DNA of 64,000 bases from Macrostomum lignano (taxonomy: Eukaryota). Below, piece after piece: positions 1 to 64,000 of the stretch (the first letter of the stretch is position 1; every line of letters starts with the position of its first letter). The translations under genes were made by a program, and so were the position numbers. Where the stretch lies: positions 204,408 to 268,407 of the forward strand of contig NIVC01001274.1 in assembly GCA_002269645.1 (NCBI GenBank), read 5' to 3'. The notes under the pieces were generated by a model. That model was given only the letters and a program-made list of their open reading frames with translations. It did no database searches and had not been told where the DNA came from.

Positions 1-40
1 AAAAACAAAAGGATGAAACGTAAACCGAAACAAGACTACA

Positions 41-250
41 TGTCAGCGATTAGTTACAGGTGTCAGCGATTAGTTGCATGTGTCAGCGATTAGTTGCATG
101 TGTCAGCGATTAGTTGCATGTGTCAGCGATTAGTTGCATGTGTCAGCGATTAGTTGCATGTGTCAGCGATTAGTTACAGGTGTCAGCAATTAGTTGCATG
201 TGTCAGCGATTAGTTACAGGTGTCAGCGATTAGTTGCAGGAATCAGCAAT
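41..250. repeat. 20-bp minisatellite (TGTCAGCGATTAGTTGCATG / ...TTACAGG), about 10 copies
   Basis: Exact 20-nt periodicity from 41 to 240 with two unit variants. The last, diverged unit runs into the stop codon of gene X. Confidence 0.95.
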
Positions 251-3029
251 TCGTTGCAGCCACACAAAGCCGCTGTCGCTGCCCGTGTTACCGCCTGTGG
301 TGGCCACACAGCCGCTGCCGCCGCAGAAGGAGCCGCCGCCGCCTCCTCCGTGCTCTTTGAGAGTTCCGGCTCCGCCTCCGCTGTAGCCTCCGCCGGTTCC
401 TGCAGAGCCTTTGTCAGAGCCTGGCGCAGCGCCACCACCGCCTCCGCCGCCAAAGCCGCCGTGGGCTGGGCTGCCAACCCCGGCGAGGCCGCCGACCCAG
501 CCTTCGGCCCGACCGCCGCCTCCGTCTCCGGACTCATTGTCTCGTCGCACGCCTGTAAGTCTGCCCAGCCAGCCGGCTCCGCAACCGCCGGGATTTCTAT
601 TGTGGTCTGCGGTGCTCTGGTCGCTGCTGCCTGGCTGTCCGTTGGCGCCTCCGACGCCAGTTTTTGTTGCCTGCAGTTGTTAGTAAGTTTCTCTTCTAAA
701 AGTCTCCTCGATACCTATTAGCAGCACGAATTAAAAGAACATTCTACCACTTAAAATGCACCCCGATTGAAACAAAAAAATAGTTGCTTTGACTCACATC
801 AAAACTACCAATTGAGTTCGTGCCGTTCATGCCTGCCTGACCGTCGGCACCTAAAAATGCAGATGAAACTGCTTTTACTGAATGAAATGCAGATGAGACT
901 GCTGCTCTCCAAAAAAGATCTCTTTACTCCCCATGCAGGTACTGATTTTGAAAACCGCTAGAACTAAATTTGGATCTATAATTCTTTGGCAGTGCTACTG
1001 TAATACGCTCTTAGTTAAATAGTTAAACCGGCTTTGAAGGTCTCAAGTAATCTAATTCATAACTTGCAACAATACCCCGTACTCTACCATTTCTCAAAAG
1101 CTAGCTCTGAAAATTCCAAAGATTTAGTAACACAGTCGGGTAACCAATCAGCAAACCGTTATTATTTTGTGAAGCTCCTCCACCACCGCCAGCGGCCATT
1201 AGCAGCGAATTGTCCGATGTCCGGTACACGAAGCTGCCTCCTCCGCCTCCGCCACCGCTATCGTCCTTTTGGGCCGGACCTCCGGCCTGACCGACAACGA
1301 TGGCCAGCTGAGTGCCTGCCGTCAGGCTGACATTGCCAGCCACCAGGGCTCCCCTGCCGCCATATTTGGCACTGCCAGCTAGGGTGTTGTTGCCACCGTG
1401 AGCTCCGGCGAGTTCGATTCGGTAGCAGCCGGTCACGTCAATCAATGTGTAATGAATGGAACCAAACCGGCCCACCGTAGCGTCTGGAATTATATTTTCG
1501 GTTTAGTTGGAAGTGAAATAAGCTGAAATCAAACTACATTAATCAGGAACTCGAGAACTTTTTGTTTCTAGAACTTTTAACGACAATTCTGACTGCCAGC
1601 CTTTTGTATATAGCAAGAATTCAACAGTTTCACTATGAACTCTGATCTTTGTTTCGACTGTTTCAAGACTATTGAGATACCGTACCAATTTAACATTATT
1701 CTTTCATTCATTTGTCAGCTGTCATTTTATTACTTGGCGGTGATCGCATACATGTATTAATCAAATAAACTATACGATATTTATAAACTGCAGAGTGGTA
1801 TAAAACGGACGGGAAAACTTCCAATTATTCCATCTTCAAGAAGTTTGCTTGCATGATTAAGATGACGAGCGTAAATGTAGAATTAGAAATCTTATAGACG
1901 TGGGTCCGGTCCACGACGTTTGACTATAGCTACCAGTAGTTTGACTGCCGAGTATTTGTAGACCACTAGAAATTGAATTCTGACTCTAACCCTAACCCTA
2001 ATCTAAATTCTAACCTATCAACCCATCGCAGTCAAACTGCCTCTAAATTCGCATTCAGATACACAGTGTGACGGTGTCAAATTCTGTCAGATACTTTATG
2101 GATCATTACGAGCGTAACATTGACGTTTGTGATTTTTTAATGTAATCTTTATAAATTAACCTGATCTGTTCATCTATTCAATATAATCAATACTTAAGTT
2201 TGTTTTAATTGTATCTCAAAAAGCGAATTATTTTGAAGCGTAATTATTGTGTCGGTTTTTAAATACCGTCTTCCTTCGCGGGCGCTAGCATTGTCTTGTG
2301 ACCAATCAGTGGCAATCACACACTAGCTACGGTCTCTACTGCGAAAACTCAATCTATTACATGATAGACTAAAGGCCCTTTAAGATATTATGCGTTTAAC
2401 TACTACAGAAGCCTGTCCCTTTCGATTGTTATAGAACGGCTGTCAATTAGTAATAAACAAATAAATTATACATTCTCAGTTAAAAGCATACTTTACGACT
2501 ACACTACTGTTCACTTCGTCACACATAGTTCTTGTACTGAAGTCTCTCTTACTTTGAAACTCGAGGGTGACATTGGAAACCGGAGCCAGCTTGATCAGAT
2601 CTTCAAAGTTCTGCAACCTCATCACAATTGCATCAGGCTCCGTCCCCATGAGTCTCCACTCGTTGGTCCCAGCTGGAACTCCTGGCTGCTGAGACACTGT
2701 CACTAGCAGACAAAGACCGCTGCTCTTTCTAAATACGGCGGCAGAGCAGCGCATATGTCCGCACCGCATGGTGCATTCTTCAGCTGACGTCACTCCACTG
2801 ACGTTTAACACATGGCTGGTGATAGTCGAGTTTATTTCCAGAGCACCATTGTACTGGATGTAGCGAGTTCGGTTGCAGTTGCCTACCGAATAATTCAAGC
2901 AATTTTTGTTTTAAACAACACGAAATGATAAGACACTAATACTGAATAAGTTTTACCTTCCACAGAGACAATGCAGCACAGAATCATAATGGTAGCAGCC
3001 GTCTGACTTTGAATACTTCCAGAGCACAT
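230..3029 (-). CDS. Gene X: secreted PAN/apple-like + ALK/LTK-type glycine-rich domain protein, 407 aa, 5 exons
   Basis: Exons 3029-2957 (MCSGSIQSQTAATIMILCCIVSVEG, signal-peptide-like), 2882-2553 (PAN-like, EECTMRCGHMRCSAAVF...GLCLL), 1483-1157 (GCYRIELAGAHGG, GGRGA, LAIVVGQAGG, GGGGGSFV, LLMAAGGGGGAS), 850-798 and 670-230 (GGCGAGWLG, GGFGGGGG, GGGYSGGG, GGGGSFC). All introns are GT-AG, phases are compatible, and the CDS totals 1224 nt ending in TAA. Confidence 0.85.
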
Positions 3030-3775
3030 TGTGGATTATTCCTGCTACGAGCCGTAGTGAGGGAGCAAAAGTTTTTGCAACTAGCCTTCTCTGCCTAATT
3101 ATAAGCGCTATTTCCAGGAAATTATTGGCTTGTCGAGATAAAAAGCAACTTGAAGAAAAAGAGGAGTAACAAGTCTGCTTCAGTTGTTCGGCAACACAAC
3201 ACATGCACAAGGAAGCGGTAGCAAAGATTCGACTCAATACTTCCGCCTTTAAAAGCTACTAAAAATTGGGACTCAAAATGAAGACAACCTCTGTTAATTT
3301 TCTTTTCACTGTTGTGTTGTAGGCTGCAAGTTGCTAATTGCCTCACTTAACAGTTGGAGAGCTCCAGTAAAAAGTGCTTTAAATGATGGGCTAACCATTA
3401 AAATCCCTCCTGCTGTCATCCTTGTGAGATGTAGTGTTTGCGCTAAAAAGGAACCCAGTGAATAGCCAATACGCTCGTAAGCTAGATGTAGTAAATTATG
3501 CATTAGCTCTGTTGTTTAAGTGCAGACCCGGTAAACACGTTAAACTCAGGGGAGAGAATTTAATGCGTTGGGAATTCCATGTGCCACAATATGCTTATGC
3601 TCATTTCCCTACCAAAAACGTATGGTAGAAAGACCTATTACAAAAAAAATTGGCGAAGTGCTGTCAAATGAAACCCGAAGTTCGACACCCCGACCAAATG
3701 GACTGCAGTAGAAAACTTGCCAGACCGGTCGACTGTACGCGACAGCCCATATTGCGGTTCATCTCTTGGTATTAA

Positions 3776-4420
3776 TGTGATTTAATAGGGATTAGTTTTA
3801 TTTTAAGGCTCTAAGACAGAACCTGTGGTGACTTGGCTGGGTTGATTTTTGTTAGGGATGTTAGCTTGTACTTTATTCAGTGTTTGGGGGTGGTGTTTTT
3901 ACCTGTTTCGCTCTGTGCGGCTTTCTACAATATCTTGATGTACTCTCTTACTCATGTACGTTCTTCAATCTGGCTACTTTTGTTCTCCAACCTTATCCAC
4001 TAAATGTATCGTGCTCAATACTTACAATATAAATCGCAGTCGCTTGCCTCGTATCAAGCTTATATCGTTCTACAATCTAAAGTGAAGTCTTTACACTGGC
4101 GACGAGCCATGAGCTTGTTGGGCTCAGTTGAACCCTTTGAAGAGGGGAGTGAAAAATGGCAGCAGTATCAAGCCAGATTGGAGCAGTTCTTCGAGGCGAA
4201 CGACATCAGACCTTAAAGCAGCGTGCGGTTCTTCTGAGCGTCTGCGGCAGGAAGACCTACCAGCTGATCGCCAGCCTGCTGTCTCCGCAAGAGCCGGCCA
4301 AGTCTGACTACGCTACGATCTGCGAAAAGTTAAAAGATCATTTTGATCCTGCACCGCCCGAGATTGTGCACCGTTTCCGGTTTTACAGCCGCGGCCGTCA
4401 GCCTGGCGAAACCATCGCCG
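3776..4420 (+). mobile_element. Ty3/gypsy remnant: 5' LTR-like segment, primer-binding site and truncated gag
   Basis: TGTGAT...TTACA (3776-4095), then TGGCGACGAG PBS (4097-4106) and ATG at 4109. Gag-like MSLLGSVEPFEEGSEKWQQYQARLEQFFEAND / KQRAVLLSVCG...LKDHFDP...HRFRFYSRGRQPGET with a frameshift. Confidence 0.75.
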
Positions 4421-5030
4421 ATCGGCCTGGCGTCAACATGCAGAAACCGTCGTGTTTCCGCGCTGGTCTGGTTCCCGGCGTCCGCGAGGATTTGCGGCAT
4501 CGCCGCGGACTTGCCTGGGCTGCCTTTCGTCTGTGAGGGCAGTCCTGCAGTCCGAGGCCTTACCTGACCGCCAGAAGGCGGCGTTTTTCCAGCCGATATT
4601 GAGATCGTCCTGCTGTACAACGCCAAGACTTGGACGCTGACGGAGTCGCCCGAGCAACAAGTTGACGCGGCGCACGCTGGCCTGCTGCGCGCCGCCTTCA
4701 AAATCGGTCACGAGCGAGTGGCCGAGTAACCAACGCGGCTTTGTATCGCCGCGCCGGCCTGGTCCGTCCAAGCGACCTGTTGCGCCGTCGGCGACTCCAG
4801 CTAGCACGCCACATCATCTGCACCGAGTTGTACCGCCCACAGCCGGTGCAGGAGGTGCTGCTGCTAACGCTGCAGGCACCTTACCGGCGGCGGGGGCAGG
4901 CGCGCACTCGGCGTTTCGTCGACTGCCTGCTGGCTGATGCCGGCGCCCCGGATTCGGCCGGCGGCGTTGCATTCGTTCGCGACCTGGCCTTGAGGTGCAC
5001 CCTGTGACGCTGAACGCGTATTCTGTTGTT
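4421..5030 (+). mobile_element. 3' fragment of an RTE-like non-LTR retrotransposon (degenerate)
   Basis: Across frames it reads GLVPGVREDLRHRRGLAWAAF..., VLLYNAKTWTLTESPEQQVDAAHAGLLRAAF, TNAALYRRAGL..RRRRLQLARH. This is the C-terminal region typical of RTE-clade ORFs (LLY..ETW motif). Multiple indels. Confidence 0.7.
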
Positions 5031-6464
5031 GTGTTCCCAATCGATTTGTCTAACAAGTTATCGATTCCAACCGCTTCACTAAATTCAGGTATGTTTTTGC
5101 TTAGAGCAAAATTGAGCAAAAGGAATAAAATATTTACATTACAAGATTTTTTTCACCAGTTGAGCTAGTGAATTTTTCCAAAGGAAAAATATGGCTACTG
5201 TAAAGATGCATTTCTACTAATAGTAGTAATTTAAGCAAATTTAGTGAAATAATTCAGTTTGAATATCAATCAGAGACTACTTGAACTTAGTTTCATAAGA
5301 TATCAATAGAGTTATATAAGAGAGGCACATCATATCAAAAGGACAGGTGAACATTGGGTCTGCATCCTATCCAAAGCAATAATTTTGTTATCCTTCAAAG
5401 CTTCAAAATATTTCCATAGATTTCGAGACGTGTCTTTCTACTTTAGTAGTCCTTGCGTTGAATAATTTTGGATGACACACGTTTTCTGTTTAATTAGACA
5501 ATCGCTTTCACAAAATTTTGTAAGATATTTATTATTTTCATTTTTAAGGCTATTCTCTTTCGCTATTAACTGTTTCCTACTCTGAAATAAGTTTAGGAGT
5601 TGAGAAAGGCGACCCTTGAAACTCTCAAGAGCCTTGCAACGTATGCAGATCCAGCTGTAGCCATTCAGTCAACAAAGTGAAATTGCTGCTTTGATAGCAA
5701 TCAAGCCATGTATGGCACTTGCAGCTTCCCAGACCAACTGTATGTACTAGCTAGTAGACTCTGTTTTTATTAGAGTCAAGTGAACTTGTACCCGATTGAG
5801 CTTGAACTATTGCTGACAAGAGAAATGTTGCCACGGTCAAAAAAAGTTTCTGAACAATCAATGCTCCGTGCTGAAAAATAATGCAATAGAATTGTTATAT
5901 CCTGCTTGAATGATTTTCCTGTGAACCCATTTTCTAGCGATACACACTGCCTGCATAGGACCGTGACTGTATAATACAGACTTTGCGGACGGATATTACA
6001 CTCGAAATCAGCATTCAAGTGAACACGCAAGCAATTCACTAATACGTGGGCTAACATAATGTGAAAGTACCACTTTGCATGCGAACAATTAAAACTATTG
6101 TTCACTATTATAGTTCTGATGCCATATTAGCTCTTTTAAGTTCGTTTTCTATTGCTCAAAACCGTTCAGAACAAGTGCACACAGAAGTATTGTCATAAAA
6201 ACATCCGTAGTACCTCCAAAAACCAAGGATACATTTTTGCGGAGAACTCTTTGTCTTAAAGATGATCTTAAAAATCTTAAAAATTTGACTTTAGACGAGA
6301 ATTAAACATTGCACGAATACGGTATGCTGTAAAGAAGTAGTCTAAATATTTCTAAAAATTCTTAAGATTTTTGTTCCTATTAAACGAACGTCACACAGAC
6401 TACCTTTTGCTTCAAATTATTTTAGTTCAGTAGCTACTCTTTTAGACAACAGGCCTCCTTGGTC

Positions 6465-9400
6465 TCAAGGACACGAGCCAAGATTCGCCAGACTCAGCAG
6501 CACAGAGCCGTGCTTGCTGGCCGTGTTGCCGCCAGCACTGCCGGTGCAGCCGCTGCCGCCGCAAAATGAGCCACCGCCGCCTCCGCAATGGTTGCCGTAG
6601 ATACCGGCTCCGCCGCCGCTGTAACCGCCGCCAGCTCCGGCTGCGCCAACGAAAGAGCTGGAGGCCGTACCAGCACCTCCTCCACCGCCGAAGCCGCCGC
6701 AGGCGATGCTGCTGCCACCGGCGCTGCCTCCGACCCAGCTGTCGTTTTTACCACCGCCTCGATCGCCGTCGTAGCTGTTGTACCTGCGGTGTAATAATGC
6801 TCATATAGTCACTTGACGAAAGGATTTCAGTGTTGCACTGTCTCAAAAAATGAACTTTCCGACAGTAAATGAAGCATATTTGTATTAGTATTTTGTCTTA
6901 CAAGGTTGATTTACAAGTTTATAGGACATATTTTTCGAAAGATAACAGCATATGCAGTTCCTTTCTTTTCTTCTTCCTTTCTGTATTGGGGATTTCTAGT
7001 TTCAGAGCTAAAAGTAAAAACCATATTTTTATGCGATTTTAGATGAGCTTTTCACTGCAACAAATCTGCTTTCTGTGATATTGGCACGATTTCCAGACGT
7101 AGAATGTACTGCACAGTATTTGCGCACGTGCTTTAAGATCCTAGATACGCCAATATAGGCCAGTATACTCATGCTTACCTGGGGTTCACAGGTTTCCCCA
7201 GCCAGCCGGCACCGCAGCCGCCATGGTTCATGCCAGAGGAAGTTGTTTTAGCACTTGGATTATTGCTTCCGGGTTGACCGTTTACGCCTCCGATTCCGAA
7301 AAGATGGCTCTGGTGATTTGATATGAAGTTAACTGATACCAGCAAACGTAAAGAAAACTATTTGCAATGAGGCTCATCTCGCCAAATCATATAGTAAATC
7401 GTAAAATGCGGTATTTGTTGATATGCATGTAAATTTAAAAAATGGAGCCACACAGTCGTCTCACAGCCAGCAAAAAGTACTTGTGCACATTTGCTGACCT
7501 CTAAACATGTCGTCGCACAGTGTTTCTACTGTGGATGTTGTAGGAACCTGCGTGAGTCCACCCCAGTGCCCAAACCCAAAATTGTTGTGGTCGTGCCCGA
7601 AAAAATAATAACAAACGACTTTATCGCTCCGCTATCCACCGTCTCTGCTACGCTACGCTTGTACAACCGAATTGACACAGGCACATGGATTATGCATTCC
7701 GCTCGATGATTTCCACATAACATTCTATTTCATATTTCAACACATTTCCATAAAAATTAAGTGGCTTGAATTACACCATATTTCATAATTGCAGCAAAAT
7801 ACGGCTTGATGGCTCCTCCATGCAAACTTTCCGTTCTCAAAGGTCTTCAGAAGGTAGAAATATACGAGCTACAATCGATTCAAGATAGAAACTACTACCG
7901 TTTTTTTATTTCGATAGGCCCTACCAGTTGCTGAAGATGAACTTTTCAAAAAAATTTAATGTGTTTACGCATTTGTATGTATGCATCAGTAAAAAGGCAG
8001 GCTCAATATTGGTTGAGCGCTGGTATGATAGGATACCGCAATTTTGTCTTAGGCTCGGTACCTCATGAATGACACAAGATGGCCAGGATGAATTCCTGAC
8101 TTGTTGCTTGAAAGCATACTTCTAAGCAAATAGATTCTCTGTTTCACAACTCAAAACCCATGCAAATACGAGTAGAGCTCAATAATTGAAGAGGCTTTTC
8201 TTACTGATAGCTCAGGTGTGTGAAACTTACCTCACCTTCACCTAGGGAACCTGATCCGTTCACGCCTGCCTCGCCAAGCCTTCCTAAAGAGATAATTTGC
8301 ACACAAAGCTTAGGCATTCAAAATGCGAATTTCAAAAGTAAGACTGAACACTACCATTTGAACTCACCATCGTATGCGAAGGACGCGCCGCCACCACCGC
8401 CGGCAGCCATCAAGAGTTGATTGTTGAATGCGTCGTACGCGAAGCTGCCTCCACCGCCGCCGCCACTGTTTGAAGACGAGTCTGCCGGACCGCCAGCCTG
8501 ACCGACAACGATAGATAGCTGTGTTCCCGCTGTCAGGTTAACATTGCCAACGACCAGGGCTCCCCTGCCGCCGAACTTGCTGCTACTAACCAGGGTGTTG
8601 TCGCCTCCTTTTGCTCCGCTGATTTCGATGCGATAGCAGCCGGTAAAGTTTATAACTACTTGTTGGATGACACCGAACCGACCGGTGCTCGAGTCTGGAA
8701 TCAGGAAAAACAGTTGAGCATTGTTGAGTTTTGCTGAACCGTAGAATCATGAGCAATTAAAACAGAAGGATGTCAAACTTTAAAACTGGTTTTGAAGCAA
8801 AAATTTCACGGATTCCTAGTTTCGAATCATTCTACTTCTGTTGTCTCTGCATGAAATTGTGAAAAACAATGAAACACTTGCTTGAAAAAACGCGAGTGAA
8901 ATTGATTTTGGCTGTTGACTTGATTATATCTTCAAAATCCGGTAGTTTCCACGCGACTGTGTCAGTCTCAGCTCCCAGGAATCTCTGCTCGTTAGTTCCA
9001 GTCGCCGATCCTGACTCCCCAGACACGGTCGCCAGCTGGCAGAGACTGGTGCCCTTCCAGAACGCGCCAGCAGAGCAGCTCATCAGTCCGCATCGCATGA
9101 CGCATTCCTGCACTGTCGTGACTCCGGTGACGTTCAACACTTGGCTGGAGACTGTCCCGTTGATGACTAGGACACCAGAGTGCTTGACGTAGCGAGTTGA
9201 ATTACGACAAGAGCCTAAACGTTTGTAAATGAAAGCTTCATACATGTAAACCTGACGTCGCCAAGGACTACTTAAGTAAAAGGACAGAAAAGTTTTGAGA
9301 GGCAGGTTTTACTGTTAAATACGCTCGTACATTACTGAGAATATATATAAGCTTTAAAAGATGAAAAATGGATCAAGTCGACTTATTGGTTTTATGAATC

Positions 9401-9913
9401 TATCAAGGACAACTTTGACGGGAAATGACGGGAATTAATAACTTAGATGGGCCTCCAAATATTGTCGTTTCCCGTCACCGAGTATTGAGTAGTCTCTAGA
9501 ATCTATTTTATCATTCTGTTGAACATTTTTATTTCATAGTCAGCCAAGATCTCTTATTTTCTAACCTTAAAGGTTTATGATTATCAATTTCTGCTATAAG
9601 AAAAAGCAATACATATAACGATGAAGATCATGGGTCTGCCTCCGATCAGAGTCAGTAGCAATTTTTGTTCTGAAAAAAAACGAAAACCGTTCTTTGTAAT
9701 GTTTTTTTCGGTAAAACATGCCCCTTAAAATTTTTCAACTAGCGTATTTTACCGTCTTTCTAATTGAAAAATCCTTGGACGTTATATGCACAAAACAAAA
9801 CAAAATAGTAACGAAATAAAACAAAATAAAACGGATCTCTCACCCTCCATCGAGCCGATGCAGGAGCAAACGAAAGCGCAAAATATGATAAATCTAATGT
9901 GCGTTATCTTCAT
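6465..9913 (-). CDS. Gene A: secreted PAN-like + ALK/LTK-type glycine-rich domain protein, 410 aa, 6 exons
   Basis: Exons 9913-9844 (MKITHIRFIIFCAFVCSCIGSMEG), 9214-8882 (PAN-like; ends at a GC donor), 8694-8368, 8283-8231, 7309-7179 and 6783-6465. Total 1233 nt, open to TGA. Exon 3 (327 nt) and exon 4 (53 nt) have the same lengths as in gene X. Confidence 0.85.
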
Positions 9914-10029
9914 TTCTTTCTAATACGCTCATATAATTGAGTCTTTCTAAGGCAACTGTTCTTCTGCCGACGTAGCAGATGATTATTTTCCAATATGCTC
10001 AGAAATCTTAGTCACTTTCAAGGCATGAC

Positions 10030-10103
10030 TATATATATGTGTATATATAAGCTGCTCACGAAGTTCCTGTCCATTACACCTATCGCTTTTCGTCGCAACC
10101 AAT
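10030..10103 (-). promoter_or_regulatory. Candidate core promoter of gene A (CCAAT box + TATA-like tract)
   Basis: CCAAT at 10099-10103 and TATATATA tracts at 10030-10050 lie in canonical order upstream of the ATG (9913). Both are retained in the A' copy (34008-34012; 33944-33952). Confidence 0.35.
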
Positions 10104-11705
10104 CAACGCCTTTTTCGCAATTTTATCCAACCACGCTGCCATGAAGGCTTCATTTCTGACCAGGAGTAATAAAACTTGCCTGTAGCTGCCACGCTGGATT
10201 CATAAGAAGAAGCTTAATGAAAAACTCGGAGGCCATTTTCAAGGTCTCAACTGGTACGCTACTTCTTTTGAAAGATCAAGTATCGCAGAGTTTTTTACGC
10301 GTCTATAGGCAAGCTGACTAGATCAAATTTGAATTATGATCAACCTATCTGTCCAAATAGGCTAGGCCAGTGATCCTTAGTGAACTCGTTTCTAAAATTC
10401 TTTTAAAATATTATAGTGACGCGTATGTTATAATGTATTTTGCCTAGCCTTATTTAGAATAGATTTTTTATGGGGATTATTGTGCTAGTGAGTCACCATT
10501 ATACACTGCTTAATGTGCGTATTACAGAATTGAGTACCCATATGATACATATATACTCGTGAATGTACTGGCTCGCTTTTGGCCTAAAATATGATGGATA
10601 GTTCTAATACAACCGCCTGTCTATCAAATACATCAATCGATAGAAGCTTCTGATTGGATGAGCTCAGGATGACTAGCGCGACTCTGATTGGCTGATCTCA
10701 AGACCTCAAAACCATCTCCACCTGTCGATCATAAATCATAAATCATAATTGAAAGTAGTTAATTAAACGTAGGAGACAAATTGAATGTCAAAACCCTTAA
10801 CTTTCTGAAGCAGACGTGACTGCAGTATATCGCAGCTCAATAAAATCAAATATGACAATAAAATACAATCACTATGATGATACGAAACTGGCAGCTACGT
10901 CTTGCATAGTTATATGAGAGGCGGTGCAAACAGTAGGAATAACTGCTGATACAGGCAATAGAATTCTACAATCAGGTGATGCTATGCACAGCAAATATGA
11001 ATACTCGTAAAAATGAGAAGCAGCATTGTTCAGCTGACGTCTGCAATGTCAACACAATTCTTAGCTTTCAGAAAAACTAACGCGCTTCTTAGCCAACCGC
11101 GGGCCAAAAAAGGAGCAAAAAGGAAGCCACAGGGGTGTCGACGAGGAAGCAGTCTGGCAAGAAGCAAATGTATTTGAAGCAAATATCACGATGCGATGTC
11201 ACGGCGTACATGTATAAAAGAACGGACGTAGAAGCGCCTTGCAATTTTCCGTGAACAAGCCCTAAATGAATGTGTCAAACCAGGCATCCAGATGTGTTTA
11301 AGCTGCTCTCTCCCCGCTTTTAGTATCTAAGCAATCTGCCAACAGTCGCTACAGGCTTACATGTATGTTGCTAAGGCATCAATCGATAATTTAAGCCCAC
11401 ATACGGAAACACACACAAGCATCACGCAAGCCAAATAAAAAGCATAAATCGCTTCTGCTGTTAATGCACGATCTCCATCTGCGTTTCAGAAAAATGTCGG
11501 ATCAGTCGTTTACTTACTGACTACTGACTGACTCACTACTTTGTGAAACATTGTCTATTTAGAGTGTATACCAAAGAGACGGACAACGTCCCATTCCGTT
11601 TGATAGTGAGTAAAAAACAAGTAGCGATATAGCATCCTTACACTTCTACTGCCATTTAGGAAAGCTGGGACTTATATACTAGTATAGTTGCTTCATTTAA
11701 ACCGG

Positions 11706-12030
11706 AATTGGAGATCTTTCTAAGTCTTCAAAATCTAAATAGCAACCCCACTCATGAGTTTCACGCGCACGGCGGCTGTTGTGCCGGCTGGCTGGGCAGA
11801 GCTGTACTTTCGAGGCTGGGTCTTTCAATGCTTGAATTGAAAGAGGCATTCAAATACATCTGTAAATCCACCTTTGCTAACGTCCTAATACTCTGCATTG
11901 CTTCAGTTCACGCAGCTGTAAAATGGGTGCCCCAGTCCTTGGACTGAACAGCCGTACGCAGACTTCAGATGCTCTGAGCAATAGCTGCGGCTGTGCTGTC
12001 GGTTGCACATCTGGCCCCATTGGGGCAGGT
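11706..12030 (+). pseudogene. Remnant C: decayed fragment of a family paralog
   Basis: CACGGCGGCTGTTGTGCCGGCTGGCTGGGC (HGGCCAGWLG) matches the family motif HGGCGAGWLG. The flanking GGAGATCTT...AAATAGC..CCC matches 41636-41680 in the duplicated block. Confidence 0.5.
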
Positions 12031-12398
12031 GTAATCAGTTATATTATTATTATTTAAAGCTTGAGCTTTGTCAAAGCTTTGGTTAAATTTAATTGAACTC
12101 ACGTCTCGCTACTAAACTATCGCAGTAGTGTCGACCGTCTTTACTCGATATTTTATGGCACAAAATGTCAGAATTTAACCATCCATAACAGCTTTTATAA
12201 TGACGTATACTTTTGTCTAACTACATCAACTGCAATCAATCAAGGACTATCTGGCACATTTACGAACTATACTTTTGGATTGCAATTCAAACCACAGTGG
12301 TTAAGTCATAATAAATAGCCAGCTGGCAAATTTAATTTTCTTTACGAATTATTCCCAACAAAGAACCACAGTGAGCTTAGCTCCTAGTCATGCTTTAA

Positions 12399-13150
12399 CA
12401 GTAGGAATACCAAGCCATTTTCCGCCCGTCGAACTACCAAGTCGGTCAGGTCCATAGTCACCTGGTGTAATCTGTTGAAGGAGCTGACGGCGTCGGGATG
12501 ACGACGGAATGCTCGAGAGACTAGCTGACAATGTCCGTCGGTTGAGGTTTGCCCATTATTGAAGCTTGATAAGAAAAACCTGACATATTTGCAACAGGAT
12601 GTCCATAGTCACCTGGTGTAATCTGTTGAAGGAGCCGACGGCGTCGGGATGATGACGGAATGCTTGAGAGACTAGCTGAGAATGTCTGGCGGTTGATTCT
12701 TGCCCACTGTCGAGGCTTGATCAGTGAAACTAGAGAAATTCGCATCAAGGTGTTCATAGTCACCTGGTGCCACCCGTTGAAGGTCTAGAAGCTCCGTCTC
12801 GGTGAAGGCCAGTAACCAACGAAGTCAGAGCTGATGCAGACACATTTGGTCGACGTGCTGATGAAATTTGGAGACTTGACAAAGCTGCACTGAGGTGCAG
12901 TGCTGATTGGCGCACAGGGGTGTACTAAATACACTAGCACTTATGGGAAAAATCCGATTTTCTGGCAGAATCGTCGAATATCTCGACGGTCTGGAGGGTT
13001 GGCGACTTGATTCTTGTTTGAGAAAGTGCGCAACAAAAAGTTAGCCCGTGTTCTTGAATTTCGTGTGCCTGCGTTGCTCCATTCCGGCGCAGCAAAAAAA
13101 ATTGTCAGGGGGGGGGGAATTTCCCCCCCCCCCTCTTGGTAGTTCTACTG
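12399..13150. mobile_element. Non-autonomous DNA transposon with CAGTAG termini and TTAA target duplication
   Basis: TTAA|CAGTAGGAATACCAAG ... CTTGGTAGTTCTACTG|TTAA (16-bp TIR, 14/16 match). Internal ~151-bp tandem repeat (units at ~12450, 12601, 12752) and a G-run/C-run hairpin at ~13108-13133. Confidence 0.75.
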
Positions 13151-13688
13151 TTAATAGGCACAGTGTAAAGGTTAGGCATTAGGTGATATTGTTGATAGAT
13201 TGTAATGAGCGTAAGCAACTTTTTAAAGGCAAGAAATGCCCACAATTTTAAACACTATACGAGTAAATTGCTTTAGAAATAGTGCAGCCACGTCACCATG
13301 CAAAACTAGCTAGCTGGCAGAGTCTATATCGTTTAACGACACTCATGTAATTTCCATGGAAATGCTCTCATTTTGGAATGTACAGTAAGCATGAAAAATG
13401 TACAGCAAAGCCTATTGCAGTGTCAAAATTTACATCGCTAAGATACGCCCCCTTCAACTAACTGAAGTGCTTGATGCAAGAGGGCAACGACAAAGTCACG
13501 ACTCTGCATGGAAAATTCCATTGGCTAGTATTTTTTACGATGGAAAATTACTAGCACCCAGTTGCAACTGGGGAAAAACTCAATCCATTAGCTTTACCAT
13601 AAAGAAGAAAAAGTTCCTGCAATCTAAAATTTCTGTCCGTCAGGACTGTACGCAACTCTATAGGCATCAAGATATTAACTTCTGTTAA

Positions 13689-14519
13689 CAGTAGAAAGAC
13701 CCACGCTATTTTTCCCTTTATGGTGAATCCATATTGGCTCAATAATCTGGGTCCATCTGTCGTCGAGGCCTTTGTTCTCAGCATCCCAGGCACCAGTATC
13801 CTCTTCATCACCGTCTGGAGCATTGACGGCGACCGTCAGGACTTTCAACGGTGTGCCACCACGCGGCCCTGACGAGCTGACACCCCGAACATCGTGATTT
13901 TTCTATCCAGGCACCAAACTTGGCATGTTTGTATATTATAAAATGGTCCTGAACCATGTTCAGCATTCAAGCTCTGTCTGGACGACCTTCGGGACCTTCA
14001 ACGGAGTGCCCTGACGAGCTGGCACCACCAACATCATGCTTTTTCTATCAAGGCCGTGTGGTGGAACTCCGTTGAAGGTCCCGAAGGTCGCCTGTATATC
14101 TACAGGTCAGCCTAGAGGGTCGCCATCATTGTCCATTTCATTCACCGATTATGTATACTGACTGAATGCTGCATGCAGAAGAGGATTTGATGAAGGGGAC
14201 CCTGGTGCCTGGGATGCTGAGAGCACGTCCCTGCGACTGATATGCATAGGTTGTTGAGCCGACGTGGTTTCATGATGAGATTTTGTGAGCAGAAAAATTT
14301 TGCCTATGTTGGAGGTTTTTGCCACCAGACACCCCGAGGAGAATCTTTAAATATCTCGATGATGCCGATTTTTTGTGATTCTTGAAGTTGCTTCATCGAA
14401 TAGAGAGGAAAATTTTAGCACGTGTTTTGGATTTTCATGGCAATTGGCTGAATATTTTTGGAGATCCACCAAAGGAAAAATGTGTGTATTTGAAATACAC
14501 CCCCATGGTCTTTCTACTG
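13689..14519. mobile_element. Second CAGTAG-terminus element (foldback-like)
   Basis: Perfect 13-bp TIR CAGTAGAAAGACC/GGTCTTTCTACTG, left flank TTAA, right flank TTAG. Absent at the homologous site of the duplicated block (42975, TGTTAATAGCATT). Contains nested inverted repeats. Confidence 0.8.
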
Positions 14520-15388
14520 TTAGCATTAACAGTTGGTGGTTTCTTACGTTTTAAAAATTTCCATATTGAAACTTGTGGTGGCGAGCTACAGTAAAACAAA
14601 ACGGTTACAGTAAAACAATACCAATTTTGTACCCGTTCAATCAATTCGAATGACCAGAGCAATATTCGAAGCTGATTGACAGGTGCACGTGTGCTGTGGT
14701 GGCGAACAGGCATCATCAAAGCTGGAAAATGTCAGATTTTCGTTATTTCAGTTTCGCGTGCATCAAAGAAAGTACCTTATATTAGGAACTTTGCCTCAGC
14801 TTGCTTGTGCTAGAATATTTGTGCCTCAGACAAATATGGCTGCATCTGATGTCGTTTGAGTACATGCTCAAAAAAGTCTTGCTCTCTCGAGACTGAGGCT
14901 ATCCTTTCGTCTATGACGCTCACTCAGCCTTAAGTCTTAGGCCCAGCAAGTTGCCTAAGAAGCATGACGACTTGAAGACTTATTATTCCAGAAAAGGTTT
15001 TACTCTGTATGAAGCGTCACCTGACTCATACAGTAAGTGGGCGAGATAAAAGTCTACGAAGAGGAAGAAAATTTAGTAGAAAAGCGAAACTGGGGAAACG
15101 CCTAAAACAAATAAAAAAACTTCCGCACAGTTGAAAAAGTCAGAGAGTAGCATCCCTCCGTGGCTGGACGTACAAAGCGAATTGAAGTGTACTGCAGAGA
15201 CCGGAGTGGGACAGAGACACTGAATCTATAACCTCGTGTGCCTTGACAACGGCTCAGCAAAAAAAATCAACAGAAGGGCCTCTGAGAAAATGTTAAACAG
15301 TAAAGATTTGGGAGCGGGAAAAAGCTCCTCGTTCCAATTCGGACACACAATTCCCGTACTGAGAGACGGCAAACACACAACTTTCGAG

Positions 15389-18300
15389 ATGCGTCAGTCG
15401 AAGACATTGCTACTCTTTGCCATCGGTTTCTGCTGCGTCATGGTCTCCGAAGGTGTGTGATGAAGTTGATTTTTTGCTCTAAAATAGTTTATCAGCAAAA
15501 TATATCCAGGTTTTCGTGGCAAAGAAGTACTTTGAATAAATAAGAACTGCTATGGCGAGGCAAGTCTTCCAGACCCGGCTTGCTTTTTTAATTTGTAGCG
15601 AGACGATATCTGAGATGGCGATAATAAAAGATAAACGATACATCATTTGCTTTTGCCTTTTGAAATTAATCTTCTCAGGGCGTCTAATAACTAGAAATCC
15701 TATAGGCCTCTTGAATCCCAACTTTGCGTCTCGGGGTTGCCTAAGTTTATACTTGAAACTGTTTTACCGATGGTCAGGTGATATGCAGAACACGACTTTG
15801 CCCCCCACCCCATGTTGCCATGCAGGCGCTTGCAACCGAACTCGCTATGTGCAGCACAACGGCGTCCTTGTTGTCAACTCGACCGTCAGTAGCCAAGTCC
15901 TGAATGCCACCGGAGTGACTTCAGTTGAAGCATGCGCCATGCTGTGCGGAATGAAATCCTGCTCTGCCGCCGTGTTCTGGAAGAGCAGCGGTCTGTGTCA
16001 GCTGGTGGCGGTGTCTCGGGAGCCAGGATTTGCTGGAAACAACGAATGGAGACTACTGGGCTCGGAGACTGCTGACGCGGTGGTGATGAAGCTGGAAAAC
16101 TTCGAAGAACTGATGAAGCCTCGTATTATAAATGTCACTCGAGTGTTTACAAGTGAGAGTTCAGCCGCATGCATAATTGCATAGAGTATCGCACACTTGA
16201 TGCACTTTTTCCCTCTTCCTTAGGTCGGCTCGAGCTGGCCACAAGTTCCTAATTTGCGCTATCCCATGTTCGTTTTAAATTCAATCCATATGAGCACATT
16301 TGAGTCAGCAATAACTAACTGAAACATGCATGGATTTCAGACAATGGAACGGGTCGAATCGGCTCTGTCCAGCTGGTGACCATCGACATTGCCGGCTGCT
16401 ACCGGATCGAACTCGCTGGTGCCAAGGGCGGCGACAACACGTATGTCAGTCCTGACAAACTCGGCGGCAGGGGAGCTCTGGCTGCTGGCAACTTCAGTTT
16501 GTCAGTCGGAGTTCAGCTGTCGATTGTTGTCGGCCAGGCCGGAGGTCCGTCGCAGAGCAGCAGTTACTCAAGCGGTGGCGGCGGCGGAGGCAGCTTCGTG
16601 TACCGGACATCGGACAATGGGCTGCTGATGGCCGCTGGCGGTGGTGGTGGCGCCTCGTATGGGAATACCGGTAAGCATGCGATTTTTATTGTACCTTAAC
16701 TGAGACGTTTGATAGTTGCTTCTACCATATCGTCGTATGCAGCTATTCAATAATGTATTTGTCAAAATTTTCAAGAAACTGAAGCCGACAAACAGTTTAG
16801 GGCAATGGCGACTTAAGTATCTTTATCAATTATATTTTTAAGTAGCCCTTGAACCAGGGACGAAACTACACCGAATAATGCCTCAGTCTATCGACGCATT
16901 TCTATTGTAAAATTGTGAAATCTTCATGGATCTACAGGCCAGAGTTCATTGATGGTGCACGGACTACTTAAGTAGAAGGACGCGACACGCGCAAAACGTG
17001 CAAATTTTATTGGAGGCTGAATATTCAATTTTATGTAGCTCGACTCCAGAAACTCGCCGAAGTGTAGTTTTTTCACATGATACAAATAATTTAGTCCTTG
17101 TTCATGTAACATATGTAATGCATGATTAAAACGATGCAGAAACCTTAGAAATTAGTTTCAAGCGACGAAAACTAACTTTTTCTGGTGAGTTTCGAGTCTC
17201 GACGTGCGGCATTTGTAGCACAAAATATAGCTCTTCATTTTGATATAGCACTTATTTTAAGTGATTCTTTTAGCTGTTCATTGTTACTGTGAAGCGGACC
17301 TTTTTGACCTGGTCATAAGAAAACCTATCGCAAGATGTACAGACATATAACAGATACCACTGATTCTGCGCCAATCGTATCGGATAAATAGAGTCAAGAC
17401 GAACTAAGACGAAAGATTTTAAGAACACGAATTTTGAGTCTTAGTAGCCATTCAATATTTTTATGCCATATTAATATTATTGGCCTTTTTAAAATGTATG
17501 CAAAAAGTATATATCAAAGTGGTATAAGATAGCTAGCAGGTTTCTTGTATAAAGCAAATGCGAAAACATGCAGTTTAAACAGTATCAACAAAAGCGTACA
17601 ACGAAATATTTTACAACAAAATGATCTATTGTATCAAGACAACTTGCTATAACATTGCATCAAAAAACTAACGGTACGCAGTTCTGGCAAGGCACCACTC
17701 ATCGTGGTCTTCATCATGCAAAGCCAGCCGAATGAAATGCATGTAGTCAATAAGAATAACAAATAGAAATGAGGATAAAGTGCACAATCTTGCACCTGGA
17801 CACGAGTTGGTGGCAAATGATCAGGTGTAGTAGGTAAATATAGACTAAAGTCTTGGACAAGCTATAGAGGTCCATGATCATCTGGACAGTAGCTATACAA
17901 AAGAACTGAACTCCATGCTGCAGGAGAAGCATTACAATAGCCACCTGGCTGATGAAGTTAAAAGCTTTGCAGAAATCTATACAGACAATTGACACCTCCT
18001 TTTAGAGTCTCGCAGGTGCCATATGGACTAGCTACTTGTTGTAACAGCAGTACAGTGACAGTTGTAACAGCTCAGCCTCGGACACTTCATTGTCACAACA
18101 GTTCTGGAGCATCCTCCTTAAGATGTGTGTATACTTGTTTGTAAGGAAGCCAACCACTCGAGTATTTGTTCCATGTATACAAAATAGCAACCTCCATGGC
18201 CTTGCATATAGATAGAGAATTCTTTCTCCAGACCAGCCAATTGAAAGTCACCTGAAAAGGATAAGGAAAATAGCTGCATAGCATGAATACTTAATGATAC

Positions 18301-21300
18301 ACAACCTAAATAAAACAAGTTAATACTTATAATATTATTCATACCTAGCATGACATTTAAATTGGAAGTGAGATAAATTGAATTTATTAATTAAGTGAGT
18401 TAAATTGAAAGTGGATATATTGTGACATCTGAATACAATACTTCCATGGGTGACCATCTAACTGCTGCCCCCCCCCTTAACCAGAGATACTGTGCCGCCA
18501 TTGAATTTCTATATATTAACAGAAAAACTGATTAAAACAATTTAGGCCCTATATGCCTCTCTGAAAGAATATAAGATGAGTAATTTCTTAAAAACATAAA
18601 TATCTATAAGTTCTGTAGCAAAAATATTAATGCAGTATATGTTTTTGAAGCATAGGGCTATAATTATAAATAGACTGACATCAGTCATATAAAAATATAT
18701 AGGTTTACCAGTAAAATGATTAATAAGAATAGAATACTTAAAGTTAAATACTTATATTAATAGGCCTATATTTTATAAATTATCTTAGTCTAAGCCTAGC
18801 TGGCTATACCCTAAAGTATAGTCTTATTAAATCTTATTAAAGTATAGATTAGATAATCCAAATTATTTAAAATTTCTAAAAAAATTTTAACTCAAAACAA
18901 TCCAATACTATTTATAGATAGTCAATAATAGATAGAAGAGATAGCTTATAGGTTTACCAAGAATACCAACTAATGCCAATGGTAATGATATATACAATAG
19001 TTAGCTAGGCCCTATACCTAGATAATGTAGGTATAGGCCTATGCCTAATAGTTTAATAATGAAATACTGCAGGCCCCTATGCTGTAATAACAAATAGCTA
19101 CATTATATTTTATCATCACCAGGGTAGTAGCAGTGGGCCCCGACTAGCAAATGTTGATAAATTTCCAAAAAGTATACTTGCATAGATGGCCTATGCCTCC
19201 TATGGTCTACATACAAATTCTAATTTAAATTAGGTTAGGCTAGCTATGTATAAACGATACATTTCTAAACAGTACTAAGCTAGACGGAAATTATGTATTG
19301 ATAAAAAATGGGACAAAAACAAAAAACACTCTAAAAACTAAAAAGATCTGCATTCTATGATAAAAACATTTCAATGCCCTGCTAAATCTATAGTATACGC
19401 TAAGGGAAATTCAGCCTCCAAAAAAAATTACACGAATCGTGCGTGTTGCGTCCTATATAAACGACAATTAAGCAGTCCGTGTGATGGTGCAGGCTGCCAG
19501 AAATATTGCAGAATTTTTTCTGCTTCACAACACTATAGCCGAGACATTCTTCAATTAACGACGATCGCACGCTAAAATTCTTTTTATGAAAGCAAAAGTT
19601 GGCACTTATACTAACTGAAAAGTAGAGTGAGCAGTATATGCTCGTAACAACTTCGAAAAAACAATTTAAAGTTAAAAATCTTATTTTTTGTTGTTGCGAA
19701 ACTTTAGTCTATCCTCGTACTCAGCAACATGTTAAAATTTCCAGCTCGAAACCAGTTGTCAACTTTTCTCGGATCTCAGTCTTAAGTGACGCAATTCACA
19801 ACACGCCTGCGGTTCTCGTCTCAAAGCTGTGGGTGATGCAGCTTAGGCTGGTGACGGGACGGTGGAGAGTTGTGGCTAGAGCTGCATTACAGATGCCACT
19901 TGTTGACCTCTGGTTTCGTGAAAACGTTAACATGATATCTGCGTATTTGAGGGTGGTTCAGCTATAGGAAATTTCTGAGTCTTCTCCTGCAGTAGATTGG
20001 GTGAATGAGCGATCCATGCAATGAATGAACTGACTGTAAATGAATTTCAGGTCGACTCGGAGAGGAGGGCACAGGAGGCTCCAACTCGTTCGGGACTGAT
20101 GATGTAAGTTCTACAGATTTGTCGATTCGAATTAATTGTTTGCTGAAATTTAATACAGTTGACGTCTCACACTAGAAGACATTGACTTGTTGATTCTTAG
20201 CAGATCTTGTCTATCTTCTTGGTTGCTGCGCAAGTACTTGCAAGAACGTGCAAGATCTTCGCTATAATAATACTTAGGTAAACTTACCAGATCTGGGCGA
20301 CTTGCTACATCGTACAATATCTTAGCTTTAATATCTTTTTATAGCTTCGAATCGCATATTTTCTTAAATTTATTGTCCCTTTTTGTCATACTTCTAAAAT
20401 AAATATAGAACACTTTAGCCAAATGAATAACAAACAAATGTACCTCCCATCTTTAGAAGATCCTGCAAGAACCGAGCAGATTGAGAAGATCTGCTAAGAA
20501 TGGCACAGAGACAAGATCTGCTAAGTTTGAGAAACAGAATGTCCTCTAGGGCAGCAATGGCAAATAATTAGCTAACAAAGCAGATGGACACTGCAACAGC
20601 GCTCTTTTAAATTTCACTTAAGGTCGACTTTTGCTGCAATTTGCAGCTAAGAGAAGCTTTTAGATCATTATAACAAAACAATTTGACAATTATCTTCCGA
20701 AATATTCACAATTGCAAGTAAAGCCTGCATCAGTATGCGATGTGTTTTCCCGGATTTTCATTTACACTGTAAAGGCTTGTCCAGCTAACTTGTTTAGAAA
20801 TGCTATGGAATACGTACGTTATTCTAATGGCCTTAGTGTATTGTGAAGACTTCTTTCCCAGACGGTTCTGTTTTTAGAGCACAGCTATATGTCGCAGCTT
20901 GTGCTGTTTATCTTTATACGTACATACATAGAAACTTTTCAGGTTGAGTTATATAGAGATTTCCGATTTTTAATTGAAATACATCTGTGCTTCTTAGTCT
21001 GCGCTGGCACAGTTGAAAGTCTTTCCTTCCTTTTCAATCTGGAGCCTTCTAGTAGCGTAGGTAGTGCTGCCACCAGTCCCTTCGAGTCTCAGCCTTAATT
21101 CGGTGAGGTTAGGGTCGCGTCGGAACGAAATAAACAAGACGAGCGAACACAGCACTTCAGGCGGATTTGCGATTTCAGACTATAGTCAGCAGATCCTATT
21201 GGGCTCAGTGGGTCAGCTGGGAAGACGGTGTTAGTCTCTTTAACTTACTTCTTAACTTAGCTGCAGGGCTGTCCCGGAGGGGACACAGCGGGAAGGCGCG

Positions 21301-24300
21301 GGCGCCCATTCCGCTAGTCCCTGAACGGCCGACGCGTCGCTATGGACGGAGGGTTGGCGCCGCCCAGGGAGGTCCCCCAGTGTCGCCAGCAGCTATGGTG
21401 CTCTCTGGAAAGGAGAGTTCAGCCCTGCGGGTGGCCCGAAGGTAGCGCATGAGCTGATTAAAGTTTTCGGGTTTGCACGCTTCAGTAATAGATGTGTGTG
21501 GCCCGAGGTAAGTGAGTCTGGCCCGCGTGAAGGCGGGACAGATGCTGACGAAATGCTCAGCGGTTTCGTCACCTGAGTTGCAGAAACTACAGGTGGCGTT
21601 GGTGGCGTTGCCCTGCAGGTACTGGTGCCTGGAGAAGCAGCCGTGACCAGAGAGGGTCATGGTGGCAGCCCGGATGTCTCTGCGCGAGAGGCGCAAGAGG
21701 AGCTTCCGGAGCTGGTGAGAGGGCTGAGGGACAGCGCCTCTGGATTGCCTGCAGTTCGTGCGGTTCGCCCAAGTCGAGCGGTGCTGAGTCCTGATCCACG
21801 CTTTGATGCGCGAGTCGATGACACAGCCAGGAATCGGGACAAGAGGTTCGGGGCCGAGAGAGGAGCCGGAGGCACCAACTTTTGCAAGGGTGTCAGCCAA
21901 CTCATTTCCTCGGATCCCCACATGCCCCGGAACCCACTTAAGGGTAATTTTGTTGGCGGAACCCAACACATTGAGGAGTTTGATACAGTCAAGGACTGTA
22001 GCAGAGTTGGTGCTGCAGCCACTGATGGCGTGCAAGGCAGCTTGGCTGTCCGAATGGAAAATGATGTTCTTACCAGTAACGCCAGTGGCGAGAAGCTCTG
22101 CAGTGCAGGAGCTGATGGCCAGAACTTCATTTTGGAAAACACTGGAGTTGACCCCAGTGTATTGAGCGTGGGTAGCGATGACCCTCCCGTTCAGAAAGAT
22201 TCCAACACCAAAGCCGGTGTTGGCTGACTGCTTAGAACCGTCGGTGTAGCAATGAAGCTCACCAGGGTTCCAATGGTCATTGATGTTATCGCGCGAGTCG
22301 ATAGCTACGGAGTAGCGCTGTCTCAGGTTGAGCGTTGAGGCAATGCCATCGGTGAAGACGCGATTGGCCTGACACTCGTTGAGAAAGTTGAGGCACAGAT
22401 CGCTATGCGGGACAAGGTTCCGCTTAGCATGTGCTCTCATGTAAATGAATTTGACGCCGGCATCAATTAGACGCCGCGTCGTTCTAGCCGCCTCACCCCT
22501 GATGAAGAGGTCAAGAGGCGGAAGATTAAGAAAGGCCCCCATGCCAGCAAAGGGCGTGGACCTGGTGGCGTTGCAGATGAGCCTACACGCTCTGCCTTGG
22601 ATCGTGTTGAGCAGGTCTGCATGGCTTTTGACCTGGGTAGCGCTAACCCAGACAACAGAGGCGTACGTAATGGCAGGTCTAACTACGGAAGTATAGATCC
22701 ACCAAAGCCGCTTTGGGGATAGACCCCAAGAAGTGCCAAGTGCTCGTCGGAGCTGGGCCAGGATGGCTGAGGCACGCTTAGCTTTTGCTTTCACGTGGAA
22801 GGACCAGTTGAGCCGGTGGTCAAGTGTGACCCCGAGACATCTGGTCTGGTGCGCGAAGGCAATATCTCTGCCGTAGAGCTGCAGAGGACGTATGTTCCAG
22901 CGTAGTCTGCTGGTAAACATAATGGCAACGGTTTTGGGCTCAGAGAGTTCCAAACCATTGTCATTGGCCCAGGATTCTGCTTTGCGGATAAAGCTCTGCA
23001 TCAGATCCCTGAGCGTGCTGGGAGACGGTCCTGCCACAATGGCCGTGACGTCATCAGCATACCCGACTTTGAAGACGGGGTCAGGTCGGGAGTCACTCAG
23101 AAGAGCGTCCATGACCAGGTTCCAGAGCGTCGGGGTGAGGACTCCGCCTTGGGGTCCACCCTTACAGACTCTGGTGGAGGCAGTTTGCCCAAGAAGTTGG
23201 GCAGTGACCGTACGGTTGGAGATCATGTACATGATCCACCGTATGAGGGTAGCATGAGCTTTGCGATTTTGAAGGGCCCTCTGAAACGCTTCAAAGATAA
23301 CGTTGTCGAAGGCGCCAACAATGTCAAGAAAGAGAGCCAGGGCGTAACCGTCACCCAGTACCGCCCGTTCAATCTTTTCGACAATCGCATGCAGGGCGCT
23401 GTCAGTCGACCTCCCGGTACGGAAGGCGTGCTGATTATTGCTGAGGGGCATCGCTGTCAGCTCGCAGGAGAGCAGCCGCCAGAGAATAAGCCTCTCAGTG
23501 AGCTTAAGCATTGCTGACGTTAAGCTAATTGGCCGGAAGGCCTTGACGCTTTGGTAGTCACCCTTCCCAGGTTTGGGAATAAAGACTACTCGAGCTTCAG
23601 TCCAGCTTTTGGGAACGTATCCCAGCTGGATAGAGGCCCGCATAAGATTGCGGGTGAGTCTCAGGAACGAGGGTATCTTGGCTGCTTCACGAAGGAGAAC
23701 AGGGTAGATACCATCAGGTCCAGGAGATTTGAAGGGTTTGAAGGTTCTGACCGCACGAGCGATTAGGTCTTCAGTGACAATGCCCGCCGCTAGGGTGGCT
23801 CCATCCATCGAATGGTTGGGCTCCGGTCTAGCAGTAGGTACCCTCGGGAAGAATGTGCTAAGCATATGCTGAAGCACTTCTTCAGGGTCTTTAGTAAGAG
23901 AGCCATCATCTTTTTTGATCATGGCTAATTTGGACATTTTGTCCATTGTAAGGGCCTTGACAAGCCTAGAAGTAGGTCTGTCTTGATCCAATTCATTGCA
24001 GAATTGGCGCCACTTACATTCCTTGGCCTTGCGCACTTCAGATTTGAAATTGCGGGAGGCTTGCCGGAAAAGCTCCATGTCCTCCGGGTTTCCGGTCTTC
24101 ATGGCACGGCGATGAAGGCTTTTGGCCTTCCGCCTGAGTTTCCCCAGCTCCGGGTTCCACCACGGCGCCGAGGTCTTGCCTTTGTAGGCGCGAGCAGGAC
24201 AAGCCGCTTCGTAGGCTTAATAATGCAACCTGTCAGCGTCTCAGCCATATGATCCACATCCTCGCAGGTCTCAATCGGACGTAAGTCCGTGAGTTCCTGC

Positions 24301-27300
24301 AGGTGCAGATCAAGGGCAGCCTTGTAGGCCGCCCAATCAGTGTTGCGGATATTGCGTCTCCAAGTGATCGGAGACTGGGTTTTAGTGTCCGCGATATTAA
24401 AGGCGATAAAGCAGTGGTCAGACAGGGAGGGCTCCTCAGACCAGACTCTCCACTCCTTGACTCTGTCAAAGAGTCTTGGGGTAACGAGTGTGGCGTCGAG
24501 GACCTCGGTCCATCTGCCATTATTAAAGGTAGGAGTGCTGCCGTTGCAGAGCATGAGGTTTGTGTTAGAGATGAGGGCCAGAAGCTCCTCTCCTCTAGTG
24601 TTGGTATCTTTGCTGCCCCAGTGCTTGTGGTGCGCGTTGAGGTCGCCCCCTAAGCACAGCTCAGCGTTCTGGGACTCGCAGTACTGCGCAAGGCGCAGTA
24701 AACTCTCGGGAGCAGGGTCTCTGTCGCCTGGGATATAAACCGAGGCAACAAGACACGTACGCGGAGAGAAATGATTAGATTGGATGACGCAAAGGTCTCC
24801 ATCAGAGAGATCAGTCCTCAGCCAAGCCTGGAGATGGCTAGCAGCGAGGATAGCCGCTCTAGGGCGGCTGTTCCCCGGGCCACACACATAAAAATCAGAG
24901 TAGCCAGAGGGAATGTTGGGCAACTTACCGTTGCGCATCCAGGGTTCCTGGATCAGGATGAGGCCTGGCCTGTACAGCTCAGCAATCTTCATCAGATTTA
25001 CTGACGCAGATACGCAATGCTGTAAATTTATTTGCAGACAGAATGTCGCTCCTTTGGCAGCGTGGAGCTTAGTCATACTGTATTAAATGCAATATCTGGC
25101 TAGAGCCCAGGGCCATCAAGGAGACTTGGACAACAGATCGTCCTCGTCCCAGGCCGCTGGGGCTTGACTGGGAGATGGGAGTTGGTCGACGTCCATGGCC
25201 TCCTCACCCCCACCGGCCCCCCAGCAGAGTCCTCAGGCTCCGATGACAGGATGGAGGAAGCTTCCTCACCTGCATCTTTACCTTCAGACCCCACCAAGGT
25301 GGCCGAGGAGAGCTCGGATTCCGAAGACCCGGCCTCGTCCTCAACTCCTTCTCCGACTGGCAGGTTTGGTTCCCGGGGCTCGGCCGGAGCCGTTACCGCG
25401 GTCGCCGAACTGCTGCTAGCAGAGGGGCGAGATGCAGCTTTGGCTTTGGGATCGGCTTGCGCCTTTCCTTGGGCCTTAGACTGCGCCCCGCTCTTGCCGG
25501 AGATGCCGGGGTTGGCAGTAGCCTTCCCTTTGGCAGACTTTCCTCGGCGCAACTTGAGCTTGAGGGCACCCAGCTGGAAAGAGGATCCATTAGGGTACCG
25601 ACTCGCCCAAGTGCTGGAAAGGCCGAGGACAATTGAGTTGCCCGTCTCCCCCCTGCGGACTTTGCGGTGATACACCAGTCCACTAGCAGGGAGGTCGGGG
25701 TTCAGACGCAGTAGGACCCGGCGAATAACGTCTGGTCCAGCTGCGGTGCTCTTAGCAGGGACGAAAACCACATAGGGTATCGTCTTTGGACGCTGGCCCT
25801 CGCGAAGAAAAGAGCTCCACCAAGGTCAGCATCCAAGGAGACCGTCGGTAGCCGCTGGAGCAGCCGCCGAGCGTCCTCCTCGCTGCTAGGAGCAATAAGA
25901 ACGAATGTGCTTCGCAGCACCATCCGCTCAACGCCGATGGAGATTCCCTCCTCGACAGTCAGCTCAATCAGATAGGAGTCAACAGCACTCCACACTTTTT
26001 GAAGCTGATCAGTGGTCCAGTCCTGGTCGCGACCTTGGATGATCACTCCCGGGATTTTGGCCTTGGCCTTCGCCGCAAAGGTAGCTCCCGAAGGAACCTC
26101 CTTGTTGGCAGTGGCCATTTGTTGCGCCGTGGTTTCGGCCTCAGCAGCCGCGGCAGCAGCTCCAGGGAGCGCCGCCGCTGAACTACTGGAGCTTCACCGG
26201 CCGGCCCGCCTGGTTGCCTTGGGACTCCAGTCGCTTCAGCATCCATGGTGGACGCCGCCGCTTTGGCCCCCGCAGCTCCCTTCTTGGCCTGCCTTTTGGC
26301 GCGTTGTTTAGCGCGTTTGCGCTCAAGCCGAGCCCGCTGAGCTTCATCGGATCTGCCAGATTTGGCCGGTCCTTTAGGCTCAGAGCTCGCGGTTCCCTTA
26401 GATCCACCAGCGGAGCTGGCAGGTCTTAGGGTATTTTGAGTTTGGTAGCTCTGGTCGGATCTGCCAGCAGAGCCAGCCGGTCCTTCCTTTGCCACAGTTG
26501 AATCAGTCGGTTGGGATCTGCCAGCAGGGCCGGCCGGTCCTTCGGACTGAGGTTGGGGTTTAGAAGGGTCCCCGTCCCTAGAAATAGCTTGTTTATCCAT
26601 AGTCGGCTCGAAGGCCATGATAAAAGGTTGGTGGGCTACCCTCAAAGGGGCGCGGTACCCACCCGGCCGCTCCACCTGACCGGGCAGTAGGCCAATAGCA
26701 CCCTCAAGGCTGGCCCGACACCAGGAGGGGGACCGCTTGCGACCGGACTACTCCCCGGCCTTCCAGCCCATCGGCACGGTCAACACCTTAGGCATTAGAG
26801 AGTACGTTGAGCAGTACCACGGCCTGCAGGTTGGCGAGCCAGACCCGCATACCCAAATTCGGCCGAAGCCACTGGATAGGGTCGCCAGCGCCGGAGCCCA
26901 GTCTGTCCAGCAGCCCTAGGGACTGCCTTGAACACACGCGGGGACGAGTACCCTGGGTCGACTTGCGAGACAGCGTGGGGGGGGTCTGCGGCTGCCAGAG
27001 GCAAATAGAGGGTGCAGACCTCCCACCAGCCTTGACCTGCTGAAGATAGGGGCAGGCGTGAAGCATCGCAGACCTTAGCCCATGGGCCTAGTCTGTCTCA
27101 TACTTCACTGGCATGCTGAATACGCCTTCGCGTGCGGTGTTAGTCTCACAGCAGACCCAGTGGTCTGGGTTTAGGATGAGAACTGAGTCAGAAAAATGAG
27201 AGAAATTTGAGGAACTGCAGAATTCAGAAACTGTGTCTACTGGAGAGATAACAAGACAAAAATCCTTGACGGAAACAACTCCAAAGGGTTCGTATTTATA

Positions 27301-28280
27301 GGCAAGAAACTAACTACTGCAACATCGCACGCAAGACCCCCGATGCGCTAGAACGAGTGACGCTGTTTAGCAACTGACGCAAAGGTTAGCCTTAGAGAAG
27401 GCAGGGGTCCCGGAGCGCGTAATTTTCGCCAAAAGTACGGACTAATTGTGCAGTGAGATCGAATTCACTGTACTTTGGACTGCTGAAGAACCAGAGATTT
27501 TCATGTGACTGGCTCACCAGTGAAGCCGCTAACACTAATGACGCTAGACAAGAAAACAAGGCAGCCACTAGTGCATCCGCTAGTGACCGCTGCATAAAGA
27601 GCGAACCAAGAGCAGGCTAGGCCAAGCTGCCCAGCGGCTGCAAAAAGAACACAGGTGGTGGGGGGACAAGCAGCCAAAGCAGAAAGCCGCAGAGGACAGT
27701 TCAGAGCGAAAGTGAGGGAAACTGCTGACTAGAGTGAGACATCAGACAGTAATCCTTAGTGGCTCACTACATAATCTTAGAGTCCTTCTCCTTGAGTTCT
27801 ACAGAAGGCAAATGGCTTCCAAAATATACTCAACATCGCTTGCAGCCAGAGCAAACTGGCACCGGTGGCGCCGACGGACAGCCGGGTAGCAACGACCAAA
27901 GCACTGCGGCTGAAGATAGAAACCCTGGAGGCTGCGGAGCCGGCTGGCTTGGCAAGCCTACCGCCGCCCGCACAAGCACCGAATACGGAGACAGAGGCGG
28001 CAGTCGCGCCGACGGCTGGGTCGGCGGCCGCGCCGGAGACACGAGTCCCGCCGACGGCGGCTTTGGCGGTGGCGGAGGCGGAGGCGCGGCCACCATAAAA
28101 GGAGCGGCCGGAGCCGGCGGAGGCTACAGCGGCGGCGGAGCCGGGGCTCGCAGCGACCACGCCGGAGGAGGCGGCGGCTCCTTCTGCGGCGGCAGCGGCT
28201 GCGTGGCCACAACGGGTGGCAACACGGACAGCGAGCACGGCTTCGTGCTGCTGCAAATGATCGGCAGCGGCTGCGCCTAG
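15389..28280 (+). CDS. Gene B: secreted PAN-like + ALK/LTK-type glycine-rich domain protein, 402 aa, 5 exons, with TE-expanded introns
   Basis: Exons 15389-15452 (MRQSKTLLLFAIGFCCVMVSEG), 15826-16152 (PAN-like), 16341-16670, 20051-20103 (53 nt) and 27846-28280. GT-AG introns, compatible phases, 1209 nt to TAG. Exon order is confirmed by the compact paralog B'. Confidence 0.8.
16958..19481. mobile_element. 2.5-kb TIR element with 8-bp TSD in intron 3 of gene B (P/hAT-like, no recognisable transposase)
   Basis: TGATGGTG|CACGGACTACTTAA...TTAAGCAGTCCGTG|TGATGGTG. The paralog B' has a single TGATGGTG at 46353-46360 (empty site). Confidence 0.85.
20172..20549. mobile_element. MITE-like element
   Basis: Terminal CTAGAAGACATT / AATGTCCTCTAG and subterminal inverted TTAGCAGATCTTGTC / GACAAGATCTGCTAA. 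No clear TSD. Not seen in the B' intron. Confidence 0.45.
21014..27744. mobile_element. Possible ~0.8-kb host element (solo-LTR-like) split by the LINE insertion
   Basis: Sequence on both sides of the LINE TSD is absent from the B' intron. It has TG...CA ends (TGAAAG / GACATCA) and a minus-strand TATAAATA at ~27293-27300. The flanks (ACAGT vs GACAG) are not a clean TSD. Confidence 0.3.
21239..27134 (-). mobile_element. Full-length non-LTR retrotransposon (LOA/R1-group-like): ORF1 + ORF2 with AP endonuclease, RT, RNase H and C-terminal CCHC
   Basis: 13-bp TSD CGGTGTTAGTCTC at 21226-21238 and 27135-27147; 3' tail TAAGTTAAGAAGTAAGTTAAA. ORF2: QINLQH, IQEPW, GGDLNAH, TPTF, LSDH (endonuclease); KSPGPDG, FRPISL, FLDIVGAFDNV, GPQGGVL, GYADD (RT); YTDGSK, NEVLAI, HSDSQAAL, WVPGH, GNELAD (RNase H); CSFC..ETAEH..C. 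Frameshifts near 26190, 25805, 25215 and 24217. Confidence 0.95.
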
Positions 28281-28469
28281 TCGTCGGTTTTTTTACTTTT
28301 TAAGGGAAAAATGAAGGTCAAAAGAAGAACTTACTGTAATTTTAGAGGTTTCAGTGGTTTTAAGGATGCTCTGTTGTTTGTTTTCTTGGATACAACGTTT
28401 ATTATATCGAATGCACGTAGGTAGCTCGTAGTTAGACACTACTTATTTTTTCCACCCATTAAAAGTGCT

Positions 28470-28660
28470 GAGCTGGGATAAAGTAGCTCGACGGTGACTT
28501 GTTTGAGTTTCTGGTCGGACTGATGATCTGTGGGTTCAGTTTCGAGCAATGGCTACATTTACAACGATTCTAAATCCAGGGGCTAGCTTGTGGTGGGATT
28601 TCTGCCCATCAGGTCCATGAAGGACTACTCTCTAGGCACAGAGTAGCTACTTATCTCAAT
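28470..28660 (+). mobile_element. tRNA-derived SINE-like remnant (second copy ~48190-48380)
   Basis: A-box-like TAGCTCGACGG (28484-28494) and B-box-like GGTTCAGTTTC (28533-28543) at tRNA-like spacing. No cloverleaf could be formed. Confidence 0.3.
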
Positions 28661-30911
28661 AATCCATACATTTTTTGTATCTCTAACTTTAACTCCAATT
28701 CAACTCTATTAAAGCTTGCTTAATTGTTTACTTGACTATTGTACGAGCGTACTCTCTGGTTAAAGTTTTTTTTCAAAAGGCGGAGCAAGTTTTTGACACG
28801 TGAAAATCATAATTCAAGTTCACATTACCCTCTACCACAGTACCCATAGCTCCGCGGATTGAAGATTGCTCAGATGAATTGAACGATTGGCCTTGAGCCA
28901 ACTACATGAACGCTCGTAGTTACATCGATTTGAGTAGTCTTCTACAAGCGGTTCTCTGGCCTAAATTAGATGAATTTTGCATTTGCACGCCTACTTTTAC
29001 TTTTAACTGGATGAATAATGTGCAGTTTTATCCAATGTTTAGCAATTATATTGTTTCATTTTGTTTTACTGTGTGACGGTGTCAAAATTCATTGATTTGT
29101 TATACTCGTATATACAATTGCATGCATATACGAGCCTATTTTGAAGAAAGTCGCGTCCTGAATATTGTTTGGATTACAACTTTTAGTTTTAAGTTTATAC
29201 GAGTATATCAGTCGGTACAATGTTCGTTACAAGTCAGTCTGAATCTGTCTGAATTTATTTATTCAATCTTCTATTTAGCTTCTATAACTATCGCTTTAAT
29301 TATTTATTCAAGTAGAGCAATTCCTTCGTGAAATATAAGAAAACTAAAAATTTTTTTCTGAAGTATTCTAGTAATCAGTTGTTGGAATACTATATTTAAA
29401 CAGCTAATATTCAGACCTGGAATATTATTCCACCTAATTCTCAAATGCCTAGGCAACACTTTTTCCTGCGCTATTCTTCTGATAATTGTAGTTATAGTGT
29501 TGGCTCACATTGCTCGACTTGACAACTGTATTTTGCCTTGCGAAAAGCAACAAAAATGTCAGCTTTTTTCTGAATCAATAAACTAATATCCGTTTAACAC
29601 TTGGAAATCGATCGCTTTTGCTTCTAGCAATTAATAGCTGAATTTTTTAGAGAAATATCCATTTAGCGGCCGCGCAAAAGAACAGCATGCGGGATATCAG
29701 ATGTCCTGGAGAACTGAAGAAGTTTAGAAGTTACATGTACGAGGAGCCATAAGAGACGATGCTTAAAACTTAAAGGGCTTGCAAATTACATACATGAATG
29801 CAGTTCCACTGAAGCCGTTCATCCCTTGTTTTAGACTTACACTCAGAGTGAAATGCTGCTTTGATAAAATCCAAGCCATGCAAAGCCCTTGTAGCTTCTC
29901 CAGGCCAACTGTATGTAGACTCTGTTAGCCTCTTTATGTTTCTATTAGTTGCCAAGTGAACAAGAAAATTCTCACGATCAAACAAAAATGTCGGAGAAAT
30001 CGATTCTTTACACGTCACGTACTTTGTGTTGTACAACCAAAGGCTTGGGCTTCCAGTTGTAAGCGCACAGTTGCTTTTTTATATTTTAGTCACACTACAA
30101 AAACTACTCGATCGATATTTCAGAGCCAGAGATGTCACGTGCTCAATTATGCATTATACAGATAATTTATCAACCTACTTTCATGAAAGTGGCAGGGACA
30201 AGAATAATATTAATACAGTTAGCATTTACGATATACCATACTTATAGTATAAATATCAGCGGAACAATATTATCGTTAAGTTAACCCTTCAATTTACGAT
30301 GCAACACTGTTTGAATTATTTTTCTTTACACCCAATTTTTTCTGGTCATACAAGCTACATGTGTACAGTCTGCATTGGAGCGTGACTGTATATTAGAGGC
30401 CTTTATGGATATCGACGGATATTGCTTTCGCAGGCGGCATTAAAGTGAACCAACGTGCACTTCACCAATGCGAGGCTCACATAATGTGGCAGTACCATTT
30501 TGCATGCAAACAAATTAAAACTATTGTTTACCATTTCAGTTATGATGCCAGAATAGCTCTCTACAATTCTCTATCGAGTGCTCAAATCAAATCAAACAAG
30601 TACGCAAATATTGCCATAAAAGCATACCTCTGAAAGCTTGGATTTATTTTCTCCAACAATTCAAGCTTTAGTTTGAGGAAAAGTCTTGGTCTTAAAAAGA
30701 GTCTTTCTGACTTGAAACGAGAATTAAGCATTGCACTAAATATGGAATGCTGTAAAGAATTTTACAGAAAGGTGCTTGTAGCAAGATTCGTACTATTATT
30801 GCCTTGTTAAAAATATTGTTTAATTCAAACGAACAAAGAACAACTGCTCCTTTTTGCAAGCAAGCTTCAATTAGTTCAGTATGCTGTTAGAGAAGTGAGG
30901 CCTCCTTGGTC

Positions 30912-33838
30912 TCAAGGACACGAGCCAAGATTCACCAGACTCAGCAGCACGCTGCCGCCGCAGAATGAGCCGCCGCCGCCTCCGCAATGGTTGCCGTAGA
31001 TACCGGCTCCGCCGCCGCTGTAACCGCCGCCAGCTCCGGCTGCGCCAACGAAGGAGCTGGAGGCCGTACCAGCACCTCCTCCACCGCCGAAGCCGCCGCA
31101 GGCGATGCTGCTGCCACCGGCGCTGCCTCCGGCCCAGCTGTCGGATTGACTACCGCCTCGATCGCCGTCGTAGCTGTTGTACCTGCGAATTATTGATGCA
31201 CTGTGATTTTATTGACAACTAGAGTGATGTGACGAAAGGATTTCAGCACTGGACTGTCTCATAATGACATTTTCAGCAGTAAATAAAGCAAATTTGTTTT
31301 TCGCGTCACAAAGTTGATTTGAGAGTCAATCGAACTCATCTTTTGTTATACAGATCCAAACATGTACGAGCGTATATGCACAGTTCCAGAGAAAATTTCT
31401 AAACATTTTAAAGGTAAATGCAAAAACCTTTATGAAATATATTTTATGATGCGATTTTAGGGCCGGTTTTACTGGCTCTGTAATCGGTTTTACCTGATAG
31501 GGGCCGGTGCCTCTGCTGGGTGGGGGGGGTGCGGTGTGTTACCTGGGGTTCACAGGTTTCCCCAGCCAGCCGGCACCGCAGCCGCCATGGTTCATACCAG
31601 AGGAAGTTGTTTTAGCGCTTGGATTATTGCTTCCGGGTTTACCGTTCACGCCTCCGATTCCAAAAAGATGGCTCTGGCGTTTGGTTATGAAATGAACTGA
31701 TGTAACCAAAACTATTTGCAATGTCATAGCAAAATATGGCTAGAAGGCAACTAAAGCCATACTTTCCGTTCTTAAGGGCCGCTAGAAGACGACCCTAGCT
31801 TGCCATGGATGCAATTTCTGGTACACACTTTGCATTCTTTGGAAATTCCTTCATCGGCGACTCCTAGAGCCCATCGAAATTTAAAAGAGGCAGTATAGTT
31901 CCTCCCTAATCGATTGCATATTTCTACCTTCTAGCGGCCCTTGAGAACGGAAAGTATATTTTTTCTGGGTTGAGCAGCTCATGGCTGAGCAGGCTGAGCA
32001 GCTGAGCACACGATGGCACGATGAATTCTTGAGTTTTCGCTTGAAAGCCTGCTTCCAAGCAAGTAGGATCTAAACTCACCCATGCAAATACGAGTAGAGC
32101 TCAATAATTGAAGAGGCTTTTCTTACTGATAGCTCAGATGTGTGAAACTTACCTCACCTTCACCTAGGGAACTTGATCCGTTCACGCCTGCCTCGCCAAG
32201 CCTTCCTAAAGAGATAATTTGCACACAAAGCTTAGGCATTCAAAATGCGAATTTCAGAAGTAAGACTTTAAACATTACCGTCTGAACTCACCATCGTATG
32301 CGAAGGACGCGCCGCCACCACCGCCGGCAGCCATCAAGAGTTGATTGTTGAATGCGTCGTACGCAAAGCTGCCTCCACCGCCGCCGCCACTGTTTGACGA
32401 CGAGTCTACCGGACCGCCAGCCTGACCGACAACGATAGACAGCTCTGTTCCCGCAGTCAGGTTGACATTGCCAACGACCAGGGCTCCCCTGCCGCCGAAC
32501 TTGCTGCTACTAACCAGGGTGTTGTCGCCTCCTTTTGCTCCGCTGATTTCGATGCGATAGCAGCCGGTAAAGTTTATAACTACTTGTTGGATGACACCGA
32601 ACCGACCGGTGCTCGAGTCTGGAATCAGGAAAAACAGTTGAGCATTGTTGAGTTTTGCTGTACCGTAGAATCATGAGCAATTAAAACAGAAGGATCTCAA
32701 ACTTGAAAACTGGTTTTGAAGCAAAATTTTCAGGGATTATTAGTTTCGAATCATTCTACTTCTGTTCTGTCTCGCATGAAATTGTGAAAAACAATAAAAC
32801 ACTTGCTTGAAAAAACGCGAGTGAAATTGATTTTGGCTGTTGACTTGATTAGATCTTCAAAATCCGGTAGTTTCCACGCGACTGTGTCAGTCTCAGCTCC
32901 CAGGAATCTCTGCTCGTTAGTTCCAGTCGCCGATCCTGACTCCCCAGACACGGTCGCCAGCTGGCAGAGACTGGTGCCCTTCCAGAACGCACCAGCAGAG
33001 CAGCTCATCAGTCCGCACCGCATGACGCATTCCTGCACTGTCGTGACTCCGGTGACGTTCAACACTTGGCTGGAGACCGTCCCGTTGATGACTAGGACAC
33101 CAGAGTGCTTGACGTAGCGAGTTGAATTACGACAAGAGCCTAAACGTTTGTAAATGAAAATTTTATACATGTTAATCTTGACGCTGCCAAGGACTACTGA
33201 AGTGAGAGGATGGGGAAAAATTTTAGGAGACAGGTTTTACTGAAAAATATAATGCGGAAATATGAGGTCTTCATTTTTTAGCACAAAAGTTTTTATTACT
33301 TCTGATAGGAGGCAGACCCAGTATTCATCTTTTAATGCTCGTATCTAGCCTTTATTTCTTACATCCTATGTTAGTTTTATATTGTGCATAGATCTCCTAA
33401 GCCTAAAAATCATAAAAATGGCACAGCTCGACTTATGAATCATTCTGTTACAAAATTTGTTACACAGTCAGCTAAGATTCCAAGTTTTCCAACCCCTAAA
33501 GCTCTTTGTGTATCAATAGAGCTATAAGAAATGCAAGACGTAATAAAAGATGAACAATTAGGTTTGCCTCCTATCAGAAGCAATAGCAACTTTTGTGCTG
33601 AAAAATGAAAACGTTAATTCTCCGTAATGTATTTTTTCGGTAAAACCTCCCCTAAAAGTTTCCGAGAAACGCAGCTTCCCGTCCTTTTATTTGAGTAGTA
33701 CTTGGAAGTTGTACGCACAAAATAGTTGAAAATATTGCAATAATAAACAAATAAAGCGGATCTGTCACCTTTGATTGTGCCGATGCAGGAGCCAACGAAA
33801 GCGCAAAATATGAGAAATATAATTTGAGTAATTTTCAT
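30912..33838 (-). CDS. Gene A': duplicate of gene A, 394 aa, with a 16-codon in-frame deletion
   Basis: Exons 33838-33769, 33139-32807 (GC donor), 32618-32292, 32205-32153, 31673-31543 and 31182-30912. Total 1185 nt, open to TGA. Confidence 0.85.
31762..31954. mobile_element. 193-bp MITE with TA target duplication (Tc1/mariner-type)
   Basis: TA|CTTTCCGTTCTTAAGGGCCGCTAGAAG ... CTTCTAGCGGCCCTTGAGAACGGAAAG|TA; 27-bp TIR with 1 mismatch. Confidence 0.75.
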
Positions 33839-34400
33839 TTCTTGGTAATATAACTGAGTCTTTGTAAGAAAATTGCTTCTCTGTCGTACTATTTCCATCA
33901 CGAGACGTATGCTTGATAGTCTTAGTCTAGCTCAGGGCATGGCTATATAAAAGCTGGTCACGAAATTCATGTCTATTTCATCCCTGCCACTTATTCTCTC
34001 TTCGCAGCCAATCAACGCTCTTGTCTTACCTTTTTTACGAGTATCTAACCACGTTGACAAGGCTTCATTTCTAACCATGGGGGTACTAAAACTTGCTTGA
34101 GAAGACAAACCACTGTTACAATAAAATCCAAATTTTTTAGCTCAACAAATACCTCGTATATTGCAGTTGCTAAGCTCTTCAAATTTGAAGTTGAGCGCTA
34201 AAATTTGTACCGAGCGTAAAAAATGTCAGGCAGAAGCTGAATGAAAAACAACTTTCTGATTTTGTGCAGGAATGAAGTGTCATTTCTGTACGACCACTTA
34301 AGTGCATTTTTTAAATCTCATAATCGCACCTGAGCTCTCTAGATTAGGGTTTCATTTCATTGTTTATTTTGGGTTTGTGCTATTTTCTGGGTTATACACG

Positions 34401-35050
34401 TGTGACAGTGTGATTCGTAGAATCGCGTGTATCGTATTTCTTTATTTTCATATGCATACCGTATTCTTTCATTTATTTTAACAATATTCGTACGTATTAT
34501 TATCGCGCTATTTTTACTGTTAATTGCTTTGTTTTTTGTAGCCTCTTATGTATTTATTCTATTATTTGTATTTCATTCATATCGTTATTATTTCTCGTAA
34601 AGTAGTCCTACCTATGTACATGTACTGACGTATGTTATTCTTGTATGATATATTTATCGATTAATTTGTACATGTACATTTCGCCTGAGTGGGGTTTGTC
34701 TGGTTTTTGGATTAAGCTTGTTGTTATCTTGTTTACTCACCAATTATTAAAAATAAACTTGCAGTCAGCGGCCGCTCTCTCCTTTTGCTTCGTCGCTTCA
34801 CTTCTCGCTCTAGGCTTGCGGGTCCCTTAGCTGTCTGGCCTCTTTACCTTAACCCTCTACCGCCTGCCTCAGCCCACCCACCAATCAACTGAATCCTGAC
34901 CGGCCCTTGCTAGGCGCATCAAACTAAGTACCAATCCAAATATACTAAATCTGCAAATTCACGCTAAGGATAAAATCGGCTGCTGATCTGCTGGATCGTA
35001 GATTAATCCCAATTATCCGCTACACAAAGTCTTCCGCTTTATTCGTCACA
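34401..35050 (+). mobile_element. Solo LTR (650 bp)
   Basis: CACG|TGTGAC ... GTCACA|CACG: TG..CA ends with a short inverted repeat and a 4-bp TSD. Internal AATAAA near 34753. Absent from block 1. Confidence 0.75.
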
Positions 35051-35109
35051 CACGTACGCCACTTCTTTAGAGAGATCAATTTTTTCTGAGTTGCGAGTTT
35101 ACGCGTCTA

Positions 35110-36652
35110 CGAGGGGCACTACGAACGTTTTTAGCTACACCTCAGCTGTTTGTCCTATCAGATTAATTTTTCACAGGCTTACAGGACAATATATATGACT
35201 ATTATGTTTTCAGGTTACTTAAAGTCTTCAATATACTTAAGGCATTAATTATTAGTGCTGCTATCCTGGCAGACGTTTCCGCGGCTCCAAGGTTCTTAGT
35301 CTTGCTCTTATTTCTCTTTATTTCACATTCTCACAGCGGGCTTTTAACCCAAGCCTGTTTTGCAGCTTCATTTAGTCCATAGATAAAACAAAACGCGTCA
35401 AACTGCATATGCAATTAAAATAATATCAATATTATAGTCACGTCATATCAATGACCATGATGAATAAAATTTTACGCAAATATCTCGCAGCATTTAGCCG
35501 CTAGAGCCGCTAGAGATAGCTTCAGCACCTCTGCCCACTTTCCAGCGGAGCTCATGGAACTGAATTGCGAGCACTTTCGTGCCATGGTCTTCTATGATTA
35601 TCGCAGCGGCCTTGATTGCCGCCAGTGCCACGAAAGGCTGTCAGCGGCTTTTCCAGAAGCTGCTCCATCACTTGCGACCGTCAGTAACTGGTTCCGCGAG
35701 TTTCGTCGTGGCCGAGACTCGTTGGAAGATGAGGAGCGTACAGGCCGACCTTCAACCGCCACGACACCGGAAACAGTGGCTTGTGTCCGCCAGCTGGTAG
35801 AAGCTGACCGTCGGATAACCTACAAGGAGATCGAGGCATCCCTGTGCATCCATTCGCCGGCCATCGCCAAAATCCTCCACGACCACATCGGCTTGCGCAA
35901 GCTGACCAGTCGTTGGGTGCCCCACCTGCTGAAGCCTGAGCGCAAGCAGGCCAGGATCGACTGGTGCCGCCAGATGCTGCAGAAGTACAGCGATGGAGCG
36001 TCTAAGGCGGTCGCCGACATCGTAACATGCGACGAGACTTGGGTTTACTGCTACGAGCCAGAGCGCAAGTGCCAGTCGCAGGTGTGAGCGTTTCCGGACC
36101 AGGTGCCGCCAACGAAGGTCTTGCGAGGCAGGAGCACAGGCAAGCAAATGGTCGCAACTTTTTCCGTCGCTCAGGTCACGTGGCGACTGTGCGGCTGCTA
36201 GACCAGCGCACGGTGACTGCGACCTGGTATACCGGCGTCTGCTTGCCGCAGGTCATTCACAGCCTGAGCAGGATGCGTCCGAAGTCAGGTGTCCGGTGCC
36301 TGACACTGCATCAGGACAACGCGAGCGCTCACACCGCTCAGGCAACACGGCAGTTCCTGCAGACTCAGGGACTGCAGCTGACCAGTCACCCGCAATACTC
36401 GCCTGATCTGGCAGCGTGTGACTTTTTTTGTTCCCTAAAGTCAAGGACTCGCTGCGTGGTCGCCGATTTTCGACTGCAGAGGAGGCTGCTGATGCATTCG
36501 ACGAGATGGTGGAAGGGGTGTCGACTTCTGAGTGGCACCACTGCTTTGTCAACTGGTTTGAGAGGATGAAGCGCTGCATCCAGGCTGGTGGAGAATACTT
36601 TGAGAAGCTGTGAAAATTTAGATGTAGCTAAAAACTTTCGTAGTGCCCCTCG
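35110..36652 (+). mobile_element. Mariner transposon (DD34D), transposase disrupted
   Basis: TA|CGAGGGGCACTACGAA(C/A)GTTTTTAGCTACA TIRs at both ends. Transposase from 35554: HTH region, WVPHLL, DETW, HQDNASAH, YSPDLAACDFF with 34 residues between the last two Asp. TGA at 36085-36087 and two frameshifts in T runs (~36160, ~36425). Confidence 0.95.
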
Positions 36653-37269
36653 TATGAAGGCAACCTTGGCGAATTTGTTTCTCAAACCCATTCAAATAAA
36701 CGATGATATTTGCACTACACAGGTGCATTACCTGCTGGAGAACGGAGCACACTATTGATTGCACAGCGCATCACAAGAAAAACGCATTCGAGCTGAAGGT
36801 GCTGGGCTAAGAGGTGACGAATTTTATAAGTTAATCGATGCATATAATGTGTAAAACTAACTGTGTGCGAGCATTAGCACACTTGTACATGTACGCTCGT
36901 AGTAGCAGAATATTAGTAAGATTTATAAATAAGATCGATAATGCGTTCCTAAATTCTTTTTGATTTGCCTTTATTTTGTTTATTAGAACCGATTCACCGA
37001 ACCAGCTATTTAGAAGTTTCTGATTAGACGCGCTCAGGATGACTAGCTCGACTCTGATTAGCTGATCTCAAGACTCCCAAACCCCAGGCAGACCCCTGGT
37101 TACTTGACAGATGCGATCATAAATCATAATCGAAAGCAATTAGTGAAACGTGAAAAAGATAAACTGAAGTTCAAAATCCTAAACTTTCTGGAGCAAACGT
37201 AACAGACAATAATATTTCATAACTCTTTTAAAAATCAAATCAATTAAAATTTTTCAATAAATACAGTCC

Positions 37270-40020
37270 TGGAGAAAGTCTTTGTCACAACTGCGGTTAC
37301 AGTCATCGTGATGGCAAGTGTCCGGCTTTTGGTAAGCTGTGTCTGTCCTGTGGCCGTCTGAACCACTTTCGCAGTCAATGCCAAAGCAACAATAACCGGA
37401 GGGTTATGACTCTAACAGCAGCTGCAGGTGAGGATGCTAGTGCTGGTGAAGAGGTGTATTTTATCGAAACGCTGCAGACTGATAACGGTTCCAGTTGGTA
37501 ATCAGAAGTTCAGATTCCAGATGGTAATAAGCTGCAATGCTGTGATGGCAGCCTGCGACTGTGTATCGATCCGACACATCTCAACAAAGCTATCAAGCGC
37601 GCTCACTACGCGATGACAACAGTTGAGCAAGTTGTTGCGCGCATTCCAGGTGCTAAGTACTTCACCGTGCTGGATGCAAAGACTAGTTTTTGGCAGATAA
37701 GACTGGACGAAGAAGGTACACAGCTCTGCACTTTCAACACTCCGTAGGGCAGATACAAGTTCGTTCGCCTGCCCCCAGGAACTATTGATGCACCGGAAGT
37801 CTACCAACGTGAGCTAAGCAAAATTTTCAGCAGCTGGGCCGAGGTAATTGTTGATTATATGCTTGTCTGGGGACGGACCCACGAAGAGCACGATCATAAG
37901 CTACTCAAAGTTCTCAATGAGGCCCGTCCGTCGAATTTAAAGCTAAATCGCAAGAAACTGAAAGTTGTTTCTTCAGTAAACTATGTCGGTCACGTGATTT
38001 CATCCGACGGTTTTCGTCCAGATCCTGCTAAAGTAAAAGTCATTCAAGAGCTTCCAGTTCCAGGTGATAAGCAGGCAGTGATGCGGCTGCTTGGCATGGC
38101 AACCTACCTGGGCGAGTTTATTCCCAATGCGTCGGATATCACTGAACCTCTTCGTGCCCTGCTCAAGAAGGAGGTGCTTTTCGACTGGCAAGAGAAGCAG
38201 CAACAAGCTTTTGAGAAGCTAAAAGATGTTCTGACGAACGCTCCTGTGCTAAGGTTGTTTGACGCCGATATGAAAGTTGAGCTTCAGGTTGACAGTTCAT
38301 CGGTCGGAGTTGGTTGCGTTTTGCTGCAGAATGGACGGCCTGTGGCGTATGGATCGGCTGCGCTGACCAACACGCAAAAGAACTACATTCAGATAGAGAA
38401 GGAGACTCTGGCCGTTGTTATTGCCTGCAAGAAATTCCATGACTACATCTATGGCCTTCCAGTAGTACGAGTGACTACAGACCACAAGCCCTTGGAGGTC
38501 ATTTTTAGGCGTGACTTGCTGCATGTTCCGCCACGCATTGCTCGAATGTTGTACCAGCTCAAAAGATATAATCTGCGTGTATCCAGGGCACCGGGATCCA
38601 AGATGCTGATTGCCGATACGCTTTCAAGAGCTTACCTTCCGGAGGCCGAGGCTGCTCTGGACGACGAAATCGAGGTGGAGGTGCATCAGAAAAGCAAGCC
38701 TCCCGATTTCTGCCATTCGTTCGCAGGAAATCCGAGACGAGACCCCGCAAAAATTCGGACTTGAGTGCTGTAGCCCGGTTTTTTCAGGCGGATGGTCCAA
38801 GCAACTTTCGGAACATTTGTCACTCTGTCCGTCCGTATTGGGGCTTCAAGGAGGACTTGACCTACAATGATTACGTGCTGATGAAGTTGGACAGTGTTAT
38901 TGTTCCAGCATCGTTGCGGCAGAAGATTCTGCAAATTTTACACGAAGGTCATGCTGGCGCGGGCAAGACGGAGGCCCGAGCTCGTCAAATTCTGTACTGG
39001 CCAGGCATGTCAGCGGATATTAAGAACTTCGTGAAGAACTGCAGCATTTGTCAGACGTTTCAGCCGGCCAACCCAAAGGAATCGCTGTTGAACCATCAGA
39101 TTCCGAATGCACCATGGACCAAGGTTGGTTGTGATCTGCTGGACTTCAATGGCGACAAGTGGCTAGTGGTTACCTGCTATTACAGCAACTGGATCGAACT
39201 GGCAAAGTTAGGTCAAAAGTCTGGTGCTGACCTGGTGATTGCTCGAATCAAGTCGATGTTCGCCAGGTTCGGTATCGTCGAAGAGCTGGTCAGTGATAAT
39301 GGGCCCCCATTCAGCTCGTTTAGGTTTCAAGAGTTTGCTGCACAGTTTGGTTTCGTGCACACGCACTCGTCACCCGGATATCCACAGTCCAACGGGATGG
39401 CTGAGAAGGCAGTCAAAGTGGCAAAGAGCATCCCGAGGAAAGCCGACCAGCCTGAAATTGCGCTAATGGAATATCGAGCTTCACCAATTAGCGGTACGAG
39501 CACTAGCCCCAGCGAGCTCATGTTCGGTCGGTTGATTCGGACGAAGCTTCCAGCGGGTGAGGAGGCGCTGCTCAAAGACAGAACAACCGGATTCTCCAAA
39601 GCCCCGCTGCAGGCTGCTCAAAAACGGCACTACGACCAGCAAGCCCGACCGCTCTCAACACTAAATCAGGGAGATGCAGTTCGTTTTCGGCACGGTTTCA
39701 GATTGGTGCCAGCTGTTGTGATGCAAGCTGATCCACCGCAACTACCGACTGCTGACTCAAAGCGGCAGGGAGCTGATTCGCAATCGCCGGGACCTGCGAC
39801 CAGTGCCGCCGCAGCAGTCCACTGCTGAGGACGAAGACGTCCAACTGGCGGCCCAGGCGGCTCCGGCCGGCGATGAGTTGGCGGCATCAGATCTTGCGGA
39901 GCCTGAAGAGCCACTGCGCCGCTCTGCCAGGGCCACAAAGGGTACTCCGCCTCTCCGCTACAGACAAGACGTGTGAGTGATAAGGACAGTGACTTTTGTT
40001 TGTTTTCAAGGACTGTTACA
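37270..40020 (+). mobile_element. Degenerate Ty3/gypsy internal region (gag knuckles, RT, RNase H, integrase)
   Basis: CHNCGYSH..CPAFGKLCLSCGRLNHFRSQC (from 37283). RT: LCIDPTHLNKAI, TFNTP*GRY (stop ~37745), catalytic DD altered to IVDY. RNase H: VDSS..GVG, QIEKE, TDHKPL. Integrase: HEGH..CSIC, VSDNGP, PQSNGMAE. Order RT-RH-INT; protease region deleted. Confidence 0.9.
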
Positions 40021-41454
40021 TGGAGTTTCAATACAAAGATAAGGGTTAATCCGCTTTCTTTGTTGCCGCGAAATTATTCCAAATATTTTTATTCCTTGTT
40101 CAAATCGAATTTTGTTTTTAATTTTTTGTCGCAAAAATATTGGAATTTTTTTTGTATTTGTTTCAAAAGAAATAATTTTTTGAGTTCTCGCACATGCCTA
40201 TAATGCTCAAATAATGTAATGTTTCGAAAGCGACAATTCCTTCGAGCAATTTGATTTTACTTCCTCTCGATTTTTTTGCTATTAGAAGACAGATGTCAGT
40301 GATGTACTTGAAACTATTATTTATTGTACACTCACCTGGACACCAGCCACCCCGTCCCCCAATCATGTACGTTGCTATCGATTGCTCAGCCCCCCTCGCC
40401 CCTCTATATAATATGCTTTATGACACTCTTGACTAATACACGTTTTCTCTCGGTCGCACGCTCATTACACAGTAGAAGACACGATTGTATTTCATAATAT
40501 AATACTTTTACAGACATCAGAGATTGGTGCTCTAATACTGACAGCTACTTGAAAAGTCACATAAAGAGGAAGTGCAAATAGTAAGAATAACTGATATAGG
40601 CTACAGAATCGTAGTTAATGCTATCCACAGCAAGTTCGAATACTCGTGTAAAAAATGAGAAACAGCATTGTTCAGCTGATGCCTGCAATGTCAATACAAT
40701 TCGTACATTTCAGAAAAACAAACAGCTTTTCAGTGAACCGTGTCGAAAGAAGCAAAAGAAAGGCTCAGGGGTGTCGGTGAGGAAACAATCTGGCGAGAAG
40801 TAAATGTACGCTCGTATCTTAAGCGAATTTCATGATGCAATGTCACGATGTATATAAAAGAATGGACGTATAAACACCTGGAAATTTTCCTAGCACAAGC
40901 CCCGACTGAATGTGGCCCGCGACCCAGGCGTCCAGATGCATCTAACCTTTATACTCTCTCCCCGCTTTTAGTATCTAAGCAATATGCTAACAGTCACTGC
41001 ATGCTTGCATGCGTAGCTAAAGGCTGAATATCCGATCAATTTGAGCGCACATGCGGACGTAATTTTATCATGAAAAATCTGTAACGAATCCTAAGACGTA
41101 AGTAAAATATTTGCTATCAGAATATCTTTTAAAAAACAGTAAATGAGGCCTAGCTATTGCTCAAATGCAGATGCAGGAAATTACAAAATGGAATATTGTT
41201 TAGGATTATATAATGACCGCATATAAACCATGTATATATACATGTAGTAGCACCATGGCACCCAATTATGGCAATCGAGATTTAAACGATTGCGATTTGA
41301 AAAATAGAAGAAGAGAGAAAAATAGGTGATAGCAAACACTGTGACGATGATTTCTGCTAAAACTTGAATAATTGCTTTCCACTTGAATAACAGAATTTTT
41401 CGATTGCTAATTGAAGAGAGTGGCAAAAGTCCAATTTGGACACTCTCTTACAAT

Positions 41455-41999
41455 TTTCATAGCTGGCAATGGAGGACCGCAGGTGGCGGTGGAGTCTTTG
41501 CAATCGTCTTGGAATAATCACGATAAATTCCATCTTATATTTTTATGTATTGTTATATTCAGGAAAGCCAGGCAACATATAGAAAATAATGGAAGAAATT
41601 AAACTGGACTCCTTAGTTGCTCCACTTGAACCAGAAATGGAGATCTTGGAGGTCTTCAACAATCCAAATAGCTCCCCTCATAAGTTTCTTGATGCTGTGC
41701 ATCCGAGGCGGGGTCAGGTCGATGGCGACCGAGGCGAAAGTGTTGCTGGATTGCTTAGCAATTGCGGTTTCGGTGGAGGCGGTGGTGGAGGATTCGGCAC
41801 AGGCTCTAGCGATTGCGGTTTCGGTGGAGGCGGTGGTGGAGGATTCGGCACAGACTCTAGCGATTGCGGTTTCGGTGGATACGGCGGTTACAACGGTGGT
41901 GGAGTCGGTCTGTGTGGCGGTCAGGCCGGTGGCGGCGGCTCGTTCTGCAGCGGAAATGTTGGCCGCTCACCCAGACAGGTGATGACTATTTTAGCTTGA
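41455..41999 (+). pseudogene. Remnant C': decayed family paralog with an internal 51-bp tandem duplication
   Basis: GDRG..., (CGFGGGGGGGFGTxSSD)x2.3, GGYNGGGVG, GGGGSFCSG match the last-exon motifs. Short upstream traces of exons 3 and 4; no PAN or signal exon found. Confidence 0.6.
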
Positions 42000-43404
42000 T
42001 CCAAGAGTTTGTCCGTTGATTCTTGTTCGAACGTGTTCATATTGAAAGAGAGGCTTCGAAATTAATCCATGTACATATTAAATCTACTTTTACCAACTTC
42101 CTAAAACCTTTTGCCTGTTAAGAATTTGTTTTATTGAACTCATTTCTCCCTACTAAACTTTAGCAGTAGTGTTGACCGTCTTTGATCGTTATATTTTGCA
42201 ACGGATTGTGAGTAATTTAACCATCCATAACAGCTTTTATAGTCTCGTGTACTATTGTCTGAAACTGTATTGTAACTTCTACACATAAATTGTATCTGAC
42301 ACATTAATATAATGATGATGATGGATTTGTAATGATCGTACATGACCGGTAATCAGTGATGACCTTTGAAAATTTAACTTCCATTACCGTACATTCCATT
42401 AGCGTACTTTAACTTTTCCGCAAAATTCTAGAACGTTCCATAGCGCAATAAAATATCTTTTAAACAAATCAGATACAAAATTCATGATATAAATGCACTT
42501 CTCCTTTATTTCAGTAAAATAATGAAACTATATTTTATGTAATTGATTTGTTACTACTACAATTTTCCCGAACATTTCCCGAACAGAATATTTTACGGCT
42601 CATGCATTATAAATTTACAGCAGGTGTTCAACGACACCAATGTAACTTTAATAGAAAATGCCCTTATTTTGTAGTTAACAAGTGAGCCAATGAGCTAAGC
42701 TTTGTATAGCAAAGCCCATTGCAATGTCAAAATAGCAGCCTTACATCGCCAAAGATGCGCCCCTTTCAACTAGCTGAGCGGGTGAAGTGCTTGAGACAAG
42801 AGGGTAAGGCAAATCCAGGCCCTTCATGAAAAATTGCTAGCAAGCAGTTGCAGCTGGGAAAAAGAAAAACTCAATCCGTGAGAATTACCTTAAAGAAGGA
42901 AAAGTTCCTGCAATTTAAAATTTCTGTCCGTCGGGACTGTATGCAGCACTATATGCATCATGATATTAACTTTTGTTAATAGCATTAACGGTTGGTATTT
43001 TAATTCTTTCGTTTAAAAAATTTGCATATTTAACCTTGTGACTTAGAGCTTATACATTAAATATACTTGTAATCTATTAATCTTGTAGACTAAATGAGTA
43101 CAGTAAAGCAGTGCCAAACTTAGTTATAAATTCAAATTTTGTAGCTGCTACATACATCGATTCGAATATCTACCAGAACAATATTTGAAGTTTATTTACA
43201 GCTGTACATGTGCTGTGGTTGGGAGCAGAGCTGGAAAATGTCAGTGTTTCGTTACTTTAGTTTTGCATGCATCAAATAAAGTACTTTATATTAGGAGCTT
43301 TGCCTCAGCTTGCTTGTGCTAGAATATTTGTGCCTCAGTCAAACATGGCTGCATCTGATCTCGTTCTGAGTTCACGCTCAGAAAAAAATCTTGCTCTCTC
43401 GAGA

Positions 43405-44242
43405 CAAGGAGTACAGAAAACTCAGGACGCAGAACTTAAACTTGGTATGACTTTTTAGCATTCTAAGATCAGTTATATTGTTAACCCAAGGACAACTTGA
43501 TAACTCAGGACCGGAAACGAGCCAATTCATGGCGAAAAAAGTATGAGGCTCGTTTAAAAGCATTGTTCTATGGCCCATCCGTATGCGCAGCCAATGTATA
43601 CTCGGATGGTGGATGTAGCGGCCTTTAATTTCTTCCCTTTTTTATCATTGGTGCATCTTGAGGCCAGTGCTTAGCACACACGCTCATGTAGTCTGTCACG
43701 GTCTAAACAACAACAAAATTGTTAATGAATTCATGTGGCCAGGCTAAATCTGATTCACAAAGCACATTTGAAGAAAGTCTTACCGTCAGTTGATTAGGCA
43801 GAGACAGTCGCCAAGCCTCTCGTTCAGTTGCATCTTTAGGAAAGGAAAATACTGCAACATTCCGATCACGGTTACTATTGTAGTTTGCACAAAAGAAAAT
43901 GACGCTGAATTTTCTCGGCATGATATTTAGTTTCGGCAAGAATAAAATTTCTCTCTCTCAATTGCAAGTGCATGCGAAGAACTCAATTTTCAGCTCAGAT
44001 TTCTTCGCTTTCGTAGCTTTGGATGGGCCATAGAACAATGCTTTTAAACGAGCCTCATACTTTTTTCGCCATGAATTGGCTCGTTTCCGGTCCTGAGTTA
44101 TCAAGTTGTCCTTGTGCTAACCTTGAAAAGTTATTTTTATGCTAATTAGTTAGACTTTTTACCATAGAGAATGCTTTCATACGCGCATTGGAAAATTTCT
44201 ACAAAGTTTAAGTTCCGCGTCCTGAGTTTTACAGTAGTCCTT
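43405..44242. mobile_element. P-element-like MITE (outer element) carrying a nested insertion
   Basis: TCTCGAGA|CAAGGA ... TCCTTG|TCTCGAGA: 8-bp TSD and ~39-bp imperfect TIR. Empty site TCTCGAGA at ~14885-14892 in block 1. Confidence 0.85.
43487..44114 (-). mobile_element. Inner P-like element with 94-bp TIRs and a degenerate THAP-like coding remnant
   Basis: TIRs 43487-43580 and 44021-44114 match on inspection; TSD TGTTAACC/TGCTAACC. The minus strand reads MPRKFSVIFFCANYN...VFSFPKDATEREAWRLSL, the FPKD..R..W pattern of THAP domains, with the first Cys lost. Confidence 0.8.
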
Positions 44243-45618
44243 GTCTCGAGATTAAGACTATCATTTTGTCGATAACGCTCACCCAGCCTTAAGTCATAGG
44301 CTTAGCAAATAGCCCGAGAAGCATGAGGACTTGAAGACTAATAGTTCAGAAAAGGTCTTACTATAAGAAGAAGCGTCATCGGACTCAAAAGGTGAAGTAG
44401 GACGAAAAGGAAGAAAATCTAGTAGAAAAGGGAAACTGAGGGAAAAGCCCTAACCAAACTAAAAAAACTTTTCTACAATTAGAAAGTCTGAGAGTCAGAG
44501 AAGAATCCCTCTCTGGATGGACGTAAAAATTCAGTTTAAATGTACTGCAGAGACATGACCTGAATGGGGACTGGGGACAGAGACACTGAGTCTTACTTTG
44601 CGCACCTTGACAACGGGACAGCAAATAAAACAAGTGAAGGTCAGTTGAGAAAATGTAAGACAGTAAAGCTTTGGGAGCGGGATACAGCACCTCATTACAA
44701 TTCTCACTCACAATTTCAGTACTGAGAGTCGGCAAACACACAACTTTAGAAGATGCGTCAGCCACAGGTATTGCTACTCTTCGCCATCGGTTTCTGCTGC
44801 ATCATGGTCTCGGAAGGTGCGTATTGAAGTTGACTTTTTGCTCCTAACTAGTTAATTAATTGGAAAAGCATATCCAAGTTTTGACCTGAAAAAGAAGGAC
44901 TTCAAATAGAAGGAGAACTAATCGATATGGCCAGCTTTTCCGATTGGCTTTGCTTGTTTCATTTTTAGCAGGGGCTACCTGAGGAGGACGATATTTAACA
45001 ATCAACAATTTTGGTCGTATTAGTTTCGGAGACTAAATCTCAAAGCGAAAATTATATTGAAGACATCTAACGACGAGGCCCCTTGAGTTAAACGTTTCAC
45101 CGCTGGACAGGTGATAAGCTGGCCCCCTCCATAACAATTGCCATGCAGGCGCTTGCAACCGAACTCGCTATGTGCAACACAACGGCGTCCTTGTTGTCAA
45201 CTCGACCGTCAGTAGCCAAGTCCTGAATGCCACCGGAGTGACTTCAGTTGAAGCATGCGCCATGCTGTGCGGAATGAAATCCTGCTCTGCCGCCGTGTTC
45301 TGGAAGAGCAGCGGTCTGTGCCAGCTGGTGGCGGTGTCTCGCGAGCCGGGATTTGCTGGAAACAACGAATGGAGACTACTGGGCTCGGAGACTGCTGACG
45401 CGGTGGTGATGAAGCTGGAAAACTTCGAAGAACTGATGAAGCCTCGTATTATAAATGTCACTCGAGTGTTTACAAGTGAGAGTTCAGCCGCATGCATAAT
45501 TGCATAGATTATCGCACACTTGGTGCACTTTTTCCCTCTTCCTTAGGTCGGCTCCAGCTGGCCACAAGTCACTACGATTGTTTTGTTTTTGCTTTTCCTA
45601 ATTTCCGCTTTTCCATAT

Positions 45619-45661
45619 CAAGGACTACTCAAGTACATTATATATACTAAAGTTGTCCTTG
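45619..45661. mobile_element. 43-bp minimal CAAGGAC...GTCCTTG element
   Basis: Same termini as the P-like elements. Flanks TTCCATAT / TCCCGTGT both resemble the single TCCCATGT at the empty site in gene B (~16262). Confidence 0.55.
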
Positions 45662-46892
45662 TCCCGTGTTCGTTTTAAATTCAATCCATATAAGCATATT
45701 TGAGTCAGCGATAGCTAATTGAAACATGCATGGATTTCAGACAATGGAACGGGTCGAATCGGCTCTGTCCAGCTGGTGACCATCGACATTGCCGGCTGCT
45801 ACCGAATCGAACTCGCTGGTGCTAAGGGCGGCGACAACACGTATGTCAGTCCTGACAAACTCGGCGGCAAGGGAGCTCTGGCTGCTGGCAACTTCAGTTT
45901 GTCAGTCGGAGTTCAGCTGTCGATTGTTGTCGGCCAGGCCGGAGGCCCATCGCAGAGCAGCAGCTACTCTAGCGGCGCGGCGGCGGCGGGGGCAGCTTCG
46001 TGTACCGGACATCGGACAATGGGCTGCTGATGGCCGCTGGCGGCGGCGGGGGCGCCTCGTATGGGTATTCCGGTAAGCATGCGATTTTTATTGTATCTTA
46101 ACTGAGACGTTTGGTAGTTGCTTTTGCCATATTGTCGTATGCAGCTATTCAATAATGTATTTGTCAAAAGTTTCAAGAAACTGAAGCCGGTAAACAGTTT
46201 AGGGAAATGGCGACTTAAGTATCTTTTATCAAGTATATTTTTAAGTAGTCCCTGAACCAGGGACGAAACTACACTGAAGAATGTCTCAGTCTATCGACGC
46301 ATTTCTATTGTAAAATTGTGAAATCTTCATGGATCTACAGGCCAGAGTTCATTGATGGTGCAGGCTGCCAGAAGTATTGCAGAATTTTTTCTGCTTCACA
46401 ACACTTTAGCCGAGACAGTCTTCAATTAACGACGATCGCATGCTAAAATTCTTTTTATGAAAGCAAAAGTTGGCACTTATACTAACTGAAAAGTAAAGTG
46501 AGCAGTATAACAACTTCTAAAAAATAAAAAAGTTAAACATTTTTCTTGTTGCAGAACTTTAATATACTCAGCAACATGTTAAAATTTCCAGCCCGAAAAC
46601 AGTTGTCAACTTTTCTCGGATCTCAGTCTTAAGTAACGCAATTCACAAAACGCCTGCGGTTCTCGTCTTAAAGCTGTGGGTGATGCAGCTTAGGCTGGTG
46701 AGGTGACAGTGGAGAGTTATTGGCTAGAGTTAGATTACAGCTGCCGACCTCTGGTTTTGTGAAAAACTTTAACATATTGCTGAATGTATCTGCGTATTTG
46801 AGGGTGGTTAATTTAGCTATGGGAGATTTCAGAGCATTACTTCCCACTCCAGTAGATTTGGGTAAATGAGCAATCGCTGCTTAAATTCATTA

Positions 46893-47084
46893 GGCTGTAT
46901 GCAGAAAGCTTAGTCCAGACTAGCCAGTCCGGACTTGGGTAGTTCAGTCTATAGTCTATGGTCCAGCTACCCTAGTTCTGTCTATAGTAGACCGGTCTAA
47001 CTTTGCGTTTCTGGATACAAAATCCAAGTCCAGACTAGCTTTTCGAGACCGGACTACCCTAGACAGAGCTTTCTGCATACGGCC
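46893..47084. mobile_element. MITE, possibly PIF/Harbinger-like
   Basis: TIR GGCTGTATGCAGAAAGCT / AGCTTTCTGCATACGGCC (1 mismatch). Absent from gene B. Left flank TTA; right flank not matching. Confidence 0.55.
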
Positions 47085-49989
47085 CAAAGAATGAACTGAC
47101 TGTAAATGAATTTCAGGTCGACCCGGAGAGGCGGGCACAGGAGGCTCAAACTCGGTCGGGACTAACTCTGTAAGCCAGCTTGGCCGTTCAGCAGATGTAG
47201 AAACTTTTATGTAAAAACTTTAGTCTTTTTTAACAAAAGAATTCACAATTGCATTTAAAGCCTGCAGGAGTATACGTGCATGCGTTTTCCAGAATCTTCA
47301 TTCAAACGCTTGCCCAGCTACTTTTTAGAAATGCTACGGAATACGTTAGTCATTATAATCACTTCAGTGTATATTGAAGAAGCTTTTCCCTTCTGAAGAA
47401 GTTCTGTTTCGAGAGCACAGCTGTATGTCGCATGTTGCGCTCTTCATTTTTCCTATCTCATTTTTTCCTGTAATGTTCGCAATCAGTAAAAAAGTTTAGC
47501 GTCCTTCTGCTTTAGTCTAAACAAAGCAAATGGTGCAAAAGCATAACCTACATGGCTTGCAGGCAGCCCAAACTGGCATCGGAGGCGTTAACGGACAGCC
47601 GGGCAGCAACGACCAAAGCACTGCGGCTACCGATAGAAACCCTGGAGGCTGCGGAGCCGGCTGGCTTGGCAAGCCTACCGCCGCCCGCACAAGCACCCAA
47701 TACGGAGACAGAGGCGGCAGTCGCGCCGACGGCTGGGTCGGCGGCAGAGCCGGAGACACGAGTCCCGCCGACGGCGGCTTCGGCGGTGGCGGAGGCGGAG
47801 GCGCGGCCACCACCAAAGGAGCGGCAGGAGCCGGCGGAGGCTACAGCGGCGGCGGAGCTGGGGCTCGCAGCGACCACGCCGGAGGAGGCGGCGGCTCCTT
47901 CTGCGGCGGCAACGGCTGCGTGGCCACAACGGGTGGCAACACGGGCAGCGAGCACGGCTTCGTGATGCTGCAAATGATCGGCAGCGGCTGCGCTTAGTCG
48001 TCGGTTTTTTAACTTTTTAAGGGAAAAAATGAAGGTCAAAAGAAAAACTTACTGTGATTTTAGAGTTTTCAGTGGTTTTAAGGATGCTCTGTTGTTTGTT
48101 TTCTTGGATACAACGTTTATTATATCAAATGCACGTAGGTAGCTCGTAGTTAGACACTACTTATTTTTTCCACCCATTAAAAGTGCTGAGCTGGGATAAA
48201 GTAGCTCGACGGTGACCTGTTTGAGTTTCTTGTCGGACTGATGATCTGTGGGTTCGGTTTTGAACAATGGCTACATTTACTACGATTCTAAATCCAGGGG
48301 CTAGCTTGTGGTGGGATTTCTGCCCATCAGGTCCATGAAGGACTACTCTCTAGGCACAGAGTAGCTACTTATCTCAATAATTCATGCAAATAAGGTTTTT
48401 TGTATCTCTAACTTGTATTTCTAAATCAATTACTTTTTTGTTTTACCGTTTCACTGTGTCAAAATTCAATGCCTAATATTGTACGTATAATCGCATATAC
48501 GAGCCTATTTTAAAGATAAGTCACGTCCTGAATATTGTTTAGATTAATAACTTTAGTTTTTTGGTGTTCTGTGAATAGCTAGTACTATTTGTTATTTTCT
48601 GTATGAATTAATTTAATCGATTTTCTATGTAAGTTCCAAATATACTGGACCGATTTCTTTTTTCAAGTAGGGCAACTCTTTTCTGAAATATAGCTCATAC
48701 ATGTATAGTTGGACTAAATTTTTTCCTGAAGTATCTTGTAATCAGTTGGTGCAATCCCTAATTAGACAGCTAATATTCAGTTACAGACTTCGAATATTAT
48801 TTCTTTTAATTCTACCAATGCAGAGGCAAAACTATTTATCTGTTGTTCTTCTTAAGTGTTGCCTCAGCTAGATAACATTTATTCCGCCATGCGAAAAGCA
48901 ACAAAAATGTATGTTTTTTTTAATCAATAAAACTAATATCCGTTAACACCTGGAAATCGATCGCTTATTCTTCTGTCAATTAATAGTTTGTAATAATAAA
49001 CCACATTCTGACGCTTGATCAGACGGTAGGTAGTAGGTGGTCCAGACAAACTGACTGAAGATTTACTGACTTTGCTTTAACTTTGACTTTAAAGCTGTTA
49101 AATAGAAAATATATTGAAATTATTGAGTACGTACATTTATATGGGATACCTCTATAGTATATATAACTATAGCTTGTAAATAAAAGCGTGAATTTACAGA
49201 ACCCAAAACCATAGCAGCTTGAAATTGAATTAGGCTTACACTCCAACGAATGATGTAATAAAGACACATCTATTGATATATACCTGGCGTACTTAACTTG
49301 TCGCTAAGTTTACAGAAAATCTTTCTAACCTTAAGCTACTTAAAACTTATAATGCCCTTCCTTGTATTTATCTATTCTTTTGCTTTAGGCTTTTCCAGAT
49401 CCAGTCAGCTCAGCTAGTTTTTACCTTTCATATGCTAGGCCAGGAAAAATTACCTCAACTTTTTGGCGACAAAGCCTTGTGTCGATTAAATATTCATGAT
49501 CAACACTGGGTAAATTTGTTAATTCCACAGCTTGTTCCACTCTAAAACTGGCTATTCTGCTTTGCGCCAATCTTGCTTGAAGTAGACAGTTGAGTTGGGC
49601 CATCAAGCTGCAGGGATGCTTTGCAGTAAAGAGAGAAAGATAGGAGGTTGATAGAAAAAACTCAAACTTAATGGTTATGGAAGAGCGACGTAGACATCAC
49701 GTGGTATCGGTAAGCAACCTTTCAATGTACGACTGCATGAGGTGAAAATTTACGAAAAACTCAACTAATGATAAATAATAGAAGTACACAAGCGCAAACA
49801 GGTGCTATGAGTAGTGTACGTTGCATCATATCGAAATAGCAAAAAATCTGCTGCATCATTGAATTCTGTTACATCATAGTTGTCAAAAGTAAGAAAGTCA
49901 GACAAGATCGCTTTGATATGGTATTACACAACAGTATCAATTACTTTGATAGGTGTTATGACTATGAAATATGAGAAAGTCTTCATTGT

Positions 49990-51369
49990 TTAATATTCAA
50001 CACAATAATTTAAACTTGCTAAATGTTCTCATAGTTAACTTGACTGTCATCAGACAAATCCTAAAAGGTGACCCAAAGTCGCTTCTGTACAAGAGTAGCG
50101 GCTCCGGAAGAACAGCTGCCAAGCTGATGACAGTTTCTCAGTTAATGCTTCGAGCTGAGTTTACAAGAGTCGGTTGAAACTTCCAGGAACAGATCGGAAC
50201 ATTGTCAACTAGCTAATAACCAGCTGGTGCTGCCGGCTGCTACCAAATCGAGCTCGCTGTTGTGTCGACACTTTTTTTATTAAAACGAGCTCAGCGATAG
50301 GGGAGACGTGATAGCCGGTAAAGTCAGCCTGACAGCCAGAACTCAGCTCTCTATTGTCGTCGGTCTCTTTGTGTACCGGACATTGGCACTGAGCTAAAGG
50401 CCGCCAGAATCATGGCTGATTCTTTCAAGATTTCATATAGCTTTTGGACTTGCAGAACTGTTTTGTGGACTTGCTTTTGCCCATAGACATTTCCTGCCTC
50501 TGCCTGCTGCTTTATCCTGGCAATCCTGGCATCCATTTGCAAGAGCCAGGTGTCTCAACGACAATCTTAATTAGTTTTTAGGCTTTTGTTTTCCTTTGTT
50601 TTTTTCTCCTTCCATCCTCTCCGTTTGTCTTCTTTCACTTCCTTTTTCTTTTCCTCTTCGTAGCTATAGGGGCACCATTAGTGCTGTTGGTCTTTGACCA
50701 CTCTGATAGTGAGTTTCATATAATAAAAAAAGAATAATATTACATAATCCGCTATTGGCTGCCATCGGCGTCGGTGGTGCATCTTCCGGACAGAATGATA
50801 GACGTTGAGTTTAGTAGTTCTAGCTGTACTGAGGCTGTACTGAAAATACATGAGACATTTATATTCCAATCATGCAAATTTCAAGACTGCAAGGCAAAGC
50901 AGACACAATTGCGGCCTGCATGAACTCCTCCCATACCTCTGATGTGAGTCCCTTAAATCAACTTTACTAAAACGGAACCTTAGATGCAGGACAGGTTCGA
51001 GAGTGACCGTCTGATTGGTTGAGTTTTTATTTTGCAGCCTACATAATAGGACTTATAAAATATTCCAGCCGATAAGGACTGACATTGGAGGTGCCAACAG
51101 TCAGCCTACACAACTTTGGTTGCAGCAGCAACCCGAGCACCGAGCACGGAGGCAGAGGCGGCAGTCGCACTGACGGTTGGATCGGCGGCGGCGGTGGAAG
51201 AGCCGGCTCGGTGCCACCAGCGACTTCCGGCTGGGCAACGGTCGGAGCCGATGGAGGCTTCTGCAGAGGAAGCGGCTGTGTGGTCACCATGGGCGGCAAC
51301 ACGGGCAGCAAAAGCGGCTTTGTACTGTTGCAAATGAAAACAACAATTGTGGTTGCGCTTAAAAACTGA
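49990..51369 (+). pseudogene. Remnant D: heavily decayed family paralog
   Basis: Collinear traces: VLIVNLTVIRQIL and LYKSSG (PAN exon), GCYQIELA and AGKVSLTARTQLSIVVG/FVYRT (exon 3), and STEHGGRGGSRTDGWIGG...FCRGSGCVVTMGGNTGSKSGFVLLQM (last exon). Large internal deletions. Confidence 0.75.
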
Positions 51370-52470
51370 GAAGATTTTATTCACGGGGTAAACCGTGATC
51401 GGCTTTCACCAATCAAGATTAGCGGTCTTGCTACCAGACAGACTTTCTTATACATGTATAGCTCTAATTAATGGGATTAAAAGGTTGCTTATACTCTATA
51501 GTGGCTCCACCTGTGTAAGTGTATTGTTGCTAAATTATCACACTATTGTAATAAAAATTCCAATAAAAACACTACTAGTCGGAACGAGCACTGAATTACG
51601 GTTTAAACAGAAAGGGTCTTGTGAAGAGTGATTGGGAAACATCGATATCAAATACTCCCCAAGGAGTCTGGTTGCAGATATCCATCTTATCTACGAACCT
51701 ATTATAACAAACTAATGAATATATGCTAACAAACTTACGTGGGAATTTACGTATGGTACAATTTTTTAATCGAACTCAAGAACAACAAGTGCGCATATGA
51801 ACAAATTGAAATGGTTCGAAAAATCGCTCAAGCATTCTTCCTTGTTTATCATCATTTGTTATAATATGTTTTAATTTGTTTGATTTTGCTTGTTAGACTT
51901 GTTAGAATTTGTTGTAAGATATTCTACGAGCGCACATAATTTTATTAAAAAATACCTACTACCAAAAGCTTACAACTTTCGCGGTAACAAGTAAAGAAAT
52001 TCAACGGCCCGTATTTTGTCTGCTAACTTGCATTTAGGATACTTTTTTCCGACTAACTACTTAAAGTAGTTTTAGTAGCAAAACTATTCATTTTTTATAT
52101 TACAGCAATACTTCAAAAAACAATTTTACAAACTATGTATTTTTGCTATAACCGTAAGATTTGAAATACTTCGTAAAGTACACCGTAAACGCCGCGATTA
52201 TTCGCAGCAAAGATAATTTATTTCATAAAAAAATGATAGTTACTCAATACTTGATTTCTTAATTGTTTTACAAGCTAATCGCTATTGGAGCAGTTCTTGT
52301 TTTGTATTTTTATTGTTTTTCTTCTAGTACACCATAAAACAGTAATTGAATCGTGACAAAGCTCGTAAAATTGTTTTTTAACAGTTTGAAATAAAGCTTG
52401 CTAGGTAGGAAATACCCTGTGAGAACGGAGAAATCTTTGTCAAACTTTTGATATCAATCAATTAGAAGCA

Positions 52471-53791
52471 TCATTCATCCTGCGATTGATTCATCCATTC
52501 GAGAAATTCTCGATAATTGATTCTACCGTCGTAATCCTTGTCGCTGTTGGCGAAGAACTTGTCCACATCTGCGGCACCAAACATTGAGCCGGCGCCCATC
52601 TCCTGGATGGCCTGCAAAGAGGAGGTACGGCTCGTAACAGGCAGGTAACTGGCGATGAGCAGCCATTTCATCATTGACCAGGTGAGTTACAGGGAATACA
52701 TCATCCCTGACCAAGTGAGTTACTGGAACTACATCATCCCTGACCAGGTGAGTTACTGGGACTACATCATCCCTGACCAGGTGAGTCACTGGGACTTCAT
52801 CATCCCTGACCAGATGAGTCACTGGAACTACATCATCCCTGACCAGGTGAGTCACTGGGAATACATCATCCCTGACCAGGTGAGTCACTGGGACTACATC
52901 ATCCCTGACCAGGTGAGTCACTGGGACTTCATCATCCCTGACCAGGTGAGTCACTGGGACTTCATCATCCCTGACCAGGTGAGTCACTGGGACTTCATCG
53001 TCCTTGACCAGGTGAGTCACCGCATTCGTGTCACCCTGACCAGCTGAGCCAAAACTAATCTACAGCAGGAGCATTAGCAAAAGCTGATCAGACCTGCAGC
53101 AGCTCCTGCTTGGTGATGAAACCGTTTCCATCTTTGTCGATCTTTTCAAACAGATGCCTCCATTGGCTGTAGCGGAACACAATGGCTCTGAAGTTCGCGA
53201 AGGCAGATTAAAGGTCATTTTAAAGGACAACTAAATGCACTTGAAAAAATTTCATGGAATAAAATATCATAAAAGTATTCCGTATAGCTGAAATTACATT
53301 TGATCATCAAAAAATATTTATAAATCAAGCTACTCACTGCCTTTGAGCTCGAGGAATCTCATTCAAAGTTTTTTGATACTCATCCAGCGTGATTTTGCCG
53401 TCGCGATTGCGATCAAACAGACGAAGATATTTCTAAATTTATAGTTAAAAAATTAGTAAGAGTGAGTTGTGAGATAACAATATTAATGCAGAAAATGATA
53501 GAAAATCTGTCAGATTTTGCGAGATTAAGAAGCTTAATCTTCTTCTCAATAAGACCCCTTAAAATCGTTTCCCAAGTACTCGTATATAATTAATTCTTTT
53601 AATCCTAGCAGTGTTCAATTCGTCATGGAAATTTTTCGGGGTCCTTCACAAAAATTTCTCATTACCTGCACAAATAGTTCGTTGTGCTGTCGCTTGTATA
53701 GGTACTCTCTCAGCTCATCAGCTGTGATAACACCGGCGCCTTTCTTGTCGATCATCCTGAACGCTTTGAGTAGTTCCTCCTCGGTTGTCAT
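52471..53791 (-). CDS. Calmodulin-like 4-EF-hand calcium-binding protein, ~151 aa
   Basis: Exons 53791-53666, 53432-53338, 53187-53094 and 52611-52471 (456 nt, GT-AG, compatible phases). Loops DKKGAGVITADE, DRNRDGKITLDE, DKDGNGFITKQE, DKDYDGRINYRE. An acceptor at 53808 implies an upstream exon or trans-splice site. Confidence 0.85.
52668..53030. repeat. 33-bp minisatellite (CATCCCTGACCAGGTGAGTCACTGGGACTACAT), 11 copies, in the last intron of the EF-hand gene
   Basis: 33-nt periodicity is visible directly and in the ORF track (IPDQVSHWDYI repeats). Confidence 0.95.
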
Positions 53792-54887
53792 GCTCAGCCG
53801 CTTCGGACTATGTCAAATGTCACGCTAGTATCCAATGGATGAAAATAAGCTACATCTTTATGATGGGGCGGAGCGCAAGCGGCTTTTATGGCTCTGGGGA
53901 TGGGTTGGTGTGCTTAGAGAGGGAAGGAAACTGGGAGTTACAGAAAGCGGAGAGGACTGTGGTTGGGACGAGGAGGATGAGGGAACAGAACCACCTGAGG
54001 CCGTGAGTACGTTCTAGTGGGATAACCCTTTGCGACGAGTCTACTTCAACTCGTACTTGTTTTGCTGTGACGATTTATCGTAAGAGGAAGTCATGAGTTG
54101 AGAATCACAGAAGAGATTTTCGGTCCCTTTTGCAGCCTTTTTGCTTGATAAGTCACGCCATGCAATTGCATGCATACAGTCAGGTTAGGGCCAGGATACT
54201 ATCAAATTATTTTAATTGAGGCTTTCTAATCGATTGGCGCTCTTTAGCCCCATGCAAAGATGGTTTAATGAGGGCTTTTTAGTCATCTGGCAATCGCCAA
54301 TCATCAAAACACGTTCTTTTCTCCTTTGTCTGCTCAAAGATGCACAGATAATGGCACGCAATATGCAAATTGTTGCTAAAAAAAACAATTGCAGGCCTTT
54401 TGCTTTTAGATTTTTTCATACAAGTATATTTTCGTTTGTCGAACGTCTGTTTTTTTGTTTGAAAAATCGCATAAACTAACAAAAACCATTTTTGATCGGT
54501 ATTCAGTATTTTTTATTCAAACAGTTTAATTGCTCGATAAAATGTATTTATTCGGCTAACGGCTATATACTGTACACAATTAGTCAATTATGAATATCTA
54601 TTCTAGCTCTGTTACGACGTAAATTTGATGTCAGCAAGCATTTCGTACAGGTAGCACAGAGAAAAATCTAAATAGATAAACAAAAATATAATAAATCTAA
54701 CTTCCTACGGGGCTTACTGTAGCTACGGATTAACATTTTCTAGGAGTTTTAAACAAATATTTGAAACGAGATGGAACAGAATTGTACGCAATAATTGCTG
54801 TAGTAAGAGTACAGTGAGTAGGTAAGAGGAGTGAGATTCGCTAATAGGCAACCGTGTCAATCAATTTAAATACCTGTGGGGTAGCGA

Positions 54888-55530
54888 GCTGTAGGGTAGG
54901 GTGCTGTAGGGTAGGGTTCTGTAGGGTAGGGTGCTGTAGGGTAGGGTGCTGTAGGGTAGGGTGCTGTAGGGTAGGGTGGCTGTAGGGTAGGGTGCTGCAG
55001 GGTAGGGTACTGTAGGGTAGGGTTCTGTAGGGTAGGGTACTGTAGGGTAGGGTGCTGCAGGGTAGGGTGCTGTAGGGTAGGGTGCTGTAGGGTAGGGTGC
55101 TGTAGGGTAGGGTGCTGTAGGGTAGGGTGGCTGTAGGGTAGGGTGCTGCAGGGTAGGGTACTGTAGGGTAGGGTTCTGTAGGGTAGGGTACTGTAGGGTA
55201 GGGTGCTGCAGGGTAGGATGCTGTAGGGTAGGGTGCTGTAGGGTAGGGTGCTGTAGGGTAGGGTGCTGCAGGGTAGGGTGCTGTAGGGTGGCGTGTTTAG
55301 AGTAGAGTGCTGTAGGGTAGGGTGCTGTAGCATAGGGTGCTGTAGGGTAGGGTAGGGTGCTGTAGGGTAGGGTGCTGTAGGGTAGGGTGCTGTAGGGTAG
55401 GGTGGCTGTAGGGTAGGGTGCTGCAGGGTAGGGTACTGTAGGGTAGGGTTCTGTAGGGTAGGGTGCTGTAGGGTAGGGTGCTGTAGGGTAGGGTGCTGTA
55501 GGATATGATGCTGTAAGCTGCTGTGCGGTA
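54888..55530. repeat. 15-bp G-rich minisatellite (TGCTGTAGGGTAGGG)n with higher-order variant blocks
   Basis: About 40 units. The variant block starting TGGCTG recurs at 54977, 55128 and 55403. Confidence 0.95.
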
Positions 55531-55748
55531 GGGTGCTGTGATTTTTTCAGCTATTCATAGTTCATTTTAATTTACTGGTAACGTATCTAGGCTGAATATA
55601 GATTTGCTGAAAAATACATGTAACTCTAATTAAAGTTGATTATCATACTTGTAGCAATGATTCGTCAAAAATTAAATAAATGATGGCGCCATCGCATGCC
55701 AACAACGGGCAGAAAAGCCACTTAATTACAGATTCCGACTTGCTACTG

Positions 55749-57507
55749 CTAATAATCTGCTGGACGCCGCATGCCCATATAGTGATGCTGCTTCGGCTGT
55801 GGCTGCGGCTGCGGCGGCTGCTGGCGGTACAGTTGCATGCGACTGTGGGGCAGCACAGGCTGGAACGCGTGACCTTGGCCAAATTGACCACCATTGTCAT
55901 CCATGAAGCCTCTTTGGTTGCGTCTGAAATTATTTTTTAATGAACCTTTAGCTGAGTCAATGTACTTTTGGCTATGTGCGAGATAATGGATGTCTTGGGA
56001 AGAACTTATTCCATAGCTCAATTTGGCCAGGGTTCATGACGAATTTTAGTATGATTAGATTTGGCTTCATTTCTGGGCGTGGCTTTTCCAGTGTGATTTT
56101 CAAACATTAACTCAGGATTAGTACTCCAATTACTAGCGGCAGAGAGTGGCATTTCGAGTTTTGGGACGCAGCTTCAAAAACGTTTTTAATTACTGCGTTT
56201 TAAAATCACTCACCGACCCTCATAGGGCAGCCCGGCCCCTCCCTGGTCCTTCACGGCACGAATTCCCTCGGCCTCGTGTTTGAGCAGTCGCATTCGCTCG
56301 TCCCACAGGCGGTCAATTTCCATGCGCAGCGTTTCAATACGACTGTCGCGCTCCTCAATTTCGTGTCGCATCCTGCGTCCCGAGTAGGCGCCGCCGTTGC
56401 CTCGGGGATAGGAACCCTGGCCATCGTCGAGACCTGCTTCCATTTCGTTCTGATCGTCAAAGTAGCCGCCAGGCCGCTTCTCCATGAGGTTTCGCGGCCC
56501 CGTGTAGTCCTCGCTGTCGTACCAAGGCCGTCGCGTCGTAGCCAAATCGCGACGCTTCCGCGCCGAAGAATCAACTGCGTCGAGGCTGCGAGTCAGTTCA
56601 AACGGCGTGAGGTCGTAATCCGGCGGTGGATATTCATCATAGCCGCTCTGCCGGGGGCAGGTTTTTTAGGATGCAACAAGTGTTCGATAAATGTTTACAA
56701 GCATTCTAAAGATTCCTACATTCTGCTTTGTTAGCTTTGACAATTCGGTGAGGGTGAACTACTTTTAGATTAATCTTCTACTCGTAGATTTATTCTATTT
56801 TACATTGTGGCATCTGTGTGCGTCCAGTGCAGGCACTATATTTAGACTACATAAGCTGCTTTAGCTTCGCACGGATTAAAAGAGACATATAAACCTTCAG
56901 CGTATGACAGAACCCCCGAGATTAATGAAGTAGCTAATCTTCTTGTTGTTCCGTCTATTTTTCTGTGCTTCAAAAATACTCCAGAAGCTTCTCAAACCTG
57001 TTGCAGATGTTGCTGATGTCTCCGTTGTTGCTGCTGTTGCTGCGGTGGTTGTCCGAAGCCGCGATTTCTGCCGCCTCCGCCACCGCCGGCTTCTTCAAAG
57101 AACACGTCGTCGCTTAGCTGCGATTGAGTGTCGAATGTTACCAAAGCATTGCTGTTGTGGTGGTGGCGATGGTGTTGTTGATGGTTGTTACCAGGCATCG
57201 ATGGCGCGCCGTTTGTCTGCGGATGACGCAGATGCAGCTGCTGAGGAAGCTGGGAATGATGAAGCGAGGAAGGCGCTTGCTGCTGATGGTAAACTGACTC
57301 AGCCGCGGCCGCCTGCCTCTCGCGCAGCCAGGTGGGCTCGGGCATGGCGGCCCTAGTCGGGGTCAGTCTGCGCTGGGCCGGTGGCAGCGACCTCCACGGA
57401 TGCCGGTCGGCCACGTGCGTGCGCAGGCCGATCTCGGTGACAAAGTAACGCTTGGGAGCGCAGATTGGGCACTCGAACACCTCCATTCTGGCACTGGAGT
57501 CTGCCAT
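55749..57507 (-). CDS. Uncharacterised protein, ~372 aa: N-terminal C2H2-like finger, Q/H/G low-complexity regions, central coiled-coil
   Basis: Exons 57507-56998, 56647-56214 and 55923-55749 (1119 nt, GT-AG, phases 0 and 2 compatible). CPIC-x14-H-x4-H motif; heptad-like RHEIEERDSRIETLRMEIDRLWDERMRLLKHE. Confidence 0.7.
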
Positions 57508-57685
57508 TCAGTTCGACTGGAGGAAGGTTTTTTCAACGCGCAATATAGTACACCCGGTTATTTAGACTTGAAACTTTCAATAAAGGCCGAGCAAATTATA
57601 ATCCCAGGTAATGTCAGCTCTTTATATACTTATAGAGAAACTACGAGTAAAATACGAATTTCGATCTTTGTGTCCTGTCCTTTCA

Positions 57686-57762
<77 letters not shown>

Positions 57763-57765
57763 GCC

Positions 57766-57828
<63 letters not shown>

Positions 57829-57878
57829 ATGTCTGTCTGTCTGTCTGTCTGTCTCTCTGTCTGTCTGTCTGTCTGTCG

Positions 57879-57920
<42 letters not shown>

Positions 57921-58004
57921 ATGTCTGTCTGTCTGTCTGTCTGTCTCTCTGTCTGTCTGTCTGTCTGTCGGTCTGTCTGTCTGTCTGTCTCTCTGTCTGT
58001 CTGT
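57686..58004. repeat. (TCTG)n microsatellite, ~80 units with interruptions
   Basis: Direct inspection. Confidence 0.97.
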
Positions 58005-58716
58005 AGACTTCTTCTACGATATTCAAACAGCATGGCAATTTTCTTTCTTGCTTAAAAGCACCCTGAACTGGAGGTATAAGTTTTATGGAGAATTTATAAA
58101 ATAATTTCACTAGCTAGAAGACACTTTGCCACCTGTTCCTCATCATCTTGCGTGCGCAGGAAACCCATTAAAACTATTTTAAGTACTCACCTGTCTTCTC
58201 CTCGATTTAAGGAAAAATATTTCGTCGTCAAGTACCTTAGTTCAGTTCCTGTTAGGATTCGAAAACATTTGTATCGATGAGGAATTGCTTTTTTGCATGG
58301 GCTTTTAGTTTTGTAAACCAGTTTGCTGTAGTAAATCGTCTGCAGTGCCAGTGCAGAACCCGTGTGCGAGAGAGAAAGACTTATAGAAGACACCACAGAG
58401 TGAATTGGGAATAAATCAATCGATACGACGGACCAGAGCATTGAGAGCGGAGCGCTTCGCCGTGTGCACGTTTTTCCTTTCCTTTCCCCTTCTGGCCCCC
58501 TTCCCTCTTATTTCATTTCTGGCCTCAGAAAAAAATCTTACTCTTACTCCAAGTGCAACGCGCACAGCAAACTGCCAGCTTTGTTCGAAAGAAATATAAG
58601 ACTGTTGCCGCCCAACATGCCGTTCCTTTCGTTGGTTTGAGCTGTGCAGTGTTCAGCAGTAAAATAATGTGTGCATTCAAAACAACTGAACTAAATGTAG
58701 TCCCTATGTAGTTCTG

Positions 58717-58857
<141 letters not shown>

Positions 58858-59669
58858 TACAAGCCGTATCTGTGTTAAATTTAATCTGGAGTGAAAGCAA
58901 TAAAACAAATCGAACACATTGTTTCAATAAAAATATCTACTCTACCGACAAACCATTTTAGTATACGGATTAACAAAATTTTTTTTGACGATACTCGTAA
59001 TTGAGTAGTTTTTTTTGTTTAGTTGATGCACAGCCATTCGAATCGATATAATTGGCTAATTGATTAATAAACCTGTATATTTATATTATAAAAAAGTTAG
59101 ATGTTTAGTACAATTAAAATTAAAGTTTTCCTCTTCGGTATGAAAATAAAGGGCTAGGGGTAACGGAGATATTAAAATAACGATTTATAAAACTTGGCAA
59201 TCTTCCATTTTTATTTTAAAGTAATTGTATGTCGTGTAATTTTGTTATGAACAGCTATTTAGTTATAACTGTTCTTTCGTCTCAGATTGCCAAGCCTGAA
59301 AAGTTTATGCTTGAGCTTTGAAAGGTAAGAGTACAGCAAAAACTTTTGTGCGAGCATATTTAACTCTTCAGTTTCGATAAATCCAAAGCAAGGTACACTA
59401 AAAAATTGGAACTTAATGGAAAGATGAAAAATTGTTTTCAAGTGGAGTCAACCTTCCAACATTAAGATTTTAATTCGGCGTTCTGTAGAATTTTTTCCAG
59501 TTTTACATACTTCAGAGAAGTGAGTTTAAAACAATAAAAAAATCATTTTTGTTAAAATTATCAATAAGTCTGAAACATGCAATCGTAAGCAAACTATAGA
59601 ATACAAAGTAGCAGTGAAGCAAAAAACAAACGTCAACAAATGTACTTTTAGCACTGCTGTCAATCAAAA

Positions 59670-62600
59670 TCAGTCTGTCTTCTCGCACAACAGCGCCGCT
59701 CCCATGTTGATCCAGAAGTCCTGCGGTTTGTCGCTCGGCAGAGGCACCGAGACAACAAAATTGGTGGAATGGCCTGCAAAGTATTATTATTTGTTATTTA
59801 GACAATCAAGACCATTTATCTACTAGAAGTAGTCTGTACCGAATGAAGCTATATTGTATTAAGCAAGCACTCACCGGTAGTGCTGAGCACACCAGCTCGG
59901 ACCTTGGTCTTGTACAGCGGCGAGATGTAGTGAGACGGATCGGGTGTGAAGTCCATCTTGGGCTGCATGTGCAGCATCGGTAGCACGTCAAGCATGACGT
60001 TGTGGTGCGACAGAGCGGCCTGTGTGTGATGAAATTGAGGAACTTCAATTGATGTCAGTCATCGAAATATCGAATCATACATCTTTCCAATGAGCCCCAA
60101 GCCAACTTCGGCCTTGGAATTTTTCACGGATACCTGGATTATTACGGTCCCTCACTACATGTACGCTCGTACTAGTATGAAATCGGGGTTAAGGAGTCAA
60201 TCTCTCTTAAAACCGTCTTCGAAAAATGCTTCCAAAAATCCAAGCAATTACGCCAATTTTTCACTCAAACTGAATTTTCATAGCTTTCAAAGCTTCAGAA
60301 ATGTTTATTAGCTTTCTTAAAGGCTCTCAAAATTGAGTTAATCATTGAAGTCTCACCCGCATGGTCTCGCAGTCAAACCGGAAGCCGTCAGTGAACAGTC
60401 CGTGCACCAGAACTCCATCCTCTGGCCGTTCGATCTCCTGATCCTGAGGAATCTCTTCGCCGAATCCCACAGTTTGCATCGCTTTGTTGACCTCCTCCTG
60501 GTCGCGGTAGACCGGCTTTACAATGAACTCGAACGACAAGTGATCGATAGGATAATTGTACTTCCTGGCGTAGTTCTGCAGGGTGCCAGTCAGGAAGCCT
60601 TGCGGGAAGAAAAAGCCAGGCAGCCAGAATGACTTCGGCATGCCCTGCGTCAGCCAGTAGTGCACGAACCAACAACGCAGGATCAGATCCTTGATCCAGT
60701 TGGACAGAGTCTTCAGACTGGGATACGCCACGTTGCTCCACAGCTTGGGCACCTGGTTGTTAATGAATGCCGTGTACACTGAGTCGAGCTCCTCCGACAT
60801 TACAACGAAACCTTTGATGGCCTTCTTCAGCTGCTCCAACGAGGTCTGGAAAAAACGGAATTATAAGCGGTAAAATTGCTTCCTAATGCGACTAAATCTG
60901 CTATAAAACTTACCCTGATGACCGTCAACAGTCGGTTGTAGCGGTCAATCTCCTGAGTAAGCACGGTTGTCAAAGAGTTAAGCCGACCCTGCGAGTCCTC
61001 TTCAAACAGCTCAGGCTTGGCCAGATCCAAGTCGATCTTGGTCATGATCTTGCCAAGAATACTGTCGGCCAGCTCGTAGACAATCTCATCGTTCGACTTG
61101 CCGCCACCTCCAGACGCCACTCGAGGTTGGATCTCTAGGATTACCTCCACCATTGAGCGCGTCTCCTCGATCTGTAGAGTCATTTTGGTTCATTTCAAGA
61201 TGCAAATTATGTTATAAATCAAACAATTTTACCCTCAGAAAGATGTCATCTTGTCTTAATACGGCACCAGCGTAATTCAGCTACTATTTTACCTGGTAAG
61301 CCAAGTTAGCATTAGAATGAAGCCCGAAAATCTCGGGATCTTCAATCAGCGGCAGTTGATCAACGTAGTCTTTGTAGTCCTGCAGCGTGGGCTGGTCAGG
61401 TGGGTAGTACACTCCCGATGGCGAGTACTTGTAGCCGGGCTCCAGCGTTTTCGGGTGGAAAAACTGCGTCAGGATGGTGCGCAGGCAGCGCTGATCCCAG
61501 TTGTCTGTGACTCGGCCTCCGTATGTGATCTGTTGGATTCCAAGTCAAATATGCTCGTAGTTATCATAATTAGAATAAATCTGATTCGCATACCTGAAAA
61601 ATATATCATCTAAAAGCAGAAAGTTTACCTCGCCAGTGATGTAAATGAGCGCATCCCAGGGAATCTCTCCCTCGGCGCAGAACATCTTCAAGTTGAGCAG
61701 AGCGCACTGCCTGTCGGAATCGTTGAATTCGTAGCGGATGTTCCAGCCGAGCGGCCCGAACTTCTTACGCTCGAGAATGATGCCATGGAAGAAGCAAATA
61801 CCAAATACGATCTTCTTCCAGTCCGTTCCGAGGATGTTAGTCTCGAATTCTTCAGGGCTCATTTCGGCGAATGCTCGTTTGATGTTGTTTCTAAGTCCCT
61901 TTGGAGGCTCGTTGGTGACTTTCACCGAGTTCTGCAGCACGGAAACTGGGAAAGCCTTGGCGGGCATTGAGCTGAGGAACAAGCGGAAGTCCTGGTTAAT
62001 GTCTTCTGGCTTCTCGGCCATATCCTTCACAATGTTCTCTAGCGACAACATCCAAGATGCGGCGAGATGGCAGTTCTGCAGGAAAACCCAGTCTCCCGAC
62101 TTGACCGCAGTGCTGATAAGCTTTTCAGCGACCACTCCCTGACCCTGACCCAGCGAAATAGCGCGGTACCTGTCGTCAAAGTTCTTTTCTTTGGCGAATC
62201 GCTGGAATGTATTCATTGGGTCGGAACCTGTGCTGAGTACAAAAACCAGCGGCGTTGTCTTGGACATGTCCGAGTAGAGAAGGTTAAGTTCGATCGATGG
62301 AGCCTCGACAAACTCTTTGCCGAGATTCTCCTTCACGAACTCGGTGATGGCTGGCACCACTTTCTGTTCCTGCAGCACCTTAATGAGCATCAGCTTCTGA
62401 AAGCTAGTCAACCGCTTGTCCCAGTGGCCACTGAAACGCTCAGCAACGCTTGGGTCGTCGCCGCGTGACTTGGCAATGTCTGCGTCAGAAGGCTCAGTCG
62501 GTGTTGGTCCGAAGCCGCTGAAGTCGGCCGGGTTCCCCTCGCCGGTGACCTCTCCAATGGTCACGCGAACCGGAGTTCGCAGCAGATCGGCCGTCAGGCT

Positions 62601-64000
62601 TCGGAAAATCGGGCTGAAGTCGGCCAGATCGATCACGTTCCGCCACACGGGATCGTTCATCCAAGTGATCTCTGCTGGTCGCCCGGGTCGCTTTTTCTCC
62701 ATGCCGCCCGCACCGCGCAGGAAGAAATTCCATTCTTCCGGACTGATGATCTTTGACTGCTTAAGAATCTCGATGCAGAGCAGGAAGCTGAAGACTAACT
62801 TGTCCTTCTCGAAGATTCCTCGAGCCACATTGTTGTAAGTGGAATTGGTGGTTGCGGCTAGCATAATCTGAATGCGCTGCTCCAGGTTGTCTGACTTCTC
62901 GCTGCTCTCAATGGTATTGTTAAATAGGTTCTTAAAGTACTTCAGCGAGAATTGGTACATCGGATCGATTTCAGCCATGTTGGCCACCACAAAGTACATG
63001 CATGAGCCGCGCTCTGCCACTGGAATGTACTTTGATCGAGCTGCGCTGATTTTCTGTTCAGTGATTTCTGCTTCCGCCAACTTTTTCGTGGTCTCAGCCG
63101 ATGTAATCTTTGAGTCGTTAAGCGTCTTGATTAGCTCTTCGTTATCTAGGATGTTGCCCTCGGACTCGTACAGCATCTTGAGAATGTTGTCTTCGATGGC
63201 CTTCAACTTAGCGCGCTCATTATTGATCTTGAGAATGAGCTCATTCCGCTGCTTCTCAAGGTCAGGTCGCTCCAAACGAGTGACCTCGCTGAGCAGCTGA
63301 TCCTCTAGACCCCTCGGTGTGACGGTGAAGTTGATGATGGTCACTTTGATGCAAACCTCGGGCAGGTAATGCGGATTCGATAGCTTGGAAGTCATGTAGA
63401 AAGCAAAGTTCTTGTCGTACTCAACATCTTTGTCACCAAGTCGAATGAGAAGCCGGCCGCCCGAGGTGTAGGTCTGCTTGAGCAGCACAGGCTCCAGCGC
63501 TGCATCAAGGCTCTCGCCTACATCCTCACAAAGAACTGGCATGCCTAGACGAATGGCATTCTCCAATGTGCGCAGGAAATTCGGGTCACTGAGTTTGATC
63601 ATCTGCAAGCCATTTCGAGACTCCTTGTTCTTAATCCAACGGTTGGCCTGTTCCTGCGGATCAATCATGAGGGCCAGCGACGGCCGCGCGTAACCAGTAT
63701 AGCATTCTCTGTTGACACTTGATCGCGCGGCAAGCCGTCCGTGTTCCATTGGCGCAGGGTGTACGGATTTCCCAGCACGTTGAACAAAGTGACATTCTCC
63801 GAAGTTGGTATCTTCAGCTCCAAACAGCGACTGACCCACATGTTGACCAGCTCGGCTCGGTATTCTGAAGTGAACGCACCGTAGTACGAGACGCAAGCAG
63901 CCCAATGAACACGTTTCCAACGACGTCGCCAATCTCTTTGTTGAAATTCTCGACCGTCACTTCCCAGCGCGGTCTTTTCATCCGCCAAAGGCAGTTGTCA
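59670..64000 (-). CDS. DNAH6: Axonemal dynein heavy chain, C-terminal part (stalk end, AAA5, AAA6, C-terminal domain); 5' part lies outside the window
   Basis: Exons >64000-61629, 61529-61293, 61171-60914, 60845-60357, 60019-59875 and 59773-59670. Motifs [110 protein letters not shown]. From recall these are closest to DNAH6. Apparent single-base indels at ~63975, ~63900 and 63671-63673. Confidence 0.88.

Follow-up and report, generated by a model that had tools for sequence, protein, structure and literature searches.

Tandem genes for predicted secreted PAN proteins with an ALK/LTK-type TNF-like and glycine-rich domain in Macrostomum lignano, a flatworm

The 64,000-nucleotide stretch of Macrostomum lignano DNA analysed here (the window) carries, at positions 230-51369, a cluster of five spliced genes, each encoding about 400 amino acids, with three decayed fragments among them. 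All the genes share one layout, consisting of a putative signal-peptide exon, a PAN/apple exon and a C-terminal TNF-like plus glycine-rich ("TG") domain, which is homologous to the ligand-binding TG domain of the receptors ALK and LTK. Our results indicate that the genes do not encode truncated receptors but members of the glycine-rich domain (GRD) superfamily, from a kinase-less branch that is old and very large and in which the domain is commonly found at the C-terminus of secreted or surface proteins. They are probably soluble, adhesin-, lectin- or cross-linker-like secreted proteins that work independently of ALK signalling.

With exon translations as queries, tblastn recovered the gene copies at the places given in an initial annotation of this DNA, and explicit exon models were then built. 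Four of the five genes (G1 to G4) are intact. G1 (subtype X; 230..3029, minus strand) encodes 407 amino acids in an open frame with GT-AG sites, and its five exons comprise the putative signal peptide (3029-2957), PAN (2882-2553), the first GRD exon (1483-1157), a 53-nt mini-exon (850-798) and the last GRD exon with the stop codon (670-230). G2 (subtype A; 6465..9913, minus strand; 410 amino acids, intact) has six exons (9913-9844; 9214-8882, containing PAN; 8694-8368; 8283-8231; 7309-7179; 6783-6465), and its last GRD exon is divided by an additional intron. The junction of exons 2 and 3 in G2, across a GC-AG intron, reads FSNSSTGRFG, in agreement with RNSSTGRNG in M. lignano proteins. G3 (subtype B; 15389..28280, plus strand) has five exons (15389-15452; 15826-16152, containing PAN; 16341-16670; 20051-20103; 27846-28280) and encodes an intact protein of 402 amino acids. 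A non-LTR retrotransposon, in which retroelement domains were detected, lies on the opposite strand inside intron 4 of this gene (20104-27845). G4 (subtype A; 30912..33838, minus strand) is a recent copy of G2, with an open frame of 394 amino acids over six exons (33838-33769; 33139-32807; 32618-32292; 32205-32153; 31673-31543; 31182-30912). An in-frame deletion has removed 16 amino acids from its C-terminal part, corresponding to most of the penultimate C-terminal segment. G6 (subtype B; 44753..47997, plus strand; exons 44753-44816, 45149-45475, 45741-46072, 47117-47169 and 47563-47997) is a recent copy of G3, whose frame is broken near 45975, where a GGC run in exon 3 has gained two nucleotides (+2 nt). 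Removing 2 nt opens the frame throughout, and G6 is either a pseudogene of very recent origin or the product of an error in the assembly. In G2 and G4, intron 2 is of the GC-AG type, with GCAAGT as the donor; every other intron is GT-AG.

The remnants retain parts of the GRD. R1 (11732-11815, plus strand) keeps only a HGGCCAGWLGRAV piece; its tblastn match (E 0.011) is weak alone, and its position is inside a duplicated block, where it is the counterpart of remnant G5 (41691-41990, plus strand) in the other copy of a segmental duplication. G5 is a degenerate last-exon fragment, recognised by tblastn (E 1e-15) and by its translation (GDRGESVAG, CGFGGGGGGG and GGGGSFCSGN), and carries an internal 51-bp tandem triplication (tandem repeat 41756-41879). 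G7 (50232..51369, plus strand), also identified by tblastn (E 5e-16) and translation, consists of a first GRD exon fragment (50232-50364, with GCYQIEL and SLTARTQLSIVVG) and a last-exon fragment (51063-51336, with GGRGGSRTDGWIGG and GFCRGSGCVVTMGGNTGSKSGFVLLQM), and its polyglycine stretches have been deleted.

The three divergent subtypes proposed in the initial annotation are real, and the lineage expansion that it proposed is supported. G1 represents subtype X, G2 and G4 (subtype A) are 95.7 % identical, G3 and G6 (subtype B) are 94.3 % identical, and identity between subtypes is 54-65 %. The copies arose by tandem and segmental duplication, and the cluster evolves by birth-and-death. Paralogues have diverged to a dS of as much as 1.25, with dN/dS values of 0.25-0.34 (0.31 for G4 versus G2, and 0.31 for G6, with 2 nt removed, versus G3), which indicates that the genes are under constraint through purifying selection. 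Paralogues that have reached dS 0.8-1.25 still share the positions and phases of their introns; together with these dN/dS values and the significant domain matches described below, this places the gene cluster far beyond chance. Change is concentrated in the loops between Gly motifs, where dN is 0.39-0.77, versus 0.07-0.11 within the motifs. The functional diversification that had been suggested for the subtypes found no support: dN/dS is well below 1 in all segments apart from a short stretch at the C-terminus, where it reaches 0.95 (G1/G2).

The identity of the N-terminal module as a PAN/apple domain, as first proposed, agrees with PAN_1 (PF00024), which scored 22-28 bits (cut-off 21.4) in the PAN exons of all five genes (G1 to G4, and G6, whose exon translation is identical to that of G3), with E-values of 1.2e-5 for G1 and 7.5e-5 for G3. 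These scores exceed the threshold by a few bits only. The cysteine module is present and conserved, with one additional N-terminal Cys, but its pattern is C-x3-C-x4-C-x11-C, so that the last spacing, previously given as x10, has to be amended.

For the C-terminal domain, the ordered glycine motifs, from GCYxIExxGAxGG through GGGGS, are all found in the order described before. PF12810 (ALK_LTK_GRD) matched the first GRD exon with 41.1 bits in G1 and 36.6 bits in G3. The whole G1 protein scored 21.3 bits, under the cut-off of 24.5, and several homologues likewise fell just under it, which indicates that domain databases under-annotate the kinase-less branch. Against the PDB, the family profile matched ALK (E 4.5e-16), LTK (4.5e-12) and SCD-2 (1.9e-11) over the whole TG domain. 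Foldseek was run with an AF2 model of P0001, a homologue from M. lignano, which is 43-50 % identical to the window proteins and not itself one of them (mean pLDDT 70; 76-93 in the GRD blocks). Its top 21 matches were all ALK, LTK or SCD-2 (E 6e-11, TM 0.65-0.67), and its PAN part weakly resembled the N domain of HGF (prob 0.9). Pfam, profile and fold comparison thus all match the ALK/LTK-type domain that had been claimed.

The first exon, separate in each gene, encodes M, a hydrophobic core of 12-17 residues and a final ..EG/, and was judged to be a signal peptide solely from its hydrophobicity. Beyond this exon, 19-aa hydrophobicity windows detected no TM-like segment in the gene models, and no kinase motif (HRDxxxxN / DFG) occurs in the six frames of the whole 64 kb window. 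In all five genes, the stop codon lies 5-10 residues past the last beta-strand, an end position conserved with M. lignano and coral proteins. In ALK and LTK, the TG domain is followed by an EGF-like module, a single transmembrane helix and a kinase, all three of which the window proteins lack; before the domain, they have PAN instead of MAM or LDLa modules. The earlier view that neither an anchor nor a kinase is encoded is supported, and no kinase catalytic-loop motif was found among the 265 homologues examined. The proteins carry 6-9 N-glycosylation sequons each, several of them conserved, and are predicted to be secreted and N-glycosylated.

The motif order had been regarded as a hallmark of ALK/LTK receptors, a view that cannot be maintained, given that the family profile finds, at E<=1e-3, at least 6296 protein clusters in which the same domain occurs and a kinase is absent. 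This kinase-less superfamily spans phage fibre-like proteins, bacteria, choanoflagellates, cnidarians and amphioxus. In choanoflagellates, as in cnidarians, the domain is carried by EGF/lectin proteins. The architecture itself was thought to be uncharacterised; a literature search found no publication on secreted PAN + GRD proteins, but databases already contain this layout, in a protein from Porites and in unstudied M. lignano entries termed 'Apple domain-containing proteins'. The best sequence matches are M. lignano entries named 'Apple domain-containing', 'PE-PGRS family' or 'receptor protein-tyrosine kinase' (among them A0A1I8HRN4, A0A1I8GD17, A0A1I8JJH8 and A0A1I8I814), which combine a signal peptide, PAN and GRD, end alike at the C-terminus, and show 43-50 % identity over the full length and as much as 71 % within the GRD. 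No entry is an identical or near-identical counterpart of a window protein, and they are paralogues or orthologues. Pfam detected no kinase domain in those named as kinases, and the literature search found no functional study of these automatically named entries. The relatives are also arranged in tandem, as the fused model A0A1I8G307, which adjoins IFT140, holds two to three copies.

Cnidarian GRD proteins are likewise kinase-less, with a signal peptide and a C-terminal GRD that has the same endpoint and 45-53 % identity to those of the window, and the non-glycine motifs and cysteines are kept from flatworm to coral. They include PAN + GRD in Porites harrisoni (ABFA07_017308), EGF + GRD in Nematostella (XP_048576998, 'loricrin isoform X2'), Acropora, Montipora and Pocillopora, and six EGF modules with a C-type lectin and GRD in Sanderia. 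Cnidarian proteins differ by having extra EGF, C-type lectin or other modules between PAN and GRD, and an insert of about 30 amino acids (SVEVKGGQSTN and AAQLGLSVEDNAG), which is missing from flatworm-type proteins. In many ENA contigs, a complete coral GRD is called as a single product of about 300 amino acids with no upstream modules, which suggests that the coral GRD may be one exon, versus 3-4 exons in the window genes.

Bacterial, phage and giant-virus GRD proteins (PF12810 / PF21722) share the fold, by profile and by Foldseek, which gave 66 BFVD matches at E<=1e-3 (best TM 0.64). Examples are giant T9SS proteins of Flavobacteriia and virion structural proteins of Synechococcus and Caulobacter phages. 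These proteins are extracellular and often bear a C-terminal GRD on adhesin- or fibre-like proteins, but they are much longer, often multi-copy, joined to partner domains other than PAN, and only about 20-28 % identical. By analogy, the flatworm proteins would most plausibly work like them. In phage gp38-type polyglycine-II adhesins, glycine-rich motifs alternate with hypervariable receptor-binding loops at the fibre tip; conserved Gly motifs and fast loops are also found here, although dN/dS is not >1. No gp38 structure was among the PDB Foldseek matches, and the likeness would concern the way in which the proteins work and would not make them members of that group. The role of PAN/apple domains as protein- or glycan-binding modules is established. 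The window PAN has its core cysteine pattern in common with those of HGF, plasminogen, prekallikrein and nematode/apicomplexan adhesins (PF00024), and differs in that it is divergent, occurs as a single copy, contains five cysteines, is predicted to be heavily N-glycosylated and is fused to a GRD.

We propose that, after cleavage of the signal peptide and N-glycosylation, the protein would be released, and its PAN module would dock onto a glycan or protein partner. The TG-like domain would consist of a TNF-like beta-sandwich and of polyglycine-II helices packed on it as a lattice, and the fast-evolving loops that separate the conserved Gly motifs may be displayed on this rigid lattice as a second surface for binding. 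Such a protein could act in epithelial or gland secretion, or in the extracellular matrix, as a soluble adhesin, lectin or cross-linker. The adhesin or lectin role is proposed by analogy, both with the partner domains and with the homologues in phages and bacteria, whose own functions are mostly unproven.

An alternative, which we consider rather unlikely, is that the cluster forms an innate-immune repertoire, in which variable loops on the polyglycine-II scaffold and the lectin-like PAN module would recognise microbial surfaces, in the manner of phage fibres, where receptor-binding loops are presented on glycine-rich scaffolds. Tandem birth-and-death with three subtypes and pseudogenes, the concentration of substitutions in the loops, the structural relatives among phage virion and tail-fibre-type proteins, and the cnidarian relatives joined to C-type lectin and EGF domains would be consistent with it. 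However, the variable loops show no sign of positive selection, with dN/dS about 0.28 where measurable, only three subtypes occur within the window, and the receptor-binding role of the phage proteins is assumed from annotation.

The initial annotation had also considered ALK-ligand decoys. The ectodomains of ALK, LTK and SCD-2 (PDB 7NX0, 7NX1, 7NWZ, 7LRZ and 7LIR) contain the same domain at full length, with beta-sandwich strands and ordered polyglycine motifs, and this whole-length homology to a ligand-binding domain could mean that the window proteins are soluble decoys, carriers or co-receptors, whose free TG-like domain would bind the cytokine of an ALK-type receptor and tune ALK signalling. 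In other receptor families, soluble ectodomain-like decoys are known. The ligands bound by receptors of the ALK/LTK family are ALKAL/Augmentor in vertebrates and Jeb/HEN-1 in invertebrates. Nevertheless, ALK and LTK are among the more distant relatives, with 21-25 % identity versus 45-50 % for cnidarian secreted proteins, and ALK scored 62 bits with the A1 profile, whereas the best 150 kinase-less representatives reached at least 127 bits with the very similar A2 profile. In the profile-PDB alignment, G1 has A, S and F at the positions of Y966, E974 and E978, the ALK residues taken to contact ALKAL, and the helical insert of ALK between the VGQ.G and poly-G motifs is missing in the window proteins. 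Moreover, ALK/LTK are encoded by one or two receptor genes, in contrast to the many tandem paralogues of the window, and fast-duplicating paralogues and pseudogenes in such numbers are unexpected for a dosage-sensitive signalling regulator. The searches made brought to light no gene for ALK or its ligand in this lineage. The decoy idea therefore gained no support and appears highly improbable.

That the reading frames are glycine-rich products of GC-rich simple repeats, or that the cluster is a group of decaying pseudogenes, is scarcely credible, since the one frameshifted copy, the three fragments, the 16 C-terminal residues lost in G4 and the long ORFs on both strands of the GGC-rich exons are set against frames that stay open across 5-6 exons with intact splice sites in four copies, the low dN/dS, the non-glycine motifs and cysteines conserved as far as coral, and the significant profile and fold matches.

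To our knowledge, experimental work on the TG domain is limited to its cytokine-binding role in ALK and LTK, which are medically important receptors with an unusual polyglycine-II architecture. The present locus contains intron-bearing, constrained animal genes in which this domain occurs as a free, predicted secreted protein joined to PAN. Forms that lack a kinase are far more numerous than the receptors and extend back to choanoflagellates, bacteria and phages. The labels that automatic annotation has given to these proteins, for example 'receptor protein-tyrosine kinase', 'PE-PGRS', 'loricrin' and 'keratin', are misleading. It is a speculative and unlikely, yet conceivable, extension that the kinase-less TG proteins of flatworms and cnidarians may constitute an animal recognition system, which would bind microbes or foreign surfaces through variable loops on a rigid polyglycine-II lattice, like those of phage fibre tips, together with PAN or C-type lectin modules, and may represent the pre-receptor form of the ALK/LTK ligand-binding domain. 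Macrostomum lignano is amenable to RNAi, in situ hybridisation and transgenesis, and the locus offers a way to ask what role the fold had before it was wired to a kinase.

Our results indicate that this stretch of the Macrostomum lignano genome carries a tandem family of genes in which an N-terminal PAN/apple module (PAN) is joined to a C-terminal glycine-rich domain (GRD) of the type found in the ALK/LTK receptors. Gene models were built from three-frame displays and splice sites, after the translated exons had been searched against the window by tblastn, a search that recovered the PAN-like and glycine-rich exons in the order proposed by the initial annotation. Open frames were found in G1 (230-3029, minus strand; 5 exons, 407 aa), G2 (6465-9913, minus strand; 6 exons, 410 aa), G3 (15389-28280, plus strand; 5 exons, 402 aa) and G4 (30912-33838, minus strand; 6 exons, 394 aa). 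A further copy, G6 (44753-47997, plus strand; 5 exons), has an insertion of 2 nt in the GGC run of exon 3, and its frame is clean throughout once the 2 extra nt are taken out. Decayed fragments at 11732-11815, 41691-41990 and 50232-51336 emerged from a more sensitive tblastn pass. The list of glycine motifs first read from the sequence was right; the cysteine module is also present, with the spacing C-x3-C-x4-C-x11-C instead of the x10 initially given for its last interval. PAN and GRD contain five cysteines each, which would allow for a disulfide between the two domains.

All copies follow a common exon plan, made of a signal exon of 64-73 nt that ends in phase 1, a PAN exon of 327-333 nt, a first GRD exon of 327-332 nt, a mini-exon of 53 nt and a last GRD exon, which one additional intron divides in subtype A (G2 and G4). 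Introns are GT-AG throughout, except that intron 2 of G2 and G4 is GC-AG with the donor GCAAGT (8876-8881 and 32801-32806, respectively, both on the minus strand), whereas the orthologous intron of G1, G3 and G6 is GT-AG. The GC-AG sites were adopted because no other reading preserves the frame, and they yield a ..NSSTGR.G.. junction, as in Macrostomum proteins. Poly(A) signals 3' of the stop codons were uninformative. At the stop codon of G1 starts a 20-bp tandem repeat of 10.9 copies (41-258), the unit of which on the minus strand (..GCTGACACATGCAACTAA) resembles the final G1 codons (GCTGATTCCTGCAACTAA), as if the 3' coding end of the gene had been amplified.

The identity of both domains was borne out by Pfam and by structural comparison. 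PAN_1 was detected in every PAN exon, with 22-28 bits (cut-off 21.4), and ALK_LTK_GRD (PF12810) in the first GRD exon, where it scored 41.1 and 36.6 bits (cut-off 24.5); full-length G1 scored only 21.3 bits with PF12810. A single-sequence phmmer search of the PDB with G1 gave no match, and ALK was reached only by the family profile A1, which matched nine distinct chain sequences, each from ALK, LTK or SCD-2 (E-values of 4.5e-16, 4.5e-12 and 1.9e-11, respectively), in alignments covering the whole TNF-like and glycine-rich (TG) domain. A structural model was made of P0001, a M. lignano homologue 43-50 % identical to the window proteins, with window exons included in its alignment. The model has a mean pLDDT of 70 (76-93 across most of the GRD), beta-strands at both ends of the GRD and about 150 residues with neither helix nor strand, as would be expected of polyglycine-II helices. 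When it was compared with the PDB by Foldseek, the first 21 places were all taken by ALK, LTK or SCD-2, with E-values down to 6.4e-11 and target-normalised TM scores of 0.65-0.67; the HGF N domain, which has the PAN fold, was among the weak matches.

The proteins are predicted by heuristics to be secreted. Each gene opens with an exon of its own that codes for M, then a hydrophobic core, then ..EG, and each protein carries 6-9 N-glycosylation sequons, several of them conserved. Beyond the first exon, no stretch of 19 residues looks like a membrane helix (the conserved strand region ..ALVAGNVSLTAGTQLAIVV.. comes closest), and in every gene the stop lies a few residues past the final ..GFV.LQ.. 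strand, where the M. lignano and coral homologues terminate as well. A six-frame scan of the 64 kb found neither kinase catalytic-loop nor DFG motifs, and no kinase motif occurs in any of 265 homologues compared, in agreement with the proposed lack of a kinase. Pfam likewise found no kinase domain in two M. lignano entries that bear the names 'receptor protein-tyrosine kinase' or 'protein kinase domain-containing'. A0A1I8G307 (P0122) is a fused gene model, in which tandem PAN and GRD copies are joined to IFT140, and the name of A0A1I8FUX3 (P0231) is unsupported, since this entry has not a single Pfam match. Automatic names of the kinase type are also found on many viral and bacterial entries in which Pfam finds no kinase domain, and such names appear to go back to the PF12810 match or to the fusion of gene models.

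The cluster grew in part by segmental duplication. Self-comparison shows two copies of one block: the first (about 5951-16959 plus 27764-28703) holds G2, a remnant and G3, and the second (about 30370-46362 plus 47483-48429) holds G4, a remnant and G6. Protein identities are 95.7 % for G2/G4 and 94.3 % for G3/G6. Between subtypes X (G1), A (G2/G4) and B (G3/G6), identity is 54-65 %, in agreement with the three subtypes already distinguished. Nei-Gojobori dN/dS is 0.31 in each young pair and 0.25-0.34 in old pairs, at dS of 0.8-1.25, and is well under 1 in each domain segment except the short C-terminal one (0.63-0.95 in G2 comparisons). These low ratios across paralogues indicate that the genes have been kept by selection, while the fragments, the frameshift in G6 and a 16-aa C-terminal deletion in G4 point to ongoing birth and death. 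In the window paralogues, the glycine motifs of the GRD are near-frozen (dN 0.07-0.11), and the loops between them evolve 4-9 times faster (dN 0.39-0.77).

An immune-recognition repertoire is a possible role for such a cluster, but positive selection was seen neither over whole domains nor in loops, where dN/dS was at most 1 wherever measurable. It has also been suggested that a free TG-like domain could act as a decoy for ALK ligands, an idea drawn only from homology to the ALK domain. Several points speak against a decoy: identity to ALK is low, the helical insert of ALK is absent, Y966, E974 and E978 of ALK, which we take to be its ALKAL-contact residues, align to A, S and F in G1, and the cluster shows birth-and-death dynamics. 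A reading as an artefact or as a cluster of pseudogenes conflicts with dN/dS, with the open frames and with the splice sites.

The remainder of the window is metazoan genomic DNA (GC 35-57 %) with short introns and several transposable elements. Intron 4 of G3 harbours a non-LTR retrotransposon (~20915-27764, minus strand) with long open frames, comprising an ORF1-like frame (25100-26675), an APE endonuclease (24099-25076) and RT plus RNase H (21340-24102), all on the minus strand; it is missing from the paralogous intron of G6 and looks like a young insertion. Look-ups for exact copies of the retrotransposon ORF and of the protein P0002 gave no match. A Tc1/mariner-type transposase (35554-36569, plus strand; HTH_48, HTH_Tnp_Tc3_2, DDE_3) is split over two overlapping frames and is thus a frameshifted copy, and a gypsy-type pol fragment (37859-39828, plus strand) encodes RT-RNase H and the integrase zinc finger and core. 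Another ORF, at 4156-4536 (plus strand), looks gag-like, although Pfam gave no match for it. At the right end of the window lie 3' exons of an axonemal dynein heavy-chain gene (60342-63932, minus strand; AAA_9, Dynein_heavy, AAA_lid_11, Dynein_C), which best match molluscan DNAH6 (67 % identity), with no Macrostomum protein in the best 120 matches. Repeat tracts at 52668-53020, 54874-55515, 57686-58004 and 58717-58857, which are minisatellites (units of 33 bp and 15 bp) and microsatellites, (TGTC)n and (TAGT)n, produce long spurious repeat ORFs on both strands. ORFs at 56210-57507 (minus strand) show a C2H2-like motif (FECPICAPK..H....H) and glutamine-rich stretches, and are possibly exons of an unrelated gene; Pfam gave no match for the ORF at 56992-57507.

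The relatives of these proteins extend well beyond flatworms. G1 is matched best by M. lignano proteins named 'Apple domain-containing' or similarly auto-named (43-50 % full-length identity), and G3 reaches 71 % identity to M. lignano relatives over the GRD; A0A1I8HRN4 and A0A1I8JJH8 are among the M. lignano homologues. Taken alone, these family matches make a macrostomid-like flatworm the most likely host. Coral proteins and ENA contig ORFs follow in their hundreds (41-47 % identity by BLASTP, up to 53 % in the alignment); among them are a PAN plus GRD protein of Porites and EGF plus GRD proteins of Pocillopora, Montipora and Acropora. An HMM search of 1.84 billion representatives returned 6296 clusters at E<=1e-3, of which 2246 remain at E<=1e-10 and 169 at E<=1e-30; proteins of 1000-6000 aa with several domain copies are frequent among them. 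Members include the Nematostella 'loricrin isoform' (EGF and GRD), a jellyfish protein that combines six EGF modules with a C-type lectin and a GRD, Monosiga A9V5Y3 with five GRD copies, T9SS-secreted giant proteins of Flavobacteriia, and proteins of Branchiostoma, a heterolobosean and a Brocadiia MAG. Foldseek against predicted viral structures gave 66 matches at E<=1e-3 (best TM 0.64), among them virion structural proteins of Synechococcus and Caulobacter phages. ALK scores 62 bits with A1, and the best 150 kinase-less representatives score 127 bits or more with the very similar profile A2; seen from this locus, the receptors lie at the margin of a large family of extracellular domains.

With structure, topology and evolutionary constraint in hand, the most economical reading, which we infer by analogy, is that the window proteins would be secreted, glycosylated binding proteins. 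PAN would supply one site for binding, and a second would be formed by the loops that a rigid glycine lattice displays; the place of action would be either the extracellular matrix or a secretion, which may be mucus, adhesive, reproductive or immune. Such a role is suggested because the partner modules of the animal relatives (PAN, EGF and C-type lectin) typify extracellular proteins of binding or matrix function; among prokaryotes and phages, the relatives are proteins of surfaces or fibres. The domain family is already known as PF12810, with its fold solved for the ALK/LTK receptors, and the PAN plus GRD architecture is already in databases, in unstudied M. lignano and Porites entries. We found no description of kinase-less PAN plus GRD proteins in the literature: an Exaiptasia pedal-disc paper has loricrin only in its reference list, and schistosome kinome papers are silent on whether flatworms have ALK. 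This locus offers a starting point for asking what the ALK ligand-binding fold did before it became part of a receptor.
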